IMG/VR virus record: IMGVR_UViG_3300025151_000021
Source of the DNA: an uncultured virus (IMG/VR IMGVR_UViG_3300025151_000021)
Lineage: Duplodnaviria; Heunggongvirae; Uroviricota; Caudoviricetes
DNA length: 64,000 nucleotides
Strand: one strand, 5' to 3'
The position numbers were made by a program, and so were the translations under genes. This document shows, one piece after another, positions 1 through 64,000 of this stretch. Numbering within the stretch: the stretch's first letter is position 1; each line of letters starts with the position of its first letter. Under the pieces are notes generated by a model. It made no database searches, had not been told where the DNA came from, and worked only from the letters and a program-made list of their open reading frames with translations.

Positions 1-11
1 AAGGTGATTAA

Positions 12-296
12 ATGAAACAGTGGCTGATTAGAAAGTTGATTGCCTTCATGGGTAACACATATGTTTGGTTGGACAAGAAGTTGGTTCATCCTGATGGGCC
101 AGTTCTCGGTTTGGAGATAGATGATGACTTTGCAGGTATGAGTAGGTATGAGTTGTGTTGTCACATAGAGGATAAGTTCGGATTAGAGCGAGACTCTTTT
201 TGGAAGTTGGAGTCAACTCAGAAGATTCGCTACTGTTGCCAAACTGCTAGGAACATTCTAACTCCCAAGAAAGGTAGAAAGAAGAAATCTTCATAG
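12..296 (+). CDS. Hypothetical protein
   Basis: 94-aa ORF preceded by GGTGA RBS; no motif recognised. Confidence 0.6.
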   Translation: MKQWLIRKLIAFMGNTYVWLDKKLVHPDGPVLGLEIDDDFAGMSRYELCCHIEDKFGLERDSFWKLESTQKIRYCCQTARNILTPKKGRKKKSS

Positions 297-319
297 AACG
301 ACACTATCTCGGACGTAGC

Positions 320-847
320 ATGTCGTGGTTCACATTATTGAAGAATGACCGAATGAAAGAACAAATCAATAACATCAAAGAACTCATTGCAGATTTTAAC
401 TCCGAAGTATTAGACATGGAAGATAAGTTAGAAATAATGCTTGAAGAAATCTACACTCAAGTAGAAAATCTAGAAGACAGGGACGCTACTGAAGAAGCAA
501 AACAGTTGACTAGAACTGATATAGGTCGATTCTTCTTGGATGCGGATTTCAACGAATTGATTGAGTTGATGGAAGTTGCCTACGAAGAAAGCATGGAAGA
601 TGAAGACGAGGAAGACGTTGAACCAGCACGAATGCCTAATGAAAAGGTAGAGGAGATTCTCAATAATGCCGAAGACTTGCTTCCTGAGATAGAGAAGGAA
701 GGTGGGAAGTTCTTGGCTCGGCAGGTAGAAGAGATGGTATCTATAGCAAGGAAAAAACCAGAGAGAGCAAGGTCTCTTGCGAGAGCATTAGCAATGCAAA
801 TCAAAACTGTAAATGAAATTAAAGGTACTAACTTGAAGGTGGATTAA
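320..847 (+). CDS. Acidic helical protein with SW-leader (MSWFTLLK); putative internal head protein
   Basis: Shared N-terminal motif; E/D-rich, coiled-coil-like body. Confidence 0.7.
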   Translation: MSWFTLLKNDRMKEQINNIKELIADFNSEVLDMEDKLEIMLEEIYTQVENLEDRDATEEAKQLTRTDIGRFFLDADFNELIELMEVAYEESMEDEDEEDVEPARMPNEKVEEILNNAEDLLPEIEKEGGKFLARQVEEMVSIARKKPERARSLARALAMQIKTVNEIKGTNLKVD

Positions 848-848
848 G

Positions 849-1058
849 GTGAGTTGGAAAGACATTCTAAAGGAAGATTCTCTTGAGTCAAAGATTCTAA
901 GAGAGATTGAGAAAGAAGGTGGTGCTTTAGGTATGAAGAACTTGAAGCAGTTTGCTGATGAAGATAAATTGAAAGAAGTTCTATCTAGCATGGAAAAAGA
1001 AGGTAAGATATTCATGCACAAGGATGGAGACATCTACACACATGAGCCAAAGAAGTGA
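849..1058 (+). CDS. Small winged-helix-like protein with SW-leader (MSWKDILK)
   Basis: GTG start; ILREIEKEGG..LKEVLSSMEKEGKIFMHKDGDIY pattern resembles a wHTH. Confidence 0.6.
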   Translation: MSWKDILKEDSLESKILREIEKEGGALGMKNLKQFADEDKLKEVLSSMEKEGKIFMHKDGDIYTHEPKK

Positions 1059-1063
1059 TTAAG

Positions 1064-1519
1064 ATGAGTTGGCAAGATATAGTGAAGAAGAATCCCTTTC
1101 CTAAAGAAACCGAAGGTAATTACAGAGGAAAAGAACCCGCTACTGCCGAAGGCAGATACGGAACTAAAGTCACACCTAAAGACATAGAAAGAGAAATGGA
1201 AGAAAGAAGAAAAGAAGATGAAGATTTAAGGAGACTTCTAGAAGAACAAGATGTTGTCAAAAGGGTTGGGCCTACTAGGGTAAGAATGTTCTATAATGCG
1301 AAGAGAAGACAATCTAGCACTAATGAACATCTTAAGAGAATTGAAAGGAAACTCGATGAGTTGTATAAGGAACTAGAGGTGTTAGATGGTAAGGATGTTG
1401 CTGATATTTCTGATGAAAGTTTAACAGAGGAAATGTTAGAGAAACTTAACCTTCTAGGTTATGCTGAACTTGAATTACAGTCGATATCTAATGCTTTGGA
1501 GTTAGGTAAAACCTCTTGA
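1064..1519 (+). CDS. Hypothetical protein with SW-leader (MSWQDIVK)
   Basis: Start moved to ATG 1064, after GTGA and at the motif. Confidence 0.65.
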   Translation: MSWQDIVKKNPFPKETEGNYRGKEPATAEGRYGTKVTPKDIEREMEERRKEDEDLRRLLEEQDVVKRVGPTRVRMFYNAKRRQSSTNEHLKRIERKLDELYKELEVLDGKDVADISDESLTEEMLEKLNLLGYAELELQSISNALELGKTS

Positions 1520-1567
1520 GTTTTTGGAAATGTCTTTAGTCCACAGTATATTCAGGAGGTTCAGGTT

Positions 1568-1753
1568 GTGTCATCAGAATCGGAATCTTCTTGGTTTAAT
1601 TTACTGCGAATGGCTGGCGCAGTTACCACAACTTCCAGCCCTGCGTTATTCAATGTAAGTTACGGGGGAGGAAAGAAACATGGCAAAAAAACCCGTAAGA
1701 AAAGGCGCAAGGATGACGATTCGACTCAAAAACGGAGGCCGTTTAAGGTCTAG
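1568..1753 (+). CDS. Small basic protein with near-N-terminal SWFNLLR motif
   Basis: GGAGG upstream; K/R-rich tail; overlaps next ORF by 74 nt. Confidence 0.5.
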   Translation: MSSESESSWFNLLRMAGAVTTTSSPALFNVSYGGGKKHGKKTRKKRRKDDDSTQKRRPFKV

Positions 1754-2795
1754 AAAAACTATCACTCTTTTTGAAGATAAGTTCAAGAAGTGGGAAACTG
1801 CTGCTGCTGGTACAAGTCTACCTATGAAGAGTGGCAAGGAGAATGTCCTTGACTGGATAAACGATATGGGTAGGATTGGTAGAAGTAAACCAGATGAACC
1901 CAAGCAAAAGAAAAAGGCTCCTATTCCTAAATATCTCACACTAGCGAGGGCTGTTGGAAAGGAGGAGCCTGTCTCTGAGGAAGAGGCGACTGCCATTGAG
2001 AAACTTAGAGATTATCTAAAGAGCAACGCAAAAAATAAGAGTAGCAAAATCAACCCTGCTAATATCCCATTCAACACCATCATAGACACAGAGACAGAGG
2101 GCGGTGAGATAACACCCACTGCATTCACTACCTACTATGGTGATTACAGAAGTCCTGAGTATGTCGCTTATAGGAATCAGAAGTTCAATGAAAACTTGGA
2201 AGATGTACCTGATTACTGGTACAATACTAGTCCGGGGGAAGCAAGACCCCCTGTTTGGCAAGCGTTATTCGCTGAGAATGAGGGTGATAGACCTGACTTC
2301 AATAATCCTAGTCTCCTAGAGATTTGTGACGAGGCACAAACAGAGATAGAGGACGAGGTTTTTGACACCGACCCGGAGAACCCATTGCTATTTCAGCGAC
2401 AAGGTAGTGCAAAGTGGCTCATGGATAACATCGCTCCTTTCAGGGAGTGGGTTGAAGAGACGGTTGCGAATACTAATGAGTACAAATCAAAAACTGGCAA
2501 CTACAGAAGTGAGAGAGCGCAGAACAAACTACCACTTGAGGAGTTCAAGTTGTCTGATAGTGAGGCCGAAGCCATACTATCGTACATGGATGAAGGAATA
2601 AAGGTGGATTTGGAGAAGGTGTACATCAGAGTTCCAAAGAGACAGTTGGGCTATGCAGCAACCCTTGCTTCCAACTATGACGAAAATTACAAGAAGGTAG
2701 AGAAATCTATTGTTTCTAGAAAGGTAATTAGAAAATCACAAGAGAAATCCCCTGTTTCTCTAAGTTGGAGGGAAATCATAAAGGTGAGAAGATGA
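1680..2795 (+). CDS. Hypothetical protein with C-terminal SWREIIK motif
   Basis: 371-aa ORF ending ...VEKS..IRKS.EKS..SLSWREIIKVRR. Confidence 0.7.
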   Translation: MAKKPVRKGARMTIRLKNGGRLRSRKTITLFEDKFKKWETAAAGTSLPMKSGKENVLDWINDMGRIGRSKPDEPKQKKKAPIPKYLTLARAVGKEEPVSEEEATAIEKLRDYLKSNAKNKSSKINPANIPFNTIIDTETEGGEITPTAFTTYYGDYRSPEYVAYRNQKFNENLEDVPDYWYNTSPGEARPPVWQALFAENEGDRPDFNNPSLLEICDEAQTEIEDEVFDTDPENPLLFQRQGSAKWLMDNIAPFREWVEETVANTNEYKSKTGNYRSERAQNKLPLEEFKLSDSEAEAILSYMDEGIKVDLEKVYIRVPKRQLGYAATLASNYDENYKKVEKSIVSRKVIRKSQEKSPVSLSWREIIKVRR

Positions 2796-2884
2796 GATGC
2801 AGAGGAATTATGAAAGTAGATTCAGAAAACATGGCAGTTGGCAGTTGTTGCCCATACTGTTTCAGATATTGTTGGAGTGAGTAA
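2792..2884 (+). CDS. Possible 30-aa Cys-rich microprotein (MRCRGIMKVDSENMAVGSCCPYCFRYCWSE)
   Basis: Fills the gap exactly, with ATGA overlap and GGTGA RBS; too short for the ORF track. Confidence 0.4.
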   Translation: MRCRGIMKVDSENMAVGSCCPYCFRYCWSE

Positions 2885-2885
2885 G

Positions 2886-3071
2886 ATGAGTTGGAAAGAT
2901 ATTTTGAAAGAAGAGATGACCGAGGAAGAGAGAAAGAAGTACATGAAGAGACTAGCAGAGTTGCAGCGATTGGAGGAAAACATGAAGCGAGACGTAGAAG
3001 GAACTGCTGAAGCATTCAAAGAAGGAGAATCTCTTGAGCAGTATAAGAAAAGAATGGGATATAACTTCTAG
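2886..3071 (+). CDS. Small protein with SW-leader (MSWKDILK)
   Basis: ATG 2886 begins the shared motif. Confidence 0.7.
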   Translation: MSWKDILKEEMTEEERKKYMKRLAELQRLEENMKRDVEGTAEAFKEGESLEQYKKRMGYNF

Positions 3072-3080
3072 GTGAGTAAG

Positions 3081-3488
3081 ATGGGTTGGGAAAATATATT
3101 GAAAAGAACCAAACTATCTGTGATTGTTGGATTTGAAAGAGATAAGTTTGCTGAAACCAAATCGAAAGAACGACCCAATACAGCATCGGAAATGAATAAA
3201 CATAAATTGTTCATGCAAGGAAAACAAATTAATCAACTCATAAAAAATAGAAAAAGACCAGTTTCACTTGATGTTTTATTCAATGACCCTAATGAGATTA
3301 CTGACGAAGAAGGAGATGTTTGGTATTGGCCGGGGTTTTTGGTTAAAGAGAAAGCATTCTTTGACGAAGAAAAACCCAACCTTGAACTAAACCAAATCAA
3401 TAAGAGGTGGCTGGATAAACTACTTTCAGATATTAAAAACTTGGATTTAGAAGGCACTAAGATAATATCAGAGATTGGAGAATATTAA
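3081..3488 (+). CDS. Hypothetical protein with leader variant (MGWENILK)
   Basis: ATG 3081 after GGTGA; looks more AT-rich than its neighbours. Confidence 0.65.
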   Translation: MGWENILKRTKLSVIVGFERDKFAETKSKERPNTASEMNKHKLFMQGKQINQLIKNRKRPVSLDVLFNDPNEITDEEGDVWYWPGFLVKEKAFFDEEKPNLELNQINKRWLDKLLSDIKNLDLEGTKIISEIGEY

Positions 3489-3489
3489 G

Positions 3490-4146
3490 ATGATTACGAG
3501 AAAGCGTTGTCCTCTCTGTATGCATGAGGATAGGAGTCAACTTGAGGCTGATTTGGAAGCCATGAGTTACTCGGCAGACGCTTTAGACCAACAGATGAAC
3601 TGGAAGAGTGGAACTACCTCACGACATCAGAGGAATCACATGGGAGCGTATGTGGAATCTGCTAACCCAAGTTGCAAGATGTGTACGCACCCTATGAGAG
3701 CGGAGTTGGAGGAGCAGATTCACAGTGGGGAGATGAGTCCATTGACTGCTTCAAGAATAGTAGAATGCACAGAGGACCAAGTTGTTCGTCATGTAGATAA
3801 ACATCTTAAGCCAGTTGTGCAGAAGTCTGCTGCAAATATGATTGCTAAGAAGGAGATTGATGAGATTGAGACTCTTAGTGTTAACGTGCAAAGATTGGAG
3901 CAGAAGATTGACAGTTTGTTTGCAGAGGATTCCACTGACCCGAAGTACATTGACTCGTTGACCAAGTTAGCGAAAGAGGTTCGTGAGTCTCTGAAGTATT
4001 TGCTAGAGTTCAAGGGCAAACTGGTGCATAAGAGGCAAGACACTATCATCGTTCATCAGATGCAAGTCATCAAGGAGGTTCTAGCGCAGAATCATCCTGA
4101 TGTTTGGTTGGATGTCAGAAGTAAGATGGAGGAGAAATTACAATGA
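3490..4146 (+). CDS. Tandem CxxCxH zinc-finger/HTH protein; candidate terminase small subunit
   Basis: CPLCMH..RHQRNH and CKMCTH..RHVDKH repeats followed by a coiled coil; upstream of TerL. Function inferred. Confidence 0.55.
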   Translation: MITRKRCPLCMHEDRSQLEADLEAMSYSADALDQQMNWKSGTTSRHQRNHMGAYVESANPSCKMCTHPMRAELEEQIHSGEMSPLTASRIVECTEDQVVRHVDKHLKPVVQKSAANMIAKKEIDEIETLSVNVQRLEQKIDSLFAEDSTDPKYIDSLTKLAKEVRESLKYLLEFKGKLVHKRQDTIIVHQMQVIKEVLAQNHPDVWLDVRSKMEEKLQ

Positions 4147-4292
4147 GTTGGTTTGATATCATTAAAAGAACTGGTAAATCAAAAGGGACTGGTTTACGAG
4201 GTAGAGGATACAAGCCTCCTAAAGATTCAACTTCAAGAAGGAAGGAAGATGAGAAGGAGATTTTAGAACCTGAGTTGGAGGAGTTACAATGA
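4143..4292 (+). CDS. 49-aa protein with SW-leader (MSWFDIIK), absent from the ORF track
   Basis: ATGA overlaps at both ends; MSWFDIIKRTGKSKGTGLRGRGYKPPKDSTSRRKEDEKEILEPELEELQ. Confidence 0.7.
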   Translation: MSWFDIIKRTGKSKGTGLRGRGYKPPKDSTSRRKEDEKEILEPELEELQ

Positions 4293-4738
4293 GTTGGAAA
4301 GATACACTGAATAAATCAGACATTAGAAAGTCTGAGCAGATAAGGTGGGAGATGGACCGAAGAGATGTTTCTGTATTTCTGAAGAATGCTCCTGATGAAA
4401 AAACAATTGGGGATGTTGGTGAGACAGTTGGTAGATGCATCGTAGAAGGTGCGTTTCAGGCTGACATCAGAACTTGGGGAGTGAAGGGCGTTGGCTCTTA
4501 CGCCACTAGCGTTGAGTTAGACTTTGAATACATAGTCTATGAAAATGAAACTGGTGATGAAGAGGAGATTGTTCCATACGAGATAGAGTTTGATGCTGAT
4601 AAGTTGAGCAATAATATGCCAACTTCTGAATCAGCATTGAATCCCTCTGATGTCACAATCTACATTGACATGAAGAATCAGAGAGACAAGGAGCAGTTCG
4701 AGATTAGTGGAGACTTTGAGTGGCAGGGTTCGTATTAG
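4289..4738 (+). CDS. Acidic protein with SW-leader (MSWKDTLNK)
   Basis: Shared motif followed by SDIRKS. Confidence 0.7.
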   Translation: MSWKDTLNKSDIRKSEQIRWEMDRRDVSVFLKNAPDEKTIGDVGETVGRCIVEGAFQADIRTWGVKGVGSYATSVELDFEYIVYENETGDEEEIVPYEIEFDADKLSNNMPTSESALNPSDVTIYIDMKNQRDKEQFEISGDFEWQGSY

Positions 4739-4746
4739 GTGATGTA

Positions 4747-6450
4747 ATGACATGGTTCAATATCCTCAAGGAACAGGAAGTGAAGCCTGAACCTGTAAGG
4801 GCTGTTGCTCCTAAGACGATAAAGAAACAGGAGTTAGATATTCTTCAGTTCAAGATGGGAACTGACAGGTACAAGATTCTAGATGCAACAGAATCAGAGG
4901 AGAGTCTCGATAAACTGGTTGCTGAGAACAGCGTGGATGGAGTAGTCAAGCCTCGCTTCCAACAGGAAATCGAGTTTGTCAAGAGGTATCTGAGAAACGA
5001 TACAATCACCCAACGTGGAAAGGAGTATAAGACTCTGAGAGAAACGCTGACTCCTACTGAGTCTGATAAGATGGCAGACATGCTTGATAAGTTTCAGGCA
5101 AAAAGAGCCAGTAAAGGAAATGTTCGTGGGGAACAAAATGCTAACTTCAAGCAACTGATAGATAAAGAGGACTTTGACAGTCTTATGGAGTTACTAGAAA
5201 AACCTATGGTTTTGAGTAGATTCAGAACCTTCATCTCTAACAGTGAGAACAAGGAACTCAGAGACAAGGTTATGCAGAGCAACAACGAGCAACTTGTGAT
5301 GCTCTTGTCAGAGGGAGAGGATGCGTTTCCATCAATAGACTATACTGCGTCAATCTCAGGGAATCAGATAGAGAAGTACCTGAGATACATCATCATAGAG
5401 ATAAATGACAGGAGAAAGATTGAGTTCATAGACTTGGAGAAAGCCAAGAGGTCAGGTAAGGCAATGCAGGTTCTGTTTGGAACCAATAGAATGTACCCTG
5501 CTTTCGAGTTCATCTTGGAGAACAAGTCATTCGATACATCAGATATGCTGGCGACTCAAATGACTACTGCCAGTTCAGTTGTGAGCAGGACAGTTGCGAA
5601 CAAGAAATTGATTGATGCCCTGAAGAGAGGGGAAGTAAGAGGAAGGTTGCAAGAGATGTATAGTTCAAGACTTCCCATTGAAGAAGATGAAAATAGGAGT
5701 GAGAAAGAAGCAGTCGAAAATCAAAAAATAAATGATAAATTTAAACAGGCTAGGGAGAAAGGTGACAAGTCGGTTCTAGATGCCCTGAATGAAGAGGCTC
5801 CTACTGAGGTCAAGGAATTCAAGAACTCACTCATAGAGACAGAGTACACTATGCTACTTAGTGACATAGAGGATGATGATGTGGAAGAGGTCAACGAGCA
5901 GTTGGGAACTCAATACGACAATGATGGTTTCGAGAAAGTCAAGGGCAAACTAATCGAAGCAGTGAGAGAACTCATTGCAGGTAATGAGAATAGGGCGGAT
6001 GAGAAGTTCAAGGAGTTGAGTGTCAAGGGACCATCACTCAGTAGGTCGCATCCCTTTGATGATGAGAACTTCACAAGGGAGTACCTTCTAGGTGGTGGCT
6101 TCGGTGCTTCGACATCCTCACCTGCTGATATCGTAAAGATTCTACAGAGGCTTTCGACGCTATTCGCTAGTGGGGCTTTGAAGAAGAGCGAGATAAGAAA
6201 ATACTTCACGGACTTGGAGAATGCAGAGGATGAGGAATCAAAGTTGGAAGTCAAAGACAAATTTCTAGATGAAGTCAGAGATGACTACGAGAATGCAAGA
6301 GGACAGTTCCTTGAAGCCGTTGAGGACAATATGCGGAGAGTTCTGAAGGAAGGCACTAAGTTGGGTATCACTGTTAGGAGACAAGGCAGGGACTATGACT
6401 TTCGTGAGCCTTACATGTTTCTCAGAAAGTTATTGAGTATTAAGGGGTGA
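4747..6450 (+). CDS. Large hypothetical protein with leader (MTWFNILK); putative internal virion protein
   Basis: ATG 4747 after GGTGA RBS begins the motif. Confidence 0.75.
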   Translation: MTWFNILKEQEVKPEPVRAVAPKTIKKQELDILQFKMGTDRYKILDATESEESLDKLVAENSVDGVVKPRFQQEIEFVKRYLRNDTITQRGKEYKTLRETLTPTESDKMADMLDKFQAKRASKGNVRGEQNANFKQLIDKEDFDSLMELLEKPMVLSRFRTFISNSENKELRDKVMQSNNEQLVMLLSEGEDAFPSIDYTASISGNQIEKYLRYIIIEINDRRKIEFIDLEKAKRSGKAMQVLFGTNRMYPAFEFILENKSFDTSDMLATQMTTASSVVSRTVANKKLIDALKRGEVRGRLQEMYSSRLPIEEDENRSEKEAVENQKINDKFKQAREKGDKSVLDALNEEAPTEVKEFKNSLIETEYTMLLSDIEDDDVEEVNEQLGTQYDNDGFEKVKGKLIEAVRELIAGNENRADEKFKELSVKGPSLSRSHPFDDENFTREYLLGGGFGASTSSPADIVKILQRLSTLFASGALKKSEIRKYFTDLENAEDEESKLEVKDKFLDEVRDDYENARGQFLEAVEDNMRRVLKEGTKLGITVRRQGRDYDFREPYMFLRKLLSIKG

Positions 6451-6454
6451 TTAT

Positions 6455-8941
6455 GTGGAAGAAGAGTTTTCAGTTTTTATGAATGAAGGAACAAGCGGTC
6501 TTGCAGACTTCTTGAAGGAGAAAGGCACTAAAGCAAATCCTAAGTTGGCTGCAAGGAACATCAAGAATGCCTTTGACAAGAAACTTCTCTTTCCCTTCTT
6601 AGTTGCTAACGAGGTCGGACCACCAATCGGTTTTGGTGAGGATACGATTAACTCACCTATCTTTGTCAAGCAGGGAGGGGAGATAGAACTGCAACCTTAT
6701 CTGGTAAACATAGTTGAACCAAGTAAGAGGTCAAAGAGCATTATTGACAGGATATCTGCGAAGTACAGAGGTTTCAAGAGTCTGAAAATGAGACAGCAAA
6801 TGATTGCAGATGTATTGGATAAGGTTGACTTGAAACTCACCGCTACAGGTGAGAAGAGACTGACTAGCGATGTGAATCTAGAGGACAGGAAGTTACTAGA
6901 CAGCGCATTAGGACTTTTCGTAGATAAGAGAAAGGATGCTCCTGTGACATCCAGCGTACTAACATCCCCACTAGATGACAACGATGTTGTGTTAGTCGTC
7001 GCTGAACACCCCGAAGAAAAGAGGAGGTCTGCGTTGAAGAGACTAGAGGAACAACCAAAGGATATCAGAGACATTCTTAGCATATACATCAACAAACTCA
7101 AGGGGTCATTAGGAGAGAAAGTATCGATAGATAGATTGGATGCTGATATAGATATCTTCTCAGAGTTGATTGGTAAGGGAGACTTGAGACTCACGAAGAA
7201 TCGTAGAAAGATATACGACTATTGGGAGAAGATAGAAGGTAAGTATGCTGCTTTCTCAGATGCACACAAAGCCTTCGCAAGAGGACTAGATGGCTCAGAG
7301 TTGAAGGACACAGAAGACAAGGAGTTGAGTCAATATATTGAGAACTTCCTAAAGTTGAAAGATTCAGACTTAAGATACGTCTATGAGTATCCTGCTGTAG
7401 ATAGCAGTTCCTTGGAAACCAAAGGACCGCAGTTGATGGATATCTTCTTGGAGGAAATAGGTATGGCTCCTAAAGATAAGACACAACAACTTCCTTCAAA
7501 GAACATCGGTCCTGCTGCTGCACCTAAGAGAGATGACAAAACCGGAACCTTTTCTTTCCAAGCAGAGATGGATGAACAAGAGACAGTTGTAGACCCAATA
7601 CCAAGACTCGTTGAAGTATTCAATGATATTATTCCAGTAAAGGTTGACCCATTGTACGCATATGCCTACGATAGTGGAAAGGCAGGATTCAAGATATCTC
7701 CCGCAGCAGAGAAGGAAATGAGGAAGGTCATCAACCGACAAAGAAAGACGGCAATCAGATTTGGGTTAAGCGAGAATACACTGAGAAGACTTCAGAATTA
7801 CGCAGATGATATTGAAATGAGGTCTTACATACAAGAAAGAGACTTCTTCCTACCATATCAAGAGGGATTGGCATTGGACTTACCAGAAGGCGCAAAGGAC
7901 AATAGCACTAACATTAGAGAATACCTCAAGACAATCTCGCAGTTTATCTCAGCAGGTGAGGACCTAGAGCAACCTACAGGAAAAGGAAGAGGACAACTAG
8001 GAGGAACAGCACCATTCGAGGGAACGTTCCGAAGTAGCCTACCGGCACTACAAGGGGAAATGGTTGGTGACAAATCGCTAGGTGATTTGTACGAGACTCT
8101 TCTCTCTGCAATCACAGAGTATTTCATAGAGCCTTCTACTTCTACGAACAGACCACTCAGCAGGAAGTTTGAGTGGATGGAGACCAAGACTCTGAGGGTT
8201 CTATCGAAAGACAGGATGAGAGGTAATGCATTCGTGACAGTTTTAGGACTGAAGAAGACTTCAGGGACAATACTCAGAAAGAGCGTATTGACAGATATCA
8301 TCGCCCTATTGAAGAAAATAGCAAAGCCAACGAACAGAGAGAATGTTGATGACTTCATGAGAGACATCGAGAATGTAGGCTCTAGGGTTGACAAGGTGTT
8401 CAAGAGAAACGACTCAGAGGCGGTTAGCATAGAGTTCGGCAATCTAGCATACAGGGTATTAGATAGAAACGGATTGAACACGAATCGCAGGTTCGGTATT
8501 GGAACTGCTAAGAAACCACTTGAAGAATGGGCTGATATGTATGACACAAGTAGAATCTACCCATTTGCAGCATTGTACCAGCATCTAGTGATGTCACAAG
8601 GAAACTATGCAGAAGCCGATATGGGTGAGGAGGTCAGGGAGATAATCAACCTTGAGAGGAAGATGGATATCGTCAAGTCAGAAACTGAATCAAATCTCCT
8701 ACATGCTCATGACGCTATTCGCAAGATGATGAAAAAGCCAGTCTACTACGGACTCAGCAAAGTTGATGATTACGATGACATGCAGAGTACGATAGATATA
8801 ATGAAGTCAAAGTTCAACACTGATGTAACCGCCTTGGAGATAGAGAGCATCGTTAGTGAATTAGATTCCATGACCTCTTTGAGCAAGAAATACGGGATAT
8901 CAACAGAGGGGGTCTATTTCCTCAAAGCAATACACAGGTGA
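6455..8941 (+). CDS. Large hypothetical protein (828 aa)
   Basis: Long ORF with GGGGTGA RBS; no recognised domain; internal DIVKS before a short C-terminal domain. Confidence 0.75.
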   Translation: MEEEFSVFMNEGTSGLADFLKEKGTKANPKLAARNIKNAFDKKLLFPFLVANEVGPPIGFGEDTINSPIFVKQGGEIELQPYLVNIVEPSKRSKSIIDRISAKYRGFKSLKMRQQMIADVLDKVDLKLTATGEKRLTSDVNLEDRKLLDSALGLFVDKRKDAPVTSSVLTSPLDDNDVVLVVAEHPEEKRRSALKRLEEQPKDIRDILSIYINKLKGSLGEKVSIDRLDADIDIFSELIGKGDLRLTKNRRKIYDYWEKIEGKYAAFSDAHKAFARGLDGSELKDTEDKELSQYIENFLKLKDSDLRYVYEYPAVDSSSLETKGPQLMDIFLEEIGMAPKDKTQQLPSKNIGPAAAPKRDDKTGTFSFQAEMDEQETVVDPIPRLVEVFNDIIPVKVDPLYAYAYDSGKAGFKISPAAEKEMRKVINRQRKTAIRFGLSENTLRRLQNYADDIEMRSYIQERDFFLPYQEGLALDLPEGAKDNSTNIREYLKTISQFISAGEDLEQPTGKGRGQLGGTAPFEGTFRSSLPALQGEMVGDKSLGDLYETLLSAITEYFIEPSTSTNRPLSRKFEWMETKTLRVLSKDRMRGNAFVTVLGLKKTSGTILRKSVLTDIIALLKKIAKPTNRENVDDFMRDIENVGSRVDKVFKRNDSEAVSIEFGNLAYRVLDRNGLNTNRRFGIGTAKKPLEEWADMYDTSRIYPFAALYQHLVMSQGNYAEADMGEEVREIINLERKMDIVKSETESNLLHAHDAIRKMMKKPVYYGLSKVDDYDDMQSTIDIMKSKFNTDVTALEIESIVSELDSMTSLSKKYGISTEGVYFLKAIHR

Positions 8942-8945
8942 GGAA

Positions 8946-9431
8946 ATGGCAGATATAGAGATAAAAGAGGTATCTCAAGAAGATGCTATCTTTATGTGGA
9001 ACAGAGATAATCCAAATGACCCATTCTCAAGAAGCGCACCCTCTTGGTATGACATACAGAACTGGTTAGTCAGAACCAACGATGGCGAGGTTGTTGGAAT
9101 CGCTGGCTACACAGATATGGGAGACTATGCTATCCTTGGTGGTATGAAGGCTAGAGGAAAGGACCAACCGAAAGGTGGGGGGAACTGGAAGGCAATGTTA
9201 ACCTACAGAAAGGGTAAACTTGGCAACAAGCCGAAGATAGCAGGGTTTCGTGCAACGAAGATGCCACAGGACAAGTGGACTGCTATGAATGAGAAAGCAG
9301 GATACCAGCGTGAGGATATGATGGGTATTCCTGAAGAACTGGTAGACAAGTTTCGTCAGCGTTATGGAGATGATTGGGGCATAATGAAGAACACATCATG
9401 GTTCTTCCCATTGATGAGGGGGTTAATCTAA
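8946..9431 (+). CDS. GNAT-fold acetyltransferase-like protein
   Basis: WLVRTNDGEVVGIAGY...AILGGM..R...PKGGG pattern resembles GNAT beta-strands and the acetyl-CoA loop. Confidence 0.45.
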   Translation: MADIEIKEVSQEDAIFMWNRDNPNDPFSRSAPSWYDIQNWLVRTNDGEVVGIAGYTDMGDYAILGGMKARGKDQPKGGGNWKAMLTYRKGKLGNKPKIAGFRATKMPQDKWTAMNEKAGYQREDMMGIPEELVDKFRQRYGDDWGIMKNTSWFFPLMRGLI

Positions 9432-10864
9432 TGGAGATGGATAACTTAGATTTCATGTCATCTATGGATATGGAACTCTCAAAGAACTCCTTCCCTTACT
9501 TTTTCAAAAACGTGCTAGGAATGATGTATCCTGAGTACATGCAAGAATGGCTACAGTCTATGGAGACAACAGACAGGACAGTTATCATTTGTAGCAGAGA
9601 CCACGGAAAGTCAGTATTCATGCATAGTTGGGTAGTTTGGAATCTCATATTTCAAGAGCCTCCTTTTCAAATGCTATACATCTCATCTAACCAAAAGCAG
9701 ACTCTAGTTCATATGAGGGAGATTGATAGATACTTCAACCTACCAGCATTAAAACAATTCAAGCCTAGTCGTGGATGGGCAATCGGTAATATTCAACTCA
9801 CCAACGGCAATGCGATTCTAGAGCGTTCCGTTGGTTCTCAGATTCGTGGCCTTCACCCACAGGAGATTATCATTGACGACCCCTTGAAAGAGTTCAGCCT
9901 TGCTGGTATTCAGAGAGTTACTGATTGGTTCTTCGGTGATATGATTCCTACATTGCATCACACATCTAAACTAAGGATGATTGGCACTCCCTTCACTTAC
10001 ACTGATATCTTTTCACAATTAGAAGAGAACGAGGCATACACTGTGACAAAGTATCCATGTCTCAATGCATTGAACGAACCTCTTTGGCCTGAGCGTTGGG
10101 ACTTCGATGCACTCATGCAGAGGAAGGCAGAGATAGGTTCTCTGAAGTTTACAAGAGAGTATCTGTGTGTACCAATATCAACAGGCACTGCGTTATTCAA
10201 TCCTGAGTTCATAGAGAAATGCAAGAACAAAGAGTATATTCTGAAACTAGGAAACCGAAAGGACAAGGGATACAGATACTACGTTGGTGTTGACCCTGCT
10301 ATCTCAACCGATGGTGACTACAACGTTATTACAGTTTTAGAGGTAGATGAGAATCAGAACAAGGCAATCGTTCATGTTGATAGGGCAAAGAACATTGAGT
10401 TTAGAGAGAACATAGAAAAAATTAGATTGATTGGTAAGGTGTTTGAACCGGAGGAGATTCTGTTTGAGACTAACACATTCGCAAAGGCATTTACTCAAGA
10501 GTTGAAGAACATGACAGACCTAAACATTAGAGACTTCAATACGACTAGAAGAAAGAAACAAGAGATAATTCTAAATCTTCAAATGAATATTGAGAATCAG
10601 AAGATAATCATGCCGTATGGTGACAATGCAAGCAGAAGGCTAACCAGTGCCTTGATAGAAGAACTTTCAATGTTCTCAATTACTGCTAGTGGAAAGTTCG
10701 AGGGAGTAGGCGCACATGACGACTTGGTTATGAGTTTAGCACTAGCCAATGCAGCATCACAAGGAACGGGAGAACAGTTCGTTTTGCTTGATGACATGGA
10801 CATCTTTGATGAACCGGCCACTGTTCGGAAGAACATGTCGGGTGTCCTCGGCTTAAATTTTTGA
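9431..10864 (+). CDS. terL: Terminase large subunit
   Basis: Walker A-like SRDHGKS, Walker B IIIDD, MIGTP coupling motif, nuclease VGVDPA and HDDLVMSLALA. Confidence 0.95.
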   Translation: MEMDNLDFMSSMDMELSKNSFPYFFKNVLGMMYPEYMQEWLQSMETTDRTVIICSRDHGKSVFMHSWVVWNLIFQEPPFQMLYISSNQKQTLVHMREIDRYFNLPALKQFKPSRGWAIGNIQLTNGNAILERSVGSQIRGLHPQEIIIDDPLKEFSLAGIQRVTDWFFGDMIPTLHHTSKLRMIGTPFTYTDIFSQLEENEAYTVTKYPCLNALNEPLWPERWDFDALMQRKAEIGSLKFTREYLCVPISTGTALFNPEFIEKCKNKEYILKLGNRKDKGYRYYVGVDPAISTDGDYNVITVLEVDENQNKAIVHVDRAKNIEFRENIEKIRLIGKVFEPEEILFETNTFAKAFTQELKNMTDLNIRDFNTTRRKKQEIILNLQMNIENQKIIMPYGDNASRRLTSALIEELSMFSITASGKFEGVGAHDDLVMSLALANAASQGTGEQFVLLDDMDIFDEPATVRKNMSGVLGLNF

Positions 10865-10873
10865 GGTGAGAAG

Positions 10874-12247
10874 TTGAGCGAAAAAGGGGATAAATTGAGG
10901 GAGCAAGCAGAACTCAATAATCGTAGAGCAGACCTTGCTGATGAGGAGGATGCAATCGAACAACAGCAAAAAAGAATCACCAGTGAACTAACTCAAAAAT
11001 GGTTGGCTACACAGCCAATCTCAAATCACACAGACATAGAGAAGAGGTTTGCAGAGGAGCATAGGCTAACACTTTCTGATGCAAGGAAACATCTTGGATT
11101 CGAGATGAAGAAATATCAGATTGAAGGAAAGGACATACCTGCTCTTGTAAAGGAACTCAAAGTCTATCGTAGAAGCCTGAAAGGAGAGGACAAGATTTCC
11201 TTAACTAAATCCATATCAAATCTAATAGGTTCCTACTCAGACCACCTGAGTAAAAGCATAGACAACATCTATTGGATAAACAAGTACAAGAGTCCACTTT
11301 TGGATATGGGTTTCAATGAGGAGAAAATAATCAAACTGTCTCTTGTCACAGACGAAAGCACTAGAAGAGACATCATAGATACACTATGCAAGTATTGGGA
11401 GGATAGGATAGAGAGGAATGGACTAGGATTCAATTCTGATTATGCTAGACTAACAAAAAGCATGAGTGATAGCAAGAGAGAAATCAGAAACATCCTCAAT
11501 AAGTACATTGAGTCAAGTGGTAATGGAAACGTAGGCCAAAAGGAAATACTCAAGAGAAAGATAGTGACGATGGTTTGTGAAGAGCAGGGTATTTCTCCTC
11601 GACAGATTTACGACAGACTTCCCAAGAATATGATGAAGAACTCATCTCCTAGCATGATATCTAAACTAGCGAAGTCTCAGAATATAACAAACGTAAATGG
11701 TTCATTATACAAGATGAGTGATGAGATAAAGAAGGACATCTATGCCTACACTGCTGCATTCATAGACTCTGATGGATACATCACGATGGATAAGAACCAC
11801 AATCCGAGAGTGGGGTTGGTTGCGACAGGAGATAGAGGCAAGGCATTCATGTTGGAGATGAAGAAGTCTCTAGGGATTGGTAGACTACACCTAGACCAAA
11901 AATCACCGCAGGACACCAAGCCAATAAACAGACTGAACTTCTACTCACAGGCTGAAGTCACAGAACTCCTAACGAAGTGCCTCCCACATTTCAAACTAAA
12001 GAGAAAGAACGCAGATATACTTCTAGAACTAATGAGGATGAAGAAGAGCCACAAAAAGGCTGGATGGTACAAGGCTAGAAAGGTTGAGTTGTTCAAACTC
12101 ATGAAGTACGAAAACCACAAAGACGATAAAAACTATGATTTCAGCAAATATGAAATTGACATCGATACCGTGGCTAAATACTACGAAAACGGAAAGATGT
12201 CTGAAATGGATAAATTAGAATCTATAGCAAAGAACGAGGACGAATAA
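10874..12247 (+). CDS. Protein with a C-terminal LAGLIDADG homing-endonuclease domain
   Basis: AYTAAFIDSDGYI motif; LLTKCLPHFKLKRKNA typical of single-motif LAGLIDADG proteins; long unrelated N-terminus. Confidence 0.8.
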   Translation: MSEKGDKLREQAELNNRRADLADEEDAIEQQQKRITSELTQKWLATQPISNHTDIEKRFAEEHRLTLSDARKHLGFEMKKYQIEGKDIPALVKELKVYRRSLKGEDKISLTKSISNLIGSYSDHLSKSIDNIYWINKYKSPLLDMGFNEEKIIKLSLVTDESTRRDIIDTLCKYWEDRIERNGLGFNSDYARLTKSMSDSKREIRNILNKYIESSGNGNVGQKEILKRKIVTMVCEEQGISPRQIYDRLPKNMMKNSSPSMISKLAKSQNITNVNGSLYKMSDEIKKDIYAYTAAFIDSDGYITMDKNHNPRVGLVATGDRGKAFMLEMKKSLGIGRLHLDQKSPQDTKPINRLNFYSQAEVTELLTKCLPHFKLKRKNADILLELMRMKKSHKKAGWYKARKVELFKLMKYENHKDDKNYDFSKYEIDIDTVAKYYENGKMSEMDKLESIAKNEDE

Positions 12248-12248
12248 T

Positions 12249-13895
12249 ATGGTAGAAGAAAAAAGACCCTCGTTGTTTCAGCGATTAACTCGTAGAACAA
12301 CACCAAAGCCTGAAGACAGAACGATATACAATCCGGGGATACAAGAGAAAGACACCTCCTATCTAGTGACTGCTCCTATTGTATACCACATAACATATCA
12401 GTCAGTGATAACTAGAACTTGTATCACGCAACTGAAGAATGAGATATTCAGAAGAGGATACGTTTGGGAGGAGAAGTTCACCAGTAGGTGTGGAGATTGT
12501 GGTAATGAACACAAGCAAGCAGTGAAAGAATGTGTTGACTGTGGTAGTATGAATCTAATTAAGCCTGATAAAAACCAACTCAAATACATTCACAAGTTAC
12601 TAGATGGATATGTGAACAAAGGCGAGCAGTTGTTCATCGACGTACTCAAAGAACTAGAGGATGACCTCAATATAATGGATGATGCTTACCTCATAATGGT
12701 CAAGGAATACTACGTTGATGGGAACGGAGATATTCGTATGCATCGAATTAAGGAAATCTACAGGGGAGACCCTGTATCCATGCACATCTATGCTGATGAG
12801 AATGGTGAGAGAGGAAATGAGGGATACACCTGTTTGACTCATAGAGGTCATATCAGTAAGAGCATGAGTGACTCCTGTGAAATATGTGGTGCTGAATTGC
12901 ATCCAGTGCATTATGTTAACAGAGCCAATGGCAAAGAGCAAGCATTCATCGAGGGAGAAGTTCTGCACTTTAGCAAATACTCACCTTCTAGATTGTATGG
13001 TAGGTCTCCGATAATGACCCTTTGGAATCACATAACGACTCTAATATCAATGGAGAACTATGTCAACTCCTCATACACAAAGGCTAGAATGCCAAGGGGA
13101 ATACTAGCAGTGCAAACTAGAAACATGGAATCGATGAAGTCATTTTGGCGTGGTGTCAAGGAGAAGATGGAGCAAGACCCACACTTCATTCCAGTTATGG
13201 GTATAGAGGGTGAAGGAAAAACCGGAGCCGTAGAATGGATTAAGTTCATGGACAGCCTAAAGGAGATGGACTACATACAGGTCAAGGATGACCTAAGAGA
13301 TAGAATAGCAGCCTTCTATGGAGTAAGCAAAATCTTCATGGCAGACAATTCAACCAGTGGAGGTCTGAACAATGAGGGAATGCAGATACTCGTAACCAAC
13401 AGAGCAGTTGAGATGGCACAGACAATTTGGAACAACTATGTGTTCCCATTCATGACAGAGGAGTTTGGCATTACAGATTGGGTGCTAAAACTTCCACCAT
13501 CAGAGGAAGAGGATGAGATTGCCAAACTAAGGAAGAGAGAGATTGAAGTCAATGTGGCAGCGTCAATCAAGAATCTTGGGTTTGAGGTTGATATGGATGA
13601 TGAGGGTAGATTTACTTTCACTAAACCTGAACCACAAGAAAGCGAACAAGGTCCATCGAGAGAAGGCGGAGATAAAGTTGAGACTGACCCATACGCTGGA
13701 ACAGACATAGATGCAAGTCAATTAGGTCAGTTGCAAGAGCAACAATTGATGGCTGCAAGCAAACCACAAGAGAACCCACCTGCAACTAGGAACAAGCCAT
13801 CTATGGAGACTGGACCTGATAAGAGGTTTTCAGGACTACCTAGAGAAGCAGGTAATCAGAATGTTGATTCACGAACAGAGAGGAGAGTAGGTTAA
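12249..13895 (+). CDS. Portal protein with zinc-ribbon insertions
   Basis: Position after TerL; LYGRSP, IAAFYGV and GGLNNEG portal-like motifs; CxxC pairs CGDC/CVDC and CLTH/CEIC. Confidence 0.9.
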   Translation: MVEEKRPSLFQRLTRRTTPKPEDRTIYNPGIQEKDTSYLVTAPIVYHITYQSVITRTCITQLKNEIFRRGYVWEEKFTSRCGDCGNEHKQAVKECVDCGSMNLIKPDKNQLKYIHKLLDGYVNKGEQLFIDVLKELEDDLNIMDDAYLIMVKEYYVDGNGDIRMHRIKEIYRGDPVSMHIYADENGERGNEGYTCLTHRGHISKSMSDSCEICGAELHPVHYVNRANGKEQAFIEGEVLHFSKYSPSRLYGRSPIMTLWNHITTLISMENYVNSSYTKARMPRGILAVQTRNMESMKSFWRGVKEKMEQDPHFIPVMGIEGEGKTGAVEWIKFMDSLKEMDYIQVKDDLRDRIAAFYGVSKIFMADNSTSGGLNNEGMQILVTNRAVEMAQTIWNNYVFPFMTEEFGITDWVLKLPPSEEEDEIAKLRKREIEVNVAASIKNLGFEVDMDDEGRFTFTKPEPQESEQGPSREGGDKVETDPYAGTDIDASQLGQLQEQQLMAASKPQENPPATRNKPSMETGPDKRFSGLPREAGNQNVDSRTERRVG

Positions 13896-13896
13896 C

Positions 13897-14286
13897 ATGA
13901 AATATAGACCAAAAGGCTCACCAAGAAAAAACAACCGTAAACCGAAAAAAATGTCAATGAACGATTGGCTTTTCTTCACTCAAACAGATAGAAATAATCT
14001 ATCTCCTGAAGATAAAAGCAGGATGCGTGATATAGAAATTGAATATGAGAGGTATCACAGAGAGAATCCTATTGCAAAATCTTGGCAGGATGTTTTGAAG
14101 AGAAAGAAAAAGAAGAAGTCTACCGTTAATCAGGCTGGTAACTATACCAAGCCCGGAATGAGAAAGAGAATGTTTCAGAGAATCAAAGCAGGTGGCAAGG
14201 GTGGCGCACCCGGTCAGTGGTCTGCAAGAAAAGCACAGATGCTTGCTCAAAGATACAAGAAAGCAGGTGGTGGCTATCGAAACTAA
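13897..14286 (+). CDS. Basic protein with internal KSWQDVLK motif
   Basis: C-terminal GGKGGAPGQWSARKAQMLAQRYKKAGGGY resembles a small basic domain of marine viruses (from memory). Confidence 0.7.
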   Translation: MKYRPKGSPRKNNRKPKKMSMNDWLFFTQTDRNNLSPEDKSRMRDIEIEYERYHRENPIAKSWQDVLKRKKKKKSTVNQAGNYTKPGMRKRMFQRIKAGGKGGAPGQWSARKAQMLAQRYKKAGGGYRN

Positions 14287-14605
14287 AAGTTGGGTCTCGA
14301 TACTAAAGAGGTCTAACCCAAGAATACCACGAAAGAAAGGACAGAGGAGAAACTCAAAGAAGCACTCAGACTTGTACACGGATGAAAACCCAAAGGGAAC
14401 AATACACGGATTAGGATTCAAAGACGAAGAGACATCAAGAAAATCAGTAGCAAAGATAAGGAGAAGCAATAGAAGTCATGCGCATAAGACACAGGCTGCA
14501 ATAGCAATGGAGCAAAGAGCAAGAGAAATGGGCAAGACAAAGGAAGCAGCGATATACAGGAAGTTCATAGAGCAACAGAAGAAAAAGACGGAGGCTAAGA
14601 AATGA
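14270..14605 (+). CDS. Basic protein with KSWVSILK motif and HSDLYTDENPKGTIHGLGFKD domain
   Basis: Probable GTG start at 14270; K/R-rich. Confidence 0.65.
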   Translation: MAIETKSWVSILKRSNPRIPRKKGQRRNSKKHSDLYTDENPKGTIHGLGFKDEETSRKSVAKIRRSNRSHAHKTQAAIAMEQRAREMGKTKEAAIYRKFIEQQKKKTEAKK

Positions 14606-14871
14606 GTTGGTTTGATTTTCTAAAGGCTAAGTCAAAGTCTCAGAGGTCTCTGTCAACTTGGACAGACGAGGAGTGGGGTAGCGCAGAGCAACATCGTGCC
14701 AAAGAGAAGGGAAAGAAAGCACCTTCCAAGACAAAGGGCAGGTACATGCCAAAGGCCACTTACAAAAGAACCCCTAAATCTAGGTTGAAGTATCAAGATA
14801 GAAAGAAGAAAGCAGGTCGTAGAAAGGGCAAGCAACATGTCCCAACAGGAAAGAAGTTCTCTCAGAAGTGA
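14602..14871 (+). CDS. Small basic protein with SW-leader (MSWFDFLK)
   Basis: ATGA coupling; K/R-rich. Confidence 0.7.
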   Translation: MSWFDFLKAKSKSQRSLSTWTDEEWGSAEQHRAKEKGKKAPSKTKGRYMPKATYKRTPKSRLKYQDRKKKAGRRKGKQHVPTGKKFSQK

Positions 14872-14876
14872 TTATC

Positions 14877-15299
14877 ATGCCGATTCGTAAAGTCAAGGGA
14901 GGATACAAGTGGGGCAGTAAAGGTAAGGTCTATCGCAATCGAAAGGATGCTGAGAGACAGGCCGCAGCAGCCTACGCTTCAGGCTACAAGAAGTCAATGG
15001 ATTGGTTTGATACACTAAAGAGAGAGAAGCATCCTGCTTTGAAGAGAGCCGGGGTGAGTGGTTTCAGCAAACCAAAGAGAACACCAAACCACCCCACTAA
15101 GTCTCATATTGTTGTTGTTAAAGACGGTAAGAAAGTCAAGACTATTCGATTTGGACAACAAGGTGCTGATACAGTAACTGAGAAGAACCCAAAGGGAAAG
15201 AGAAAAAAGAAGCAAGCCTCGTTCAAGGCTAGACATGCCAAGAACATCAAGAGAGGAAAGACATCTGCTGCTTATTGGGCCAACAAGGTAAAGTGGTGA
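14877..15299 (+). CDS. Two-domain basic protein with internal MDWFDTLK motif
   Basis: MPIRKVKGGYKWG domain, then motif, then KTIRFGQQG..SFKARH..SAAYWANKVKW domain. Confidence 0.7.
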   Translation: MPIRKVKGGYKWGSKGKVYRNRKDAERQAAAAYASGYKKSMDWFDTLKREKHPALKRAGVSGFSKPKRTPNHPTKSHIVVVKDGKKVKTIRFGQQGADTVTEKNPKGKRKKKQASFKARHAKNIKRGKTSAAYWANKVKW

Positions 15300-15303
15300 T
15301 AAC

Positions 15304-15831
15304 ATGAGTTGGTTCGATATTCTAAAGATGAAGTTCAATGTTCCCTCTAGAAAGATTAAGTTCGATAACGAAGGTGAACTTGAAGAGGTTCGTAAAGCCG
15401 TTAAAGAGGCTAGATTATCAGAGGCTGATTTGAAAAGATTCGATGACAGTGCTATCAAGGCTGTTGCAGATATAGTCGGTGAGGATGATGACGATTATGA
15501 TGACCTTTCCAATGACATAAGAGAATATGTGAAGAAAGAAAAAGAGAAGCACAACAGGAAGAGACCATTTGAGATAGACCCATCTGTTAGAAATGTAAAG
15601 TTCAAGACAACTACTATGGATACACCTTCTTATCCTAGTGGTCACGCTCTTGCAGGATACGTTATGGCGCATGTTATGGCTGATAAGTATCCTGAGAAAA
15701 GAAAGGAACTGTTTTCTACCGCAGACGATGTGGCTCATAGCAGGATGCAGATGGGGGCGCACTATCCGACTGATTTGAAAGAATCTGAAAGACTATCAAA
15801 ACTAATATTTGAGAAACATCTAAAGGACTGA
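15304..15831 (+). CDS. Soluble PAP2-family phosphatase / vanadium-haloperoxidase-like protein with SW-leader (MSWFDILK)
   Basis: All three PAP2 motifs: KEKHNRKRP, YPSGH, SRMQMGAHYPTD. Confidence 0.9.
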   Translation: MSWFDILKMKFNVPSRKIKFDNEGELEEVRKAVKEARLSEADLKRFDDSAIKAVADIVGEDDDDYDDLSNDIREYVKKEKEKHNRKRPFEIDPSVRNVKFKTTTMDTPSYPSGHALAGYVMAHVMADKYPEKRKELFSTADDVAHSRMQMGAHYPTDLKESERLSKLIFEKHLKD

Positions 15832-15835
15832 TAAA

Positions 15836-15955
15836 ATGAATTGGAAAGACACACTGAAGAAGAAACTTGTTGGTGGACAGAAGAAACTGGACAAGGATAA
15901 GGATGGAGACATAGACGCAGAGGATTTCAAACAATTAAGGGAGGAAAAAGAATGA
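15836..15955 (+). CDS. 39-aa EF-hand-loop microprotein with leader (MNWKDTLK), absent from the ORF track
   Basis: MNWKDTLKKKLVGGQKKLDKDKDGDIDAEDFKQLREEKE; DxDxDGxID Ca-binding loop; ATGA overlap with next gene. Confidence 0.75.
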   Translation: MNWKDTLKKKLVGGQKKLDKDKDGDIDAEDFKQLREEKE

Positions 15956-16182
15956 CAGAACAAAAGAAAGGAGTAAGAGAATTGGAAAGAGAACTAGCGA
16001 ATGCAAGAGCAGAACAGAGAGCCTACCATGAGAGTAAGGTGACTGTTAACAGGGACTACTCGATTGGTGGCGTGGACAAAAGCACCACAGTCGAGAAGAA
16101 GATACCCGACACTGCTGATGTTCCTGATGCAATACTTCTACCTAAGAAAAAGAGACTGAAGAAGCAGAACATCCCTTGGTGA
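15952..16182 (+). CDS. Hypothetical protein
   Basis: 76-aa coupled ORF. Confidence 0.6.
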   Translation: MTEQKKGVRELERELANARAEQRAYHESKVTVNRDYSIGGVDKSTTVEKKIPDTADVPDAILLPKKKRLKKQNIPW

Positions 16183-16187
16183 TTAGA

Positions 16188-17171
16188 ATGGATAGCACAT
16201 TCTTCGATGTACTTCGCAAGAGTGTGCCTGTTGAGAAAGCAAAGACTGCTAATCAATTAAATGAACGTAACTATCCAAAAGACGTTCAGGCGTTGATAGA
16301 AATACTCAGGAAGTTTTCTAGAACCAAAACGGTCAAAGACGAGTTTAGTGGAAGAGACAAAGAGATTCCATATTACAATGTTGACGATTCTAGTGTCAGA
16401 GATATAGTGCAAAAATTCAACACAGAAATAGGTCCAAGACTAGACGAACTGACAACGACTGTCAGAAGAGCAGAGGCAATAAAAGACCCATTGAAGAGAA
16501 GGAGAAGATTCAATATGCTATCGGGTGGAAGATACACTGATGTATTTCTTGCTGACGATGATGAGTTTTTGAAGTATGGTAGCAAACCTGCAAACGAGAT
16601 ATACTTGGACTTAATTACCGAACTAAGTGCATCTAGGTCAGGTGAAAATCTATCAGAGCAACAATACAGAAGAATGGTGGAGTATAATAATAAAATCAGA
16701 GATGTGTTTAGCCAGCCAAATCAAATCGTGAAGAAACTCAATGATGATATCGACAGTGGAACTCTAGATTTTGAAAAGAGTGAAGAAAGATTGAAAGATG
16801 TTTTCGCACTTGTTGCAGAAGACCTTGAGGAGTACAAGCAATTGCAAAAGGAGACCGGATTCAAGGGTCAGGAGTTCGTTCTTGCAACGGGCTTCGATGG
16901 AGGACTGTCCAATGACATCCGAGAGGCGGTTGATTTTGTTAACAAAGCATATTCGTTTGTAAGTAAGATTGCTAGAGGCACTGAAACTTCTGATATTGAA
17001 GTAGAGGAAGGACAAGAGCAATTGAGGGGGATTTTACAAGAGGATACCTCTATGGTTGTTAGGGCAAAAAACACTTTGAAGATGTTTGATAGATTCATCA
17101 AAGATGCTAAAATAAAAAATCACACTTTTTCTCTTCCTGATGGTGATAATATCAAAATAACATTAAACTGA
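16188..17171 (+). CDS. Hypothetical helical protein with leader variant (STFFDVLRK)
   Basis: ATG 16188 after GGTGA. Confidence 0.7.
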   Translation: MDSTFFDVLRKSVPVEKAKTANQLNERNYPKDVQALIEILRKFSRTKTVKDEFSGRDKEIPYYNVDDSSVRDIVQKFNTEIGPRLDELTTTVRRAEAIKDPLKRRRRFNMLSGGRYTDVFLADDDEFLKYGSKPANEIYLDLITELSASRSGENLSEQQYRRMVEYNNKIRDVFSQPNQIVKKLNDDIDSGTLDFEKSEERLKDVFALVAEDLEEYKQLQKETGFKGQEFVLATGFDGGLSNDIREAVDFVNKAYSFVSKIARGTETSDIEVEEGQEQLRGILQEDTSMVVRAKNTLKMFDRFIKDAKIKNHTFSLPDGDNIKITLN

Positions 17172-17189
17172 GGTACACTGGGGTTGAAC

Positions 17190-17522
17190 ATGATGTCGTG
17201 GCAGGAAATTCTAAAGGCATCTGATTTTCTAGAGAAACTAGAGCCAAAACAGAAGAAGAGAATAAAGAAACTTCTGCAAGCAACACAACCCACAAAGAAC
17301 ATGGGGGATGAGATGACCAAGTTAGAGGAAGTCATCAAGGAGATGGAAAGTTTAGACATGGTGAAGAGCGACAAGGCTCTGACAAAGAAAGTAAAGTCCT
17401 TCCGTGAGAAGAACCTAGACATACTCGCAAGTGCTGCCGAACTTCGTAAAGACTATCAAACGCTCTATGACCAAATCAGAAGCATAGCATATCCGAAGGG
17501 CGAGAAGGAGGAGAAGGAATGA
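17190..17522 (+). CDS. Coiled-coil protein with SW-leader (MMSWQEILK)
   Basis: Shared motif. Confidence 0.7.
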   Translation: MMSWQEILKASDFLEKLEPKQKKRIKKLLQATQPTKNMGDEMTKLEEVIKEMESLDMVKSDKALTKKVKSFREKNLDILASAAELRKDYQTLYDQIRSIAYPKGEKEEKE

Positions 17523-17589
17523 AACTCAGAATCGTTGAAGATGTAGAGTGGCATAAGGGTATGAGTCTTCCAATGCTAGGTGATTTAGA

Positions 17590-18162
17590 ATGAGTTGGTT
17601 TGACTTAATAAAACTGGATTATAATCCAGATAGTGAGGCTAATCTACCTAGAGAAATATACGACTCTCTTGAAAGACTAGACGAAATAGAAAATGACTAT
17701 TTCAGAAATAAAGATGAAATCGATTACGAGATATACGAGATATGTGATAAGTTGCTTGACTTTGTAAAAAATGATGCAAGGTTGCAAAGTGAGCCAAAGG
17801 AAAGAGATACACTATTAAGAATAGTTAAAGAACATCAAAAGAAATCAGTTTCCGATGGACACTTTGAGACAGTATATCACTATTTCACAGATACTTATGA
17901 TGATTTGAAAAATAAGGAGGAGGATGATGATGATTTTTCCCCAAAATACGGAAGTAAAAATAGAAAAGCAGTTGAAGCAATGCAATCCTTTCAAGACCAA
18001 TATTATGAAAACCCATATTCTGATTACAGGGAGAATAGAGACCTAACTGCTTTCATAGCAGGAGTAAGCAACGGTGAGCCTTTATCAGACTTAGAAAGGA
18101 AATTCCCCGGAGCATACATCGTCTTCGATAGTGCTGGATTATTGAACGAGGTGGAAGAATGA
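17590..18162 (+). CDS. Acidic protein with SW-leader (MSWFDLIK)
   Basis: GGTGA RBS; shared motif. Confidence 0.7.
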   Translation: MSWFDLIKLDYNPDSEANLPREIYDSLERLDEIENDYFRNKDEIDYEIYEICDKLLDFVKNDARLQSEPKERDTLLRIVKEHQKKSVSDGHFETVYHYFTDTYDDLKNKEEDDDDFSPKYGSKNRKAVEAMQSFQDQYYENPYSDYRENRDLTAFIAGVSNGEPLSDLERKFPGAYIVFDSAGLLNEVEE

Positions 18163-18341
18163 GTTGGTTTGAAACACTAAAGGGAAGTTGTGGCACAGAG
18201 AAGTCAGATGAGATGGCAAGAGTTACAACGACAGCCTCTACCGGACAAGACAAAGAAGCGGCCAAGAGGACTGAGGATAAAGAAGCAGAACTACTGGCTA
18301 TGATACGAGAGCGAAACAAAAAAGCGAGGGAAAGCAAATGA
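18159..18341 (+). CDS. Small protein with SW-leader (MSWFETLK)
   Basis: ATGA coupling; shared motif. Confidence 0.7.
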   Translation: MSWFETLKGSCGTEKSDEMARVTTTASTGQDKEAAKRTEDKEAELLAMIRERNKKARESK

Positions 18342-18568
18342 GTAAGAAAGAAGAGAAAAATGAAATGCTACTACTAATGAAAGAACTTGTGAACAAGGTC
18401 AATGCCTTGGAGCAAGCAGTATACAACAAGGACAACCTTCTGATGAAATCAGGATACGTTGTTCGTGAGACACCAAGACCCGCAATGGGTAACATTGACA
18501 CACCTGATGGTGGAACAATGTCATGGGATGAGATTCGCAAAATGGCGGAAAAAATGGAGGGGAGATAA
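18338..18568 (+). CDS. Small coiled-coil protein ending in MSWDEIRKMA; scaffold-like
   Basis: C-terminus parallels that of the protease/scaffold (MSWGDIHNLA). Confidence 0.65.
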   Translation: MSKKEEKNEMLLLMKELVNKVNALEQAVYNKDNLLMKSGYVVRETPRPAMGNIDTPDGGTMSWDEIRKMAEKMEGR

Positions 18569-19060
18569 ATGCCCGAAAGAGTTACGAGAGAAGAGAAATC
18601 AGTTGAACTAGCAATATTGAAAGCAAAAGAGGTACTACAAGAAGCACAGAATCTAGGAATTATTCCCCTAGATGAGCCTTCTATGGGTGAGGATGTAAAG
18701 GTCAAGAGACCCAAGAAAAATCCATCAGAGGTTCCTCTTCCTAAGACTAGCAATATCGAAGGTGGTGCGGATTTAATCAACGATGGAACTATGAGAAAAG
18801 CACTGAACGCAATCGCAGATGCGGCAGATGTGTTTGTTAAACAATTTCGTGAGCCTGAAGAAAGAGCAAGAGAAATAGACTTTCCTAGACAGATACAAGC
18901 AGCCAGTGCTAAAGTAGAAAGTTCTCTAGACGCAATAACAGAACTTGCAGAAAGGTTGAGAAATGCCAAAAATGAAAGTGAAATGACTAGTCTAACTAGT
19001 AAATTAGAAAGAGAAATAGCCACGGTAAAGAGATTAAGGGATGTTCCTACTCGTACATAG
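18569..19060 (+). CDS. Hypothetical coiled-coil protein
   Basis: 163-aa ORF with GGAGG RBS. Confidence 0.65.
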   Translation: MPERVTREEKSVELAILKAKEVLQEAQNLGIIPLDEPSMGEDVKVKRPKKNPSEVPLPKTSNIEGGADLINDGTMRKALNAIADAADVFVKQFREPEERAREIDFPRQIQAASAKVESSLDAITELAERLRNAKNESEMTSLTSKLEREIATVKRLRDVPTRT

Positions 19061-19073
19061 ATGAGGGGAATAC

Positions 19074-21656
19074 ATGCCAAGAACAGGTTTATCCTTTGAA
19101 AAGGAAACCAACGCATTGACTAAGAAAGTGTTGGACTTCTTTGAAAGGGTACGCTATGCATATCTCTCTGCTAGGGAAAACCCAAATGAGTATGGTAAGA
19201 AGTGGTCTTCAACTGTAAAAAGCATAAGAGATGAATATGACGGACTTGGTAAGTTCGCAGAAGCACTGAAAGAAAATGTGAGTGAGAAGGAACTCTTCGA
19301 TGACAGGGCTACGGATGCAGAATCCAATGTAGCCAAGAGAGTCTATGAAGACATAAAGAAAATGAGATTCGAGTCAGCAGAGGTAAGCGACCCATTCTCG
19401 AAGCAACTAGGCAACAGAGTCCTAGAGAGACTTCTTGATGACGAGGCTATCTTTGCAGCATTCATACACTATGCTCTGAGAAGTCATACAAACGCACTCC
19501 CAAAGAAAGCATGGGAAGAAGCGGAACTCAAACCTGATGAGATAAGCCAAGGTGCTATGGGTTTGGATATCGAACCCAAGGACATACCACTCTACATCAT
19601 AGAGCATTATGGTGATGATAAGGATAGCAGAAGAGTACAAGGCAAATTCAAGAGAGCCTACTCTCTACTAGAAAGAGTATACAACAGCCAATACTCGGAG
19701 GAGAAATGGGAAGCATTAGAAGACTTGGACATAGCAAAATCCGATGAAGAGAAGGCCGATGTTGACTTCATGGTTCCCAACAAACCAATGTACAGAATCT
19801 TTGAGATAGACGACATGAAGGAAATCAAGGGACTCAGTGGTGAGTATGTCGTTCAAGAGAAGTACGATGGTATGCGAGTTCAGATTCACAAGTTCAACAA
19901 TGAAATCAGGATATTCTCCTACAATGAGAAAAACATAACTGATAAGTGTTCAGAACAAGTAAAGAAGATGGAGAACAAGGCGTTTGGCGATTGCATACTA
20001 GATGGGGAACTCATGCTCTTCAAGGGGGATGAAGCATTACATAGAGCAGATACCATAACTCACATATTCAAGAAGAAACTAGATGGTGGAAAACTAAGAC
20101 TACATGTTTTTGACATAATGAGACATGAGGGTAAGGACTTAGCAGATGAACCATTGAGGGAGAGAATAAACATACTTCTCTATCAATTCGCACAGCACTC
20201 CTCTGAGGTTTTGGCCTTCCCGTCCAAGAAGGATACTAGGATTGCTGATTCGATGGATGAAGTGGACGAGTATGCTAGGAAGATAATGGAGATGCCAACA
20301 TCTGAAGGAGTTGTAATCAAAGACATAGAATCTACATACTACATAGGAAAGAAGAAGAATCCCAAGTGGATTAAGTGGAAGAAGTATGTGGATTTGGATG
20401 TCATTGTCCTAGATGACAAGAAAACAGGTAGTGGTTTGCACTCCTATACAATGGGTATTGGTCCACTCTCCGCAGAGCAGAAGAGGGATATGAAGTCAGT
20501 AGAGATAGAAGGCAAGGACTATCTTCCAGTTGGCAAGGCACTCAATACTAAGATAGAGGTCAGTGTTGGCTCGATAATAAGAGTCAAGGTTGATGAGGTA
20601 AACAAGAAGAAGGATGGATTTAGCCTCTACTCAGCAAAACTGATTGAACTTCCTGAAGTTGATGAGCCTGATAAGTTAGAGACACTAGAGCAACTTTCTA
20701 CTAAGACTAAGAAATCTCTGACAAGAGGAGTCTTACCTGTATTCAGTGCTAAGGATTTGGCAAACCCACTTGCTGTCATGGCAGAACTTCGTGCAAAGGA
20801 TGAGAAGAAAGTCAAGAAGTATGTGGTGACAGACTATGTTCATGGTGAAGCCGATATCATTTGCAAGTATGACACAGAGGGCTTTACCATCTATGGCTTC
20901 GATGGTGATGAGTTGATGCAGAAGAATGCTCTGACTCAGATGGATGACTTGAGAGACCAACTATCAAAGTTCATGAAATCTAGGAAGTCCAAACTAAGAG
21001 CGCAGATTAGAGATATAATATCTGAAAACAATGGACCTATGGAGTTCGATGACATTGAGGAGAAGGTCAGATTACAAGCCGACGATGCCTATGATGAAAT
21101 CTTTGAACTAAAGCCCAAGGAACTATTGGCTTGGATGAAGAACCAAGATATATTCATCTTCATCTCACCTAAGCGGTTCGATGTATCCTCTGAAGTTATT
21201 GAGAAGGATGAGGAAGAACAACTGACTGGTGAGTATGAGGTTCGTCAGAGGGATGATGGAAATATTGATTTTGTCATAGAGACAGAGGATGATAGAATGG
21301 CTTGGTTGATTGACATAGAGAAGCCCACGGACATCTATGAGTTGTTTGGTAAGTCAGGAAAGTACCCGGCGATGGTCTCCGAGAAAATAGACAGCACAAA
21401 GGTTCTAGATAAGGGGGAACTAATTTTTGGAGTGCAAAGACATGGCTACCATGAGTATAGGATGGAAGGAGACAAGTTTCAATCAAGAATACATTTCAGA
21501 GTGGTCCCTCTAGATGAAAAGAAGTCTTGGATAGTTTTCACAGGTAAGAAACAAGAAATGCTAGATGATTCTTCAGATGAGGGAATTGTAGATATTAAAC
21601 AAGATAAGTTTAGCAACTTAGAACTTCCTGACGTTTCTTCTCCTACAGATGAATAG
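19074..21656 (+). CDS. lig: ATP-dependent DNA ligase with extra N-terminal helical and C-terminal LigD-phosphoesterase-like domains
   Basis: Motif I QEKYDGMR, III ILDGEL, IIIa HVFDI, IV EGVVIK, V WIKWKK, then an OB domain. Confidence 0.9.
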   Translation: MPRTGLSFEKETNALTKKVLDFFERVRYAYLSARENPNEYGKKWSSTVKSIRDEYDGLGKFAEALKENVSEKELFDDRATDAESNVAKRVYEDIKKMRFESAEVSDPFSKQLGNRVLERLLDDEAIFAAFIHYALRSHTNALPKKAWEEAELKPDEISQGAMGLDIEPKDIPLYIIEHYGDDKDSRRVQGKFKRAYSLLERVYNSQYSEEKWEALEDLDIAKSDEEKADVDFMVPNKPMYRIFEIDDMKEIKGLSGEYVVQEKYDGMRVQIHKFNNEIRIFSYNEKNITDKCSEQVKKMENKAFGDCILDGELMLFKGDEALHRADTITHIFKKKLDGGKLRLHVFDIMRHEGKDLADEPLRERINILLYQFAQHSSEVLAFPSKKDTRIADSMDEVDEYARKIMEMPTSEGVVIKDIESTYYIGKKKNPKWIKWKKYVDLDVIVLDDKKTGSGLHSYTMGIGPLSAEQKRDMKSVEIEGKDYLPVGKALNTKIEVSVGSIIRVKVDEVNKKKDGFSLYSAKLIELPEVDEPDKLETLEQLSTKTKKSLTRGVLPVFSAKDLANPLAVMAELRAKDEKKVKKYVVTDYVHGEADIICKYDTEGFTIYGFDGDELMQKNALTQMDDLRDQLSKFMKSRKSKLRAQIRDIISENNGPMEFDDIEEKVRLQADDAYDEIFELKPKELLAWMKNQDIFIFISPKRFDVSSEVIEKDEEEQLTGEYEVRQRDDGNIDFVIETEDDRMAWLIDIEKPTDIYELFGKSGKYPAMVSEKIDSTKVLDKGELIFGVQRHGYHEYRMEGDKFQSRIHFRVVPLDEKKSWIVFTGKKQEMLDDSSDEGIVDIKQDKFSNLELPDVSSPTDE

Positions 21657-21663
21657 CGAGTAG

Positions 21664-21672
21664 TTCATATAG
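21664..21672 (+). promoter_or_regulatory. Possible TATA-box promoter of the protease/capsid operon
   Basis: TTCATATAG-like element about 25 nt upstream of the GTG start, in one of the few intergenic gaps; spacing fits a leaderless archaeal transcript. Confidence 0.3.
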
Positions 21673-21693
21673 TAAAAGATAATTCCTTTTGTA

Positions 21694-22941
21694 GTGTTTG
21701 CACCGCAGGAGGTTTTGATTAAGCAGGAAACTGATACTGGTTTCACCATATTAAAGTCAGAAGAATTGACAATTGGGGGCTATGCATCAATAGAAGTAGT
21801 AGACAAGCAAAATGACTTGATTACACTAGAAGCATTAGAAAAAGCAGTAGCAGAATTCATGGAGAAGAAGTCTTATCGAAATGTAATGTCAAACCATTCA
21901 AATGTTCAGGTCGGGGAGGTAGTAGAGCAATATCGAGATACTAACGGGGTATTACACAAGACAGGTGTTGACAACGTTGGGTTCTATGTAGTTATCAAAA
22001 TGAGAGATGACATAGAAAAGGCAAAGGAAATCTCAAGAGGTATTAGAAAAGGAACTCTACGGTCTTTCAGTATAGGTGGACAAGCAATATCAAAGAAACA
22101 AAGAACATCGGAGGAATACGGGGAATACAACGAGATTGATAGTCTTGAACTACATGAAGTAACAATCTGTGAGAAAGGAATAAACCCCGAAGCAAAATTC
22201 GACATATTAAAACACGAAAATGGAGGTGATAATTTGTCAGAAAAGTTAGAAAGCGCACTGGAAGAGTTGAATGGTCTGCTAAAGCAGGTTCAGGAAGCAA
22301 CTGGTGCAACAATTGAAACAGAAAATGTTGTAAAAGAAGAAATGGATGAAAAAATGATGGAAGACAAAATGGAAGAGGACAAAATGATGTCCGAGAAGAT
22401 GGAAGACGACGAGAAGATGATGTACGACAAAGAAGAAGTCGAGACAATGGATGACGAAACCAAGGCTCTCGATGAGGATTCTACCCGTGATTATCAAGCC
22501 GGAGAAACCATCGTCAGTGGTGGAAAGCCTGTAGGAACCCCTGCACAACTTAGCGTTGCAAAGGGTCTAGAAGGCTCGGACTTCACTACACTTGACCTCT
22601 CCCATGAGAACGTTGAGAAGGCATACGAGCAGTACAAAGCCGAGCAGTTGGAGAAGTTGGCATACGACAGTCTCTCCAAGCAGTTCGAGTCTCGATTTGC
22701 TTCAGAGATGGCAGTAAAGAAGTCGGCGGCTGAGAAAGCCGAGTACGACGCAAGAACTGAAGTCTCTGTACTCAAAGAGGAGTTCGCTGAACTCCGAAAG
22801 GCTCTCACTGAGAGAGACACAGAAATTCGCAAGGCTGCTGAAGTAGCAATGGAGTTACCCGAAGGTTTCCCAACCACACCTGATGCTGTGGCTGAGATGT
22901 CTTGGGGAGACATCCACAACCTTGCAAGGAGAGTGAACTAG
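21694..22941 (+). CDS. Prohead (maturation) protease fused to scaffold
   Basis: GGYASIEVVDKQNDLI, MSNH, RSFSIGG, LHEVTICEKGINPEAKF (HK97-type protease); acidic Met-rich linker and coiled-coil C-terminus; directly before the capsid gene. Confidence 0.92.
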   Translation: MFAPQEVLIKQETDTGFTILKSEELTIGGYASIEVVDKQNDLITLEALEKAVAEFMEKKSYRNVMSNHSNVQVGEVVEQYRDTNGVLHKTGVDNVGFYVVIKMRDDIEKAKEISRGIRKGTLRSFSIGGQAISKKQRTSEEYGEYNEIDSLELHEVTICEKGINPEAKFDILKHENGGDNLSEKLESALEELNGLLKQVQEATGATIETENVVKEEMDEKMMEDKMEEDKMMSEKMEDDEKMMYDKEEVETMDDETKALDEDSTRDYQAGETIVSGGKPVGTPAQLSVAKGLEGSDFTTLDLSHENVEKAYEQYKAEQLEKLAYDSLSKQFESRFASEMAVKKSAAEKAEYDARTEVSVLKEEFAELRKALTERDTEIRKAAEVAMELPEGFPTTPDAVAEMSWGDIHNLARRVN

Positions 22942-24303
22942 ATGAGTGGATACATTAACACATTGAAAGACCTAGAAGCAGCCACCTATGGCTATGCTGG
23001 CGCACAGGGCAACGCCCTATTGAAGTCGGCTGGTGTTGTTGGTGGTTTTGGAACGCCCCACGATGCAGCAAGCAACCCGTTTTCTGCTGCAAGTGGACTT
23101 GGAGACCTATACAACGTCCTTTACGGACAGAAAGTTTGGTCTATGCTAAACCAAGAGGTTAACCCTCTTGCTATGCTATCCAAGAGACCATACACATCCA
23201 GTGGATGGAGAGTTCTAAAGAGCCGACCAGAAGGTGGTTCAGGTTCTGCTTTCGGAATAGGAACAGGAAACCAAGGTTCCACTACCCCCGCCGCAGACAA
23301 GATTGGTGGAGTTGGTGAGAACGCAACACTAGGAACTGGAAATGATATTCCAGCAATCGCTCCTGAGTACGAAAAACTATACATTAGTCCAAAGACTATT
23401 GCTCACTTGTTTGAGTTCTCAGAACTTGGTATGGAACTTGCTGCCATCGATGATGGTGTAGGTGACATTCGTGCAATCGTCCGTGAGGACATGGGCAAGC
23501 ACCACGCAGAGACACAGAGCAAGATGCTAGTTATGCCTCTTGAGAGGTACGATGATGGAACTGCATCCAACATAGAGAGAAACTACACCTCTCTAATGAA
23601 GATTGTTTCATCTGCTGGTGAGATTGCTGCTATGTACAATGCAAACCTATTGAACACTGGTGCTAACAACGGAGACAACTCCGCAGTAGTCGCTGATGTT
23701 GTAAGACTATTCGGTACTTCCCGAACTGTTTCCATCAGCAGTAACGCTGCAACTGGAACTGCTTCCTTCTTGGATGCAGAAGTTGACTTCGGTGACGGAT
23801 ACGCTGCTGGTGATGCTAGAGTTCTAACACTAACCATGCTCAACGACATGATTAGAAGAATCAGGCAGAACGGCGGAAACCCAAAGGTTATCTTGACTGG
23901 CTACGACACTGTTCAGCACATTGCTGACCTTCTACAGAGTCAAGAGAGATTCATGGACAGGAAAGAAGTTGTACCTACCCACAATGGAGTTCGTGGTGTA
24001 AAGGGTCAAGAAGTTGGATTCAGAGTTGCAACATACTATGACATCCCAATCATCCCAACAAAGGACATGCCTTCTACCGGTAGCAACACAACCAACGAGT
24101 TGAGTGACTTGCTCATCCTAGACACAGACCACCTGTGGCTATCTGTGATGAAGCCAACTCAATACTTCGAGGATGGTATCACTAGTGGAAACCCATTCGG
24201 TGTTGGCAAACTTGGGAACCAAGGAATGTACCGAACAATGGGAGAGACCGGTTGTTCGTTCTTCAAGGGACAAGGAAAGATAACCAACATCAAGAGTGCT
24301 TGA
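22942..24303 (+). CDS. Major capsid protein (HK97 fold)
   Basis: Position after protease; 453 aa; SPKTIAHLFEFSE, GGNPKVILTGY and GFRVATYYDIPII segments. Confidence 0.9.
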   Translation: MSGYINTLKDLEAATYGYAGAQGNALLKSAGVVGGFGTPHDAASNPFSAASGLGDLYNVLYGQKVWSMLNQEVNPLAMLSKRPYTSSGWRVLKSRPEGGSGSAFGIGTGNQGSTTPAADKIGGVGENATLGTGNDIPAIAPEYEKLYISPKTIAHLFEFSELGMELAAIDDGVGDIRAIVREDMGKHHAETQSKMLVMPLERYDDGTASNIERNYTSLMKIVSSAGEIAAMYNANLLNTGANNGDNSAVVADVVRLFGTSRTVSISSNAATGTASFLDAEVDFGDGYAAGDARVLTLTMLNDMIRRIRQNGGNPKVILTGYDTVQHIADLLQSQERFMDRKEVVPTHNGVRGVKGQEVGFRVATYYDIPIIPTKDMPSTGSNTTNELSDLLILDTDHLWLSVMKPTQYFEDGITSGNPFGVGKLGNQGMYRTMGETGCSFFKGQGKITNIKSA

Positions 24304-24314
24304 GGTGATTAGAG

Positions 24315-24650
24315 TTGACACACGCTGTTACTCTAGTTGCTGACCATAAGGGCGTAACTGCCCCAAAGGTAGTAGGTGACGAGTATGTGGTTGATGCAAT
24401 AGTCAACATAACTGCATACGTTCAGGGTGGAATAACTCTGACTGCTGCTTCATTGGGTCTGTCTTCCCTACACTGTGTTCTCGTAACAGGTGTGGAGGAG
24501 ATTGGACACAGTGCTAGAGCCGTCATCAGCACCGCAGGAGCATATGAGTCAGGAACAAGTGCCAAACTTATCCTGTCTACTGGCTCTGCACAACAATCAG
24601 GTACAGGAGATGAAGGCATGGTTAGAGTCCGTGTCTATGGTAATCTCTGA
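24315..24650 (+). CDS. Putative capsid decoration/minor head protein
   Basis: Small beta-rich ORF directly after MCP; GAGGTGA RBS. Confidence 0.55.
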   Translation: MTHAVTLVADHKGVTAPKVVGDEYVVDAIVNITAYVQGGITLTAASLGLSSLHCVLVTGVEEIGHSARAVISTAGAYESGTSAKLILSTGSAQQSGTGDEGMVRVRVYGNL

Positions 24651-24678
24651 AATAACAATGATTAAGTGATAACGTAAA

Positions 24679-24718
24679 GTAGTGGCCTCTGCCCCTAAGA
24701 TGGGGCAGGGGTTACTAC
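24679..24718 (+). terminator. 17-bp RNA stem-loop after the capsid operon
   Basis: GTAGTGGCCTCTGCCCC-TAAGAT-GGGGCAGGGGTTACTAC; fully paired on the + strand with three G-U pairs. Confidence 0.65.
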
Positions 24719-24738
24719 CACAATAAAAAGGTGATATA

Positions 24739-25233
24739 ATGGCAAAAGTAAAGTTAGCAAGACACAGACCAACTGGACCTCTTCTACTACGAAGAGGCGG
24801 TCAAACATATGCATTAACAGCGCAAGAGGAAACTGTTGTTCCACTAGGAATTGCAGTTGGAATGCTAGGAGATTCAGGACTCCTAGTAGAATTGGATGCT
24901 ACTGATTCCTCAGACATCCTGACATTGAATGAATACCTACTCAAGATACTAAAGAAAGAGTTCGACTTAGAAGGAGATGCAAAGGCAGTTAGGGCTGCTC
25001 TATTCCCTTCAGCAAAGAAGGCATTCATACCTAACCTAATCAAAGAGACTCCCGTAGAGGAGACTCCCGTAGAAGAACCAGCAGTAGAGGAAGAACCTGA
25101 AGAGGTTGTTGAGGAAACTGTTGATTACTCACAATACACTGTAAAACAACTCAAGGAGATGCTTGAGGAAAGAGGACTATCAACTGATGGAAAGAAAGCA
25201 GACTTGGTAGAGAGGATGTCGGGGGCTGAATAA
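24739..25233 (+). CDS. Protein with C-terminal SAP/HeH domain
   Basis: YSQYTVKQLKEMLEERGLSTDGKKADLVERM after an E/P-rich linker. Confidence 0.8.
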   Translation: MAKVKLARHRPTGPLLLRRGGQTYALTAQEETVVPLGIAVGMLGDSGLLVELDATDSSDILTLNEYLLKILKKEFDLEGDAKAVRAALFPSAKKAFIPNLIKETPVEETPVEEPAVEEEPEEVVEETVDYSQYTVKQLKEMLEERGLSTDGKKADLVERMSGAE

Positions 25234-25532
25234 TGGCATCTCCCACATGTAACAGCAGTGGAGTTCTATCTACCTCCACAGTTGTAGTGAAGCATCATGC
25301 TAAGATAATGAGCGTACACGCTACATCTACAGCAAACGCACTATTCACTGTCAAGATTTGGGACAGTGACAGTGCATCAGTATCGGGTAAAAAGGAGGTA
25401 GCAAGACTGGAACTACATGCGGGTGGAACTGCTCAGACTATTGAGCAAGACCTACACGGTGTTCTAGTTGCTAATGGCATCTACGCACAGATAGCAACAG
25501 GAACAGGGACTGTTTCAGTCAACTTTGCTTGA
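25233..25532 (+). CDS. Small beta-rich putative virion protein
   Basis: 99-aa coupled ORF, S/T/G-rich. Confidence 0.6.
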   Translation: MASPTCNSSGVLSTSTVVVKHHAKIMSVHATSTANALFTVKIWDSDSASVSGKKEVARLELHAGGTAQTIEQDLHGVLVANGIYAQIATGTGTVSVNFA

Positions 25533-25541
25533 GGTGCTGAT

Positions 25542-25979
25542 ATGCCAAGTATTGATACAGATACCCGACTAGTAATGACAGTTCTATTCGTTGGTGCTAT
25601 AAGCGGAATCAACGTATACTTTTTCTCACAGTATGGTTCTACCTTCGTAAACGCATACGGTCCATATCCCGTAGCAGTGATATTCGGCGTATTGACGGTA
25701 GGTGGGATAATGATACTCAAAGCATTATTCGATTTGATATTGAATGACTACATCGAGGATTTCCTACTTCAGCGACAAATCAACGCTTATTGGAATAGAA
25801 AGGCAAGAGACGAGGATAACAGGAAGAGAGTGAGGGAATCAATGAGAAACTTCCAACAACAATTTGGAATACCTCTTAGCGGTTCTAACGTATACGGTGA
25901 CAGTGTAATGCCAAATCTACCAGTTCAACAAGAGACGCAAACTGTCAGTCCAACTTTTCTAACAGGCTTCAATGAGTGA
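25542..25979 (+). CDS. Membrane protein (2 TM helices plus cytoplasmic coiled coil)
   Basis: Hydrophobic segments LVMTVLFVGAISGINVYFF and VAVIFGVLTVGGIMILKALF. Confidence 0.75.
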   Translation: MPSIDTDTRLVMTVLFVGAISGINVYFFSQYGSTFVNAYGPYPVAVIFGVLTVGGIMILKALFDLILNDYIEDFLLQRQINAYWNRKARDEDNRKRVRESMRNFQQQFGIPLSGSNVYGDSVMPNLPVQQETQTVSPTFLTGFNE

Positions 25980-26206
25980 GTGAGATGGTAAGTGAAATCC
26001 TATTTGGGATGGATGAATCCACACTTGCATACGACTTGCAAAGAGCGCACTCTGCTGATGTGTGGTTTCTAAGAGCAAGATTTTGGCTTTGGGGAACCTT
26101 TGCCTCAATAGCCAGTTTCTTCATAGGCCATGCAATAGCAGTCTTTGGATACAACCTATTCTCAGGTGGTTGGCATATACTGACCACACTTTGGGGCGGT
26201 CATTAA
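25976..26206 (+). CDS. Small membrane protein
   Basis: FWLWGTFASIASFFIGHAIAVFGY hydrophobic helix plus an amphipathic C-terminus. Confidence 0.7.
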   Translation: MSEMVSEILFGMDESTLAYDLQRAHSADVWFLRARFWLWGTFASIASFFIGHAIAVFGYNLFSGGWHILTTLWGGH

Positions 26207-26260
26207 CTTCTCAACCATTTTAATGCTCTACGACATCCGACTCACTGACGAGGTGGTAGC

Positions 26261-26932
26261 ATGTCGGTAATGGCAGGTTTCGCAATACTGATTGTAGAAG
26301 CGATGAACAAGTTGTACAACCGACTTCATGCAATTAATTTCGGCATCTATGGTGCTAGTCAAGCAGGTAAAACCACGTTGCACAAACAACTCATGACTAG
26401 GGGTGAAGTTCCTGAAATCAAAAAAAGAACTGTCGGTAGGCATAGGGCAACTAGAAAGTTCGTAAAGATAGACGGTGATGCACATACTGTCAAGACAGCA
26501 GACATTGGCGGTCAAACGGTATATTGGGGAGAATGGGTCAAGGACATGCGTAGTAGACATGTAAAGTATGTCATATTCATGTTTGATGATAGACATCTGA
26601 GTAAGCACTATGACATTGAACAACAACTATGTTGGACTTTCCTAGTTGACACAATATGCAACCAGTATTGGGAAGTTGGTGGAAAGAAGAAAAAGAAGCA
26701 AGACCATGACTTCCCATTGGCAGTTGGTCTTTGGGCAAACAAGTACGACCTATGGAAAGACAAGTACAACCACCAAGGGAAAATAGAAGACCATCCTATC
26801 TTTGAGTCATTCAAACCCGGTCTACAGAGATTGAATGATGCTGGCATACCCTGCCATAAATACATAGTCAGCGCAAAGTCAGATTCTGAGATGGTATATC
26901 GAGGAGTCCTAACAATGATAAAAGACTACTAG
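26261..26932 (+). CDS. Ras-superfamily small GTPase, Arf/Sar1-like
   Basis: G1 GASQAGKTT, G2 RTVG, G3 DIGGQ, G4 NKYD, G5 SAK; N-terminal hydrophobic/amphipathic helix. Confidence 0.92.
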   Translation: MSVMAGFAILIVEAMNKLYNRLHAINFGIYGASQAGKTTLHKQLMTRGEVPEIKKRTVGRHRATRKFVKIDGDAHTVKTADIGGQTVYWGEWVKDMRSRHVKYVIFMFDDRHLSKHYDIEQQLCWTFLVDTICNQYWEVGGKKKKKQDHDFPLAVGLWANKYDLWKDKYNHQGKIEDHPIFESFKPGLQRLNDAGIPCHKYIVSAKSDSEMVYRGVLTMIKDY

Positions 26933-26966
26933 GTAGTCAGAATAGACAGGCTCATAGCGTGAGCCT
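26924..26966 (+). promoter_or_regulatory. Two short hairpins after the GTPase gene
   Basis: GACTAC-TAG-GTAGTC (stop codon in the loop) and AGGCTCA-TAGCG-TGAGCCT. Confidence 0.4.
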
Positions 26967-26988
26967 ATCGAAAGGAGTTGAAAAAAGA

Positions 26989-27681
26989 ATGACAACACAA
27001 CAATTTCAGCCTCCAAGTTTGATTGGAGCGACAAATGCATCAGTAAATACAAATGGCATGAACCCCTTTCTAGACCGCTTTACTGCGGCTAGAGCAGCAG
27101 GTCCAATAATGGCATATGAGTATAAATCTATGAAACCAAAGAAACAGTTGAAAGAGATTATCAAAGTCTTAAAGCCTGAAAAGAAGACCTTCCTAAAAAT
27201 ACCCTTTAGTTTCAAATACAACATAAAGGATAGATGCGTAATATGCGGAACACAGAAAGTATGGACCTCTAATGACAGCAGAAGACCCCCACTTCCATTG
27301 CATAAAGTTCGCAAGGGATATCCAATGAGAGGAACATACTGTGAGAAACACGCAGCAATACATATGCAGTATGAGATGCTAGAGCAACAGATACTAGCAG
27401 AGGAACATGGTCTCTCCTTTAGTGCTTACATGCCTTCTGCTAGAAGTTTGAATCCAGTCAATCTAGTAAAATCAGGACCACTTACAACATTGAAGCAAGA
27501 GGACATCAACTCGTTGTCATCTCTAGGATGGAGCATATCTCCACCTAGAAACGAAATGGCATCTCCTGAAGAACAACTATATGCCTTGATGATAGAGCAA
27601 TCAGCCATGTCAGAGAGAGTTAAGTCCTTATTGACTAGCGGTGTCGAAGTACCTGTCGGGACAACGGAGAGTGAAGCATAA
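26989..27681 (+). CDS. Zinc-binding (CxxC...CxxH) hypothetical protein
   Basis: RCVICG ... YCEKH; GGAG RBS before ATG 26989. Confidence 0.7.
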   Translation: MTTQQFQPPSLIGATNASVNTNGMNPFLDRFTAARAAGPIMAYEYKSMKPKKQLKEIIKVLKPEKKTFLKIPFSFKYNIKDRCVICGTQKVWTSNDSRRPPLPLHKVRKGYPMRGTYCEKHAAIHMQYEMLEQQILAEEHGLSFSAYMPSARSLNPVNLVKSGPLTTLKQEDINSLSSLGWSISPPRNEMASPEEQLYALMIEQSAMSERVKSLLTSGVEVPVGTTESEA

Positions 27682-28376
27682 TGGGACTATTCGGAACATC
27701 AAACTCAGCACTATCAACGCAAATGAACTCAATGAGCCAACAGAATTTCAAGTCTGTTAACAACTTGTTGACGCTTCAGGAAAACCATGTGGAAGAGTTC
27801 TTTCAATATCATGGGGAACAATTCATGCAAGCATTTGAGCGATTGTTAGAGGATGTCACAACAAGAGTAGTTAGTCAAATGCTAGTCAAGATGAAGTTTG
27901 TTTCTAATACCAATGGTGATTTAGAGATACACCCTGATTCACTATCAGAATTCACTAACATCACTCAAGAGAACATTGATTTGGATATCGTGAACTTACT
28001 AGGAACTGCGGTTAATTCTGAAGTGATAATGCAGAGAAGAATGGCAAAGCAACAGTACCTAGAGTCACAAGGATTTACTTCTCCTTCACAAACTGGTGGG
28101 GGTGGGATGCAACCAGCAAATCCGCAGGGATTGAACCCTGCACATATACAAGGAGGAAACATGGCAGTTGGTATGAACAATGCAATCAATCAACAGGCTA
28201 TGGCGTTCAACAACCCATCAGGATATCCTGTTCCTCCATCGGGTTATGACCAAATGAATAACCCTTACTGGATAGACCCTGCAACTGGTCAACCTACCTA
28301 CACTCCCCCACAAAGCGGTCTCGGCCTAGCACAAGGAATAGGTAAAGCCGTAGCGTGGGCAAAGTGGTTAGCATAG
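27681..28376 (+). CDS. Protein with Q/P/G/N-rich low-complexity region and terminal amphipathic helix
   Basis: Starts MGLFG; ends GLGLAQGIGKAVAWAKWLA. Confidence 0.7.
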   Translation: MGLFGTSNSALSTQMNSMSQQNFKSVNNLLTLQENHVEEFFQYHGEQFMQAFERLLEDVTTRVVSQMLVKMKFVSNTNGDLEIHPDSLSEFTNITQENIDLDIVNLLGTAVNSEVIMQRRMAKQQYLESQGFTSPSQTGGGGMQPANPQGLNPAHIQGGNMAVGMNNAINQQAMAFNNPSGYPVPPSGYDQMNNPYWIDPATGQPTYTPPQSGLGLAQGIGKAVAWAKWLA

Positions 28377-28391
28377 GTTGGGGCTAGATGA

Positions 28392-29744
28392 ATGAGCGTG
28401 GATGTAACTCTAGATGATGCTCTTGAAGGGCTTAGAAGTTTGAAGGAACAGTTCGTCTTGACTGAAGAAGATGTTAATGGCTTTAAGATAGATGAGAATA
28501 ACGATACTGCTAGATTTGTTAAAGAATACCTCATTCCCTACATATTCTCAGAGTACACCGATGCATTTAGAGATAAGAGCAGAGCAAATGATGTCTCTCT
28601 GATTGTTCCAAGGATACTCAATCTACAGGAGGATGATTTTGACGAAAAAGAATATGCTTCATTCAAACAGTATATGAACACTCTATTTGACAAGATAGAG
28701 AACCTAGAGGTAATTGACACCGTTGACTCAGTTGAATCAATCAAGGGAGCAGATTCACTTTTCGGAAAGGATGTCGAATACGAGGACGATGAAAAAGGGG
28801 GAAAAAGGGTAAAGCAAGGCACTGGCGAAAGACTACTCGGCAAATTGAAGGGGAAGACATTCAGACAGTTATCAAACCCATCACTACTAGGAGATACCAC
28901 TAGAGGAACTGAAGAAGATGTAGAGGGTTCTGCAAAGATAATGTCCTTAGTAGACGCAGGAAAGCCAATATTCAGAAATAAGAGAGACTTAGAAGATGTG
29001 CTGGTAGTATCTGGTCCAAGGCCAGTAGCAAAACCAAACAACAATGTCAATGGAGTCGAGATAGTATACGAACTAGACATGGAAAAATACTTCAGAAAAT
29101 TATTCAGTGATTTTGGATATGATATGGATGAGAATTTTTCGGTTGTCAGTTCACAGGAGGCTAACTTCCCAACTGAGAAACTAGAGGAAGTAATAGCAGA
29201 GAATCTAAAGATGACAAGGGAGGGGGAGAAAAGCACAATATCACAGTCTCTAGTTTCAGGAAAAAAAGAAACAATAGATGGCAGGAGTTCTGCAAGTCTA
29301 TCCGACGCACAAGATGCTGTCGAAACTCTAGTAAGAGAACTAGGGAAGAAAGGGCCAATCATTGACTTACTACTACGAGAGTTTGCTATGGCCGATGACT
29401 TCTTGAAAACCAAAGACACATCACCGAGAAAGGTTGTCACTGAAGGTGGTAAACAATTGACTAGGCCAAAACAATTACGAAGCATCGCTCTATCTAAAAT
29501 CACAATACTCATAGAAGTGCCATATCCGAACAACACATTCACATCTGCCGGTGCTGTATTCAGGCAGAAAGACTCACAACTACAGAAACTCTCACCAGTT
29601 GTGGAAGTGCTACAGGATTCTTTAGAAAGAGTAAGGTTCTTCGGTAGAGGACAACTCATGCAAGCAACAGGAAGGTCGTTAGTTGTGATAGAAGAGATAA
29701 ATGAAGGTCTAGATGATTTACAGAGATTAGTTGAGAGGTTATAG
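28392..29744 (+). CDS. Hypothetical protein (450 aa)
   Basis: Long ORF in operon direction; no motif recognised. Confidence 0.7.
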   Translation: MSVDVTLDDALEGLRSLKEQFVLTEEDVNGFKIDENNDTARFVKEYLIPYIFSEYTDAFRDKSRANDVSLIVPRILNLQEDDFDEKEYASFKQYMNTLFDKIENLEVIDTVDSVESIKGADSLFGKDVEYEDDEKGGKRVKQGTGERLLGKLKGKTFRQLSNPSLLGDTTRGTEEDVEGSAKIMSLVDAGKPIFRNKRDLEDVLVVSGPRPVAKPNNNVNGVEIVYELDMEKYFRKLFSDFGYDMDENFSVVSSQEANFPTEKLEEVIAENLKMTREGEKSTISQSLVSGKKETIDGRSSASLSDAQDAVETLVRELGKKGPIIDLLLREFAMADDFLKTKDTSPRKVVTEGGKQLTRPKQLRSIALSKITILIEVPYPNNTFTSAGAVFRQKDSQLQKLSPVVEVLQDSLERVRFFGRGQLMQATGRSLVVIEEINEGLDDLQRLVERL

Positions 29745-29746
29745 AA

Positions 29747-30823
29747 ATGAGCAAGTTGTCCTCCCCAAGTGACTTCACCAGTATCAATGCAGACTACTCT
29801 CAGGGTAGGGGGTTCTACACTACTCATTCAGATGTATCTCAGATGTTGCAGATAGCAGCGTTCAGTTCTTCTACCACTCCATCTATTGCTGAAGTTGGGG
29901 CGTTAATCAAAAAGACAGAGGAAAGGGTCGATGATACAGTTGGTCATTCCTTTCGTCCAGTTATTTACCACAATGAGTTTCATGGGTTCGAGGCATTTCA
30001 TATGGGAGCATACCCTGTACAGAGATACAAGGACTATGTTGGATTCATACAACTAGAGAGACCGGATGTTCAGAAGATAGTGAGGTTAGAGGTTTGGCAG
30101 GGTAGTGAATACGTCGATTTAGCCTCTGCTACTGCCACTGTGAAAATGCCATCAGGTCCAATATCAGGAACATTCACGATTACTCTAGGTGTAGGCGCAT
30201 ATACATTCGTACTCACAAAGGGAACGGACTTCTTTGATAACTACGGACCAAAGACAACTGCCAGCCAAGTAGCGGATGCAATCAATGAAGTGTTTCCACA
30301 TAAGACCGCTAAGTTCACTGGTGAGACTACTGCTAAGTCTGTGACAGCAGTGGGAAACAGTTCAATCAACATATCTGATTTCTTCTATGCGACAACAGAT
30401 AGTGAGGAAACTGACAAAGTAGTTATTTCTTCACTACTGCTAAGTGATGATGGTTCTGCTTGTACAATAGCATCAGTAGGAGCATCAGTAACCCCGTTCA
30501 CAGATAATCAGGACCAAAGAAGATTGGGTGACTATTGGACGATAAACAAAGATGGTAAAATCTTCTTCCATGAGAATTATCCGTATCTACACAAGCACTC
30601 AATTAGAGTAACATATGTTAGTGGGCAGAGTAGGGTTCCTGCTACAATACACGACGCTGCTACAAAACTAGTTGCTGCCGAGGTAATAAGGCATGATGAC
30701 AACTCAATACTCATTGCTGAGACAGGCTCTAATATTGACCTGAAGGCCAAACATGACATATTGCTTGAAGAAGCAAATAAGATATTGAACGGTAAGAAGG
30801 ACATCATACATTTCATTGCGTGA
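29747..30823 (+). CDS. Head-tail adaptor/connector-like protein
   Basis: Position; C-terminal IRVTYVSG..RVPATIHDAATKLVA typical of adaptor proteins. Confidence 0.65.
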   Translation: MSKLSSPSDFTSINADYSQGRGFYTTHSDVSQMLQIAAFSSSTTPSIAEVGALIKKTEERVDDTVGHSFRPVIYHNEFHGFEAFHMGAYPVQRYKDYVGFIQLERPDVQKIVRLEVWQGSEYVDLASATATVKMPSGPISGTFTITLGVGAYTFVLTKGTDFFDNYGPKTTASQVADAINEVFPHKTAKFTGETTAKSVTAVGNSSINISDFFYATTDSEETDKVVISSLLLSDDGSACTIASVGASVTPFTDNQDQRRLGDYWTINKDGKIFFHENYPYLHKHSIRVTYVSGQSRVPATIHDAATKLVAAEVIRHDDNSILIAETGSNIDLKAKHDILLEEANKILNGKKDIIHFIA

Positions 30824-30827
30824 TATC

Positions 30828-31028
30828 ATGAGTGATGTAAGAAGAAGATTCATGCAAATACTAGCATTAGAAAAAGAAAGAAACGAGGTGCTTAAGGAGT
30901 TAGAAGACTCAGTAGGATTTGATATTAGTTTCTCAGATGAAGCAATATTAGAAAATGCTACAGCAAAATTCGCAGAGCAGTATCGAAAGGAATTGGCAGA
31001 GATGGTGGTAACAAAATGGATGAAGTAA
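30828..31028 (+). CDS. Small hypothetical neck-region protein
   Basis: Coupled ORF between adaptor and terminator. Confidence 0.55.
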   Translation: MSDVRRRFMQILALEKERNEVLKELEDSVGFDISFSDEAILENATAKFAEQYRKELAEMVVTKWMK

Positions 31029-31543
31029 CCTTTGTTATTCGTCTTCTAGAGGATAATTGGTCATCATCTGCTAGTTCCTTGGTTTCTGCTGGCACAATAA
31101 GTGCTAATCACAATGCTACTCCTAAGTTCATAGATGTGAGGTCGATAGAACCACAAGAGGGCAGAAGAGTAGATGTGGATTCCCAATCGGTGTTGATTGT
31201 CTTTGAAGACAGTTCATCGACAGACTACCCGACAATCGATTATTCTGTGAGAAACGAGACCTTCACCTTTACCTTGCATTTGAGGGTTTTACATAGAAGG
31301 GACATGACCAGTAACACCTTTTCTAGAGATAGGTTAGAGGCATTATACAAGGTTGTCAGATACATTCTTGAAAACAATGCTTTTAGGCCAACTGTCTATG
31401 CAACACCCGCCGATAGCAGTAGTGCAGTCGAAGGAGATGCAGATTTAATACGACTAACTTCTAGAAATGAGGCGAATGATAGAGGGAAAAGATTATTGGG
31501 ATATAAGATTGGAGTCGAGTTAAAGAGATTCGCAAGAGGCTGA
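31016..31543 (+). CDS. Putative tail terminator/neck protein
   Basis: Size and position immediately before the tail tube gene. Confidence 0.55.
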   Translation: MDEVTFVIRLLEDNWSSSASSLVSAGTISANHNATPKFIDVRSIEPQEGRRVDVDSQSVLIVFEDSSSTDYPTIDYSVRNETFTFTLHLRVLHRRDMTSNTFSRDRLEALYKVVRYILENNAFRPTVYATPADSSSAVEGDADLIRLTSRNEANDRGKRLLGYKIGVELKRFARG

Positions 31544-31555
31544 TGAGGGGAAAAA

Positions 31556-33136
31556 ATGAGTAATGAGGTATTCGTAGGAGCAAACGCACAGGTGGGGCTT
31601 TGTCCAGAACTGGACATGTTCTTCAACAACGTAACAATAAACGGTAGTCAGCAGGTAACAGTCAGTGATGGAAACACATTCAAACTAGTTACGAACATAT
31701 ACACTGGTTGCACTGCAAAGGTAGTCAACAGTGGAACGACAACCTATCACGCTATCCTATCAAACACCGAGACCGTGTTGACCCTAGACACTGATGCTCC
31801 TGCTGCTACAGTTGACTTAACAATACTCTCGTTTGGCGCACCAGTCTATGCTCCTGTCAAGAATGCAAGCAATGCGCTTGTAGGAGGAGTTCTATCTGAT
31901 GCTTGGCTAGGACTTGTCAATACATTTACCCCACCTAATGTAGAGGTAGAGATGAAGCAACTAAATCTAGCAGTAGCAGGTGGAAGAAACTTCGATTATC
32001 AGTACAAGGGAGCAGAGACGGTATCCGGTGGCTCTCTAGATATCTCACTCAACAATGGTTCTTGGTTGTACTACACACTAGGGGGGCTATCGTTTACATC
32101 AGCGCAGACAGATGTTGCTACAACAACAAGCAATGGTCATAACGGAATAATAACCTCTGAAACAAGAAACGATGTCATTCGTGTAATTGAAGGCAACATG
32201 TATCCTGACACTGATGATGGTTCAGGAGGAGCAAGAGCATTGAATGCATTCAATCTGTTGAATACTGCTTCTCCTTACGTCTACACATTTACAGAGGCTG
32301 ACAATGATGTTCTTCCATCATTTGCCTTAGATGTGGTATATGGCAAGAAGGGAAGAACAGGAAGCACTGCACTAGACAGCAATGACCCCAACACAAACAT
32401 GTACTCAAGGATATTCACAGGATGTCAGGTAAATACAATGACATTGAACTTTGAAGAGGGACAAGAACTCAAGACGACCCTAGACCTAGTTACTCGCAGA
32501 GCATTTGACACACCTAATGGCTATGTTCCACTAAGAGGTCAGAGCGTTCTACAAGCAATCACCAATGACTCAGGAGATATTGGAAGTGATGGCTCAGAGT
32601 TTGCTGACAGTGGTTTCATCAACTACAACACCAATGCAAAGCCATACTCAGGCTCAAGCCTAGCAGACAACTACCCATTCCTGTTCTCGGATGGTGCAAT
32701 CAAACTATTCGGGCAGGTAGTTGGAAAGGTCAAGATGGGTTCAGTCACAATCAACAACAATCTAACACCACAGAGGTTCATTGGAAACTACAACAGGCAG
32801 ATTGCTTCGGCACACCTACCCGGACAGAGAACCTATGAGATATCCCTAACCATGTTAATCACTGATACCAAACTATGGGACCAGTTGAGGATAGACAGTG
32901 AATCAGGAGAAGCAGGAACAAGTGGAGAACTACAACTATCATTCACAAAGGACACTGGTGAGCAGATACTCCTCAAGTTTGAGGACTACCTAATCAACTC
33001 TGTAACGGTTCCCTTCCCTGAAGACAAGGGACCAATCGATGTAGAGGTCCAAGCAAACGCAAGAACCCTATCAAGTGCTACTTACACAGGCAAGTGGTCA
33101 ATATACACACTAGGCGGTAGTGCAACGAGCAACTAG
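31556..33136 (+). CDS. Major tail tube protein
   Basis: Position; FTGCQVNTMTLNF, SVTINNNL and GQRTYEISLT tube-like segments. Confidence 0.75.
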   Translation: MSNEVFVGANAQVGLCPELDMFFNNVTINGSQQVTVSDGNTFKLVTNIYTGCTAKVVNSGTTTYHAILSNTETVLTLDTDAPAATVDLTILSFGAPVYAPVKNASNALVGGVLSDAWLGLVNTFTPPNVEVEMKQLNLAVAGGRNFDYQYKGAETVSGGSLDISLNNGSWLYYTLGGLSFTSAQTDVATTTSNGHNGIITSETRNDVIRVIEGNMYPDTDDGSGGARALNAFNLLNTASPYVYTFTEADNDVLPSFALDVVYGKKGRTGSTALDSNDPNTNMYSRIFTGCQVNTMTLNFEEGQELKTTLDLVTRRAFDTPNGYVPLRGQSVLQAITNDSGDIGSDGSEFADSGFINYNTNAKPYSGSSLADNYPFLFSDGAIKLFGQVVGKVKMGSVTINNNLTPQRFIGNYNRQIASAHLPGQRTYEISLTMLITDTKLWDQLRIDSESGEAGTSGELQLSFTKDTGEQILLKFEDYLINSVTVPFPEDKGPIDVEVQANARTLSSATYTGKWSIYTLGGSATSN

Positions 33137-33138
33137 GA

Positions 33139-33173
33139 GGCGTAACCAAGTAGGTAACGCCAATCAGTTTTTT
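33139..33173 (+). terminator. Hairpin plus T-tract after the tail tube gene
   Basis: GGCGTAACC-AAGTA-GGTAACGCC (one A-A mismatch) followed by AATCAGTTTTTT. Confidence 0.55.
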
Positions 33174-33223
33174 ATTCCACCAACACGTTTGTTTGTTGGT
33201 ATGTTTTGTAGGTGGAAAGAAAA

Positions 33224-33595
33224 ATGACAGAAGAAAAGAAAATTGTAAGTGATAAGAACATGCTGTTCGCAAGAGCAGCAACCGAAAGCCATCATATCAG
33301 GGTATCACCTGATACTGATGAGTACCTCCAAGTTTGGATTAAACAACCAACTTGGCTTCAGGTAGAACAGGCGTTGTCGTCTGTTATGGATATGGATTCC
33401 CAAGGTCAAACTTTGGGCATCAACCTGAACAAGATGTACAGATACATGGTAGACAACTTCGTAGAGAAGACTGAGCCACAACTATCTGCTACTGACTTAA
33501 TTAGACTCAACCCGTATGTTGGTGCGCAACTAAAAGAAATCCTCCCTAATCCATTCATGGATGTCATGGGGGATGATACGGGAAACGAAAACTAA
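33224..33595 (+). CDS. Tail assembly chaperone (gpG analogue)
   Basis: Between tube and tape measure genes; ends just after a slippery site. Confidence 0.75.
   Translation: MTEEKKIVSDKNMLFARAATESHHIRVSPDTDEYLQVWIKQPTWLQVEQALSSVMDMDSQGQTLGINLNKMYRYMVDNFVEKTEPQLSATDLIRLNPYVGAQLKEILPNPFMDVMGDDTGNEN
33580..33586 (+). other. Programmed -1 ribosomal frameshift site G GGA AAC
   Basis: In-frame XXXYYYZ heptamer two codons before the stop; the -1 frame is open through 33792. Confidence 0.85.
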
Positions 33596-33792
33596 TCCGA
33601 AGGGCATTGAAAGGAGGAGCAGTAGATACGCAGATGGGGATGAAAATTATGCTTTACACCTACTGCACTGCTTTTTCCATCAACCCAAAGGATGCTTATG
33701 ATACACCAGCGATTTTGATTAAGGAAATGCTAGAAATACATGGAGAAGTAAAGAGACTGGAATCGGAGGCAATGGAAAAGGCAAAGGGATGA
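33580..33792 (+). CDS. Frameshift extension of the tail chaperone (gpGT analogue)
   Basis: -1 frame reads ..KRKLIRRALKGGAVDTQMG.. and contains the track ORF 33607-33792. Confidence 0.75.
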   Translation, partial: GKRKLIRRALKGGAVDTQMGMKIMLYTYCTAFSINPKDAYDTPAILIKEMLEIHGEVKRLESEAMEKAKG

Positions 33793-33795
33793 TAG

Positions 33796-35805
33796 ATGAG
33801 TGAACTTGATGAGACCCTAGAGCAATTCAAAGAGATTGACCGTCTTATCATTAAAGGCGCATCTGATATGCGTACATTACAATCACAGATAAGTTCAACT
33901 AACGCTATTCTAGAATCGAAGGGGTGGGAGATATTCTCCCGATTCATCTCAGGAACTGGTCTTTGGAGAATACAGAACCGTGTAAAGGCCAGTATTCAAC
34001 TAGTAAACAGCATGATGAGTGCTGAAGAAAGAAGAAGAGTAAAACAGGCTAAAGAGATAAAGACACTTGCAGAAATTTCTAGGACTAGCGAATCAATTCG
34101 TGGCATGTCTACGGACATCAACAAAGCCCTAGAAGGAACAGGAAAGTATAGGCGTGAAGCGATAAAAAGGATAAAGGAAGAATCAGAAATATTCTCAGGT
34201 TTATTATTCAAGTATGGTGATGCTGATTTAGCACTCAAAAAGATGTCTGATAGTGTTGATTATCAAATTAAGAAGACCAAAGAGTTAGAGAAACTGGCGA
34301 AAAAAAGAGCAAGAGCCTCACAACTTTCATTATTCAATGAAGACTCATTCTTGAAAACGCTATCTAAACAGATAACAAAAAGAAAGGAAGAGTCTAGAAT
34401 AAGTAAAGGCATTAGTGAATTCAAAAAAGTTACTGGTGCTATGGGGAGAATGGAAGGTTCTAGTATAGACAAAACAATGGAAAATCTAGGTAGTATGACC
34501 ACCTTTACAAAAGGCAGAGGAAAAGTAACTAGATTCAGAGGTGGAGAAGGCAACAAAGAAATGTCTAAGATGGCTTTCAACATAATGAATAGTAATATCG
34601 TTCAAAAGAGAGTTGCTAAGTTTGCAGCATTAAAGAAAAAGGCAGATGAGACAGGTGCTGTACGAGATAAACTTAGATTAGCAATTGAAAGAGATATTAG
34701 AAAAGTACAGATTAGAATGGGTAAAGCAATTTACTCAATCGCTACTAAAGTTGCAGTAATGTTCATGTTTGTAGCAAAAGTAGTGGCTTTCCTACTATTA
34801 CTTGTACTGGGCCTATCACTACTAAAGAAAATCTTTGATGACTTTAGAAAGAACTTTATCGATGCCTTTACCGCTTTGAAGAATACATTTTCTACAGGAC
34901 TCCAAATGATTTTTAGTGGGTTAAGTGGTATTACTGAAGGTATTTCAACAATACTCAACGCAAGCACTCTTACTGAAGTATTTACAGGAGTGGGCCAAAT
35001 AATAGTAGGAGGTCTTGAGATTGTGTTGGGAATAGCAGTAGCAACAGTTGGGGCGGTTTTGGCAGCAGGATTTGAGTTTATCAGAAGTGTTTTCTCTGAT
35101 GCGTTTGCTAATACGTCATCTCTTCTAGGTGGAATAGTCTCAGGAGTTCTAAATGTTGTTGAAGTAGTTGCGGGAGTAGTTGCTGCTATTGCTTTAGTGG
35201 CTGCTATCTTCGTAGGTTTTCCAGCAATACTTCTTGCTGGATTTGCTCTTGTGATTTATGGGGCAATCAAATTTTTCAAAGACCCAATCGTACAAGCATT
35301 TGATTATGTTGGTGGCTTAATAGAATCAGGTATTGGTATCATTAAGTCCGGTATCGATAAGTTTGTTGGCTTCTTAAAAAACATATTTGGTATTTTAGTA
35401 GGCGCATATGATTTCCTTAGCACCATTGATGTGAAGATTGCATTAGCAATAAAGGAAGCATTATCAGGTCCAGTGGATAAAATAAAAGACGCTGGTGGTT
35501 CAATAAAGAGCGGCGCAAAAAGTTTCATTGGTAGAATAACTGGTAGAGCAGTCGGTGGACCTGCAAGTGGATTGACTCTCGTTGGTGAGCAAGGTCCGGA
35601 GTTAGTTACATTACCAAGTGGAAGCAGAGTCCATACCAATCGCCAGTCTGCTGCTATGATGGGTGGTGTAACAAACAACATAACGGTACAAGTAACTGGC
35701 AGAGTAGGTGCTAATGACTCTGAGATAAGAGACATAGCGAACAAGGTCGCTAGGGAGATAAACACTAGAATCAACAGGACATCAACATCGGTGGTGAAAT
35801 TCTAA
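33796..35805 (+). CDS. Tape measure protein
   Basis: Follows the chaperone pair; helical and amphipathic A/G/I-rich repeats; C-terminal RAVGGP..LVGEQGPELV motif. Confidence 0.88.
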   Translation: MSELDETLEQFKEIDRLIIKGASDMRTLQSQISSTNAILESKGWEIFSRFISGTGLWRIQNRVKASIQLVNSMMSAEERRRVKQAKEIKTLAEISRTSESIRGMSTDINKALEGTGKYRREAIKRIKEESEIFSGLLFKYGDADLALKKMSDSVDYQIKKTKELEKLAKKRARASQLSLFNEDSFLKTLSKQITKRKEESRISKGISEFKKVTGAMGRMEGSSIDKTMENLGSMTTFTKGRGKVTRFRGGEGNKEMSKMAFNIMNSNIVQKRVAKFAALKKKADETGAVRDKLRLAIERDIRKVQIRMGKAIYSIATKVAVMFMFVAKVVAFLLLLVLGLSLLKKIFDDFRKNFIDAFTALKNTFSTGLQMIFSGLSGITEGISTILNASTLTEVFTGVGQIIVGGLEIVLGIAVATVGAVLAAGFEFIRSVFSDAFANTSSLLGGIVSGVLNVVEVVAGVVAAIALVAAIFVGFPAILLAGFALVIYGAIKFFKDPIVQAFDYVGGLIESGIGIIKSGIDKFVGFLKNIFGILVGAYDFLSTIDVKIALAIKEALSGPVDKIKDAGGSIKSGAKSFIGRITGRAVGGPASGLTLVGEQGPELVTLPSGSRVHTNRQSAAMMGGVTNNITVQVTGRVGANDSEIRDIANKVAREINTRINRTSTSVVKF

Positions 35806-36551
35806 TGGCAGCAACGACAGACTTCAAGGTATTTCTAGAACTAGCGAGAAGAGCGCAAGTGGATGACGGTACTGCTAGGGCAGTAAACAGAATACCTCTC
35901 TTCGTCAGAGAGATACAAGTGAACACTCAGAAGACTGTGCCAACAATTCCAATTCCATTCGCAGCAGTTGCAACAGGTGCATCCGAGACACTGGCTTTCG
36001 ATATGGGTATCTCATCAAAGACACTCAGCCTATCAGGGGTTCTTCTCGACCAGACTATCTCAAAGGATACACAAGAAAGTGATACCAGCCAAAAAGAGAG
36101 AATATTATCCTGCTTTGAACTAGCACAACTCATACATTCCTATGTTGATAGTAGTCAAGCACAAGAGGACCAAACTCTGAATAAATTGATTATACTAATA
36201 CCAAGCAGGGTTGATACTAATTTTGAATATCACGATGCTACCACTGAAACTAAAGATTTAGACCAATTGCCATTGATTCCATTCACCTTTGAAAATAGAA
36301 GATATGATGAAAGATTCAAGCGTCAGATAAATCAGCAGATTGAGAACTTAACAGGAACATCCGATTTAATTAATCTGTCACCAACATCAGCCTTCACTGA
36401 TATATCAGACTTGGATGAGATTCCCGGCATGTCAGGTTTCATTCAGTCTTTCGATACAACTTTCTCCGGTGAGCAACCCAACAGTGTCGAGTTCAATCTC
36501 AACTTTGAGGTAGCCACCGTGATTGCAGATAATCCTGTTAACAATCTATAG
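35805..36551 (+). CDS. Putative distal tail protein
   Basis: Position right after the tape measure gene. Confidence 0.55.
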   Translation: MAATTDFKVFLELARRAQVDDGTARAVNRIPLFVREIQVNTQKTVPTIPIPFAAVATGASETLAFDMGISSKTLSLSGVLLDQTISKDTQESDTSQKERILSCFELAQLIHSYVDSSQAQEDQTLNKLIILIPSRVDTNFEYHDATTETKDLDQLPLIPFTFENRRYDERFKRQINQQIENLTGTSDLINLSPTSAFTDISDLDEIPGMSGFIQSFDTTFSGEQPNSVEFNLNFEVATVIADNPVNNL

Positions 36552-36560
36552 GTGGTACGA

Positions 36561-37601
36561 ATGACGACAGCGCATGTTGGTGAGAAGAGAGCATTGGTCT
36601 TTCCTGTCATGTGCGACGCTCATCTAAAGATAGAGTTCGATGATACGAACACATCAACCAAGAAGGGAAACCTATGGAGGCATAGTGGGTCTTTTACTAT
36701 AGAGGCAGTAATTACCCCTTACGATGTAAATGGCCTTGGGCATCGAACTTCCGGTCAAGGAAGACTCGATAGCATCAAAACTCCACCTAGCCCAAACCTC
36801 TCGTTAGATGACCATGCAGATACGACCTCAAACTATCAAAGTGTCAGTTACTTCGGCTCAGGTAGGAACACACACAAGATGATGCTCTTTCACAATCAAT
36901 ACTTCAAGTTCTTTCTACAGAATACAACATCCTCTAACTTCAATCAGCCAGCAGAGTACAAGTTAGTTTGTGAGATATCTGATTCTACTGATACTGGCAA
37001 TATACAAACTCATACCATATCCAGCAATGCTGTGTTTGGTTCGATAAACAGCCTTGAGGGATACTATGATGCTGATGGTTTCTACAATGGCATAATCACA
37101 GATAAGAAAAAAATAACAACAAGTGCATCGGGTTCTCAAACCATATCTGTTAGTTCAGGGGCTGCTGATGAGATAAACACAGGAGCAGAGATATTCGATA
37201 GTAGTGGCACACTGATAGGAACTGTTTCATCAGTATCAGGAAACAACATAACACTCGCAGCGACTCCTGCTACTACTGTAACATCCACAATATACACATC
37301 TCAAAAGAAAGAGGCATTGTACATCGAGCAGTTGACAAAGGTAAGTTGCACATTTGACAACAACACTGTAACTCTCATGGTGAATAATCAACCAGTTGCT
37401 AGAGCAAAGGTCAACATAGGCACTTTCGGGTTTCATGCCTCAGACTGCCTGATAGGAAAAGATGGCTCCAATACGAATACACAATTCATGGGTGAGTTGT
37501 ATGAGATAAGTATGCACAGAGGAAAGAGACCTTGTGCAACCATCAATACCCTGACTCCTAACGTTACTGAGACGTTCTTCCATTACGAGTTTGGTGATTG
37601 A
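36561..37601 (+). CDS. Tail protein with LamG/concanavalin-like domain
   Basis: SFTIEAVITP, VTLMVNNQPV, LIGKDG and FMGELYEISM segments. Confidence 0.6.
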   Translation: MTTAHVGEKRALVFPVMCDAHLKIEFDDTNTSTKKGNLWRHSGSFTIEAVITPYDVNGLGHRTSGQGRLDSIKTPPSPNLSLDDHADTTSNYQSVSYFGSGRNTHKMMLFHNQYFKFFLQNTTSSNFNQPAEYKLVCEISDSTDTGNIQTHTISSNAVFGSINSLEGYYDADGFYNGIITDKKKITTSASGSQTISVSSGAADEINTGAEIFDSSGTLIGTVSSVSGNNITLAATPATTVTSTIYTSQKKEALYIEQLTKVSCTFDNNTVTLMVNNQPVARAKVNIGTFGFHASDCLIGKDGSNTNTQFMGELYEISMHRGKRPCATINTLTPNVTETFFHYEFGD

Positions 37602-37602
37602 G

Positions 37603-40600
37603 ATGGCAAAGACAAATGGTGTGTTTACTTATCCTGTTTCTTCAGGAGTCAATGACGCTGACGTAGTTTCATCATATGCAAACACAGGAACTGAGTTTAG
37701 TAACTCTAGAGCATTCAAGGATGTCTCCGTCAATCCAGTATTGAAGACAACCCATGTTGCATCGGAGACTGTTACATCAAGTGTGACATCAGTTCCATCT
37801 GCTATATTCACTGAGATAAGAAAAGGACCACATGCTACTAGCATATCGAATGATGCTGCCGATAAGATAGGAAATAGAATACTTCCTACCACAACTAGCC
37901 TAACTGACTATGGAACTAACAAGGAGATAACTCCATCCTTCAAGATAAAGGTGTATGATTCCAATGTCAGTGCAGCAACAACAAACAGGAAGTTCGTGTA
38001 TTCGACAACAGACGACCCTGCCACAGATACTTTGGGAATAGATATAGAAAACTATGATTACTTCATTATACTGAATCCTGAGATATTTGACTCTTCTACA
38101 CAAACCAACACACAAAGACCTCACTTTGCTAAAGTTACTGCTATTACATCATTCGATAGTTTTGGCGATGGACTAGAGTTTGCCCCTAAGTATACGGGTC
38201 CGATACCAAAAGACACGAAGTTTGAGATATTCAAAGGGCCACACAAGACAGATGACACAGATGTAGTCGCTGTTAGTTATGGCCTAAGAGGTGATGCAGA
38301 TGGCTCTACTGAAAACTATGATGTGCTAAATATAGTTGCTACACCGACATTCTACTTCTATAATGACAGACTAGAGCAAGACGACCAATTAGACTACATG
38401 GAGAAATACACTCTAACTAGACTTCGTTGGTTCAATACGCTGACGAATATAGCAATAACAGAAGTTGATACTCATACTCAATACCAAGAAGGTAGTAGTT
38501 CTGTTCTATTTACCACAACGGGCAGTTCAGAGACTGATAAATTATGTGAGGGCATGTCCATATTCAACAGTAGTAATGTATATCTAGGCAACATAAAGGA
38601 GATTGATGGCAATGATTTCCAACTAGACTTTGCTCGTATTGCAATCACAGGAACTAGCACTAACTTCAACGTGCAAATAGGAAAGGGAATATCCAATAAC
38701 GTATTCAGAACAGAGGCAAAGGAAAAGGGACTGATAGAAAACAGAATAGGAAACAGATTGGATGCTGTTCTAATTGACTCATTAAGAGCAACAGACGATG
38801 CGGATACATCTAACTTCAATCCTGTTCTTTGGCACAAGGCATTCCCGAATGCCAAGAGACATGAGACTGACTCCACGACTGCTACAGCAGGACAGTTCGA
38901 TGGTAACTTCAATGGTCCTGCTAGGTATGTATCTAGTGACCCAAGACCGTTGAGAAACGATATAGTTCCCCTTAGCATGAATGTTTCAGTAAATAGTCCT
39001 AGAAACAAGATGAGTAAGATATGCAACCTATCTGCCATGAATAACTCCGGCTCACTACCATTCAAGGTTCGTGAGGGACAGAAACTAAAGGTTCTGAAGA
39101 CGCTGTTCAATGATAAGAAGACTTTCAAGACCTTGCCTTTCAAAGCAACTGGTAATTCTTCAGAATCAACAATAGCGTTCAACGACATGGATGTGGGTCA
39201 TGACTACAAACTATCAGGAAAGATATCCGCAGATACCATATTGAAGGTTGACGGATACTACTATGTTGTTAACAGTGTAAACAATAAAAGTGGTACTACT
39301 CAGTCATTAAGTGTAAAGGCTCGTAAGACATTGAGTGCTAACACATTCACAGTTGCAACAACTGTTCATGACTTTACAAATGAGGTAGTTCAGATAGCAC
39401 CTTGGACTGGTTTGTTAAACACGGAGAACGTCAAAGCAGATACACAGGTGCATTACTCAGATGGAAACAGGCTATCAATATCAGGAGCCACAATAAACAA
39501 GACAGATGCAAAGTTGTATGGTGCTAAGGTTCTGTTTAATTCCTCGTCAACACATCAGAATGACATAGACTACGCTGATAGAACTATGGATTACATATCT
39601 TTTCAAGATGCAAGTAGGAAGTTCTATCAAGATACGAACAGCAGAGGTAGGTTCTACTACTATACAGGAAACTACAATGTCTATGAGGAAGTATTCGACG
39701 GTGTAGTTGAGCAGACAGATTTAGTGACAGGAAATCAAGTACCAAGTATGCGAATAGAAGGTAGAGATAACTCCTCGTCTTTATTGAATAGCACAGTGGA
39801 CAAGAACCTGTTATTCTCTGAGGATATGGTTCACAGTAGTCTGAACCCAATTGTTCCTGCAACAAACACTGCAACGATGGTTGTCAACAGTGTGAGTGGC
39901 AAGGTTCTCAATCATGACTCGATAACCGATTGGAATACGACTGCGTTGGCAAAGACACTTCTGTTTACTAGAGATGGCTCTACAGAAGCGAATAACATGA
40001 TTTTCATAGGAGAGGTATCATCAGCAACGACAACTGCTACAACTCTAACACACAAGCCTCTAGCAAACATTTCAGGTAGCACGACAATCTTCTACTATGA
40101 CCCGTTCACAGAAGCAACATATCTCTCAGGAACCAAAGCGATTGGTAGTAATCCAAGCGTAACAGAGACTTCCACAGACTTCTCTGGTATAAGCGATAAG
40201 GGTATTATATTCCAAGACTCTTTCTCATTTGATAGAAGCGTCACAACAAGCAAGTTAGAGGGTACATCAAACTCAGGCTCGTTCTTGGAGAACAGGACAC
40301 TAGGATTCGATGTTGCTAATCCAATCAGTATCAATGCACTAGATAGCGGTGTATCGACACAGGACTCCACCTTTGCCTTTCAACTATCTAATGAGACAGG
40401 GGTATCCACGACTAAGATTAGCAAGATGACATTTGCTTCGGAAATGTTTGATGTGGTTGAGACAGTCTCAAAGGATGATGGTGGATTCAGAATGTCAATC
40501 GCTCCGATATGCCCAATAGTCATGGGAAGAATAGAAAGCAACACTAGTGATTCTAGAACAACAAACTCTCTATATCTAGTTAATAACAACATCAACTCAG

Positions 40601-43600
40601 GTGGTTTCATTCACAGAATAGATACACAGGATGGAAGCACAGGAAACTTGGACTACTCAGGCTATGACTCACTGTGGACACCAAGAGAAACCTACAGGTA
40701 TTGGGACTTGCAGAAGATATCATATGGTACACTGACCAAAAGCGATGCGGGTATATATCAGAGTAAGGACCACCCACAAGCAATCAGTGCTTATGCGATA
40801 GCATATCCGATAAAGGGAAATGGCAAGGCTCCATCTTCAAACACCACTTCACCTTCTAACGCTCCTGTGCATGGCAGTAACATAAACGATGCTAATTATG
40901 ACCTTAGAAATGTATCAGATAGTCCATTCCAAGATGCGGGTTCTGTGACAAGCGTTGTTCCACCTAATCATATATTAATAGCAAATGGAATAAGAAAACC
41001 GGAAATTAACAAACTACTGAACTTCGCACCCAAGGCACAGAAGTATGAGTTATTCGCAACTGGTGACTTGTTTCCTTATTCAAAGTTGAGATACAACAAC
41101 ATAGGCAGTCAGACATTGAACTTCGATGACCTCTCCTGTCTGTTAGAGAGCGAAGGCACATCATCCTCTACTAGCACTTCACACTCCTCCTACTCAGGAA
41201 AAACAGCAGTCAGCGAGAGGAGAGACACCAATTATGAGAGAGTGTCGATAAAGTCTGCTAGTACAACGACAAACAACATCAAGAGATTCGGCATCGCTAG
41301 ACTAGTGGAAGCAACGTTTGATTGGCACTTCAATCCAGTTGACTCAGATACACTACCATTGCCTAATGATGCTATGTTAGACATAACGAGATATCAGATG
41401 TACAGGGCTAGGGAAAGCAGTCCATCTACCTTAGCAGTCACTGTAGACGGCTCAGGAAACAGGGGGCTGACTTTCACTGGTGGCGGTACTATATCTCTTG
41501 CAGGAGGTGATGCTCTCTTCAAGGCTGATACTGGTGAGTTAGTCTTTGCAGTAACAGGAACAATAAGCAGTCTTAGCAGTGGCGGTACTTCTAGTGCATT
41601 AGTGAATCTTGGAGGGTTGGCAAATAACACAAGCACACCTGCATATCTAATTAGAGAATACAATGCATCCGGGTTTGAATTGCAGAAGTTCGAGGATGGT
41701 GGTTTACAGAATCTTAGTGGGAGTGATGATGCGAAAATAGACTTCACTAGCGTATACCTAGCAAGACCAAACCTATTCACAGAGAGTGGCAAATTCAAGT
41801 ATGTCAGATTGAGTGAGGGAGGAGATGCGTTCTCACCTCCAAGCGTTTTCCTACCATTCGTCTTCTCGGCAAATAACTCAGACAGCAGTAACAAGAATGT
41901 ATCTGACCAGTCTCCATATCACCCTGATAACACATGGCATACGCTATCCAATCGACCATACTTCCATAGTTCAAGGGTTCTCGCTGGTCTTCAACATAAT
42001 CGTGGGAATCAAGCAGATTTAGCAAACAAAGACAAGTATGGTTTGGAGCAAGACACGCACATATACGAGAACTGCATCGCTGTATTCAGAAACATCAGGA
42101 AGGTCTCAAATGATGGGCCACAAGTGCCATCCGATTTATTCCAAACAAGTGCCATACTAGGAAGCAATGATGAAATCTCTGATTATGAATCATACTTCTC
42201 AAGTTTTGCAGGAGGCTCAAACAACGCATCTACCGACTTAGACCAGCACACTGTTAACACTATGGTATTCCAACACTCAAGCAATACCTTTGCTATATCC
42301 GGAACCCATACAAGGTCAGGCGTTGCTAATTATAGTGGCGGTGAGTCATTTACAAACAAGGGAACTCAATACTTCTTGGCAGAGAATGAGAGCAATGCCC
42401 TAACCACAACAACGCATGACCTACATGATGACGATGACTTCACCTCTAGTAATAATGGTGGACTCTACAGAGCGCAGATGATGATTAAACCCGTATTAGA
42501 TACCAGTGATGCCTATGTTACAGTCAGTGGTAATACAATCACTATCAATGTAGAGAACAACTCTTCAAGACATGCTTGGGTATCTTTCGTCCCAAACCTA
42601 ACAGGGTACTACTTGGTATCTGAGAAGGAAGAGGAAAACCAGTTAACCACAAGTCTAGGGAACAATGACGTAACTGGAAGTCAGCAAGGTGAGATATTTG
42701 ATAGTTCATCAGGTGGAAACATAGGTCACATAATGAAGATAGTCAATCATACGCACAATCAAGCCACACTAAATGATGGTACTTTCCAACATGTCTTGAC
42801 ATTGGACAGGGACTATCCATCGGACTTGACGTTTACATTAGGTGGTGTAACACAACATAGAGGATTCAGACCTAGACATCGTTTGATGAAGTTGGCGGAA
42901 ACGACATTCAGAGACACGCCTAATGAGATAGTCTTCAACAGATTGCAATCGAATGGTCTGAACTATGGAGAGACATCCTCCAACTTCCTAACAGGAGCAG
43001 TGGATGGCAAGACTCCGAGTGACTCTTCCATACGACACATGAATGAAGGGGTGTACAGTGCTTATGTCGTCATGAACCTAGACGTAGCACCTGACTCTAC
43101 CAATCTTGGTTCAGACTTGAACATACATTCGGTGATACCAGCCCGTGATGACAAGTCCAAGGCAAACCTGCCTTTCTCGGATGGTGACTCCTTTGATTGC
43201 TTCATTACGGATGGTGTGAATAGGCAGAGAAAGAGAATGTCTGTCTCGATACTAGAGGCTAGTGCAACAGAGGGGAGAAGAAGAGCAGAGTACAAACTCA
43301 CATACGAAGGAACGTTGAATGGAAACGGAGTGGTGTCCTTTGGCGAAGTAATAGACTTAGAACTCTCAAGAAAACCTGATTTGGATGCAATATCAAAGTG
43401 TCACATAGGCACTAGCATACTAGTAGGGGATGAAGTGGAAGTAGAGATGGAGAGAATAGCGAAGGAGGCTGGTCTCACAACCGATATCATACAAACCCAA
43501 TCAGAGTTCACTGGTAACATAGTGAACTCAGTCGCTGATAACGTCATAACTTGCAAGAAGGCAATACAGAATGTAAGTGATGGTGATGTAATCTACACGC

Positions 43601-44535
43601 ATGAGGGATTCCCGGTTGGTGAAGTAGCATCGATATCAGGAAGCACCATAACAATCACAGACGTACATACAGACAATGACGTTGACTTGTGGTTCGTGCC
43701 TTCGCAGAATGACGAGTTAATCAAGAGGGATAAGAAGACATTCGTTGCAACAAACAACTTCACAAGAACTCCTGCTTTCAATGCGATGAACCTTTTAGCA
43801 TCGAAAAAGAATCTTGATTTTAACATCAAGGGTAAAAAAGCCACGTTTCGGAATGTAAATGACACATCTCTTTTGAGAAAACAGCGAATTTCATATGAAA
43901 ATAATAGAGTGATAAAAGTTGAGAGTAACTCTTCACTGTTTGGAAGGGCAGGTAAGGTGACTGTTGTTGGTGATAGAATACGAGCGAGTGTTGCGAAAGA
44001 TGACGATGGAGCAGAGGTGACATTCGTTGATTCAACAATCAGAAATATCTCTGATGCAAAGATAAAGGCAACAGAACTATTGGAGATACACAGTTCTGAC
44101 GCTAAGAAAATAACACTAACGCTTGAGAAGAAAGGACTAGAGATGTTGGAGGCAGGAGATATAGTTAGCCTTGACTTCCCACAATCAAACATACCTTCAG
44201 GCGATTATGTAATATTCGAGATAGAAGACGTTCTAGCAGGAACTATGACCATGACAGTCAATACATTCGATAAGACAATTGCTGAGAGATTGTCTGAATT
44301 AGGAACAGAGCAGAGGTCGTCAAGTTCGACTCTGTTCAATAGAAACTCCCAAACTGTCAGTAGTGGCAACCTACTTACCGATAAGATATCGGTAAAGACA
44401 GTTCTTGTAGCGTACACTGTTACAGGAACTGGACAAACATCAAACACTGGTTTTGATGACTTATTTGGTTTCACTGAGACACTTGGGTTTGAGACAGGAA
44501 CAATAGTGTTGAATGACTATAGTAGTGAGGATTGA
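37603..44535 (+). CDS. Very large tail-tip/hub protein (about 2300 aa)
   Basis: S/T/N-rich beta protein; C-terminal LEAGDIVSLDFP..YVIFEI motif typical of hub proteins. Confidence 0.7.
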   Translation: MAKTNGVFTYPVSSGVNDADVVSSYANTGTEFSNSRAFKDVSVNPVLKTTHVASETVTSSVTSVPSAIFTEIRKGPHATSISNDAADKIGNRILPTTTSLTDYGTNKEITPSFKIKVYDSNVSAATTNRKFVYSTTDDPATDTLGIDIENYDYFIILNPEIFDSSTQTNTQRPHFAKVTAITSFDSFGDGLEFAPKYTGPIPKDTKFEIFKGPHKTDDTDVVAVSYGLRGDADGSTENYDVLNIVATPTFYFYNDRLEQDDQLDYMEKYTLTRLRWFNTLTNIAITEVDTHTQYQEGSSSVLFTTTGSSETDKLCEGMSIFNSSNVYLGNIKEIDGNDFQLDFARIAITGTSTNFNVQIGKGISNNVFRTEAKEKGLIENRIGNRLDAVLIDSLRATDDADTSNFNPVLWHKAFPNAKRHETDSTTATAGQFDGNFNGPARYVSSDPRPLRNDIVPLSMNVSVNSPRNKMSKICNLSAMNNSGSLPFKVREGQKLKVLKTLFNDKKTFKTLPFKATGNSSESTIAFNDMDVGHDYKLSGKISADTILKVDGYYYVVNSVNNKSGTTQSLSVKARKTLSANTFTVATTVHDFTNEVVQIAPWTGLLNTENVKADTQVHYSDGNRLSISGATINKTDAKLYGAKVLFNSSSTHQNDIDYADRTMDYISFQDASRKFYQDTNSRGRFYYYTGNYNVYEEVFDGVVEQTDLVTGNQVPSMRIEGRDNSSSLLNSTVDKNLLFSEDMVHSSLNPIVPATNTATMVVNSVSGKVLNHDSITDWNTTALAKTLLFTRDGSTEANNMIFIGEVSSATTTATTLTHKPLANISGSTTIFYYDPFTEATYLSGTKAIGSNPSVTETSTDFSGISDKGIIFQDSFSFDRSVTTSKLEGTSNSGSFLENRTLGFDVANPISINALDSGVSTQDSTFAFQLSNETGVSTTKISKMTFASEMFDVVETVSKDDGGFRMSIAPICPIVMGRIESNTSDSRTTNSLYLVNNNINSGGFIHRIDTQDGSTGNLDYSGYDSLWTPRETYRYWDLQKISYGTLTKSDAGIYQSKDHPQAISAYAIAYPIKGNGKAPSSNTTSPSNAPVHGSNINDANYDLRNVSDSPFQDAGSVTSVVPPNHILIANGIRKPEINKLLNFAPKAQKYELFATGDLFPYSKLRYNNIGSQTLNFDDLSCLLESEGTSSSTSTSHSSYSGKTAVSERRDTNYERVSIKSASTTTNNIKRFGIARLVEATFDWHFNPVDSDTLPLPNDAMLDITRYQMYRARESSPSTLAVTVDGSGNRGLTFTGGGTISLAGGDALFKADTGELVFAVTGTISSLSSGGTSSALVNLGGLANNTSTPAYLIREYNASGFELQKFEDGGLQNLSGSDDAKIDFTSVYLARPNLFTESGKFKYVRLSEGGDAFSPPSVFLPFVFSANNSDSSNKNVSDQSPYHPDNTWHTLSNRPYFHSSRVLAGLQHNRGNQADLANKDKYGLEQDTHIYENCIAVFRNIRKVSNDGPQVPSDLFQTSAILGSNDEISDYESYFSSFAGGSNNASTDLDQHTVNTMVFQHSSNTFAISGTHTRSGVANYSGGESFTNKGTQYFLAENESNALTTTTHDLHDDDDFTSSNNGGLYRAQMMIKPVLDTSDAYVTVSGNTITINVENNSSRHAWVSFVPNLTGYYLVSEKEEENQLTTSLGNNDVTGSQQGEIFDSSSGGNIGHIMKIVNHTHNQATLNDGTFQHVLTLDRDYPSDLTFTLGGVTQHRGFRPRHRLMKLAETTFRDTPNEIVFNRLQSNGLNYGETSSNFLTGAVDGKTPSDSSIRHMNEGVYSAYVVMNLDVAPDSTNLGSDLNIHSVIPARDDKSKANLPFSDGDSFDCFITDGVNRQRKRMSVSILEASATEGRRRAEYKLTYEGTLNGNGVVSFGEVIDLELSRKPDLDAISKCHIGTSILVGDEVEVEMERIAKEAGLTTDIIQTQSEFTGNIVNSVADNVITCKKAIQNVSDGDVIYTHEGFPVGEVASISGSTITITDVHTDNDVDLWFVPSQNDELIKRDKKTFVATNNFTRTPAFNAMNLLASKKNLDFNIKGKKATFRNVNDTSLLRKQRISYENNRVIKVESNSSLFGRAGKVTVVGDRIRASVAKDDDGAEVTFVDSTIRNISDAKIKATELLEIHSSDAKKITLTLEKKGLEMLEAGDIVSLDFPQSNIPSGDYVIFEIEDVLAGTMTMTVNTFDKTIAERLSELGTEQRSSSSTLFNRNSQTVSSGNLLTDKISVKTVLVAYTVTGTGQTSNTGFDDLFGFTETLGFETGTIVLNDYSSED

Positions 44536-44537
44536 AG

Positions 44538-44912
44538 ATGACAGTAGTGAACATAGGGGCAGCAGGTATTGCTGAATTGATAAAGACGAATTACCAAGTG
44601 ATAGCGATAGGAGATGGTAGGGACACTACCTCTGCCAGTCAAACAGGAATGAATCACTTTATTGCTAAGAAAACTGGACAAACACCTACTAGAGTTGGTT
44701 CTACATTAGTGTACAATGTGGACTTCACAGGGAGTCAGATTCCTGCATCGGGTGTGTCGGAAATAGGTATCTTTGAAAATGGAAGTGATACTAACACAGC
44801 CAACCCTCCTGACGGAGATTTATTGAGCCGAGTTACCTTCACAAGCACAGGGACGGTAGCAGCCAACGATACAGTTTCGTTTACAATCAGAATAGAGGTG
44901 GATGGAGAATGA
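44538..44912 (+). CDS. Small tail/baseplate protein
   Basis: IAIGDG..VSEIGIF..LLSRVTF motif common in proteins next to fibre genes. Confidence 0.6.
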   Translation: MTVVNIGAAGIAELIKTNYQVIAIGDGRDTTSASQTGMNHFIAKKTGQTPTRVGSTLVYNVDFTGSQIPASGVSEIGIFENGSDTNTANPPDGDLLSRVTFTSTGTVAANDTVSFTIRIEVDGE

Positions 44913-47900
44913 CTACTACAACGAACCCCGGCCTAATCACAACAGTATCAACAAGCCTCTCCTCGCTAGACTCTGCTCAGTTGAAAGATGGTGTAGATAA
45001 CATACACTCAGGAATAATCAAGTCTCTGCAAATAGCAACAGGAGAAAACCGGGCATTAAGTGGGTTCGGTTTGACTCAAGTTGATGGAGGCTCAACCACT
45101 TCATTTCAAGTTGCAACTGGAACGATTCTTCGTGCGGGTAAACTAGTCAGTGTATCAGGAGCAACTCTAACTACCACTAATTCCACAATAGGTGCTGGTA
45201 GCGTTGACTGGTATGGAGTTATTGTCGTTAATTCTAGCAACGCCTTAGCATGGAGGTCAGGTTCAGTAACGGGCAAGGCCAACAATACTACCTCGACAGT
45301 TGCAGAACTTAGTGCTGGTGATATTCCAGTGATAATAGTGAAGATAGCAACGGGGGTAGATGACGATGTTACAAACAGACCTCATCAGTATGTAGGGTAC
45401 ACTCAAACAGATAGAGCATTCTCAGCAATAGCCACCAGTGCAGAAACTCTTAGGATAAAAACCAATGGAACTGTTTTGAAGGCAGGAAACACCGGTGAGA
45501 TATCTTTTCCTAGTGTTGGTAGCAGTGCTAGGACACTTGCAACTACGAATGACATCGCTAGTCTAGGAACTGGCAACTTGGCAGATGATGCAGTAACTGC
45601 TGCTAAATTAGCATCAAATGCCGTTGTCACGGCAAGCATTGTCGATGGGAATGTCACTACTGATAAGATTGCAGATGATGCTGTCACGTTTGCAAAGATG
45701 CAACACACAACAACGAACAACAGACTCTTGGGTGCAGCCACTGCTGGTGCGATTGGAGAGGTGCAGGTCGCTACTGATATGATAGCAGATGACGCAGTGA
45801 CTTCGGCTAAGATTGCAGATACCACCATAGTCACTGGTAACATAGCGAATGAGGCAGTGACTCTTGGTAAGATACAGAATATCGCTAATGACACTGTTCT
45901 AGGAAACGTTAGTGGCGGTAGTGCTAATGCCATCGAACTAAGTGCTACACAACTTCGCACATTGATTAATGTTGAAAACAATGCAGATGTCACTAACACT
46001 GCTAGAGTTAAGACAGCGTTGAATGCAGATATGGGTGGTAACTTTACAATAGGAAATCAATCAGATGACACTGCTACATTCTCTGGACATCTTACTGTGG
46101 GAGGCAATCTAACAGTATCTGGAACGACAACCACGGTCAACTCAAACACAGTGAACATCGGAGATAGCATAATCACTCTAAACTCTGATGCTACAGGTAG
46201 TGCAAGCGAAGATGCAGGTATAGAAGTTGAAAGGGGGGATGATGCAAACAAGACATTGATTTGGGATGAGAGTGCAGGAAGGTGGACTGTTGGCTCTGAG
46301 ACATTCGTTGCAGGGACTTTCATTGGAAATGTAACAGGAACTGTGTCTTCTGCTACTGCTCTAGCAAACGCTAGAAACTTTGCACTGTCAGGAGACGTAA
46401 CTGCCAGTGCAGTCTCTTTTGATGGAACAGGAAACGTCACACTATCCACAGCATTAGCAGGAAACACAGTGAATACAGCAGAACTAGTTGATAATGCAGT
46501 CTCTGAGGCTAAGATAGCAGGTAATGCAGTTACATCTGCTAAGATAGCAAGTAGTGCCGTATCCACCGTTAAGATAGCAGATGATGCTATTACAACCGCT
46601 AAGATTGCTGACGATGCAATTACTACTGCTCTCATAGCAGATGATGCAATCACCTCTGCATTAATTGCAGATGATGCAATTGTTTCTGCTGCCATTGCAG
46701 ATGGTGCTGTGACAAATGCACATCTCGCAGGTAGTATCGCACAGGCAAAGGTGACAAACCTAACCTCAGACCTAAGTGGAAAGGAACCAAGCCTAACAAT
46801 TAGTGAAGGATTGGATAGAACTGGTTCCACTCTAAAGGTTGACATTGATTCTCTATCAGTTGAGAATGCAATACACCTAACTAATGACTTCATAATGTAT
46901 GATGATGCCGATGCTGGTTTGAGAAAGATAAACCTATCAAACATATTTGGTAAATTACAGGCTTCCGACATACCTAGCCTAGCAGCCAGTGCTATAGGAA
47001 GTGGGACATTTGACACAGCAAGAATACCAAACCTAGCAGCCTCTAAGATAGACAGTGGTACGTTTGCAACAGCGAGAATAGCAGATGATGCGATAACATT
47101 CGCTAAGTTACAAAATGTGGGAACTAGTGTACTGCTAGGACGAACAACATCCGGTACTGGTGCGGTTGAAACACTATCTGCTTCACAGGCTAGGACTCTA
47201 TTGAATGTGGATACCGCAGGTACGGACAATTCGACAGATGTTACACTCGCTGGCTCTAGAGATTACCTAACATTGAGTGGACAGGCCATAACTGTCGGTG
47301 AGATAGATATCAGCGATGATACGAATCTAGTAGCAGGAACAAACATCTCGTTAAGTGGTGATACGCTGAATGTTGATACTGACTTGGCTAACTATAGCAA
47401 CACGAATTCCGGCTTCTTGACAGCACATCCTACAATAAGCAACGCAGCGTCTTCTGTTAATAATTCAGGAAGAACCTACATACAGGACATAACTCTAGAC
47501 TCAAACGGTCATATCATAGGAATACAGTCTGCTACTGAGACAGTGACTGACACTCAATACAGTGTAGGGGATGGAGGTCTTTCTCAGAACAACTTCACTG
47601 ATATTCTCAAAACTAAGTTAGATGGTATCGCAGCCAATGCCAACAACTTCACTCTACCAATAGCAGAATCAGATGTTCTTGGTGGGGTGAAGATAGGTAG
47701 TAATCTAACAATCAATGCAGGGACAGGGGTTCTATCTGCTGATACGCAGTCTGATGTCAACTTCACTTCAGCATTAAACAGCAAGTTGGCAGGTATAGCA
47801 ACAGGAGCAACTGCTGGTGCAGACTTTGCAAGTAACGTATCGAATATCTCAGTCACCAATGCTCAACTTGCAGGAAGCATAGCAAACAGCAAACTGGCTA

Positions 47901-50900
47901 ACTCATCTGTCACTGTCAACGGAAGTACAGTTGCTTTAGGTGGAAGCATTACGCTAACCACTGCGAATGTGGCAGAGGGGTCAAATCTCTACTACACTAA
48001 TGAAAGAGTGGATGATAGAGTCAATGACCTCATAACCGATGGTGAGGGTATCACAACGACATATGATGATTCTAGTGGTACGCTCACAATAGACGCAGAA
48101 GATGCTACCGCATCAAACAAGGGAGTTGCCTCTTTCGCTAGTGCTGATTTTGATGTATCCAGTGGAGCAGTGACAGTGAAGAGTGGAGGTATATCCAACG
48201 CACAATTAGCCGGGTCAATTGCTAACAGTAAGTTAGATGATATTGCACAGAGTAAAGTCACAGGTTTAGTGTCTGCTCTCGCTGGAAAGGTCGGTAGTCT
48301 GAGTGACTTAAGCATAACAGCGACTGCTACTGAAATCAACGCATTAGATGGCATACCTGCAACATTGACTGCAACTGAGATTGGGTTCCTAGATGGTGTC
48401 ACATCTGCTATACAGACACAGTTGGATGCTAAACAAGCATCAGGAAACTACCTAACTACCTCATCAACTATAACATCATTATCAGGAATAAGTGCATTTG
48501 ATACTGATTTAACCTCTGTTAGTGGCTTTCACGACTCTGTTCCGTCTGCGAAGGCTGTAAAGGCATATGTTGACTTAACCTCATTCGATGCCAATGACAC
48601 ACAATATGTGTTCAGCGTTGAAGACACTGATGTTTCAAATACGAAGAAGTTGAAACTAACAGGAACAGATGGTAGTGCTACCTCGGTAAACTTTGAGGGA
48701 ACTGGAAGTGTGACTGTTAGTAGAATCAATGAAAGAATAATCATCGACAGTTCTACACAACCAGTCAATGCAGTGTCATACAGTGGCAATACTTTGACTC
48801 TGACAAAAACTGACTCCTCTACGATAACAGCAACAATACCCGATGCAACAACATCTGCTCATGGTCTGATGACTGATGACCAGTTTGACAAACTAGCAGG
48901 AATTGAAACTGCTGCTACTGCTGACCAAACAGCAGCAGAAATCAGAACACTAGTCGAGTCTGCCTCTGACTCAAATGTGTTTACTGACGCTGACCACACT
49001 AAGTTGAATGCTATTGAGACAGGTGCAACAGCAGACCAAACTGCATCTGAGATACGAACATTGGTGGAATCTGCTTCAGACTCCAACGTATTCACAGACG
49101 CAGACCATACTAAACTAGATGGTATCGCTGCTAGTGCTAACAACTACTCAATCTCTTCTGACTTGTTGGATGAGGATGATATGGCATCTAACTCAGCAAC
49201 AAAGGTAGCCAGTCAGCAATCGATAAAAGCATATGTAGATGCAGAGGTAGCAGGAGTAATTTCCTCTGCTCCTGCTGCTCTAGACACATTAAATGAGTTG
49301 GCTGCTGCTTTAGGAGATGATGCTAACTTTGCAACTACTACCTCCACTTCATTAGGTAATAGACTCAGAGTAGATACTAACAGTCAAGGATTATCGGCAA
49401 CACAACAAAGCAACGCACTAACAAACTTAGGAATAACCGCAAGTCTAGCAGAGATAAATATCCTAGATGATGGGTTATCTGCAAGTGATATACCAAGTCT
49501 TGCTGCCTCTAAGATAACTAGTGGTACTTTGGGAACTGATAGAATACCAAGTCTTGCTACAAGTAAGATTACATCAGGAACATTTGCCAACGCAAGAATA
49601 TCAGAGGGAAGTGTGACTCAACATCAAGCAGCCCTGTCAATCACTGAGTCTCAAATAAGTGACCTTCAATCATACTTAACAGCACCTAGAAGTATCACAG
49701 CAGGTGGGAACACACTAGCAAACAACGAGACACTTGCATTTACTGCTGGTTCTAATATATCGATATCCGAAAGCGGTGGAGCCGTTACGATTGCATCCAC
49801 TGACACTAATACTCAACTTACAACGGAAGAAGTACAAGATATCGTTGGGGCGATGGTAAGTAGCAATACTGAGACAAACATATCAGTGACATACGATGAC
49901 ACAGGTGGCAAACTAAACTTTGCAAGCACTGATACCAACACTCAACTAACTCAAGAGCAAGTAGAGGACTTCGTTAATGGTTTGATTGTTGCTGGAACAA
50001 ATATAACTAAGACATACGATGACTCAGCAGGTACTCTAACAATCGCTTCTAGTGGAAAGACACAAGAGGAGATTGAAGACATTGTTGCTAACTTAGTAGT
50101 AGCAGGAAGCAATGTAACAAAGACATATGATGATGCAAGCGGTACTCTAACGATAGCATCTACTGACACTAACACTCAGTTGTCAACAGAACAAGTAGAG
50201 GATATTGTAGGAGCAATGGTGAGCAGTAATACAGAAACGAACATCACTGTGACTTATGATGATACTAATGGCAAATTGAACTTTAGTTCTACTGATACCA
50301 ATACCCAACTTACACAAGAAGAAGTCGAGGACTTTGTTGGAGGTATGCTTGATGGAACTGAGACTTTCATCAGCGTGTCATATGATGACACTGATGGCAA
50401 CATAGACTTCGTGGTTCCTGTTCTAGATGAAGATGATATGAACTCTAACTCTGCGGCACATCTTGCTACACAACAATCCATCAAGGCTTATGTAGATACT
50501 GAGGTAGCAAGTCTAGTAGATTCTGCTCCGGGTGCTTTGAATACGCTTAATGAGTTAGCAGCAGCGATAAATGATGATGCTACCTTCTCAACAACGGTCA
50601 CTACTGCATTAGGAAACAGGTTGAGAGTAGATACCTCCTCACAAGGTCTCAGTGGTACACAACAAGCAAATGCAAGAACCAACCTGAATGTGGATGTAGC
50701 AGGAACAGACAACTCAACTGATGTTACTCTAGCAACTGTGTCTAACAACTATCTCAGTATATCAGGACAAGCAATAACTGCTGGAACTGTACCTGTCTCA
50801 CTGGGAGGAACTGGGGCTACTTCGGCATCTGCTGCTAGAAGTGCGTTAGGAGTTGATGCTGCTGGAACAGATAACTCAACCGATGTCACATTGACTGGTA

Positions 50901-51517
50901 GTGGAAACTACCTGAGCATTAGTGGACAAGCAATCACAGTTGACCCAATAGACATCTCAGACGATACAAACCTGACTGCTGGAACAGGGCTGACCCTAAG
51001 TGGAGATACGTTGAATGTAGATGCAGCACAATCAGGAATAACAAGTGTTGGAACACTATCATCACTTACTGTATCAGGAGACTTAACTGTAGATACAAAT
51101 GCATTACACGTTGACTCTACGAATACAAGAGTAGGTATTGGAACAACCTCACCGGGTTTCAAACTACAAGTAAACGGTTCATTCGGTGCTACAACCAAGT
51201 CTTTCGTTATACCACACCCAACTAAGCAGGGAAGAACGCTACAACACGGCTCTCTTGAAGGACCGGAACATGGTGTGTATTACAGGGGAAGATTAGAGGG
51301 GAGTGTGATAGAACTACCTGAGTATTGGACAGCATTAGTGGATGAGGATACAATCACAGTTCAACTAACACCAAACGGTGATTTCCAAATGCTATATGTA
51401 GAAAAGATAGAAGACAACCAAGTGTTCGTGGCTAATGCAGCAGATGAGGGTGTAGACTGCTTCTACATAATACACGGTGAAAGGAAGGACGTAGGAAAGA
51501 TGGAGGTTGAATACTAA
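44909..51517 (+). CDS. Long tail fibre 1 (2202 aa) with internal repeats and chaperone-like C-terminal domain
   Basis: IADDA(I/V)TxAK repeats, APxALxTLNELAAA repeats, TDTNTQL..VxDIVGAM repeats; C-terminal KSFVIPHP..LEGPE..LPEYW. Confidence 0.85.
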   Translation: MTTTTNPGLITTVSTSLSSLDSAQLKDGVDNIHSGIIKSLQIATGENRALSGFGLTQVDGGSTTSFQVATGTILRAGKLVSVSGATLTTTNSTIGAGSVDWYGVIVVNSSNALAWRSGSVTGKANNTTSTVAELSAGDIPVIIVKIATGVDDDVTNRPHQYVGYTQTDRAFSAIATSAETLRIKTNGTVLKAGNTGEISFPSVGSSARTLATTNDIASLGTGNLADDAVTAAKLASNAVVTASIVDGNVTTDKIADDAVTFAKMQHTTTNNRLLGAATAGAIGEVQVATDMIADDAVTSAKIADTTIVTGNIANEAVTLGKIQNIANDTVLGNVSGGSANAIELSATQLRTLINVENNADVTNTARVKTALNADMGGNFTIGNQSDDTATFSGHLTVGGNLTVSGTTTTVNSNTVNIGDSIITLNSDATGSASEDAGIEVERGDDANKTLIWDESAGRWTVGSETFVAGTFIGNVTGTVSSATALANARNFALSGDVTASAVSFDGTGNVTLSTALAGNTVNTAELVDNAVSEAKIAGNAVTSAKIASSAVSTVKIADDAITTAKIADDAITTALIADDAITSALIADDAIVSAAIADGAVTNAHLAGSIAQAKVTNLTSDLSGKEPSLTISEGLDRTGSTLKVDIDSLSVENAIHLTNDFIMYDDADAGLRKINLSNIFGKLQASDIPSLAASAIGSGTFDTARIPNLAASKIDSGTFATARIADDAITFAKLQNVGTSVLLGRTTSGTGAVETLSASQARTLLNVDTAGTDNSTDVTLAGSRDYLTLSGQAITVGEIDISDDTNLVAGTNISLSGDTLNVDTDLANYSNTNSGFLTAHPTISNAASSVNNSGRTYIQDITLDSNGHIIGIQSATETVTDTQYSVGDGGLSQNNFTDILKTKLDGIAANANNFTLPIAESDVLGGVKIGSNLTINAGTGVLSADTQSDVNFTSALNSKLAGIATGATAGADFASNVSNISVTNAQLAGSIANSKLANSSVTVNGSTVALGGSITLTTANVAEGSNLYYTNERVDDRVNDLITDGEGITTTYDDSSGTLTIDAEDATASNKGVASFASADFDVSSGAVTVKSGGISNAQLAGSIANSKLDDIAQSKVTGLVSALAGKVGSLSDLSITATATEINALDGIPATLTATEIGFLDGVTSAIQTQLDAKQASGNYLTTSSTITSLSGISAFDTDLTSVSGFHDSVPSAKAVKAYVDLTSFDANDTQYVFSVEDTDVSNTKKLKLTGTDGSATSVNFEGTGSVTVSRINERIIIDSSTQPVNAVSYSGNTLTLTKTDSSTITATIPDATTSAHGLMTDDQFDKLAGIETAATADQTAAEIRTLVESASDSNVFTDADHTKLNAIETGATADQTASEIRTLVESASDSNVFTDADHTKLDGIAASANNYSISSDLLDEDDMASNSATKVASQQSIKAYVDAEVAGVISSAPAALDTLNELAAALGDDANFATTTSTSLGNRLRVDTNSQGLSATQQSNALTNLGITASLAEINILDDGLSASDIPSLAASKITSGTLGTDRIPSLATSKITSGTFANARISEGSVTQHQAALSITESQISDLQSYLTAPRSITAGGNTLANNETLAFTAGSNISISESGGAVTIASTDTNTQLTTEEVQDIVGAMVSSNTETNISVTYDDTGGKLNFASTDTNTQLTQEQVEDFVNGLIVAGTNITKTYDDSAGTLTIASSGKTQEEIEDIVANLVVAGSNVTKTYDDASGTLTIASTDTNTQLSTEQVEDIVGAMVSSNTETNITVTYDDTNGKLNFSSTDTNTQLTQEEVEDFVGGMLDGTETFISVSYDDTDGNIDFVVPVLDEDDMNSNSAAHLATQQSIKAYVDTEVASLVDSAPGALNTLNELAAAINDDATFSTTVTTALGNRLRVDTSSQGLSGTQQANARTNLNVDVAGTDNSTDVTLATVSNNYLSISGQAITAGTVPVSLGGTGATSASAARSALGVDAAGTDNSTDVTLTGSGNYLSISGQAITVDPIDISDDTNLTAGTGLTLSGDTLNVDAAQSGITSVGTLSSLTVSGDLTVDTNALHVDSTNTRVGIGTTSPGFKLQVNGSFGATTKSFVIPHPTKQGRTLQHGSLEGPEHGVYYRGRLEGSVIELPEYWTALVDEDTITVQLTPNGDFQMLYVEKIEDNQVFVANAADEGVDCFYIIHGERKDVGKMEVEY

Positions 51518-54500
51518 TGGCTAACTCGGACAAGGACATTCTAATTACACCAAACACAGGACAGAGTGCAAAACCAAAGATAGAGGTAACTGGTTTTGGT
51601 AATGCAACTAAAGCAATCGAAGTCAATGACGATGGTTCTTTGACATTCAACTCCACGATAGCAGCAACTTCAGGTTCTGTTGCTGATGGCAATGCTAACT
51701 TAGTCACTGGTGATGCTGTATTCGATTACATAGCCGCACAAAACTTCGCTTCTGCGGGTGCATCTAACTTCGTTGTTGGAGATATCACAGGTCAAGCAGA
51801 GATAACAAGTGGGCTTGCTTCCACTGATGAGTTTGTCATAAGTGATGCAGGTGTTCTCAAAAGAATGGATACATCTGTATTGCAGAGTTATATGCAGAGC
51901 AATCTAACTTTTACCACTAATACAGATACACAACTATCGACGGAACAAGTACAGGATATAGTAGGTGCTATGTTCTCCTCTAACACTGAGACTAGAATCT
52001 CTGCAACTTACCAAGACGGTGATGGTACAATAGATTTGGTTGTTGACGACATGACAGCCAATACTCAGTTGACGACAGAGGAAGTGCAAGATATCGTCGG
52101 TGCTATGTTTACTTCCAATACAGAGACTAGGATATCTGCAACCTATGAGGACGGAGATGGGACTATTGATTTAGTCGTAGATGACATGACAGCAGATACA
52201 AACACATTCCGAACTGTGACAGCAGGTGGTAATACATTAGGAGGTTCAGAGACATTAGCCTTCACTGCTGGCTCTAATGTTACAATAACAGAGAGCGGAG
52301 GAGCAGTCACTATTGCCTCAACTGATACCAACACACAGTTAACTCTTCTAGACCAAGATGACATGAGTTCAAACAGTGCTACTGCTGCTGCTAGTCAACA
52401 GTCGATAAAGGCATATGTGGATAATGAACTTGCATCACTTGTAGACTCAGCACCATCTGCTCTCAATACTTTGAATGAACTTGCTGCTGCTCTTGGTGAC
52501 GATGCCTCCTTCTCCACAACAACTGCTACTTCACTAGGAAATAGGCTGAGAGTTGATGTTAGCAACCAAGGACTAAACTCTACACAACAGGGAAACGCTC
52601 TGACCAATCTAGGTATCACTGCTTCCTTAGCGGAGATAAACATACTAGATGGTGGACTTTCAGCAAGTGATATACCAAATCTAGCAGCGTCTAAGATTGA
52701 TTCAGGAGAATTCCCAACTGCTAGGATTGCTGATGATGCTATCACAACGGCTAAGATAGCAGATGACCAAATAACAAATGCTCTGATGGCTGATGATGCT
52801 ATTGATAGTCCACAACTTGCTGACGCTTCAATAGATGAAGTTCATTTGAATGCAACAAATACTGCTGTAGATAACTATCTACTAAGTTTCGATGCCGCAT
52901 CAGGTGGTTTTACTTGGGTAGCAGCAGGTTCAGGTGGAGAGAACAATCAGAATGCCTTCAGCAATGTAGCAGTAAGTGGACAGACAACAGTTGCAGCCGA
53001 TTCAACCACTGATACGCTAACTCTCGCAGAAGGCTCAAACGTCACCATAACAACAAATGCTAGTAATGACACAGTAACTATCGCAGCAACAGACACCAAC
53101 ACACAACTCTCTACCGAGCAGGTTCAAGACATCGTAGGGGCAATGTTTTCGTCTAATACGGAAACTAGAATATCTGCCACCTATGAGGATGGTGACGGCA
53201 CAATCGACCTTGTAGTAGATGATATGACAAGGAGAACGATAACTGCTGGTGGCAATACACTGGCAGATGGTGAAACATTAGCGTTTACTGCTGGCTCAAA
53301 CGTCACTATCTCAGAGAGTGGTGGTGCAGTTACCATCGCCTCTACAGATACTAACACACAGTTGTCCACTGAACAGGTGCAAGACATTGTAGGAGCAATG
53401 TTCAGTTCAAACACCGAAACGAGAATATCAGCGACCTACCAAGATGGTGATGGCACTATCGACTTGGTAGTGGATGACATGACCACTGATACTAACACCA
53501 ACCAACTCACAACCTTCACCCTAACAGGAGATTCAGGAAGCAACCAAACCATAGCACATGGAAACACGCTAGACATCGCTGGTGGAGATGGTATAGCAAC
53601 CGTTGTTGGGTCAACTGACACAGTAACAGTTGGTCTAGACATAGATGGCATGACGGATATTGGCGCAGCCTTGGTAGACGCTGATTTGATGATTGTAGAT
53701 GACGGAGCAGGAGGAACTAACCGCAAAGCAACAATGAGTAGGCTAAAGACCTACATGCAGAATAATCTGACATTCACAACCAATACTGATACCCAACTAA
53801 GCACAGAACAGGTTCAAGACATAGCAGGTGGAATGTTCAGTAGCAATACTGAAACAGGTATTACAGCAACGTATCAAGATGCAGATGGTACGATAGACTT
53901 GGTTGTAGGGACTCTTAATCAAGACACAACAGGTAATGCAGCCACTGCAACCGCACTTGAAACAGCAAGAAACATTGGTGGTGTCAGTTTCGATGGAACT
54001 GCAAACATCAACTTACCGGGAGTGAACACTGCTGGTAATCAGAATACTAGTGGAACTGCTGCTTTGGCAACAACTGTAACTGTAACAGATAGCACTGCTA
54101 ACACAAACTTCCCCGTTGTATTCCATGATGAGTCAAACGGATTGTTAGACGACACTGGTGCTTTGAGATACAACCCAAGCACAGGGACACTACTTGTACC
54201 TAACCTGAATGTCGCTGGAACAACAACGACTGTTGATACTGTGACTATGGAAGCAGCAAATGCAATCGTGTTTGAGGGTGCTACCTCTGATACTAACGAG
54301 ACAACTCTAACCATTACTGACCCTACTGCTGATAGAACAATCACTCTACCGGATGCTACCGGAACAGTTGCTTTGACTAGTCAGTTATCTGATACGCAGT
54401 TAACAACAGAAGAGGTTCAGGATATAGTCGGGGCTATGTTTAGTTCTAATACTGAAACAAGAATAACTGCGACTTACCAAGATGGCGACGGTACGATAGA

Positions 54501-57234
54501 CCTAGTTGTAGATGATATGACTGCCGATACGAATACAAACCAACTAACCACATTTACACTGACAGGTGATTCCGGTAGTAATCAGACAATTGCTCACGGT
54601 AATACACTCGACATAGCAGGTGGAGATGGAATTGCTACGGTAGTAGGTTCCACAGATACTGTCACTGTTGGTTTGGATATTGATGGAATGACTGACATTG
54701 GAGCAGCGTTAGTAGATGCTGACCTAATGATAGTTGACGATGGTGCAGGTGGCACTAATAGAAAGGCAACAATGTCTAGATTAAAGACATACATGCAAAA
54801 CAATCTAACGTTCACGACAAACACGAACACGCAACTTTCCGATGAGCAAGTACAAGATATTGTAGGAGGAATGTTCTCATCAAACACGGAAACTCTGATT
54901 ACCGCTACATATCAAGATGGTGATGGTACTATTGACTTAGTAGTAGACAATGACCTGTCTAACTATGATAACAGTTCTTCAGGATTTATCACTGCTACAT
55001 TAACTACTGAACAGGTTCAAGATATTGTAGGAGCGATGTTCACTGGCAATACTGAGACAAATATTTCCGCTACATATCAGGATGGAGATGGAACGATTGA
55101 CCTAGTTGGTACTCAAATGACATTTGTTTTAGAAGATGATGATGGCACTGAGGTATCCATATCAGACGCTGAAGAAATTAAGTTCCATAGTGGAAATACG
55201 AGTATAGATATCAATTACTCTGATATATCTCCGGGTTCAGACGCAGACCCATTCGACTTGGATTTCAGAACACTATTCGCTCCTTATCTAAGGACAGATG
55301 ATGATAGGGACTTTGCTCCTGAAGACTTAGACAATACCATTAGAGAACTATCAGGAAGATTCTCAACGAAGACAGGATTAGAGGATGGCTCTACCACTAA
55401 CGCATCTGATTACGTTGATGCCTTGGTGCTAGATACATTCACAGGACATTCAGGTGGAGATGCAAACCTATTGGCATTCGCTAAGAACAGCACAAAGAGA
55501 ATCTATCATTATCGAGCAGACCAAGATGATACTAATTGGGGAACTGCCTCTACTATTGCATACACAAGTGATATTGCAGACCTAACAGTATCAGACTTAG
55601 CCGCAGCCGCAGTAGTCACAGAATCAGAAGGTATTGGTTCAAATGACAACGACACCACTCTACCTACTTCTGCTGCTGTGAAGGACTATGTGGATAACAA
55701 TGCAGGTGGTATAGCCAGTGTAGCAGCAGATAGCACACCGCAGTTAGGCGGAGATTTAGATGTTAATGGTAATGAAATTGTATCAACTTCAAACGCTAAT
55801 ATTGGCATTACACCAAATGGAACAGGGAGAGTAATTATCGGGTCAACCACATCACAACACGATGCTCTATCGAAGTTGACCATTAAGGGAAGTGATGCGG
55901 GGATGCTCATAGAGAAACATGATGATGGTTCAAGCGGTGGTCCTACTCTCGCACTTTACAGATACTCTGCATCCGTTGCTGATAGTGATTTAATTGGTCA
56001 AATCAACTTTAGAGGTGAAGGTTCAACAGGAAACCCATCAACATATATTGCTTTAAGAACGGAAATAGAAGATACCACAGAAGGAACAAAAGACGGTAAG
56101 TTAATTGTTAGAGGATTGAAGAATAACACTCAGACTGAGTTCCTATCAGTTGGTTCCACTGGTGTTAAAATCAATGACTCCTACACACTCCCGACATCAG
56201 ACGGAAGTAATGGACAGGTCTTGCAGACAAATGGCAGTGGTACACTTTCCTTTGCATCGGTAAGTAGTGGTGGTGCTTCTGCTCTCGGTGACTTATCGGA
56301 TGCAGTCACTACTGCTACATCGAACATAGGCATCGGAAGCACTGCTTTGGATTCACTGACAGCAAGCAGTGGAAATTACAACGTGGCTCTTGGTGTTAAT
56401 GCCGGTACAGCAATTACGACTGGTGATAATAACGTAGCCATTGGTTTTGAAGCGGCTAACGCCATATCTACTCAATCATCTAACACTATGATTGGTTTTC
56501 AAGCAGGTAAATCTGCAACAAGCGCACAATCTGTCTATATCGGATATTTCGCTGGATATAACAACCTATCGAATTACAATACAGCAGTAGGTGCAGAGGC
56601 GATGATTACCTATGGTGACAAAACAGCAGAGAGAAACGTAGCAGTAGGTAATGCGGCATTAAAGGTAATTCAAACCGGAGACAAAAACGTATCTGTTGGA
56701 GCATACAGTGGTCTTGCAGTTACAACTGGTAGTGATAACACATTTTTGGGATACGGAGCGGGAGATGTAGTAAACTCTGGTTCAAATAACATATTGTTGG
56801 GATATGAGGCAGGAGATAATATTACAAGTGGTTCTAACAACCTAGTCATTGGTGACTTCCAAGTTGATGTCGCAACAGGCGATGACCAGATTATCATAGG
56901 CAGTGGTGATGGTGGAGTAACTTGGTTGAAAGGAGATTCAAACGGAATCAAGGCTCTTAAGATTAAGGTGAAGTCAGTATCAAGCAACACGACACTAACA
57001 GATGCCCAATCCGGCTCATACGTCTACTGGACAGGAGGTACACTGACTCTACCTGCAACAGCAGAGTCGGGACAGCAATACACAATCATCAACAACACAG
57101 GTGGTTCAGCAACACCAAGTCTAGGTACATCAAACGCTATAGCATCAGGGTGGACTGCTCATGCTGCTATGGCTGATGAGACTGCTAGAACCTACGTCTC
57201 TGTTGCTGCTAACAAATGGATATACATCGGGTGA
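51517..57234 (+). CDS. Long tail fibre 2 (1905 aa) with repeats and YadA-head-like region
   Basis: Many TQLSTEQVQDIVGAMFSSNTETRISATYxDGDGTIDLVV repeats; C-terminal NVAxGxxA repeats. Confidence 0.85.
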   Translation: MANSDKDILITPNTGQSAKPKIEVTGFGNATKAIEVNDDGSLTFNSTIAATSGSVADGNANLVTGDAVFDYIAAQNFASAGASNFVVGDITGQAEITSGLASTDEFVISDAGVLKRMDTSVLQSYMQSNLTFTTNTDTQLSTEQVQDIVGAMFSSNTETRISATYQDGDGTIDLVVDDMTANTQLTTEEVQDIVGAMFTSNTETRISATYEDGDGTIDLVVDDMTADTNTFRTVTAGGNTLGGSETLAFTAGSNVTITESGGAVTIASTDTNTQLTLLDQDDMSSNSATAAASQQSIKAYVDNELASLVDSAPSALNTLNELAAALGDDASFSTTTATSLGNRLRVDVSNQGLNSTQQGNALTNLGITASLAEINILDGGLSASDIPNLAASKIDSGEFPTARIADDAITTAKIADDQITNALMADDAIDSPQLADASIDEVHLNATNTAVDNYLLSFDAASGGFTWVAAGSGGENNQNAFSNVAVSGQTTVAADSTTDTLTLAEGSNVTITTNASNDTVTIAATDTNTQLSTEQVQDIVGAMFSSNTETRISATYEDGDGTIDLVVDDMTRRTITAGGNTLADGETLAFTAGSNVTISESGGAVTIASTDTNTQLSTEQVQDIVGAMFSSNTETRISATYQDGDGTIDLVVDDMTTDTNTNQLTTFTLTGDSGSNQTIAHGNTLDIAGGDGIATVVGSTDTVTVGLDIDGMTDIGAALVDADLMIVDDGAGGTNRKATMSRLKTYMQNNLTFTTNTDTQLSTEQVQDIAGGMFSSNTETGITATYQDADGTIDLVVGTLNQDTTGNAATATALETARNIGGVSFDGTANINLPGVNTAGNQNTSGTAALATTVTVTDSTANTNFPVVFHDESNGLLDDTGALRYNPSTGTLLVPNLNVAGTTTTVDTVTMEAANAIVFEGATSDTNETTLTITDPTADRTITLPDATGTVALTSQLSDTQLTTEEVQDIVGAMFSSNTETRITATYQDGDGTIDLVVDDMTADTNTNQLTTFTLTGDSGSNQTIAHGNTLDIAGGDGIATVVGSTDTVTVGLDIDGMTDIGAALVDADLMIVDDGAGGTNRKATMSRLKTYMQNNLTFTTNTNTQLSDEQVQDIVGGMFSSNTETLITATYQDGDGTIDLVVDNDLSNYDNSSSGFITATLTTEQVQDIVGAMFTGNTETNISATYQDGDGTIDLVGTQMTFVLEDDDGTEVSISDAEEIKFHSGNTSIDINYSDISPGSDADPFDLDFRTLFAPYLRTDDDRDFAPEDLDNTIRELSGRFSTKTGLEDGSTTNASDYVDALVLDTFTGHSGGDANLLAFAKNSTKRIYHYRADQDDTNWGTASTIAYTSDIADLTVSDLAAAAVVTESEGIGSNDNDTTLPTSAAVKDYVDNNAGGIASVAADSTPQLGGDLDVNGNEIVSTSNANIGITPNGTGRVIIGSTTSQHDALSKLTIKGSDAGMLIEKHDDGSSGGPTLALYRYSASVADSDLIGQINFRGEGSTGNPSTYIALRTEIEDTTEGTKDGKLIVRGLKNNTQTEFLSVGSTGVKINDSYTLPTSDGSNGQVLQTNGSGTLSFASVSSGGASALGDLSDAVTTATSNIGIGSTALDSLTASSGNYNVALGVNAGTAITTGDNNVAIGFEAANAISTQSSNTMIGFQAGKSATSAQSVYIGYFAGYNNLSNYNTAVGAEAMITYGDKTAERNVAVGNAALKVIQTGDKNVSVGAYSGLAVTTGSDNTFLGYGAGDVVNSGSNNILLGYEAGDNITSGSNNLVIGDFQVDVATGDDQIIIGSGDGGVTWLKGDSNGIKALKIKVKSVSSNTTLTDAQSGSYVYWTGGTLTLPATAESGQQYTIINNTGGSATPSLGTSNAIASGWTAHAAMADETARTYVSVAANKWIYIG
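53488..54825 (+). repeat. Two copies (53488-53787 and 54526-54825) of a 100-codon module, identical in protein but synonymously recoded
   Basis: Hand codon-by-codon comparison: 100/100 amino acids identical, about 72 codons differ. Confidence 0.9.
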
Positions 57235-57239
57235 TTGAG

Positions 57240-57842
57240 ATGGCTTCGATAATGGTAGGCGTGGCTGGTGTCGCACAGCAACTAAAGACAGCGAATGCTG
57301 CTGGTGGAGGTGGAGGCGGAAGTGGCGCACCAACATCAGTTAGCATTGCCACATCTGCAACAGGTGGAACTGACAATGCGGTATTGGCTGAAGAAGGAGC
57401 AGTCAGTTTTGGTGGGATGGATGTTACTGGTAGTGACTTCTCTAATGGTCAAGGTTCAGTGACTGTTGATATAGCCGAAATGGGTGACGAGTTTCCCGGT
57501 AACTCCGGTCAGGCAACCATCAACTTCTTTGGTTATCTTCGTGCAACCGGAGCAACCAGTTTCTCATGGGATGTAGCGGTAGATACTCTTGCAACAAGTC
57601 TGTCAGCAGGAACAGCAGGAACACAAGGAACTGCGGTTACTACCCAAGATGCCACAGGAAGCCCCGGCTTAACGATAGGTATCAACGAGCAAGGCACTCT
57701 CGTATTCGGTGGGGGTAGAGGTGGCTTGATATTCCCGTCTAATGGTGATGTATTGCAGTTTGTGATAACTGGAAGTGCCACGAATTCAAGTGGAACGACT
57801 AATGCAAGCAATGTCACAGTTAGGTACACCTTTGCATCATGA
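57240..57842 (+). CDS. G/S/T-rich putative fibre-tip/virion protein
   Basis: ATG 57240 after GGTGA; poly-Gly linker. Confidence 0.6.
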   Translation: MASIMVGVAGVAQQLKTANAAGGGGGGSGAPTSVSIATSATGGTDNAVLAEEGAVSFGGMDVTGSDFSNGQGSVTVDIAEMGDEFPGNSGQATINFFGYLRATGATSFSWDVAVDTLATSLSAGTAGTQGTAVTTQDATGSPGLTIGINEQGTLVFGGGRGGLIFPSNGDVLQFVITGSATNSSGTTNASNVTVRYTFAS

Positions 57843-57851
57843 GGTAATAGA

Positions 57852-58400
57852 ATGACAAGAATAGAAGTGAACATACCGGAAGGAACATCAGGCCAATATG
57901 AAGTAGCATATTACAATAGGCAGACTCAATACAGAATGTGGCAGACATACTTGAACATGAAGGCAGAACCCTATGACAATCATACCGTGTTAATCAAGAA
58001 TACTTGTCCTATGCCAATAATGCAGAACTCGCAAGCAGAGTACAATGAACATCAGTGGTTATGGAATAATGCAACAGGTCATGTATTAGTAGGAGGGCTT
58101 GGATTAGGTACGATACATCAGGCTTTGATAGACAACCCAAATGTAACCTCTGTCACTATCATAGAACTAGAGCAAGATGTGGTTGACCTAGTTTGGGAAC
58201 ATTGTGCTAAGGATGATACCTTCAATCTAGTGATAGCAGACTTTGAGACTTGGATACCGCCGGAGGGAAGTTCCTTTGATACTGTATGGGGTGATACTTG
58301 GCTGTGGGACAACGATTTGGATTACAAGGACTACAAAACTATTATTACAAACAAGTATTCGCAATACACTGATAACATAGGATTTTGGGGTGATGAGTGA
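57852..58400 (+). CDS. Class I SAM-dependent methyltransferase / spermidine-synthase-like protein
   Basis: VLVGGLGLG, VTIIELEQDVVDLV, IADFE, FDTVWGDTW. Confidence 0.75.
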   Translation: MTRIEVNIPEGTSGQYEVAYYNRQTQYRMWQTYLNMKAEPYDNHTVLIKNTCPMPIMQNSQAEYNEHQWLWNNATGHVLVGGLGLGTIHQALIDNPNVTSVTIIELEQDVVDLVWEHCAKDDTFNLVIADFETWIPPEGSSFDTVWGDTWLWDNDLDYKDYKTIITNKYSQYTDNIGFWGDE

Positions 58401-58717
58401 TGGCACTGAAGGTAGAGTATGAGACAGAATTTGGAATAACGTGTGATTACGCATATTGCGTCATAGTTGATGCTCGCTTAGATAAGAAGATTGATGATAC
58501 TGAAGATGGAAATGAAGTGAAGTCATTCAACATTACATATCGTGGAAAGGTGTATGCCAGCGACGATGCTTATGAACAAAAGGCATCACCAATCAGTGGT
58601 TTCAATGGTGAATTTGAATTGGACACGACTAACACCAAGACTCAGTATAACTTACTCAAGCAGTGCTACTTACACCTGAAGACTCAAGATGGATTTACTG
58701 ATGCAATAGATTGCTAA
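58400..58717 (+). CDS. Small fibre-associated protein
   Basis: MALKVEYETEFG...CYLHLKTQDGFTDAIDC; last + strand gene. Confidence 0.6.
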   Translation: MALKVEYETEFGITCDYAYCVIVDARLDKKIDDTEDGNEVKSFNITYRGKVYASDDAYEQKASPISGFNGEFELDTTNTKTQYNLLKQCYLHLKTQDGFTDAIDC

Positions 58718-58767
58718 GAAGTGGAAAATTGCTATTCGCTTTCTAAAATGAGCGAAAATTTTTCGAT

Positions 58768-58808
58768 AAAAAAAGGCAAAGTGGCCGAAGGATTATTCCT
58801 CCGACCAC
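58768..58808 (-). terminator. Terminator-like hairpin plus U-tract for the minus-strand operon
   Basis: Minus strand GTGGTCGGAGGA-ATAA-TCCTTCGGCCAC (12 bp with two G-U pairs), then TTTGCCTTTTTTT. Confidence 0.65.
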
Positions 58809-58939
58809 AGTGCTTTACATTCTCTACATCGCCAAATATGTAGAGTCTCTTGTGAACCGATAACTTTGCCCTTTATCCTTTGAGGGATGGTGTCCTCAAG
58901 ACAAGTCGGACATTGTTTAGTTAGGGCCAGTTCGACCAC
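58793..58939 (-). CDS. 48-aa zinc-ribbon protein, absent from the ORF track
   Basis: MVELALTKQCPTCLEDTIPQRIKGKVIGSQETLHIWRCRECKALWSEE; start codon uncertain. Confidence 0.6.
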   Translation of the reverse strand: MVELALTKQCPTCLEDTIPQRIKGKVIGSQETLHIWRCRECKALWSEE

Positions 58940-59075
58940 GCTCGTCGTTAATTAGATTCTCCATGTACTCATCTATGCTTTCTTCAGTATACTTTGAGTT
59001 ACCGAATGCTGCAAAGAACAATAGAGAAACTAGGATAACGAATATAATCCAGCCTAGCCATTCCCAAGGTGTCAT
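58917..59075 (-). CDS. 52-aa single-pass membrane protein, absent from the ORF track
   Basis: MTPWEWLGWIIFVILVSLLFFAAFGNSKYTEESIDEYMENLINDERGRTGPN; TAATG coupling to the upstream gene. Confidence 0.65.
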   Translation of the reverse strand: MTPWEWLGWIIFVILVSLLFFAAFGNSKYTEESIDEYMENLINDERGRTGPN

Positions 59076-59668
59076 TACCACTCAACCTCCAATTCCTTCA
59101 TTATTTCTTCTTCTATGGAAAATCCTTTCACCATCTTGTTTTCCTTTCCATGAATCCATAAGTCATACACTAATTCACAATCCTTTAAACAATAGTCTGC
59201 AACTTCAGAGAATCTACCGTCTTTCCAAACCATAGGAGCATCTGCACTTTCCATGAGTTTATCTGCACCAAGAGTATTCTGAACTAGATTGGACAGTGAA
59301 TATCTCTCACCATACTCCTTGTTTAGAATCCTACTGGTATCTATGTACGCCTTGTCATCTAGGTACTTCTTGATGCAATATATGTCCATTGCATTTTTCA
59401 AGACCGCTAAATCAAAGGATACAATGTTGTGTCCTAACAAGACTCCGTTGTTCTCATGGTGCTTGTCCAAGTCAAATTTCAACTCTGACAAGGGCTTGAC
59501 AGATACGTTTGACTTTCTTATGGACTTGATAGGTTCATCGATATAGACTGTTCCGTGGCTTCCATCCCATGTGCAGACAGTAGATACCTCAAACATATGG
59601 GTATTACCCCAACCCCCAATCTCATGAGAGTAGTTTTTCGTTTCTATGTCTAGGGCTAGAACGTTCAC
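59075..59668 (-). CDS. RNase H-fold (DEDDy) 3'-5' exonuclease
   Basis: LALDIET, LLGHNIVSFDL, YCLKD. Confidence 0.85.
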   Translation of the reverse strand: MNVLALDIETKNYSHEIGGWGNTHMFEVSTVCTWDGSHGTVYIDEPIKSIRKSNVSVKPLSELKFDLDKHHENNGVLLGHNIVSFDLAVLKNAMDIYCIKKYLDDKAYIDTSRILNKEYGERYSLSNLVQNTLGADKLMESADAPMVWKDGRFSEVADYCLKDCELVYDLWIHGKENKMVKGFSIEEEIMKELEVEW

Positions 59669-59916
59669 TCGTCACCACTTTCCCCTGTCCAAAGATTTGC
59701 TAGTTTCTTAGCCTGAGCCTCTGCTGGATTGGGTGCAACGATTAGGTTTGGTTTAACCATCCACGCTACTAGATGTTCTCCCCCACCAACTGTTATCATC
59801 GTTGATAGATACCATCCATCATTCCCGTATGTATTCAGGGACTCATTTATCACTTTTGGGCCATCACTAACATTGAACACCAAGAATTGATGCTCGTATG
59901 TGTCTTTCTTTGTCAT
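59665..59916 (-). CDS. Small hypothetical protein (DUF4177-like)
   Basis: YEHQFLV..LNTYGNDGWYL pattern. Confidence 0.5.
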   Translation of the reverse strand: MTKKDTYEHQFLVFNVSDGPKVINESLNTYGNDGWYLSTMITVGGGEHLVAWMVKPNLIVAPNPAEAQAKKLANLWTGESGDE

Positions 59917-61376
59917 GTTTCTTTCTCCTCCTTTATCTTCAAATATGCTCTTACTCCTATCTTTTTCGTTTCAAACATATTGGAAATCGTCTTGAAGTTG
60001 TTGTAAACCGTAGTCTGTCCCTTCTTCGTATCTTCTCGAACTTTTGACAACAGAAGAGTCTTGTTTACCCATCCCTCATCACCACTTGTCCTCAGTTCTT
60101 TGTATGCCTTTCTAAAATCATTTACACCTACCCTCTCATGTAGTGCGTGTGTTCTCACCTTTAGTGCTACGTCCAGCCACGACACAAGCGATTTATAGCA
60201 TTGTCGAATGAGTGAGGAGGCTTGTCGTGCATGTCTTTCAGTCACAATATACCTCTTTTTGGGGTCAGTTATGTTAGGTGCTTCAGCGATACAACACAGT
60301 ACAGATAACCTAGTCATAGTCTGATTCAATCTTGTGATAAAGTTACCAGCAATCTCAAACACTTCCGGTCTGCTATTAGCAACATAGTTTCTCATTTTGA
60401 TGGACTCATTCTTCAGTGCGTCATTGAATCCCTTTCCAAATGTAACAGTTCTAAGTGGGTCTTCTCCTGTTTCCTCGTATCTTTTCTTGAGAGCATCGTA
60501 TATTATCACGAAGTTCTGTGCGAACTTCTTGATTGGTGCATCCTTCGGTTTGATTGTTCCTACTTCATCAAGTACCTTCTCTCTTAGTTCATCTTGTACC
60601 TCTTGAGGTACTTCTTTGATGTAAATCAAGGTTCTCTGTATTACTCCCTTTTCAGCGATAACATTAGTCAGTGTCTTTGGTATGTATGTGGTTGCATAGA
60701 TGCTTCTTTGACACCTGCACTGTATTATATCTCCATCTCTGAGTTTCTTCCTGATAATCCAGTTCTCACCATGTAGAGTATTCATGAACTTATTCAGATA
60801 CATGATTACATTCTCCTTGTGCTGAGACTGCTTGAAAACACCTGAGTATTCAAACTCATCATATGCAACAAGACCGCTTCCCTCGAAACCTCCATCTATT
60901 TGTGTGGGTATCTCAACCCATTCCATCTCACCATCTTCATTCTCCACCCTCTCTTTCTCTATTCTCATAGAGCCAATCAAGGCTGCATCTGTTGTATCGT
61001 CAACAGAGAACACATCGAACTTGACACCGTACTTATCATCAAGTATTCTGAATACTTCATTTGCCACTGGCCCAAAGAAGTTGTACATCTCTGTTTTTCC
61101 TGTACCGGATGTCTGCATCCAAATGAATTGTATTCTAGTGTCATCTACTCTCCTACCACTTGGTATCGCAACCATGTCTTTTGCTAGTTGACCTAGTATA
61201 ACGAAGAATCCTATCGCAGCAGGTATCTCATTATACTTTGAAACATCTGCTGCGCTCTTCACATACTGCTCAACCACTTTAGGCAATGTTGTTGCCTTTG
61301 GTTGAGGTATCGCTAACTCATCTCCTAGTCCTTCGTAGTACAATCTGTCTTCATCATCAAAATTATTTCTATTCAC
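59913..61376 (-). CDS. MCM-like AAA+ helicase
   Basis: Walker A SGTGKT, Walker B VAYDEFE, TDAALIG, C-terminal winged-helix-like region; lacks the cellular MCM N-terminal domain. Confidence 0.7.
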   Translation of the reverse strand: MNRNNFDDEDRLYYEGLGDELAIPQPKATTLPKVVEQYVKSAADVSKYNEIPAAIGFFVILGQLAKDMVAIPSGRRVDDTRIQFIWMQTSGTGKTEMYNFFGPVANEVFRILDDKYGVKFDVFSVDDTTDAALIGSMRIEKERVENEDGEMEWVEIPTQIDGGFEGSGLVAYDEFEYSGVFKQSQHKENVIMYLNKFMNTLHGENWIIRKKLRDGDIIQCRCQRSIYATTYIPKTLTNVIAEKGVIQRTLIYIKEVPQEVQDELREKVLDEVGTIKPKDAPIKKFAQNFVIIYDALKKRYEETGEDPLRTVTFGKGFNDALKNESIKMRNYVANSRPEVFEIAGNFITRLNQTMTRLSVLCCIAEAPNITDPKKRYIVTERHARQASSLIRQCYKSLVSWLDVALKVRTHALHERVGVNDFRKAYKELRTSGDEGWVNKTLLLSKVREDTKKGQTTVYNNFKTISNMFETKKIGVRAYLKIKEEKET

Positions 61377-62065
61377 ATTATCACCATCTTTTCTTCTTTG
61401 TTCAGCACATCAATCAACCTCTTGGCTGTGACTTTACCGAAGCCCTCTAGTTGACATATCTCTTCAACAGAGGCTTCTCCTATCTCCATAATAGAGCCGA
61501 ACCTTTCTATCAGGAGTTTTGCTTTCTTTACACTGATACCTTTCACAGTGCAAAGAACATCTATTCTCAAGTCAGTCGTAGCAATTCTCTTTCTAATCAA
61601 ACTTGGAGTGTGTATTTCTCTATCAATAGGTTGCATCTTGCAGACGACTGCTATTATTCTAGCAGCCTCTCTAGCAGATGAAACCCATATTATGTTACAA
61701 TCAGTATCTAGTATTATCTTGCCAATAGCACCATCGAATTTATTTCTAAGGAGTTTGGCATTTTGCTTGTTGTTTACATATACTAGATAGTTCTCAACGG
61801 CATCACTAAAATCGCCATACACAATTACGATATTATTCATGAACTTAGCATCCATGTTATCCAGTTGATTCCATAGTCTCTTGTTAATCACAGATTGCAG
61901 GAAGTCAAATGTTGACTTGGCTTCAAAGCAGACATCAGCAAATGTGTAATCTCCTATGTCTAACCACTCCTTTTCATATGGCACATTGAGTTTCCTACAG
62001 TTATGAATAACCATCTCTGCTAATTCAGAGTGTTCTCTACTGTCTATCTTTAGTTTATTCACCAT
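61373..62065 (-). CDS. ERCC4/XPF-family structure-specific nuclease with HhH motifs
   Basis: IDSRE, GDY, FEAKS..DF..S, then VKGISVKKA and LEGFGKVTA. Confidence 0.9.
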   Translation of the reverse strand: MVNKLKIDSREHSELAEMVIHNCRKLNVPYEKEWLDIGDYTFADVCFEAKSTFDFLQSVINKRLWNQLDNMDAKFMNNIVIVYGDFSDAVENYLVYVNNKQNAKLLRNKFDGAIGKIILDTDCNIIWVSSAREAARIIAVVCKMQPIDREIHTPSLIRKRIATTDLRIDVLCTVKGISVKKAKLLIERFGSIMEIGEASVEEICQLEGFGKVTAKRLIDVLNKEEKMVIM

Positions 62066-63068
62066 CGTAATACCTCCAACACTTACCGATGCAGTATCCC
62101 TGCGGTATAAGCACGTTAGAACATGAGGGCGCATTATATCCCTTATCTACAATTCCTCTAACGTACTTTGAAGAAGTCCTAGAGTCCCAATCCAACCACA
62201 CATCCTCAATACCTGCTATCGATTCCAACTCCTGCATTATGGTAGTATGGATTTGGTCGTTTTGCTCAGGAGAAAGAACTCTTTCCCCCATACTCAACAA
62301 ATCCCTGTACCACTGAACTAGATATACTCTAGCATAGTGACTAGGGTTCTCGACCATCACAGCGTTGTGCAAGCATGGAAGTATTGGTAGTTTACCTACA
62401 GGAACAGGAATATCAACCTCAACCTCTGAGATTTCTATTGCTTCCATCTCAGGGAAGACTGCTAGTTTACTACCGTTGTTAGATGAGACCTTTCTTGGTT
62501 TCTCAGCCATGACTAGGATATCTTCTAGGTCTAACTTCAAGTCATCTACTAACAATGGGATACAGAAGTAGGGATTGCCGTTGGAATCGGAACTACTCAA
62601 GTTCATCGAGTTGGGTATTCTTCTTAGCCTATTAGTCTGGATACCCGTTCTATCAAGCGTAGCAACACCATTGCTGATTTTGGAATAATACTGCTGAATG
62701 CTTCTGATATCATCTACTGGTTCTCCATAGACAAACACATGGAAACCCTTTCCACTAAAGTACATTTTGAATACAGTGTCGCTTTCAACTAGAGACTGCA
62801 CCACCTTTCGTAAATCATCATAGGCGTTTTGCAGTGGCTCGTCATGAGCATCAAAATCTAGAAATGCTCTATCGAGAACAACTGAGTAGTCTAGTTTTAC
62901 ACCGTTGTTGAAGTCTTCAAAGTCATAGACTGTCGTATAGCAGTTCATCTTCCCATTGTAGGAATTGAACCAATCTACAAACTCATTCCGATTGTTCACT
63001 ACTCTTCTTTTCATCTGTGGAGCGTTTCTTAGATGACTTCCGGCCCACACTTCTCTTGGCATTTGCAT
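62055..63068 (-). CDS. Archaeo-eukaryotic primase: PriS catalytic domain fused to PriL-like Fe-S domain
   Basis: FLDFD, FSGKGFHV, RLRRIPNS; C-terminal LPCL...PSC...YCIGKC. Confidence 0.88.
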   Translation of the reverse strand: MQMPREVWAGSHLRNAPQMKRRVVNNRNEFVDWFNSYNGKMNCYTTVYDFEDFNNGVKLDYSVVLDRAFLDFDAHDEPLQNAYDDLRKVVQSLVESDTVFKMYFSGKGFHVFVYGEPVDDIRSIQQYYSKISNGVATLDRTGIQTNRLRRIPNSMNLSSSDSNGNPYFCIPLLVDDLKLDLEDILVMAEKPRKVSSNNGSKLAVFPEMEAIEISEVEVDIPVPVGKLPILPCLHNAVMVENPSHYARVYLVQWYRDLLSMGERVLSPEQNDQIHTTIMQELESIAGIEDVWLDWDSRTSSKYVRGIVDKGYNAPSCSNVLIPQGYCIGKCWRYYDGE

Positions 63069-63357
63069 TTTTATTTACCTCCTTGAAAGAGACCTTTGCC
63101 TCAAGCAATTCCTCTCTTACAACTTCTGCTATTTTTATTCTCAATTCTGACATTATTGTGTTCATGTATATTTGCCCAAAGGGAGTTCTCTCTTCGGCAA
63201 ACACTTCTGTTTCCCATACCATCTTCAACTTATCAGTAGTAGGCATCTTCTTGTAGAGAGCCTCTGCTAAGTTTTCAACGGTCTCAGATACATTTGCTAT
63301 CTCTGAGAAACTCCACACCTTTTGATTTAATTCTTCTTTTACCATTTTATCTATCAT
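62983..63357 (-). CDS. Hypothetical protein
   Basis: 124-aa ORF in operon direction with GGAGA RBS. Confidence 0.6.
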   Translation of the reverse strand: MIDKMVKEELNQKVWSFSEIANVSETVENLAEALYKKMPTTDKLKMVWETEVFAEERTPFGQIYMNTIMSELRIKIAEVVREELLEAKVSFKEVNKNANAKRSVGRKSSKKRSTDEKKSSEQSE

Positions 63358-63414
63358 TTTTCTTTCTCCTTTTCTTAAATTTCTCTTTTGCTTTGTAGTA
63401 GTCTTCCCACTTCA

Positions 63415-64000
63415 TTAGAACCAACTCTCGGTGTTAGCCGCATCACATATGCCAAAGAAACTACAATTTGAACATGTCTTTGCGAAATACTTGGTTGGGA
63501 ATATGCCTGTCTCATATGAGTGGATAAGTTGTGCTATACCCTTTTTTACTGCTGTTATACTACCCTTCTTGACTTCTTCCACATAGATGTAATTGGCCGC
63601 AGGATAGTACCATCCCCAATGAGAGATAGGAATCTCAGGGTCCAAGCCCCATTCTATCAGTTTTTCATCGGGAGTATTCTCAAACAGAATCTTGTAGAAG
63701 GCCATCTCCTTTCTCATCATAGTTGTCTTCCAATCTTTCCAACCACCAGTCTTCAACTCCATAGGGATGTATCTATCCCCTTCTCTGAACATTCTATCGA
63801 TGATGCCCTGAAGATGAACAGTGTAGTTCTGTTTCAATGGATACTTTGGGTTCTCGTCCTTATTGATTACAATCTTGGCATCTAGCATTATCTCATTGAT
63901 AACTGGTATGAAGTCATCTGTTGTTCCTTCCTGCTTTGACTCTATGAATCTATTAGCCTCAAAGATTGACATGGCCTCGTACATTTCGCTGTAGTCATCA
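63415..64000 (-). CDS. Cas4/AddB-like PD-(D/E)XK exonuclease (5' end probably outside the window)
   Basis: LQGIIDRM, MELKTG, C-terminal CSNCSFFGIC cysteine cluster. Confidence 0.8.
   Translation of the reverse strand, partial: DDYSEMYEAMSIFEANRFIESKQEGTTDDFIPVINEIMLDAKIVINKDENPKYPLKQNYTVHLQGIIDRMFREGDRYIPMELKTGGWKDWKTTMMRKEMAFYKILFENTPDEKLIEWGLDPEIPISHWGWYYPAANYIYVEEVKKGSITAVKKGIAQLIHSYETGIFPTKYFAKTCSNCSFFGICDAANTESWF

Follow-up and report, generated by a model that had tools for sequence, protein, structure and literature searches.

A short peptide shared by unrelated head-arm proteins of a magrovirus-type archaeal virus as a candidate procapsid-targeting label

The DNA analysed here (64 kb, called the window in what follows) carries a set of head genes of a tailed virus, among which many small genes encode the same short peptide. 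These tagged genes form one co-directional, tightly packed array with the terminase, portal, protease-scaffold and capsid genes (Table 1). The peptide, hereafter the tag, is eight residues long and can be written as [M]-S-W-x-[DEN]-[ITL]-[LIV]-K. When this loose protein pattern was scanned in six frames over the whole 64-kb window, 24 matches were obtained, 20 of which are in-frame copies on the + strand between positions 320 and 22900. Of the other four, two are out of frame on the + strand (20456 and 22397) and two lie on the - strand in frames that contain stop codons. With a strict DNA pattern, RTGNNNTGGNNNRANNNNNTNAAR, 13 occurrences were counted in the window against 0.12 expected, a number that none of 100 shuffles matched.

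Tag placements in the window are N-terminal, internal and C-terminal. The 14 N-terminal copies reported by the first-pass annotation were all recovered, at the same starts, and so were its further copies near the N-terminus (1589, 14288), at internal sites (14080, 14997), at the C-terminus (2763, 18518 and, in the scaffold tail, 22897) and in variant form (16197). The loose pattern found no tag in the + strand genes between 24 and 58.7 kb of the window, nor in its terminase, portal, endonuclease, ligase, capsid, tail and replication genes, which bears out the earlier remark that tail and replication proteins are free of it. Since the tagged block itself includes a DNA ligase and an endonuclease-like gene, a position within the block does not alone imply that a protein belongs to the virion.

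Table 1. Tagged genes and neighbouring head genes in the window
Feature	Position	Strand	Tag or remark
Tagged gene, 175 aa, acidic (pI 4.4)	320..847	+	N-terminal M-S-W-F-T-L-L-K, 320-343
Tagged gene, 69 aa, GTG start	849..1058	+	(M/V)-S-W-K-D-I-L-K, 849-872
Tagged gene, 151 aa	1064..1519	+	M-S-W-Q-D-I-V-K, 1064-1087
Small basic ORF, 61 aa	1568..1753	+	S-W-F-N-L-L-R from residue 8, 1589-1609
371-aa protein	1680..2795	+	C-terminal L-S-W-R-E-I-I-K-V-R-R, 2760-2792
Tagged gene, 61 aa	2886..3071	+	M-S-W-K-D-I-L-K, 2886-2909
Tagged gene, 135 aa	3081..3488	+	M-G-W-E-N-I-L-K, 3081-3104
Tagged gene, 49 aa	4143..4292	+	M-S-W-F-D-I-I-K, 4143-4166
Tagged gene, 149 aa, acidic	4289..4738	+	M-S-W-K-D-T-L-N, 4289-4312
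Tagged gene, 567 aa, without known family	4747..6450	+	M-T-W-F-N-I-L-K, 4747-4770
Untagged head genes within tagged block	9374..13895	+	Large terminase, endonuclease-like gene, portal
Large terminase	9374-10864	+	Untagged
Endonuclease-like gene	10874-12247	+	Untagged
Portal	12249-13895	+	Untagged
Basic protein, 129 aa, pI 10.9	13897..14286	+	Internal K-S-W-Q-D-V-L-K, S at 14080
Basic protein	14192..14605	+	Variant K-S-W-V-S-I-L-K, 14285-14308; body matches phrog_727
Basic protein, 89 aa, 33% K+R	14602..14871	+	M-S-W-F-D-F-L-K, 14602-14625
Basic ORF, 143 aa, two modules	14868..15299	+	M-D-W-F-D-T-L-K between modules, 14997-15020
Soluble PAP2-superfamily phosphatase, 175 aa	15304..15831	+	M-S-W-F-D-I-L-K, 15304-15327
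39-aa protein, one EF-hand-like loop	15836..15955	+	M-N-W-K-D-T-L-K, 15836-15859
331-aa protein	16176..17171	+	Variant T-F-F-D-V-L-R-K, 16197-16220, W replaced by F
Tagged gene, 109 aa	17193..17522	+	M-S-W-Q-E-I-L-K, 17193-17216
Tagged gene, 190 aa, acidic	17590..18162	+	M-S-W-F-D-L-I-K, 17590-17613
Tagged gene, 60 aa	18159..18341	+	M-S-W-F-E-T-L-K, 18159-18182; 23 members in related loci
76-aa protein	18338..18568	+	M-S-W-D-E-I-R-K near C-terminus, 18518-18541
S78 prohead protease fused to scaffold, 415 aa	21694..22941	+	Pfam PF04586
Major capsid protein, HK97-type family	22942..24303	+	

Two of these entries are themselves uncertain: the ORF at 1568..1753, which overlaps the start of the next ORF, as a real gene, and the ORF at 14192..14605 in its true start. 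The C-terminal tag of the protein at 1680..2795 is kept in its two identified relatives, which are 92% and 50% identical to it. Among the tagged genes, that at 17193..17522 is the most widespread, 29 further distinct loci containing a relative; in its AlphaFold2 (AF2) model the tag forms a short helix (residues 3-9), and the linker between tag and body differs in length among its orthologues. A Shine-Dalgarno-like GGAGG or GGTGA precedes most tag copies, and the neighbouring copies at 2886 and 3081 have upstream bases in common.

Magroviruses are tailed viruses of Marine Group II archaea (Poseidoniales). Few archaeal viruses are as abundant in surface ocean waters, and most of their genes are without known function. 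The window comes from a virus of this type. Its capsid protein shares 25-30% identity with those of HVTV-1, HCTV-1, HCTV-5 and of viruses linked to methanogen lineages, its relatives measure 92-101 kb, and the PolB gene lies on the arm opposite the head module in three of three records. This agrees with excerpts of the published account of magroviruses, which describe a capsid protein related only to those of haloarchaeal siphoviruses, genomes of about 100 kb, and a family B DNA polymerase and replication module of their own (PMC5434244).

The tag is not peculiar to the window, as at least 135 stretches with the motif were found in IMG/VR. In the window and 80 related loci, the + strand has 170 copies at start codons and the - strand has 4. 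The bodies behind them are unrelated, soluble and mostly orphan: with the first 12 residues removed before BLASTP comparison, 164 tagged bodies fell into 70 clusters, in keeping with the claim of the first-pass annotation that they are unrelated. Pfam (E<=1e-4) gave no match for 79 of the 81 bodies submitted (of 141 listed), the other two being PAP2 proteins. As for the functions suggested earlier for proteins of the window, the PAP2 phosphatase passes the Pfam cut-off, the EF-hand falls below it though its loop is canonical, and the winged helix-turn-helix matched no family. No membrane-like segment (19-residue window, mean hydropathy >=1.6) was detected in any of 166 tagged proteins. A Sec, Tat or class III signal peptide, which would have some 10-20 hydrophobic core residues after a charged N-region, was also considered and rejected, as the tag is only eight residues long, contains Asp and Lys, and none of the 166 proteins has a hydrophobic window.

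The head-region enrichment that had been proposed as a check is also found, nearly all matches lying upstream of the capsid gene in complete relatives. In four of these, 12 of 12, 8 of 8, 4 of 5 and 8 of 8 pattern matches fall in the arm upstream of the capsid gene, in a zone of about 21-24 kb on the same strand, and a near-identical record of 84 kb has its seven matches, out of seven, within the same zone.

Several bodies point to the tag as an addition to pre-existing proteins. Phages of Pelagibacter, Roseobacter, Methylophilales and cyanobacteria encode proteins that share 55-83% identity with the basic bodies, and both bacterial-phage homologues examined, that of the 14602..14871 protein in Methylophilales phage MEP402 and that of the 14868..15299 protein in Celeribacter phage P12053L, lack the tag at their start. 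The PHROG profiles start immediately after the tag. The body of 14602..14871 (residues 9-89) corresponds to phrog_14910, phrog_17747 is the body downstream of the internal tag in 13897..14286, and the modules of 14868..15299 correspond to phrog_31267 (residues 4-48) and phrog_7595 (residues 53-143). Because the phage homologues begin without the tag and the profiles start behind it, the tag is regarded as an add-on; bodies common to bacterial phages bear it in this virus family only. The tag is also independent of position: an allele of 13897..14286 that is shorter by 180 bases has it directly after the start codon (three other metagenome DNA runs, from three studies).

The same core is present in the protease-scaffold, which scores 37.2 bits against Pfam PF04586 (cut-off 21). 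Its AF2 model comprises a folded domain (residues 23-172), two long helices (179-241 and 304-385), a disordered stretch (385-395) and a terminal helix (404-414). This last helix, behind a disordered Pro-rich linker, carries M-S-W-G-D-I-H-N (22897-22920). At 12-16 residues from the scaffold end, [MILV]-S-W-x-D-[IL]-H is found in 56 of 57 distinct protease-scaffolds, the deviating one having S-W-G-E-L-H at its tail. A scaffold tail of the form [W/F]-x-x-V-H is kept in four of six tagless, more distant relatives, and three such records, 69-84 kb long, contain no tag at all. This phylogenetic order fits the idea of a tag that mimics the scaffold tail.

Taken as a whole, the tag is proposed to be a portable procapsid-targeting label that mimics the scaffold tail and is possibly clipped after K8, a reading to which we give a rough probability of 0.55. 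The short linear motif, [M/I/L/V]-S-W-x-[D/E/N]-[I/T/V]-[L/I/V]-K, would bring many small soluble proteins, a repertoire that changes fast, into the procapsid during assembly. Judging from gene order, the tagged genes would be made together with the head proteins. The tag would form a short capped amphipathic helix, as suggested by its sequence and by an AF2 model of moderate confidence, with Ser as N-cap, Asp at N3, and Met, Trp, Ile and Leu on one face. Through the common core M-S-W-x-D-I, it would occupy the receptor of the scaffold C-terminal helix. If other tailed viruses are a guide, this is most likely the capsid protein, at its inner face or its N-arm; the major capsid protein is the presumed receptor of scaffold tail and tags alike. 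After assembly, the S78 protease might clip the tag behind K8, a weaker proposal drawn from the resemblance of the tag end to an F-D-I-L-K junction in the scaffold and from conservation that stops at K8. More speculatively, the cargo would then stay with the DNA and enter the host alongside it; four cargo-candidate proteins are very basic. The scaffold tail would be the older element, from which the tags would have been copied.

A broader version holds that the capsids serve to deliver proteins and that their cargo repertoire exceeds all others known among tailed viruses (about 20 genes per genome, at least 70 families across the clade, turning over as cassettes), the last three residues of the tag being the protease release site. 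The initiator Met would be reused as a motif residue, and the tag would fit any small soluble protein. This version is put forward tentatively, its chances being somewhat below even. Against loading in general, a genome with twenty-odd kinds of cargo would, to our knowledge, far surpass every characterised phage. As to the modular tag mimicking the scaffold's capsid-binding helix, as first suggested, the core match, the confinement to the head arm, the absence from terminase, portal, capsid, tail and replication genes, the independence of position and the addition to phage-like bodies all argue for it, while capsid-protein binding, a place in the virion and delivery into the host are still things we infer.

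The proteins could instead be recruited by the tag to a hub outside the virion, such as a host factor, a viral factory or an assembly site, and act in the producing cell only, the likeness to the scaffold tail arising by chance or because the proteins co-localise with heads under assembly. Amphipathic helices of the short W-x-x-[IL] type often serve in protein binding, and bodies that are orphan, fast-changing and small are of the kind used in host takeover. Nevertheless, in complete genomes the motif keeps to the head-module arm with none in the replication arm, and its core is identical to a strictly conserved scaffold element, which makes such a hub unlikely. A search of cellular genomes (596 Gb, 185,579 species) gave 36 single scattered matches, with no locus holding two and none titled as a Poseidoniales genome. 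As the motif does not cluster there, nothing points to a host system that employs it and, as far as genome sequences tell, it is not a cellular signal.

It is quite improbable that the tag does no more than offer the prohead protease, or a host protease, a place to dock or cut, the proteins being trimmed or destroyed and not packaged. All 57 distinct scaffolds have F-D-I-L-K (22198-22212 in the window) at the end of the protease domain; in the AF2 model it stands at the edge of the folded domain, the disordered linker following next. The end of the tag resembles it, and tag conservation stops exactly at K8, with no conserved residue beyond. The capsid protein, too, has a conserved hydrophobic-x-K (residues 26-28), and 101 of 110 homologues keep the K. 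However, M-S-W, the best-conserved part of the tag, matches the terminal helix of the scaffold and not the junction; hydrophobic-x-K is short and also kept in tagless lineages; and trimming eight N-terminal residues would be purposeless unless the tag had acted earlier. Tagless relatives have G-F-[EQ]-V-L-K where F-D-I-L-K stands, and HVTV-1 has K-F-G-V-V-S-K, so that the likeness of this junction to the tag may come from the protease fold instead of a cleavage site.

That the shared stretch is mainly a nucleic-acid feature, either a translation-start context or homology for cassette swapping, with the peptide as a by-product, has very little probability. What speaks for it is the choice of AGT for the serine at position 2 (98 of 103 tags; background 24%), together with the Shine-Dalgarno-like words ahead of most copies and the behaviour of related strains. 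Their contigs break off or rejoin just after ATG-AGT-TGG (4151 and 17598), and one whole tagged gene is present or absent between strains (15296-15829), the PAP2 gene being wholly missing in one metagenome contig. Close relatives hold different cassettes between the same anchor genes, and the set of tagged genes differs even between strains that are 92% identical. Yet AGC is barred in any case, as AGC-TGG makes AGCT, a word with zero occurrences in the window, which explains part of the near-fixation of AGT. Conservation at the DNA level only, named at the outset as an objection, is not what is seen: the tag is conserved as protein, codon choice at positions 5-8 is about as free among synonyms as in the background, and serine is encoded from both of its codon families. 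Moreover, 24 partly degenerate bases make a poor recombination substrate, and the copies that lie internally, at C-termini or in the scaffold tail cannot have a start-site function. Shared descent and a role in recombination do contribute, since AGT is so strongly preferred and several strain breakpoints lie at or beside tags. A functionless remnant of one ancestral small gene, duplicated and with bodies diverged past recognition, would suit the AGT bias (compatible with a single source) and the upstream bases shared at 2886 and 3081, but it is hardly credible, as several bodies are independent in origin, being close to tagless bacterial-phage proteins, one is a PAP2 phosphatase and another has an EF-hand-like loop, and eight near-invariant residues ahead of an otherwise free sequence require selection on the peptide itself.

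The proposed procapsid-targeting label has counterparts in bacterial viruses. In the HK97 maturation protease, P22 gp8 and 80alpha gp46, an extreme C-terminal element binds the shell interior, and SaPI1 CpmB mimics that of gp46; the capsid-targeting tail at the C-terminus of the HK97 protease was reportedly described by Duda et al. in 2013. The magrovirus scaffold has a similarly short, conserved C-terminal element behind a flexible linker (56 of 57 scaffolds; AF2). In the HK97, P22 and 80alpha-SaPI1 systems, the element is found on one or two proteins, whereas in magroviruses it is seemingly borne by about 70 unrelated families, mostly at the N-terminus.

Another analogue is the capsid targeting sequence (CTS) of T4, together with the polymorphic locus for internal proteins in T-even phages. 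According to excerpts of the published account, it is a short N-terminal peptide and the only conserved part of diverse, fast-changing small internal proteins, which it sends into the prohead; the cargo includes basic and anti-restriction proteins, and the target is the scaffolding core, not the shell (PMC3012670). The magrovirus tag is likewise a short terminal peptide on otherwise unrelated proteins encoded with head genes (70 body clusters). Unlike the CTS, it appears to copy the scaffold's own tail, is borne by about 20 genes per genome, is also placed internally and C-terminally, and belongs to viruses of an archaeal host. The gp21 protease cuts off the CTS at a defined site, whereas cleavage of the magrovirus tag is only conjectured; the proposed likeness is one of function. 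Because the CTS targets the scaffolding core, the receptor of the tag could be the scaffold, portal or protease instead of the capsid protein.

In P1, an N-terminal signal of at most 30 residues in DarB suffices to direct a reporter into the capsid, and Dar cargo is delivered into the cell, as stated in excerpts of the relevant paper (PMC9024508). These excerpts report no consensus among Dar N-termini (PMC9024508), in contrast to the one sharp consensus across dozens of magrovirus families. Encapsulins have an HK97-fold shell into which cargo is loaded by a short terminal peptide, as proposed for the tag. They are DNA-free cell compartments, usually with one or few cargo types. The magrovirus tag system is not an encapsulin, since it belongs to a virus that has a terminase, a portal, a prohead protease and a tail tube. 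The first-pass annotation knew of no description for archaeal viruses, and none was found in the archaeal-virus and magrovirus literature searched: the magrovirus part yielded neither a printed description of the tag nor a mention of particle proteomics.

If the tag is a capsid label, it would give the location and likely time of action, namely the head interior and host entry, for about one fifth of the genes of each genome. Capsid targeting sequences would then be extended from a few model coliphages to archaeal viruses, and copying of the scaffold's own tail would be a route by which such signals originate. The tag would also be a very short candidate encapsidation tag for biotechnology, and the variable cargo set would be a natural place to search for archaeal counter-defence proteins. 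Should the delivery version be true as well, abundant archaeal viruses of the ocean would carry an injected arsenal for host takeover or counter-defence.

When the window is scanned in six frames with a loose protein pattern, 24 matches are obtained. Of these, 20 are in-frame copies on the + strand, from 323 to 22900, the other four being out of frame or in frames that contain stops. The first-pass annotation had proposed a capsid-targeting system on the basis of a peptide, SWxDILK, shared by about 20 unrelated head-region proteins (hereafter, the tag; its eight-residue consensus is given here as [M/I/L/V]-S-W-x-[D/E/N]-[I/T/V]-[L/I/V]-K). Its 14 N-terminal copies are all recovered in this re-scan, as are those it placed near the N-terminus, internally, at the C-terminus and in the scaffold. 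The corresponding DNA pattern occurs 13 times, against 0.12 expected, and none of 100 shuffles reached 13. Most copies sit behind a Shine-Dalgarno-like GGAGG or GGTGA and can, therefore, be regarded as real starts. An untagged 161-aa protein just upstream of the terminase (8946-9431) contains P-S-W-Y-D-I-Q-N at residues 33-40, the only S-W-x-D-I of the window in a long ORF outside the tags and the scaffold tail.

From position 1 to ~58.7 kb, the long genes are all carried by the + strand, and the recognizable functions are collected in the table below.

Features assigned in the window by family searches
Feature	Coordinates	Strand	Source
Large terminase	9374-10864	+	Pfam/PHROGs
Portal	12249-13895	+	Pfam/PHROGs
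ATP-dependent DNA ligase	19074-21656	+	Pfam/PHROGs
S78 prohead protease with long C-terminal extension	21694-22941	+	Pfam/PHROGs
Major capsid protein	22942-24303	+	Pfam/PHROGs
Tail tube protein	31556-33136	+	Pfam/PHROGs
ERCC4 and PD-(D/E)XK nucleases	right end of window	-	Pfam/PHROGs

Matches of the capsid protein are confined to haloarchaeal siphoviruses (HVTV-1, HCTV-1, HCTV-5) and viruses associated with methanogen lineages, with identities of 25-30%. At least 596 relatives are present in IMG/VR, including complete records of 92-101 kb, and in three out of three of the latter a family B DNA polymerase lies on the opposite arm. These features agree with the magrovirus description in PMC5434244, and the virus fits a magrovirus by its capsid protein, the genome length of its relatives and the polymerase arm. 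Several other genes of the window stand out. The 860-aa ligase-domain protein is untagged and located in the head module, with the tagged genes on one side and the protease on the other; its ligase domain covers residues 252-436, with flanks of 250 and 420 residues that belong to no family. Between terminase and portal, an endonuclease-like gene (10874-12247) matches phrog_5046 'HNH endonuclease' (E 2e-6); the stretch 11943-12234 is polymorphic among strains, as it is swapped for 413 other letters in contigs of three metagenome runs. Directly behind the capsid gene, a 164-aa protein (24739-25233) ends in a SAP DNA-binding domain (PF02037, E 2e-11). The tail region (37591-57234) holds three giant ORFs of 2314, 2202 and 1905 aa, spanning ~20 kb, with almost no family matches.

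The tag resembles the C-terminal end of the virus's own protease-scaffold, with which it shares Met/hydrophobic-Ser-Trp-x-Asp-Ile. Counted on distinct sequences, 56 of 57 protease-scaffolds carry [MILV]-S-W-x-D-[IL]-H 12-16 residues from the C-terminus, the last one having S-W-G-E-L-H. An AF2 model built from a 37-sequence alignment shows a folded protease domain (residues 23-172), long helices (179-241 and 304-385), a disordered Pro-rich stretch and, finally, a terminal helix (404-414) beginning at the tryptophan. In the AF2 model of the 17193 protein (named, like other genes here, by its start), the tag is likewise a short helix, at residues 3-9, with a pLDDT of about 68. The tag's S-x-x-D corresponds to a helix capping box, and one face of the helix would carry Met1, Trp3, Ile6 and Leu7. 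The simplest account, to which we give a probability slightly above one half (about 0.55), is that the tag may be a portable short linear motif by which proteins enter the procapsid via the receptor of the scaffold tail. Candidates for this receptor are the capsid protein, the scaffold core and the portal.

A first rival reading is that of a pure protease or degradation signal, to which the sequences around the protease are relevant. A second resemblance to the tag is seen in F-D-I-L-K, which closes the protease domain in all 57 sequences, and variable, disordered sequence follows directly. Relatives without tags keep this stretch as G-F-[EQ]-V-L-K, so that it may belong to the protease fold. 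The capsid N-terminus, M-S-G-Y-I-N-T-L-K, was considered as a tag-like cleavage site and discarded, being a family-wide N-arm motif that also occurs in tagless lineages; the conserved hydrophobic-x-K at residues 26-28 of the capsid protein has K in 101 of 110 homologues. As part of the procapsid account, clipping of the tag after K8 is a weaker and rather doubtful proposal.

A second rival places the function of the tag at a hub outside the virion; the position of the tagged genes has to be weighed here. Whole-genome placement was read from the near-identical 84-kb record (G001) and from complete relatives. In the former, all seven pattern matches fall within the head module, the other ~70 kb having none. 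In four complete relatives, 12 of 12, 8 of 8, 4 of 5 and 8 of 8 matches are found within ~21-24 kb upstream of the capsid gene, on the same strand; a fifth, more distant one has four scattered matches. Within the tagged block, intergenic gaps do not exceed ~90 bases, and it is common for a start to overlap the stop before it, so that the tagged genes make up a single array with those for terminase, portal, protease and capsid protein. Ahead of the block, just past the strand switch, stand several small + strand genes without tags. The tag is missing from the block's terminase, endonuclease-like protein, portal, ligase and capsid protein, all of which have recognizable roles other than head-interior cargo. 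Contigs from a single RNA run, which give no expression levels, match the window well only at 22794-23551 and 23853-23996 (scaffold end and capsid gene); the other pieces are short, poor matches, and the run held a small share of the stretch, so that the lack of cover over the tagged genes carries no weight.

A third possibility is a cassette or start signal acting at the nucleic acid level. Conservation of the tag at the DNA level only is ruled out, since codon variation at positions 5-8 about equals that of the rest of the genome and the tag serine is written in both codon families within the window. Nevertheless, among 150 distinct tag DNAs, the position-2 serine codon is AGT in 98 of 103 cases, vs a 24% background. 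Part of this bias is forced, because AGC followed by TGG would create AGCT, a word missing from the 64 kb (218 expected from trinucleotide counts). The remainder suggests that the tags have a common origin or that a particular start context is preferred. By the same calculation, GATC (295 expected) and CGCG (27.5 expected) are also absent, whereas other 4-base palindromes are only mildly depleted in the window; it seems that a small number of restriction or methylation sites are avoided completely.

Finally, the tag could be a functionless remnant of descent, a reading to be set beside the diversity of the bodies that carry it (the remainder of each protein). When 80 related loci (1.02 Mb) are oriented with the capsid gene on the + strand, the start-codon-anchored pattern occurs 170 times on that strand vs 4 times on the other, copies in the window included. 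Trimmed of their initial 12 residues, 164 bodies with a length of 35 residues or more fall into 70 BLASTP clusters. At the positions left free by the pattern, 98 of 142 non-redundant tags have S at position 2, and position 4 is Q, E, F or K; conservation ends at residue 8, with none beyond. In the 17193 family, the most widely kept, the linker between tag and body varies from 3 to ~30 residues. PHROGs and Pfam searches returned no match for most bodies; among 81 submitted to Pfam (of 141 listed), 79 had none at E<=1e-4, the other two being PAP2 phosphatases. An Atlas search with a 567-aa tagged and an 828-aa untagged protein gave no usable match. A signal peptide or membrane anchor is ruled out, as membrane-like segments are absent from all 166 tagged proteins examined. 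Within this fast-changing block, one of the few conserved anchor genes encodes an untagged Cys-rich protein of ~220 aa, starting M-I-T-R-K-R-C-P-L-C and without family match (window 3475-4146; related loci L083, 15278-15934, and L084, 4774-5430). Another IMG/VR viral contig (L154, 184,733 bases) has two exact tag patterns 300 bases apart (183177-183499); with roughly double the length typical of magroviruses, it could represent a larger relative or else a chimeric assembly.

Judging from sequence comparisons, the tag is an add-on to these bodies. Four consecutive genes behind the portal (13897-15299) encode very basic proteins (pI about 10.8-10.9, 28-33% Lys+Arg), whose bodies match PHROG families with profiles that begin directly behind the tag; one of the ORFs consists of two PHROG modules with the tag in between. 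Hypothetical proteins from phages of Pelagibacter, Roseobacter, Puniceispirillum, Methylophilales and cyanobacteria (Synechococcus, Prochlorococcus) share 55-83% identity with these bodies. In the two phages compared, Celeribacter phage P12053L and Methylophilales phage MEP402, the homologues start without a tag, and those of MEP402 sit together as a group of small basic genes adjoining the terminase gene. The similarity, which spans 13897-15299 in the window, 1095-1930 in locus L266 and 1513-1782 in locus L265, hints at gene exchange between viruses whose hosts belong to different domains, or at a small DNA-binding module of unusual conservation. Tag position also varies between strains: contigs from three DNA runs of three studies carry an allele shorter by 180 bases (base 13900 joined to 14081), the gene start of which reads M-T-W-Q-D-V-L-K by codon reading, so the window's 'internal' tag is N-terminal elsewhere. 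In metagenome contigs, whole tagged genes are gained or lost (15296-15829) and breakpoints fall directly behind ATG-AGT-TGG (4151, 17598). In a 92%-identical relative, the anchor genes are the same but enclose other tagged genes. Two relatives were found for the 1680 protein, and both retain its C-terminal tag, although overall identity is as low as 50% in one.

For the procapsid account, precedents exist that are functional, not homologous. One is the capsid targeting sequence (CTS) found on diverse internal proteins of phage T4 (PMC3012670). The HK97 protease tail is a precedent for a capsid-targeting element, and the 80alpha/SaPI1 scaffold mimic for a copied scaffold element. In bacteriophage P1, a reporter enters the capsid when it bears the N-terminal 30 residues of DarB (PMC9024508). 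Searches within the main text of PMC5434244, PMC11706807 and PMC10160649 turned up no mention of an N-terminal motif, leader or scaffold tag, and no description of the tag emerged from full-text searches on magroviruses, capsid targeting sequences, scaffold/cargo targeting and archaeal-virus cargo.

Cellular genomes offer little that resembles the tag. With a narrow DNA pattern, in which position 2 had to be AGT and position 5 Asp, a scan of 596 Gb of species genomes yielded 36 single scattered matches, about chance level by our own estimate, no locus with two, and none in a record titled as a Poseidoniales genome; the same pattern occurs in at least 135 IMG/VR stretches. As this narrow pattern gave no clustered matches, a cellular (host) origin was set aside, and on these searches the tag is not a cellular signal. 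Among viruses, relatives with a capsid protein of just ~42-45% identity have no tags (0 matches in three records of 69-84 kb), and haloarchaeal HVTV-1 has neither tags on its head-module genes nor an S-W-x-D-I tail. The protease or scaffold tail keeps [W/F]-x-x-V-H in four of six tagless relatives examined; HVTV-1 and one other lack both this element and the tags. That cargo is delivered into the host is speculation. The presence of the tail element in most of the tagless relatives examined indicates that it is the older of the two, and that the tags arose later, within this clade.
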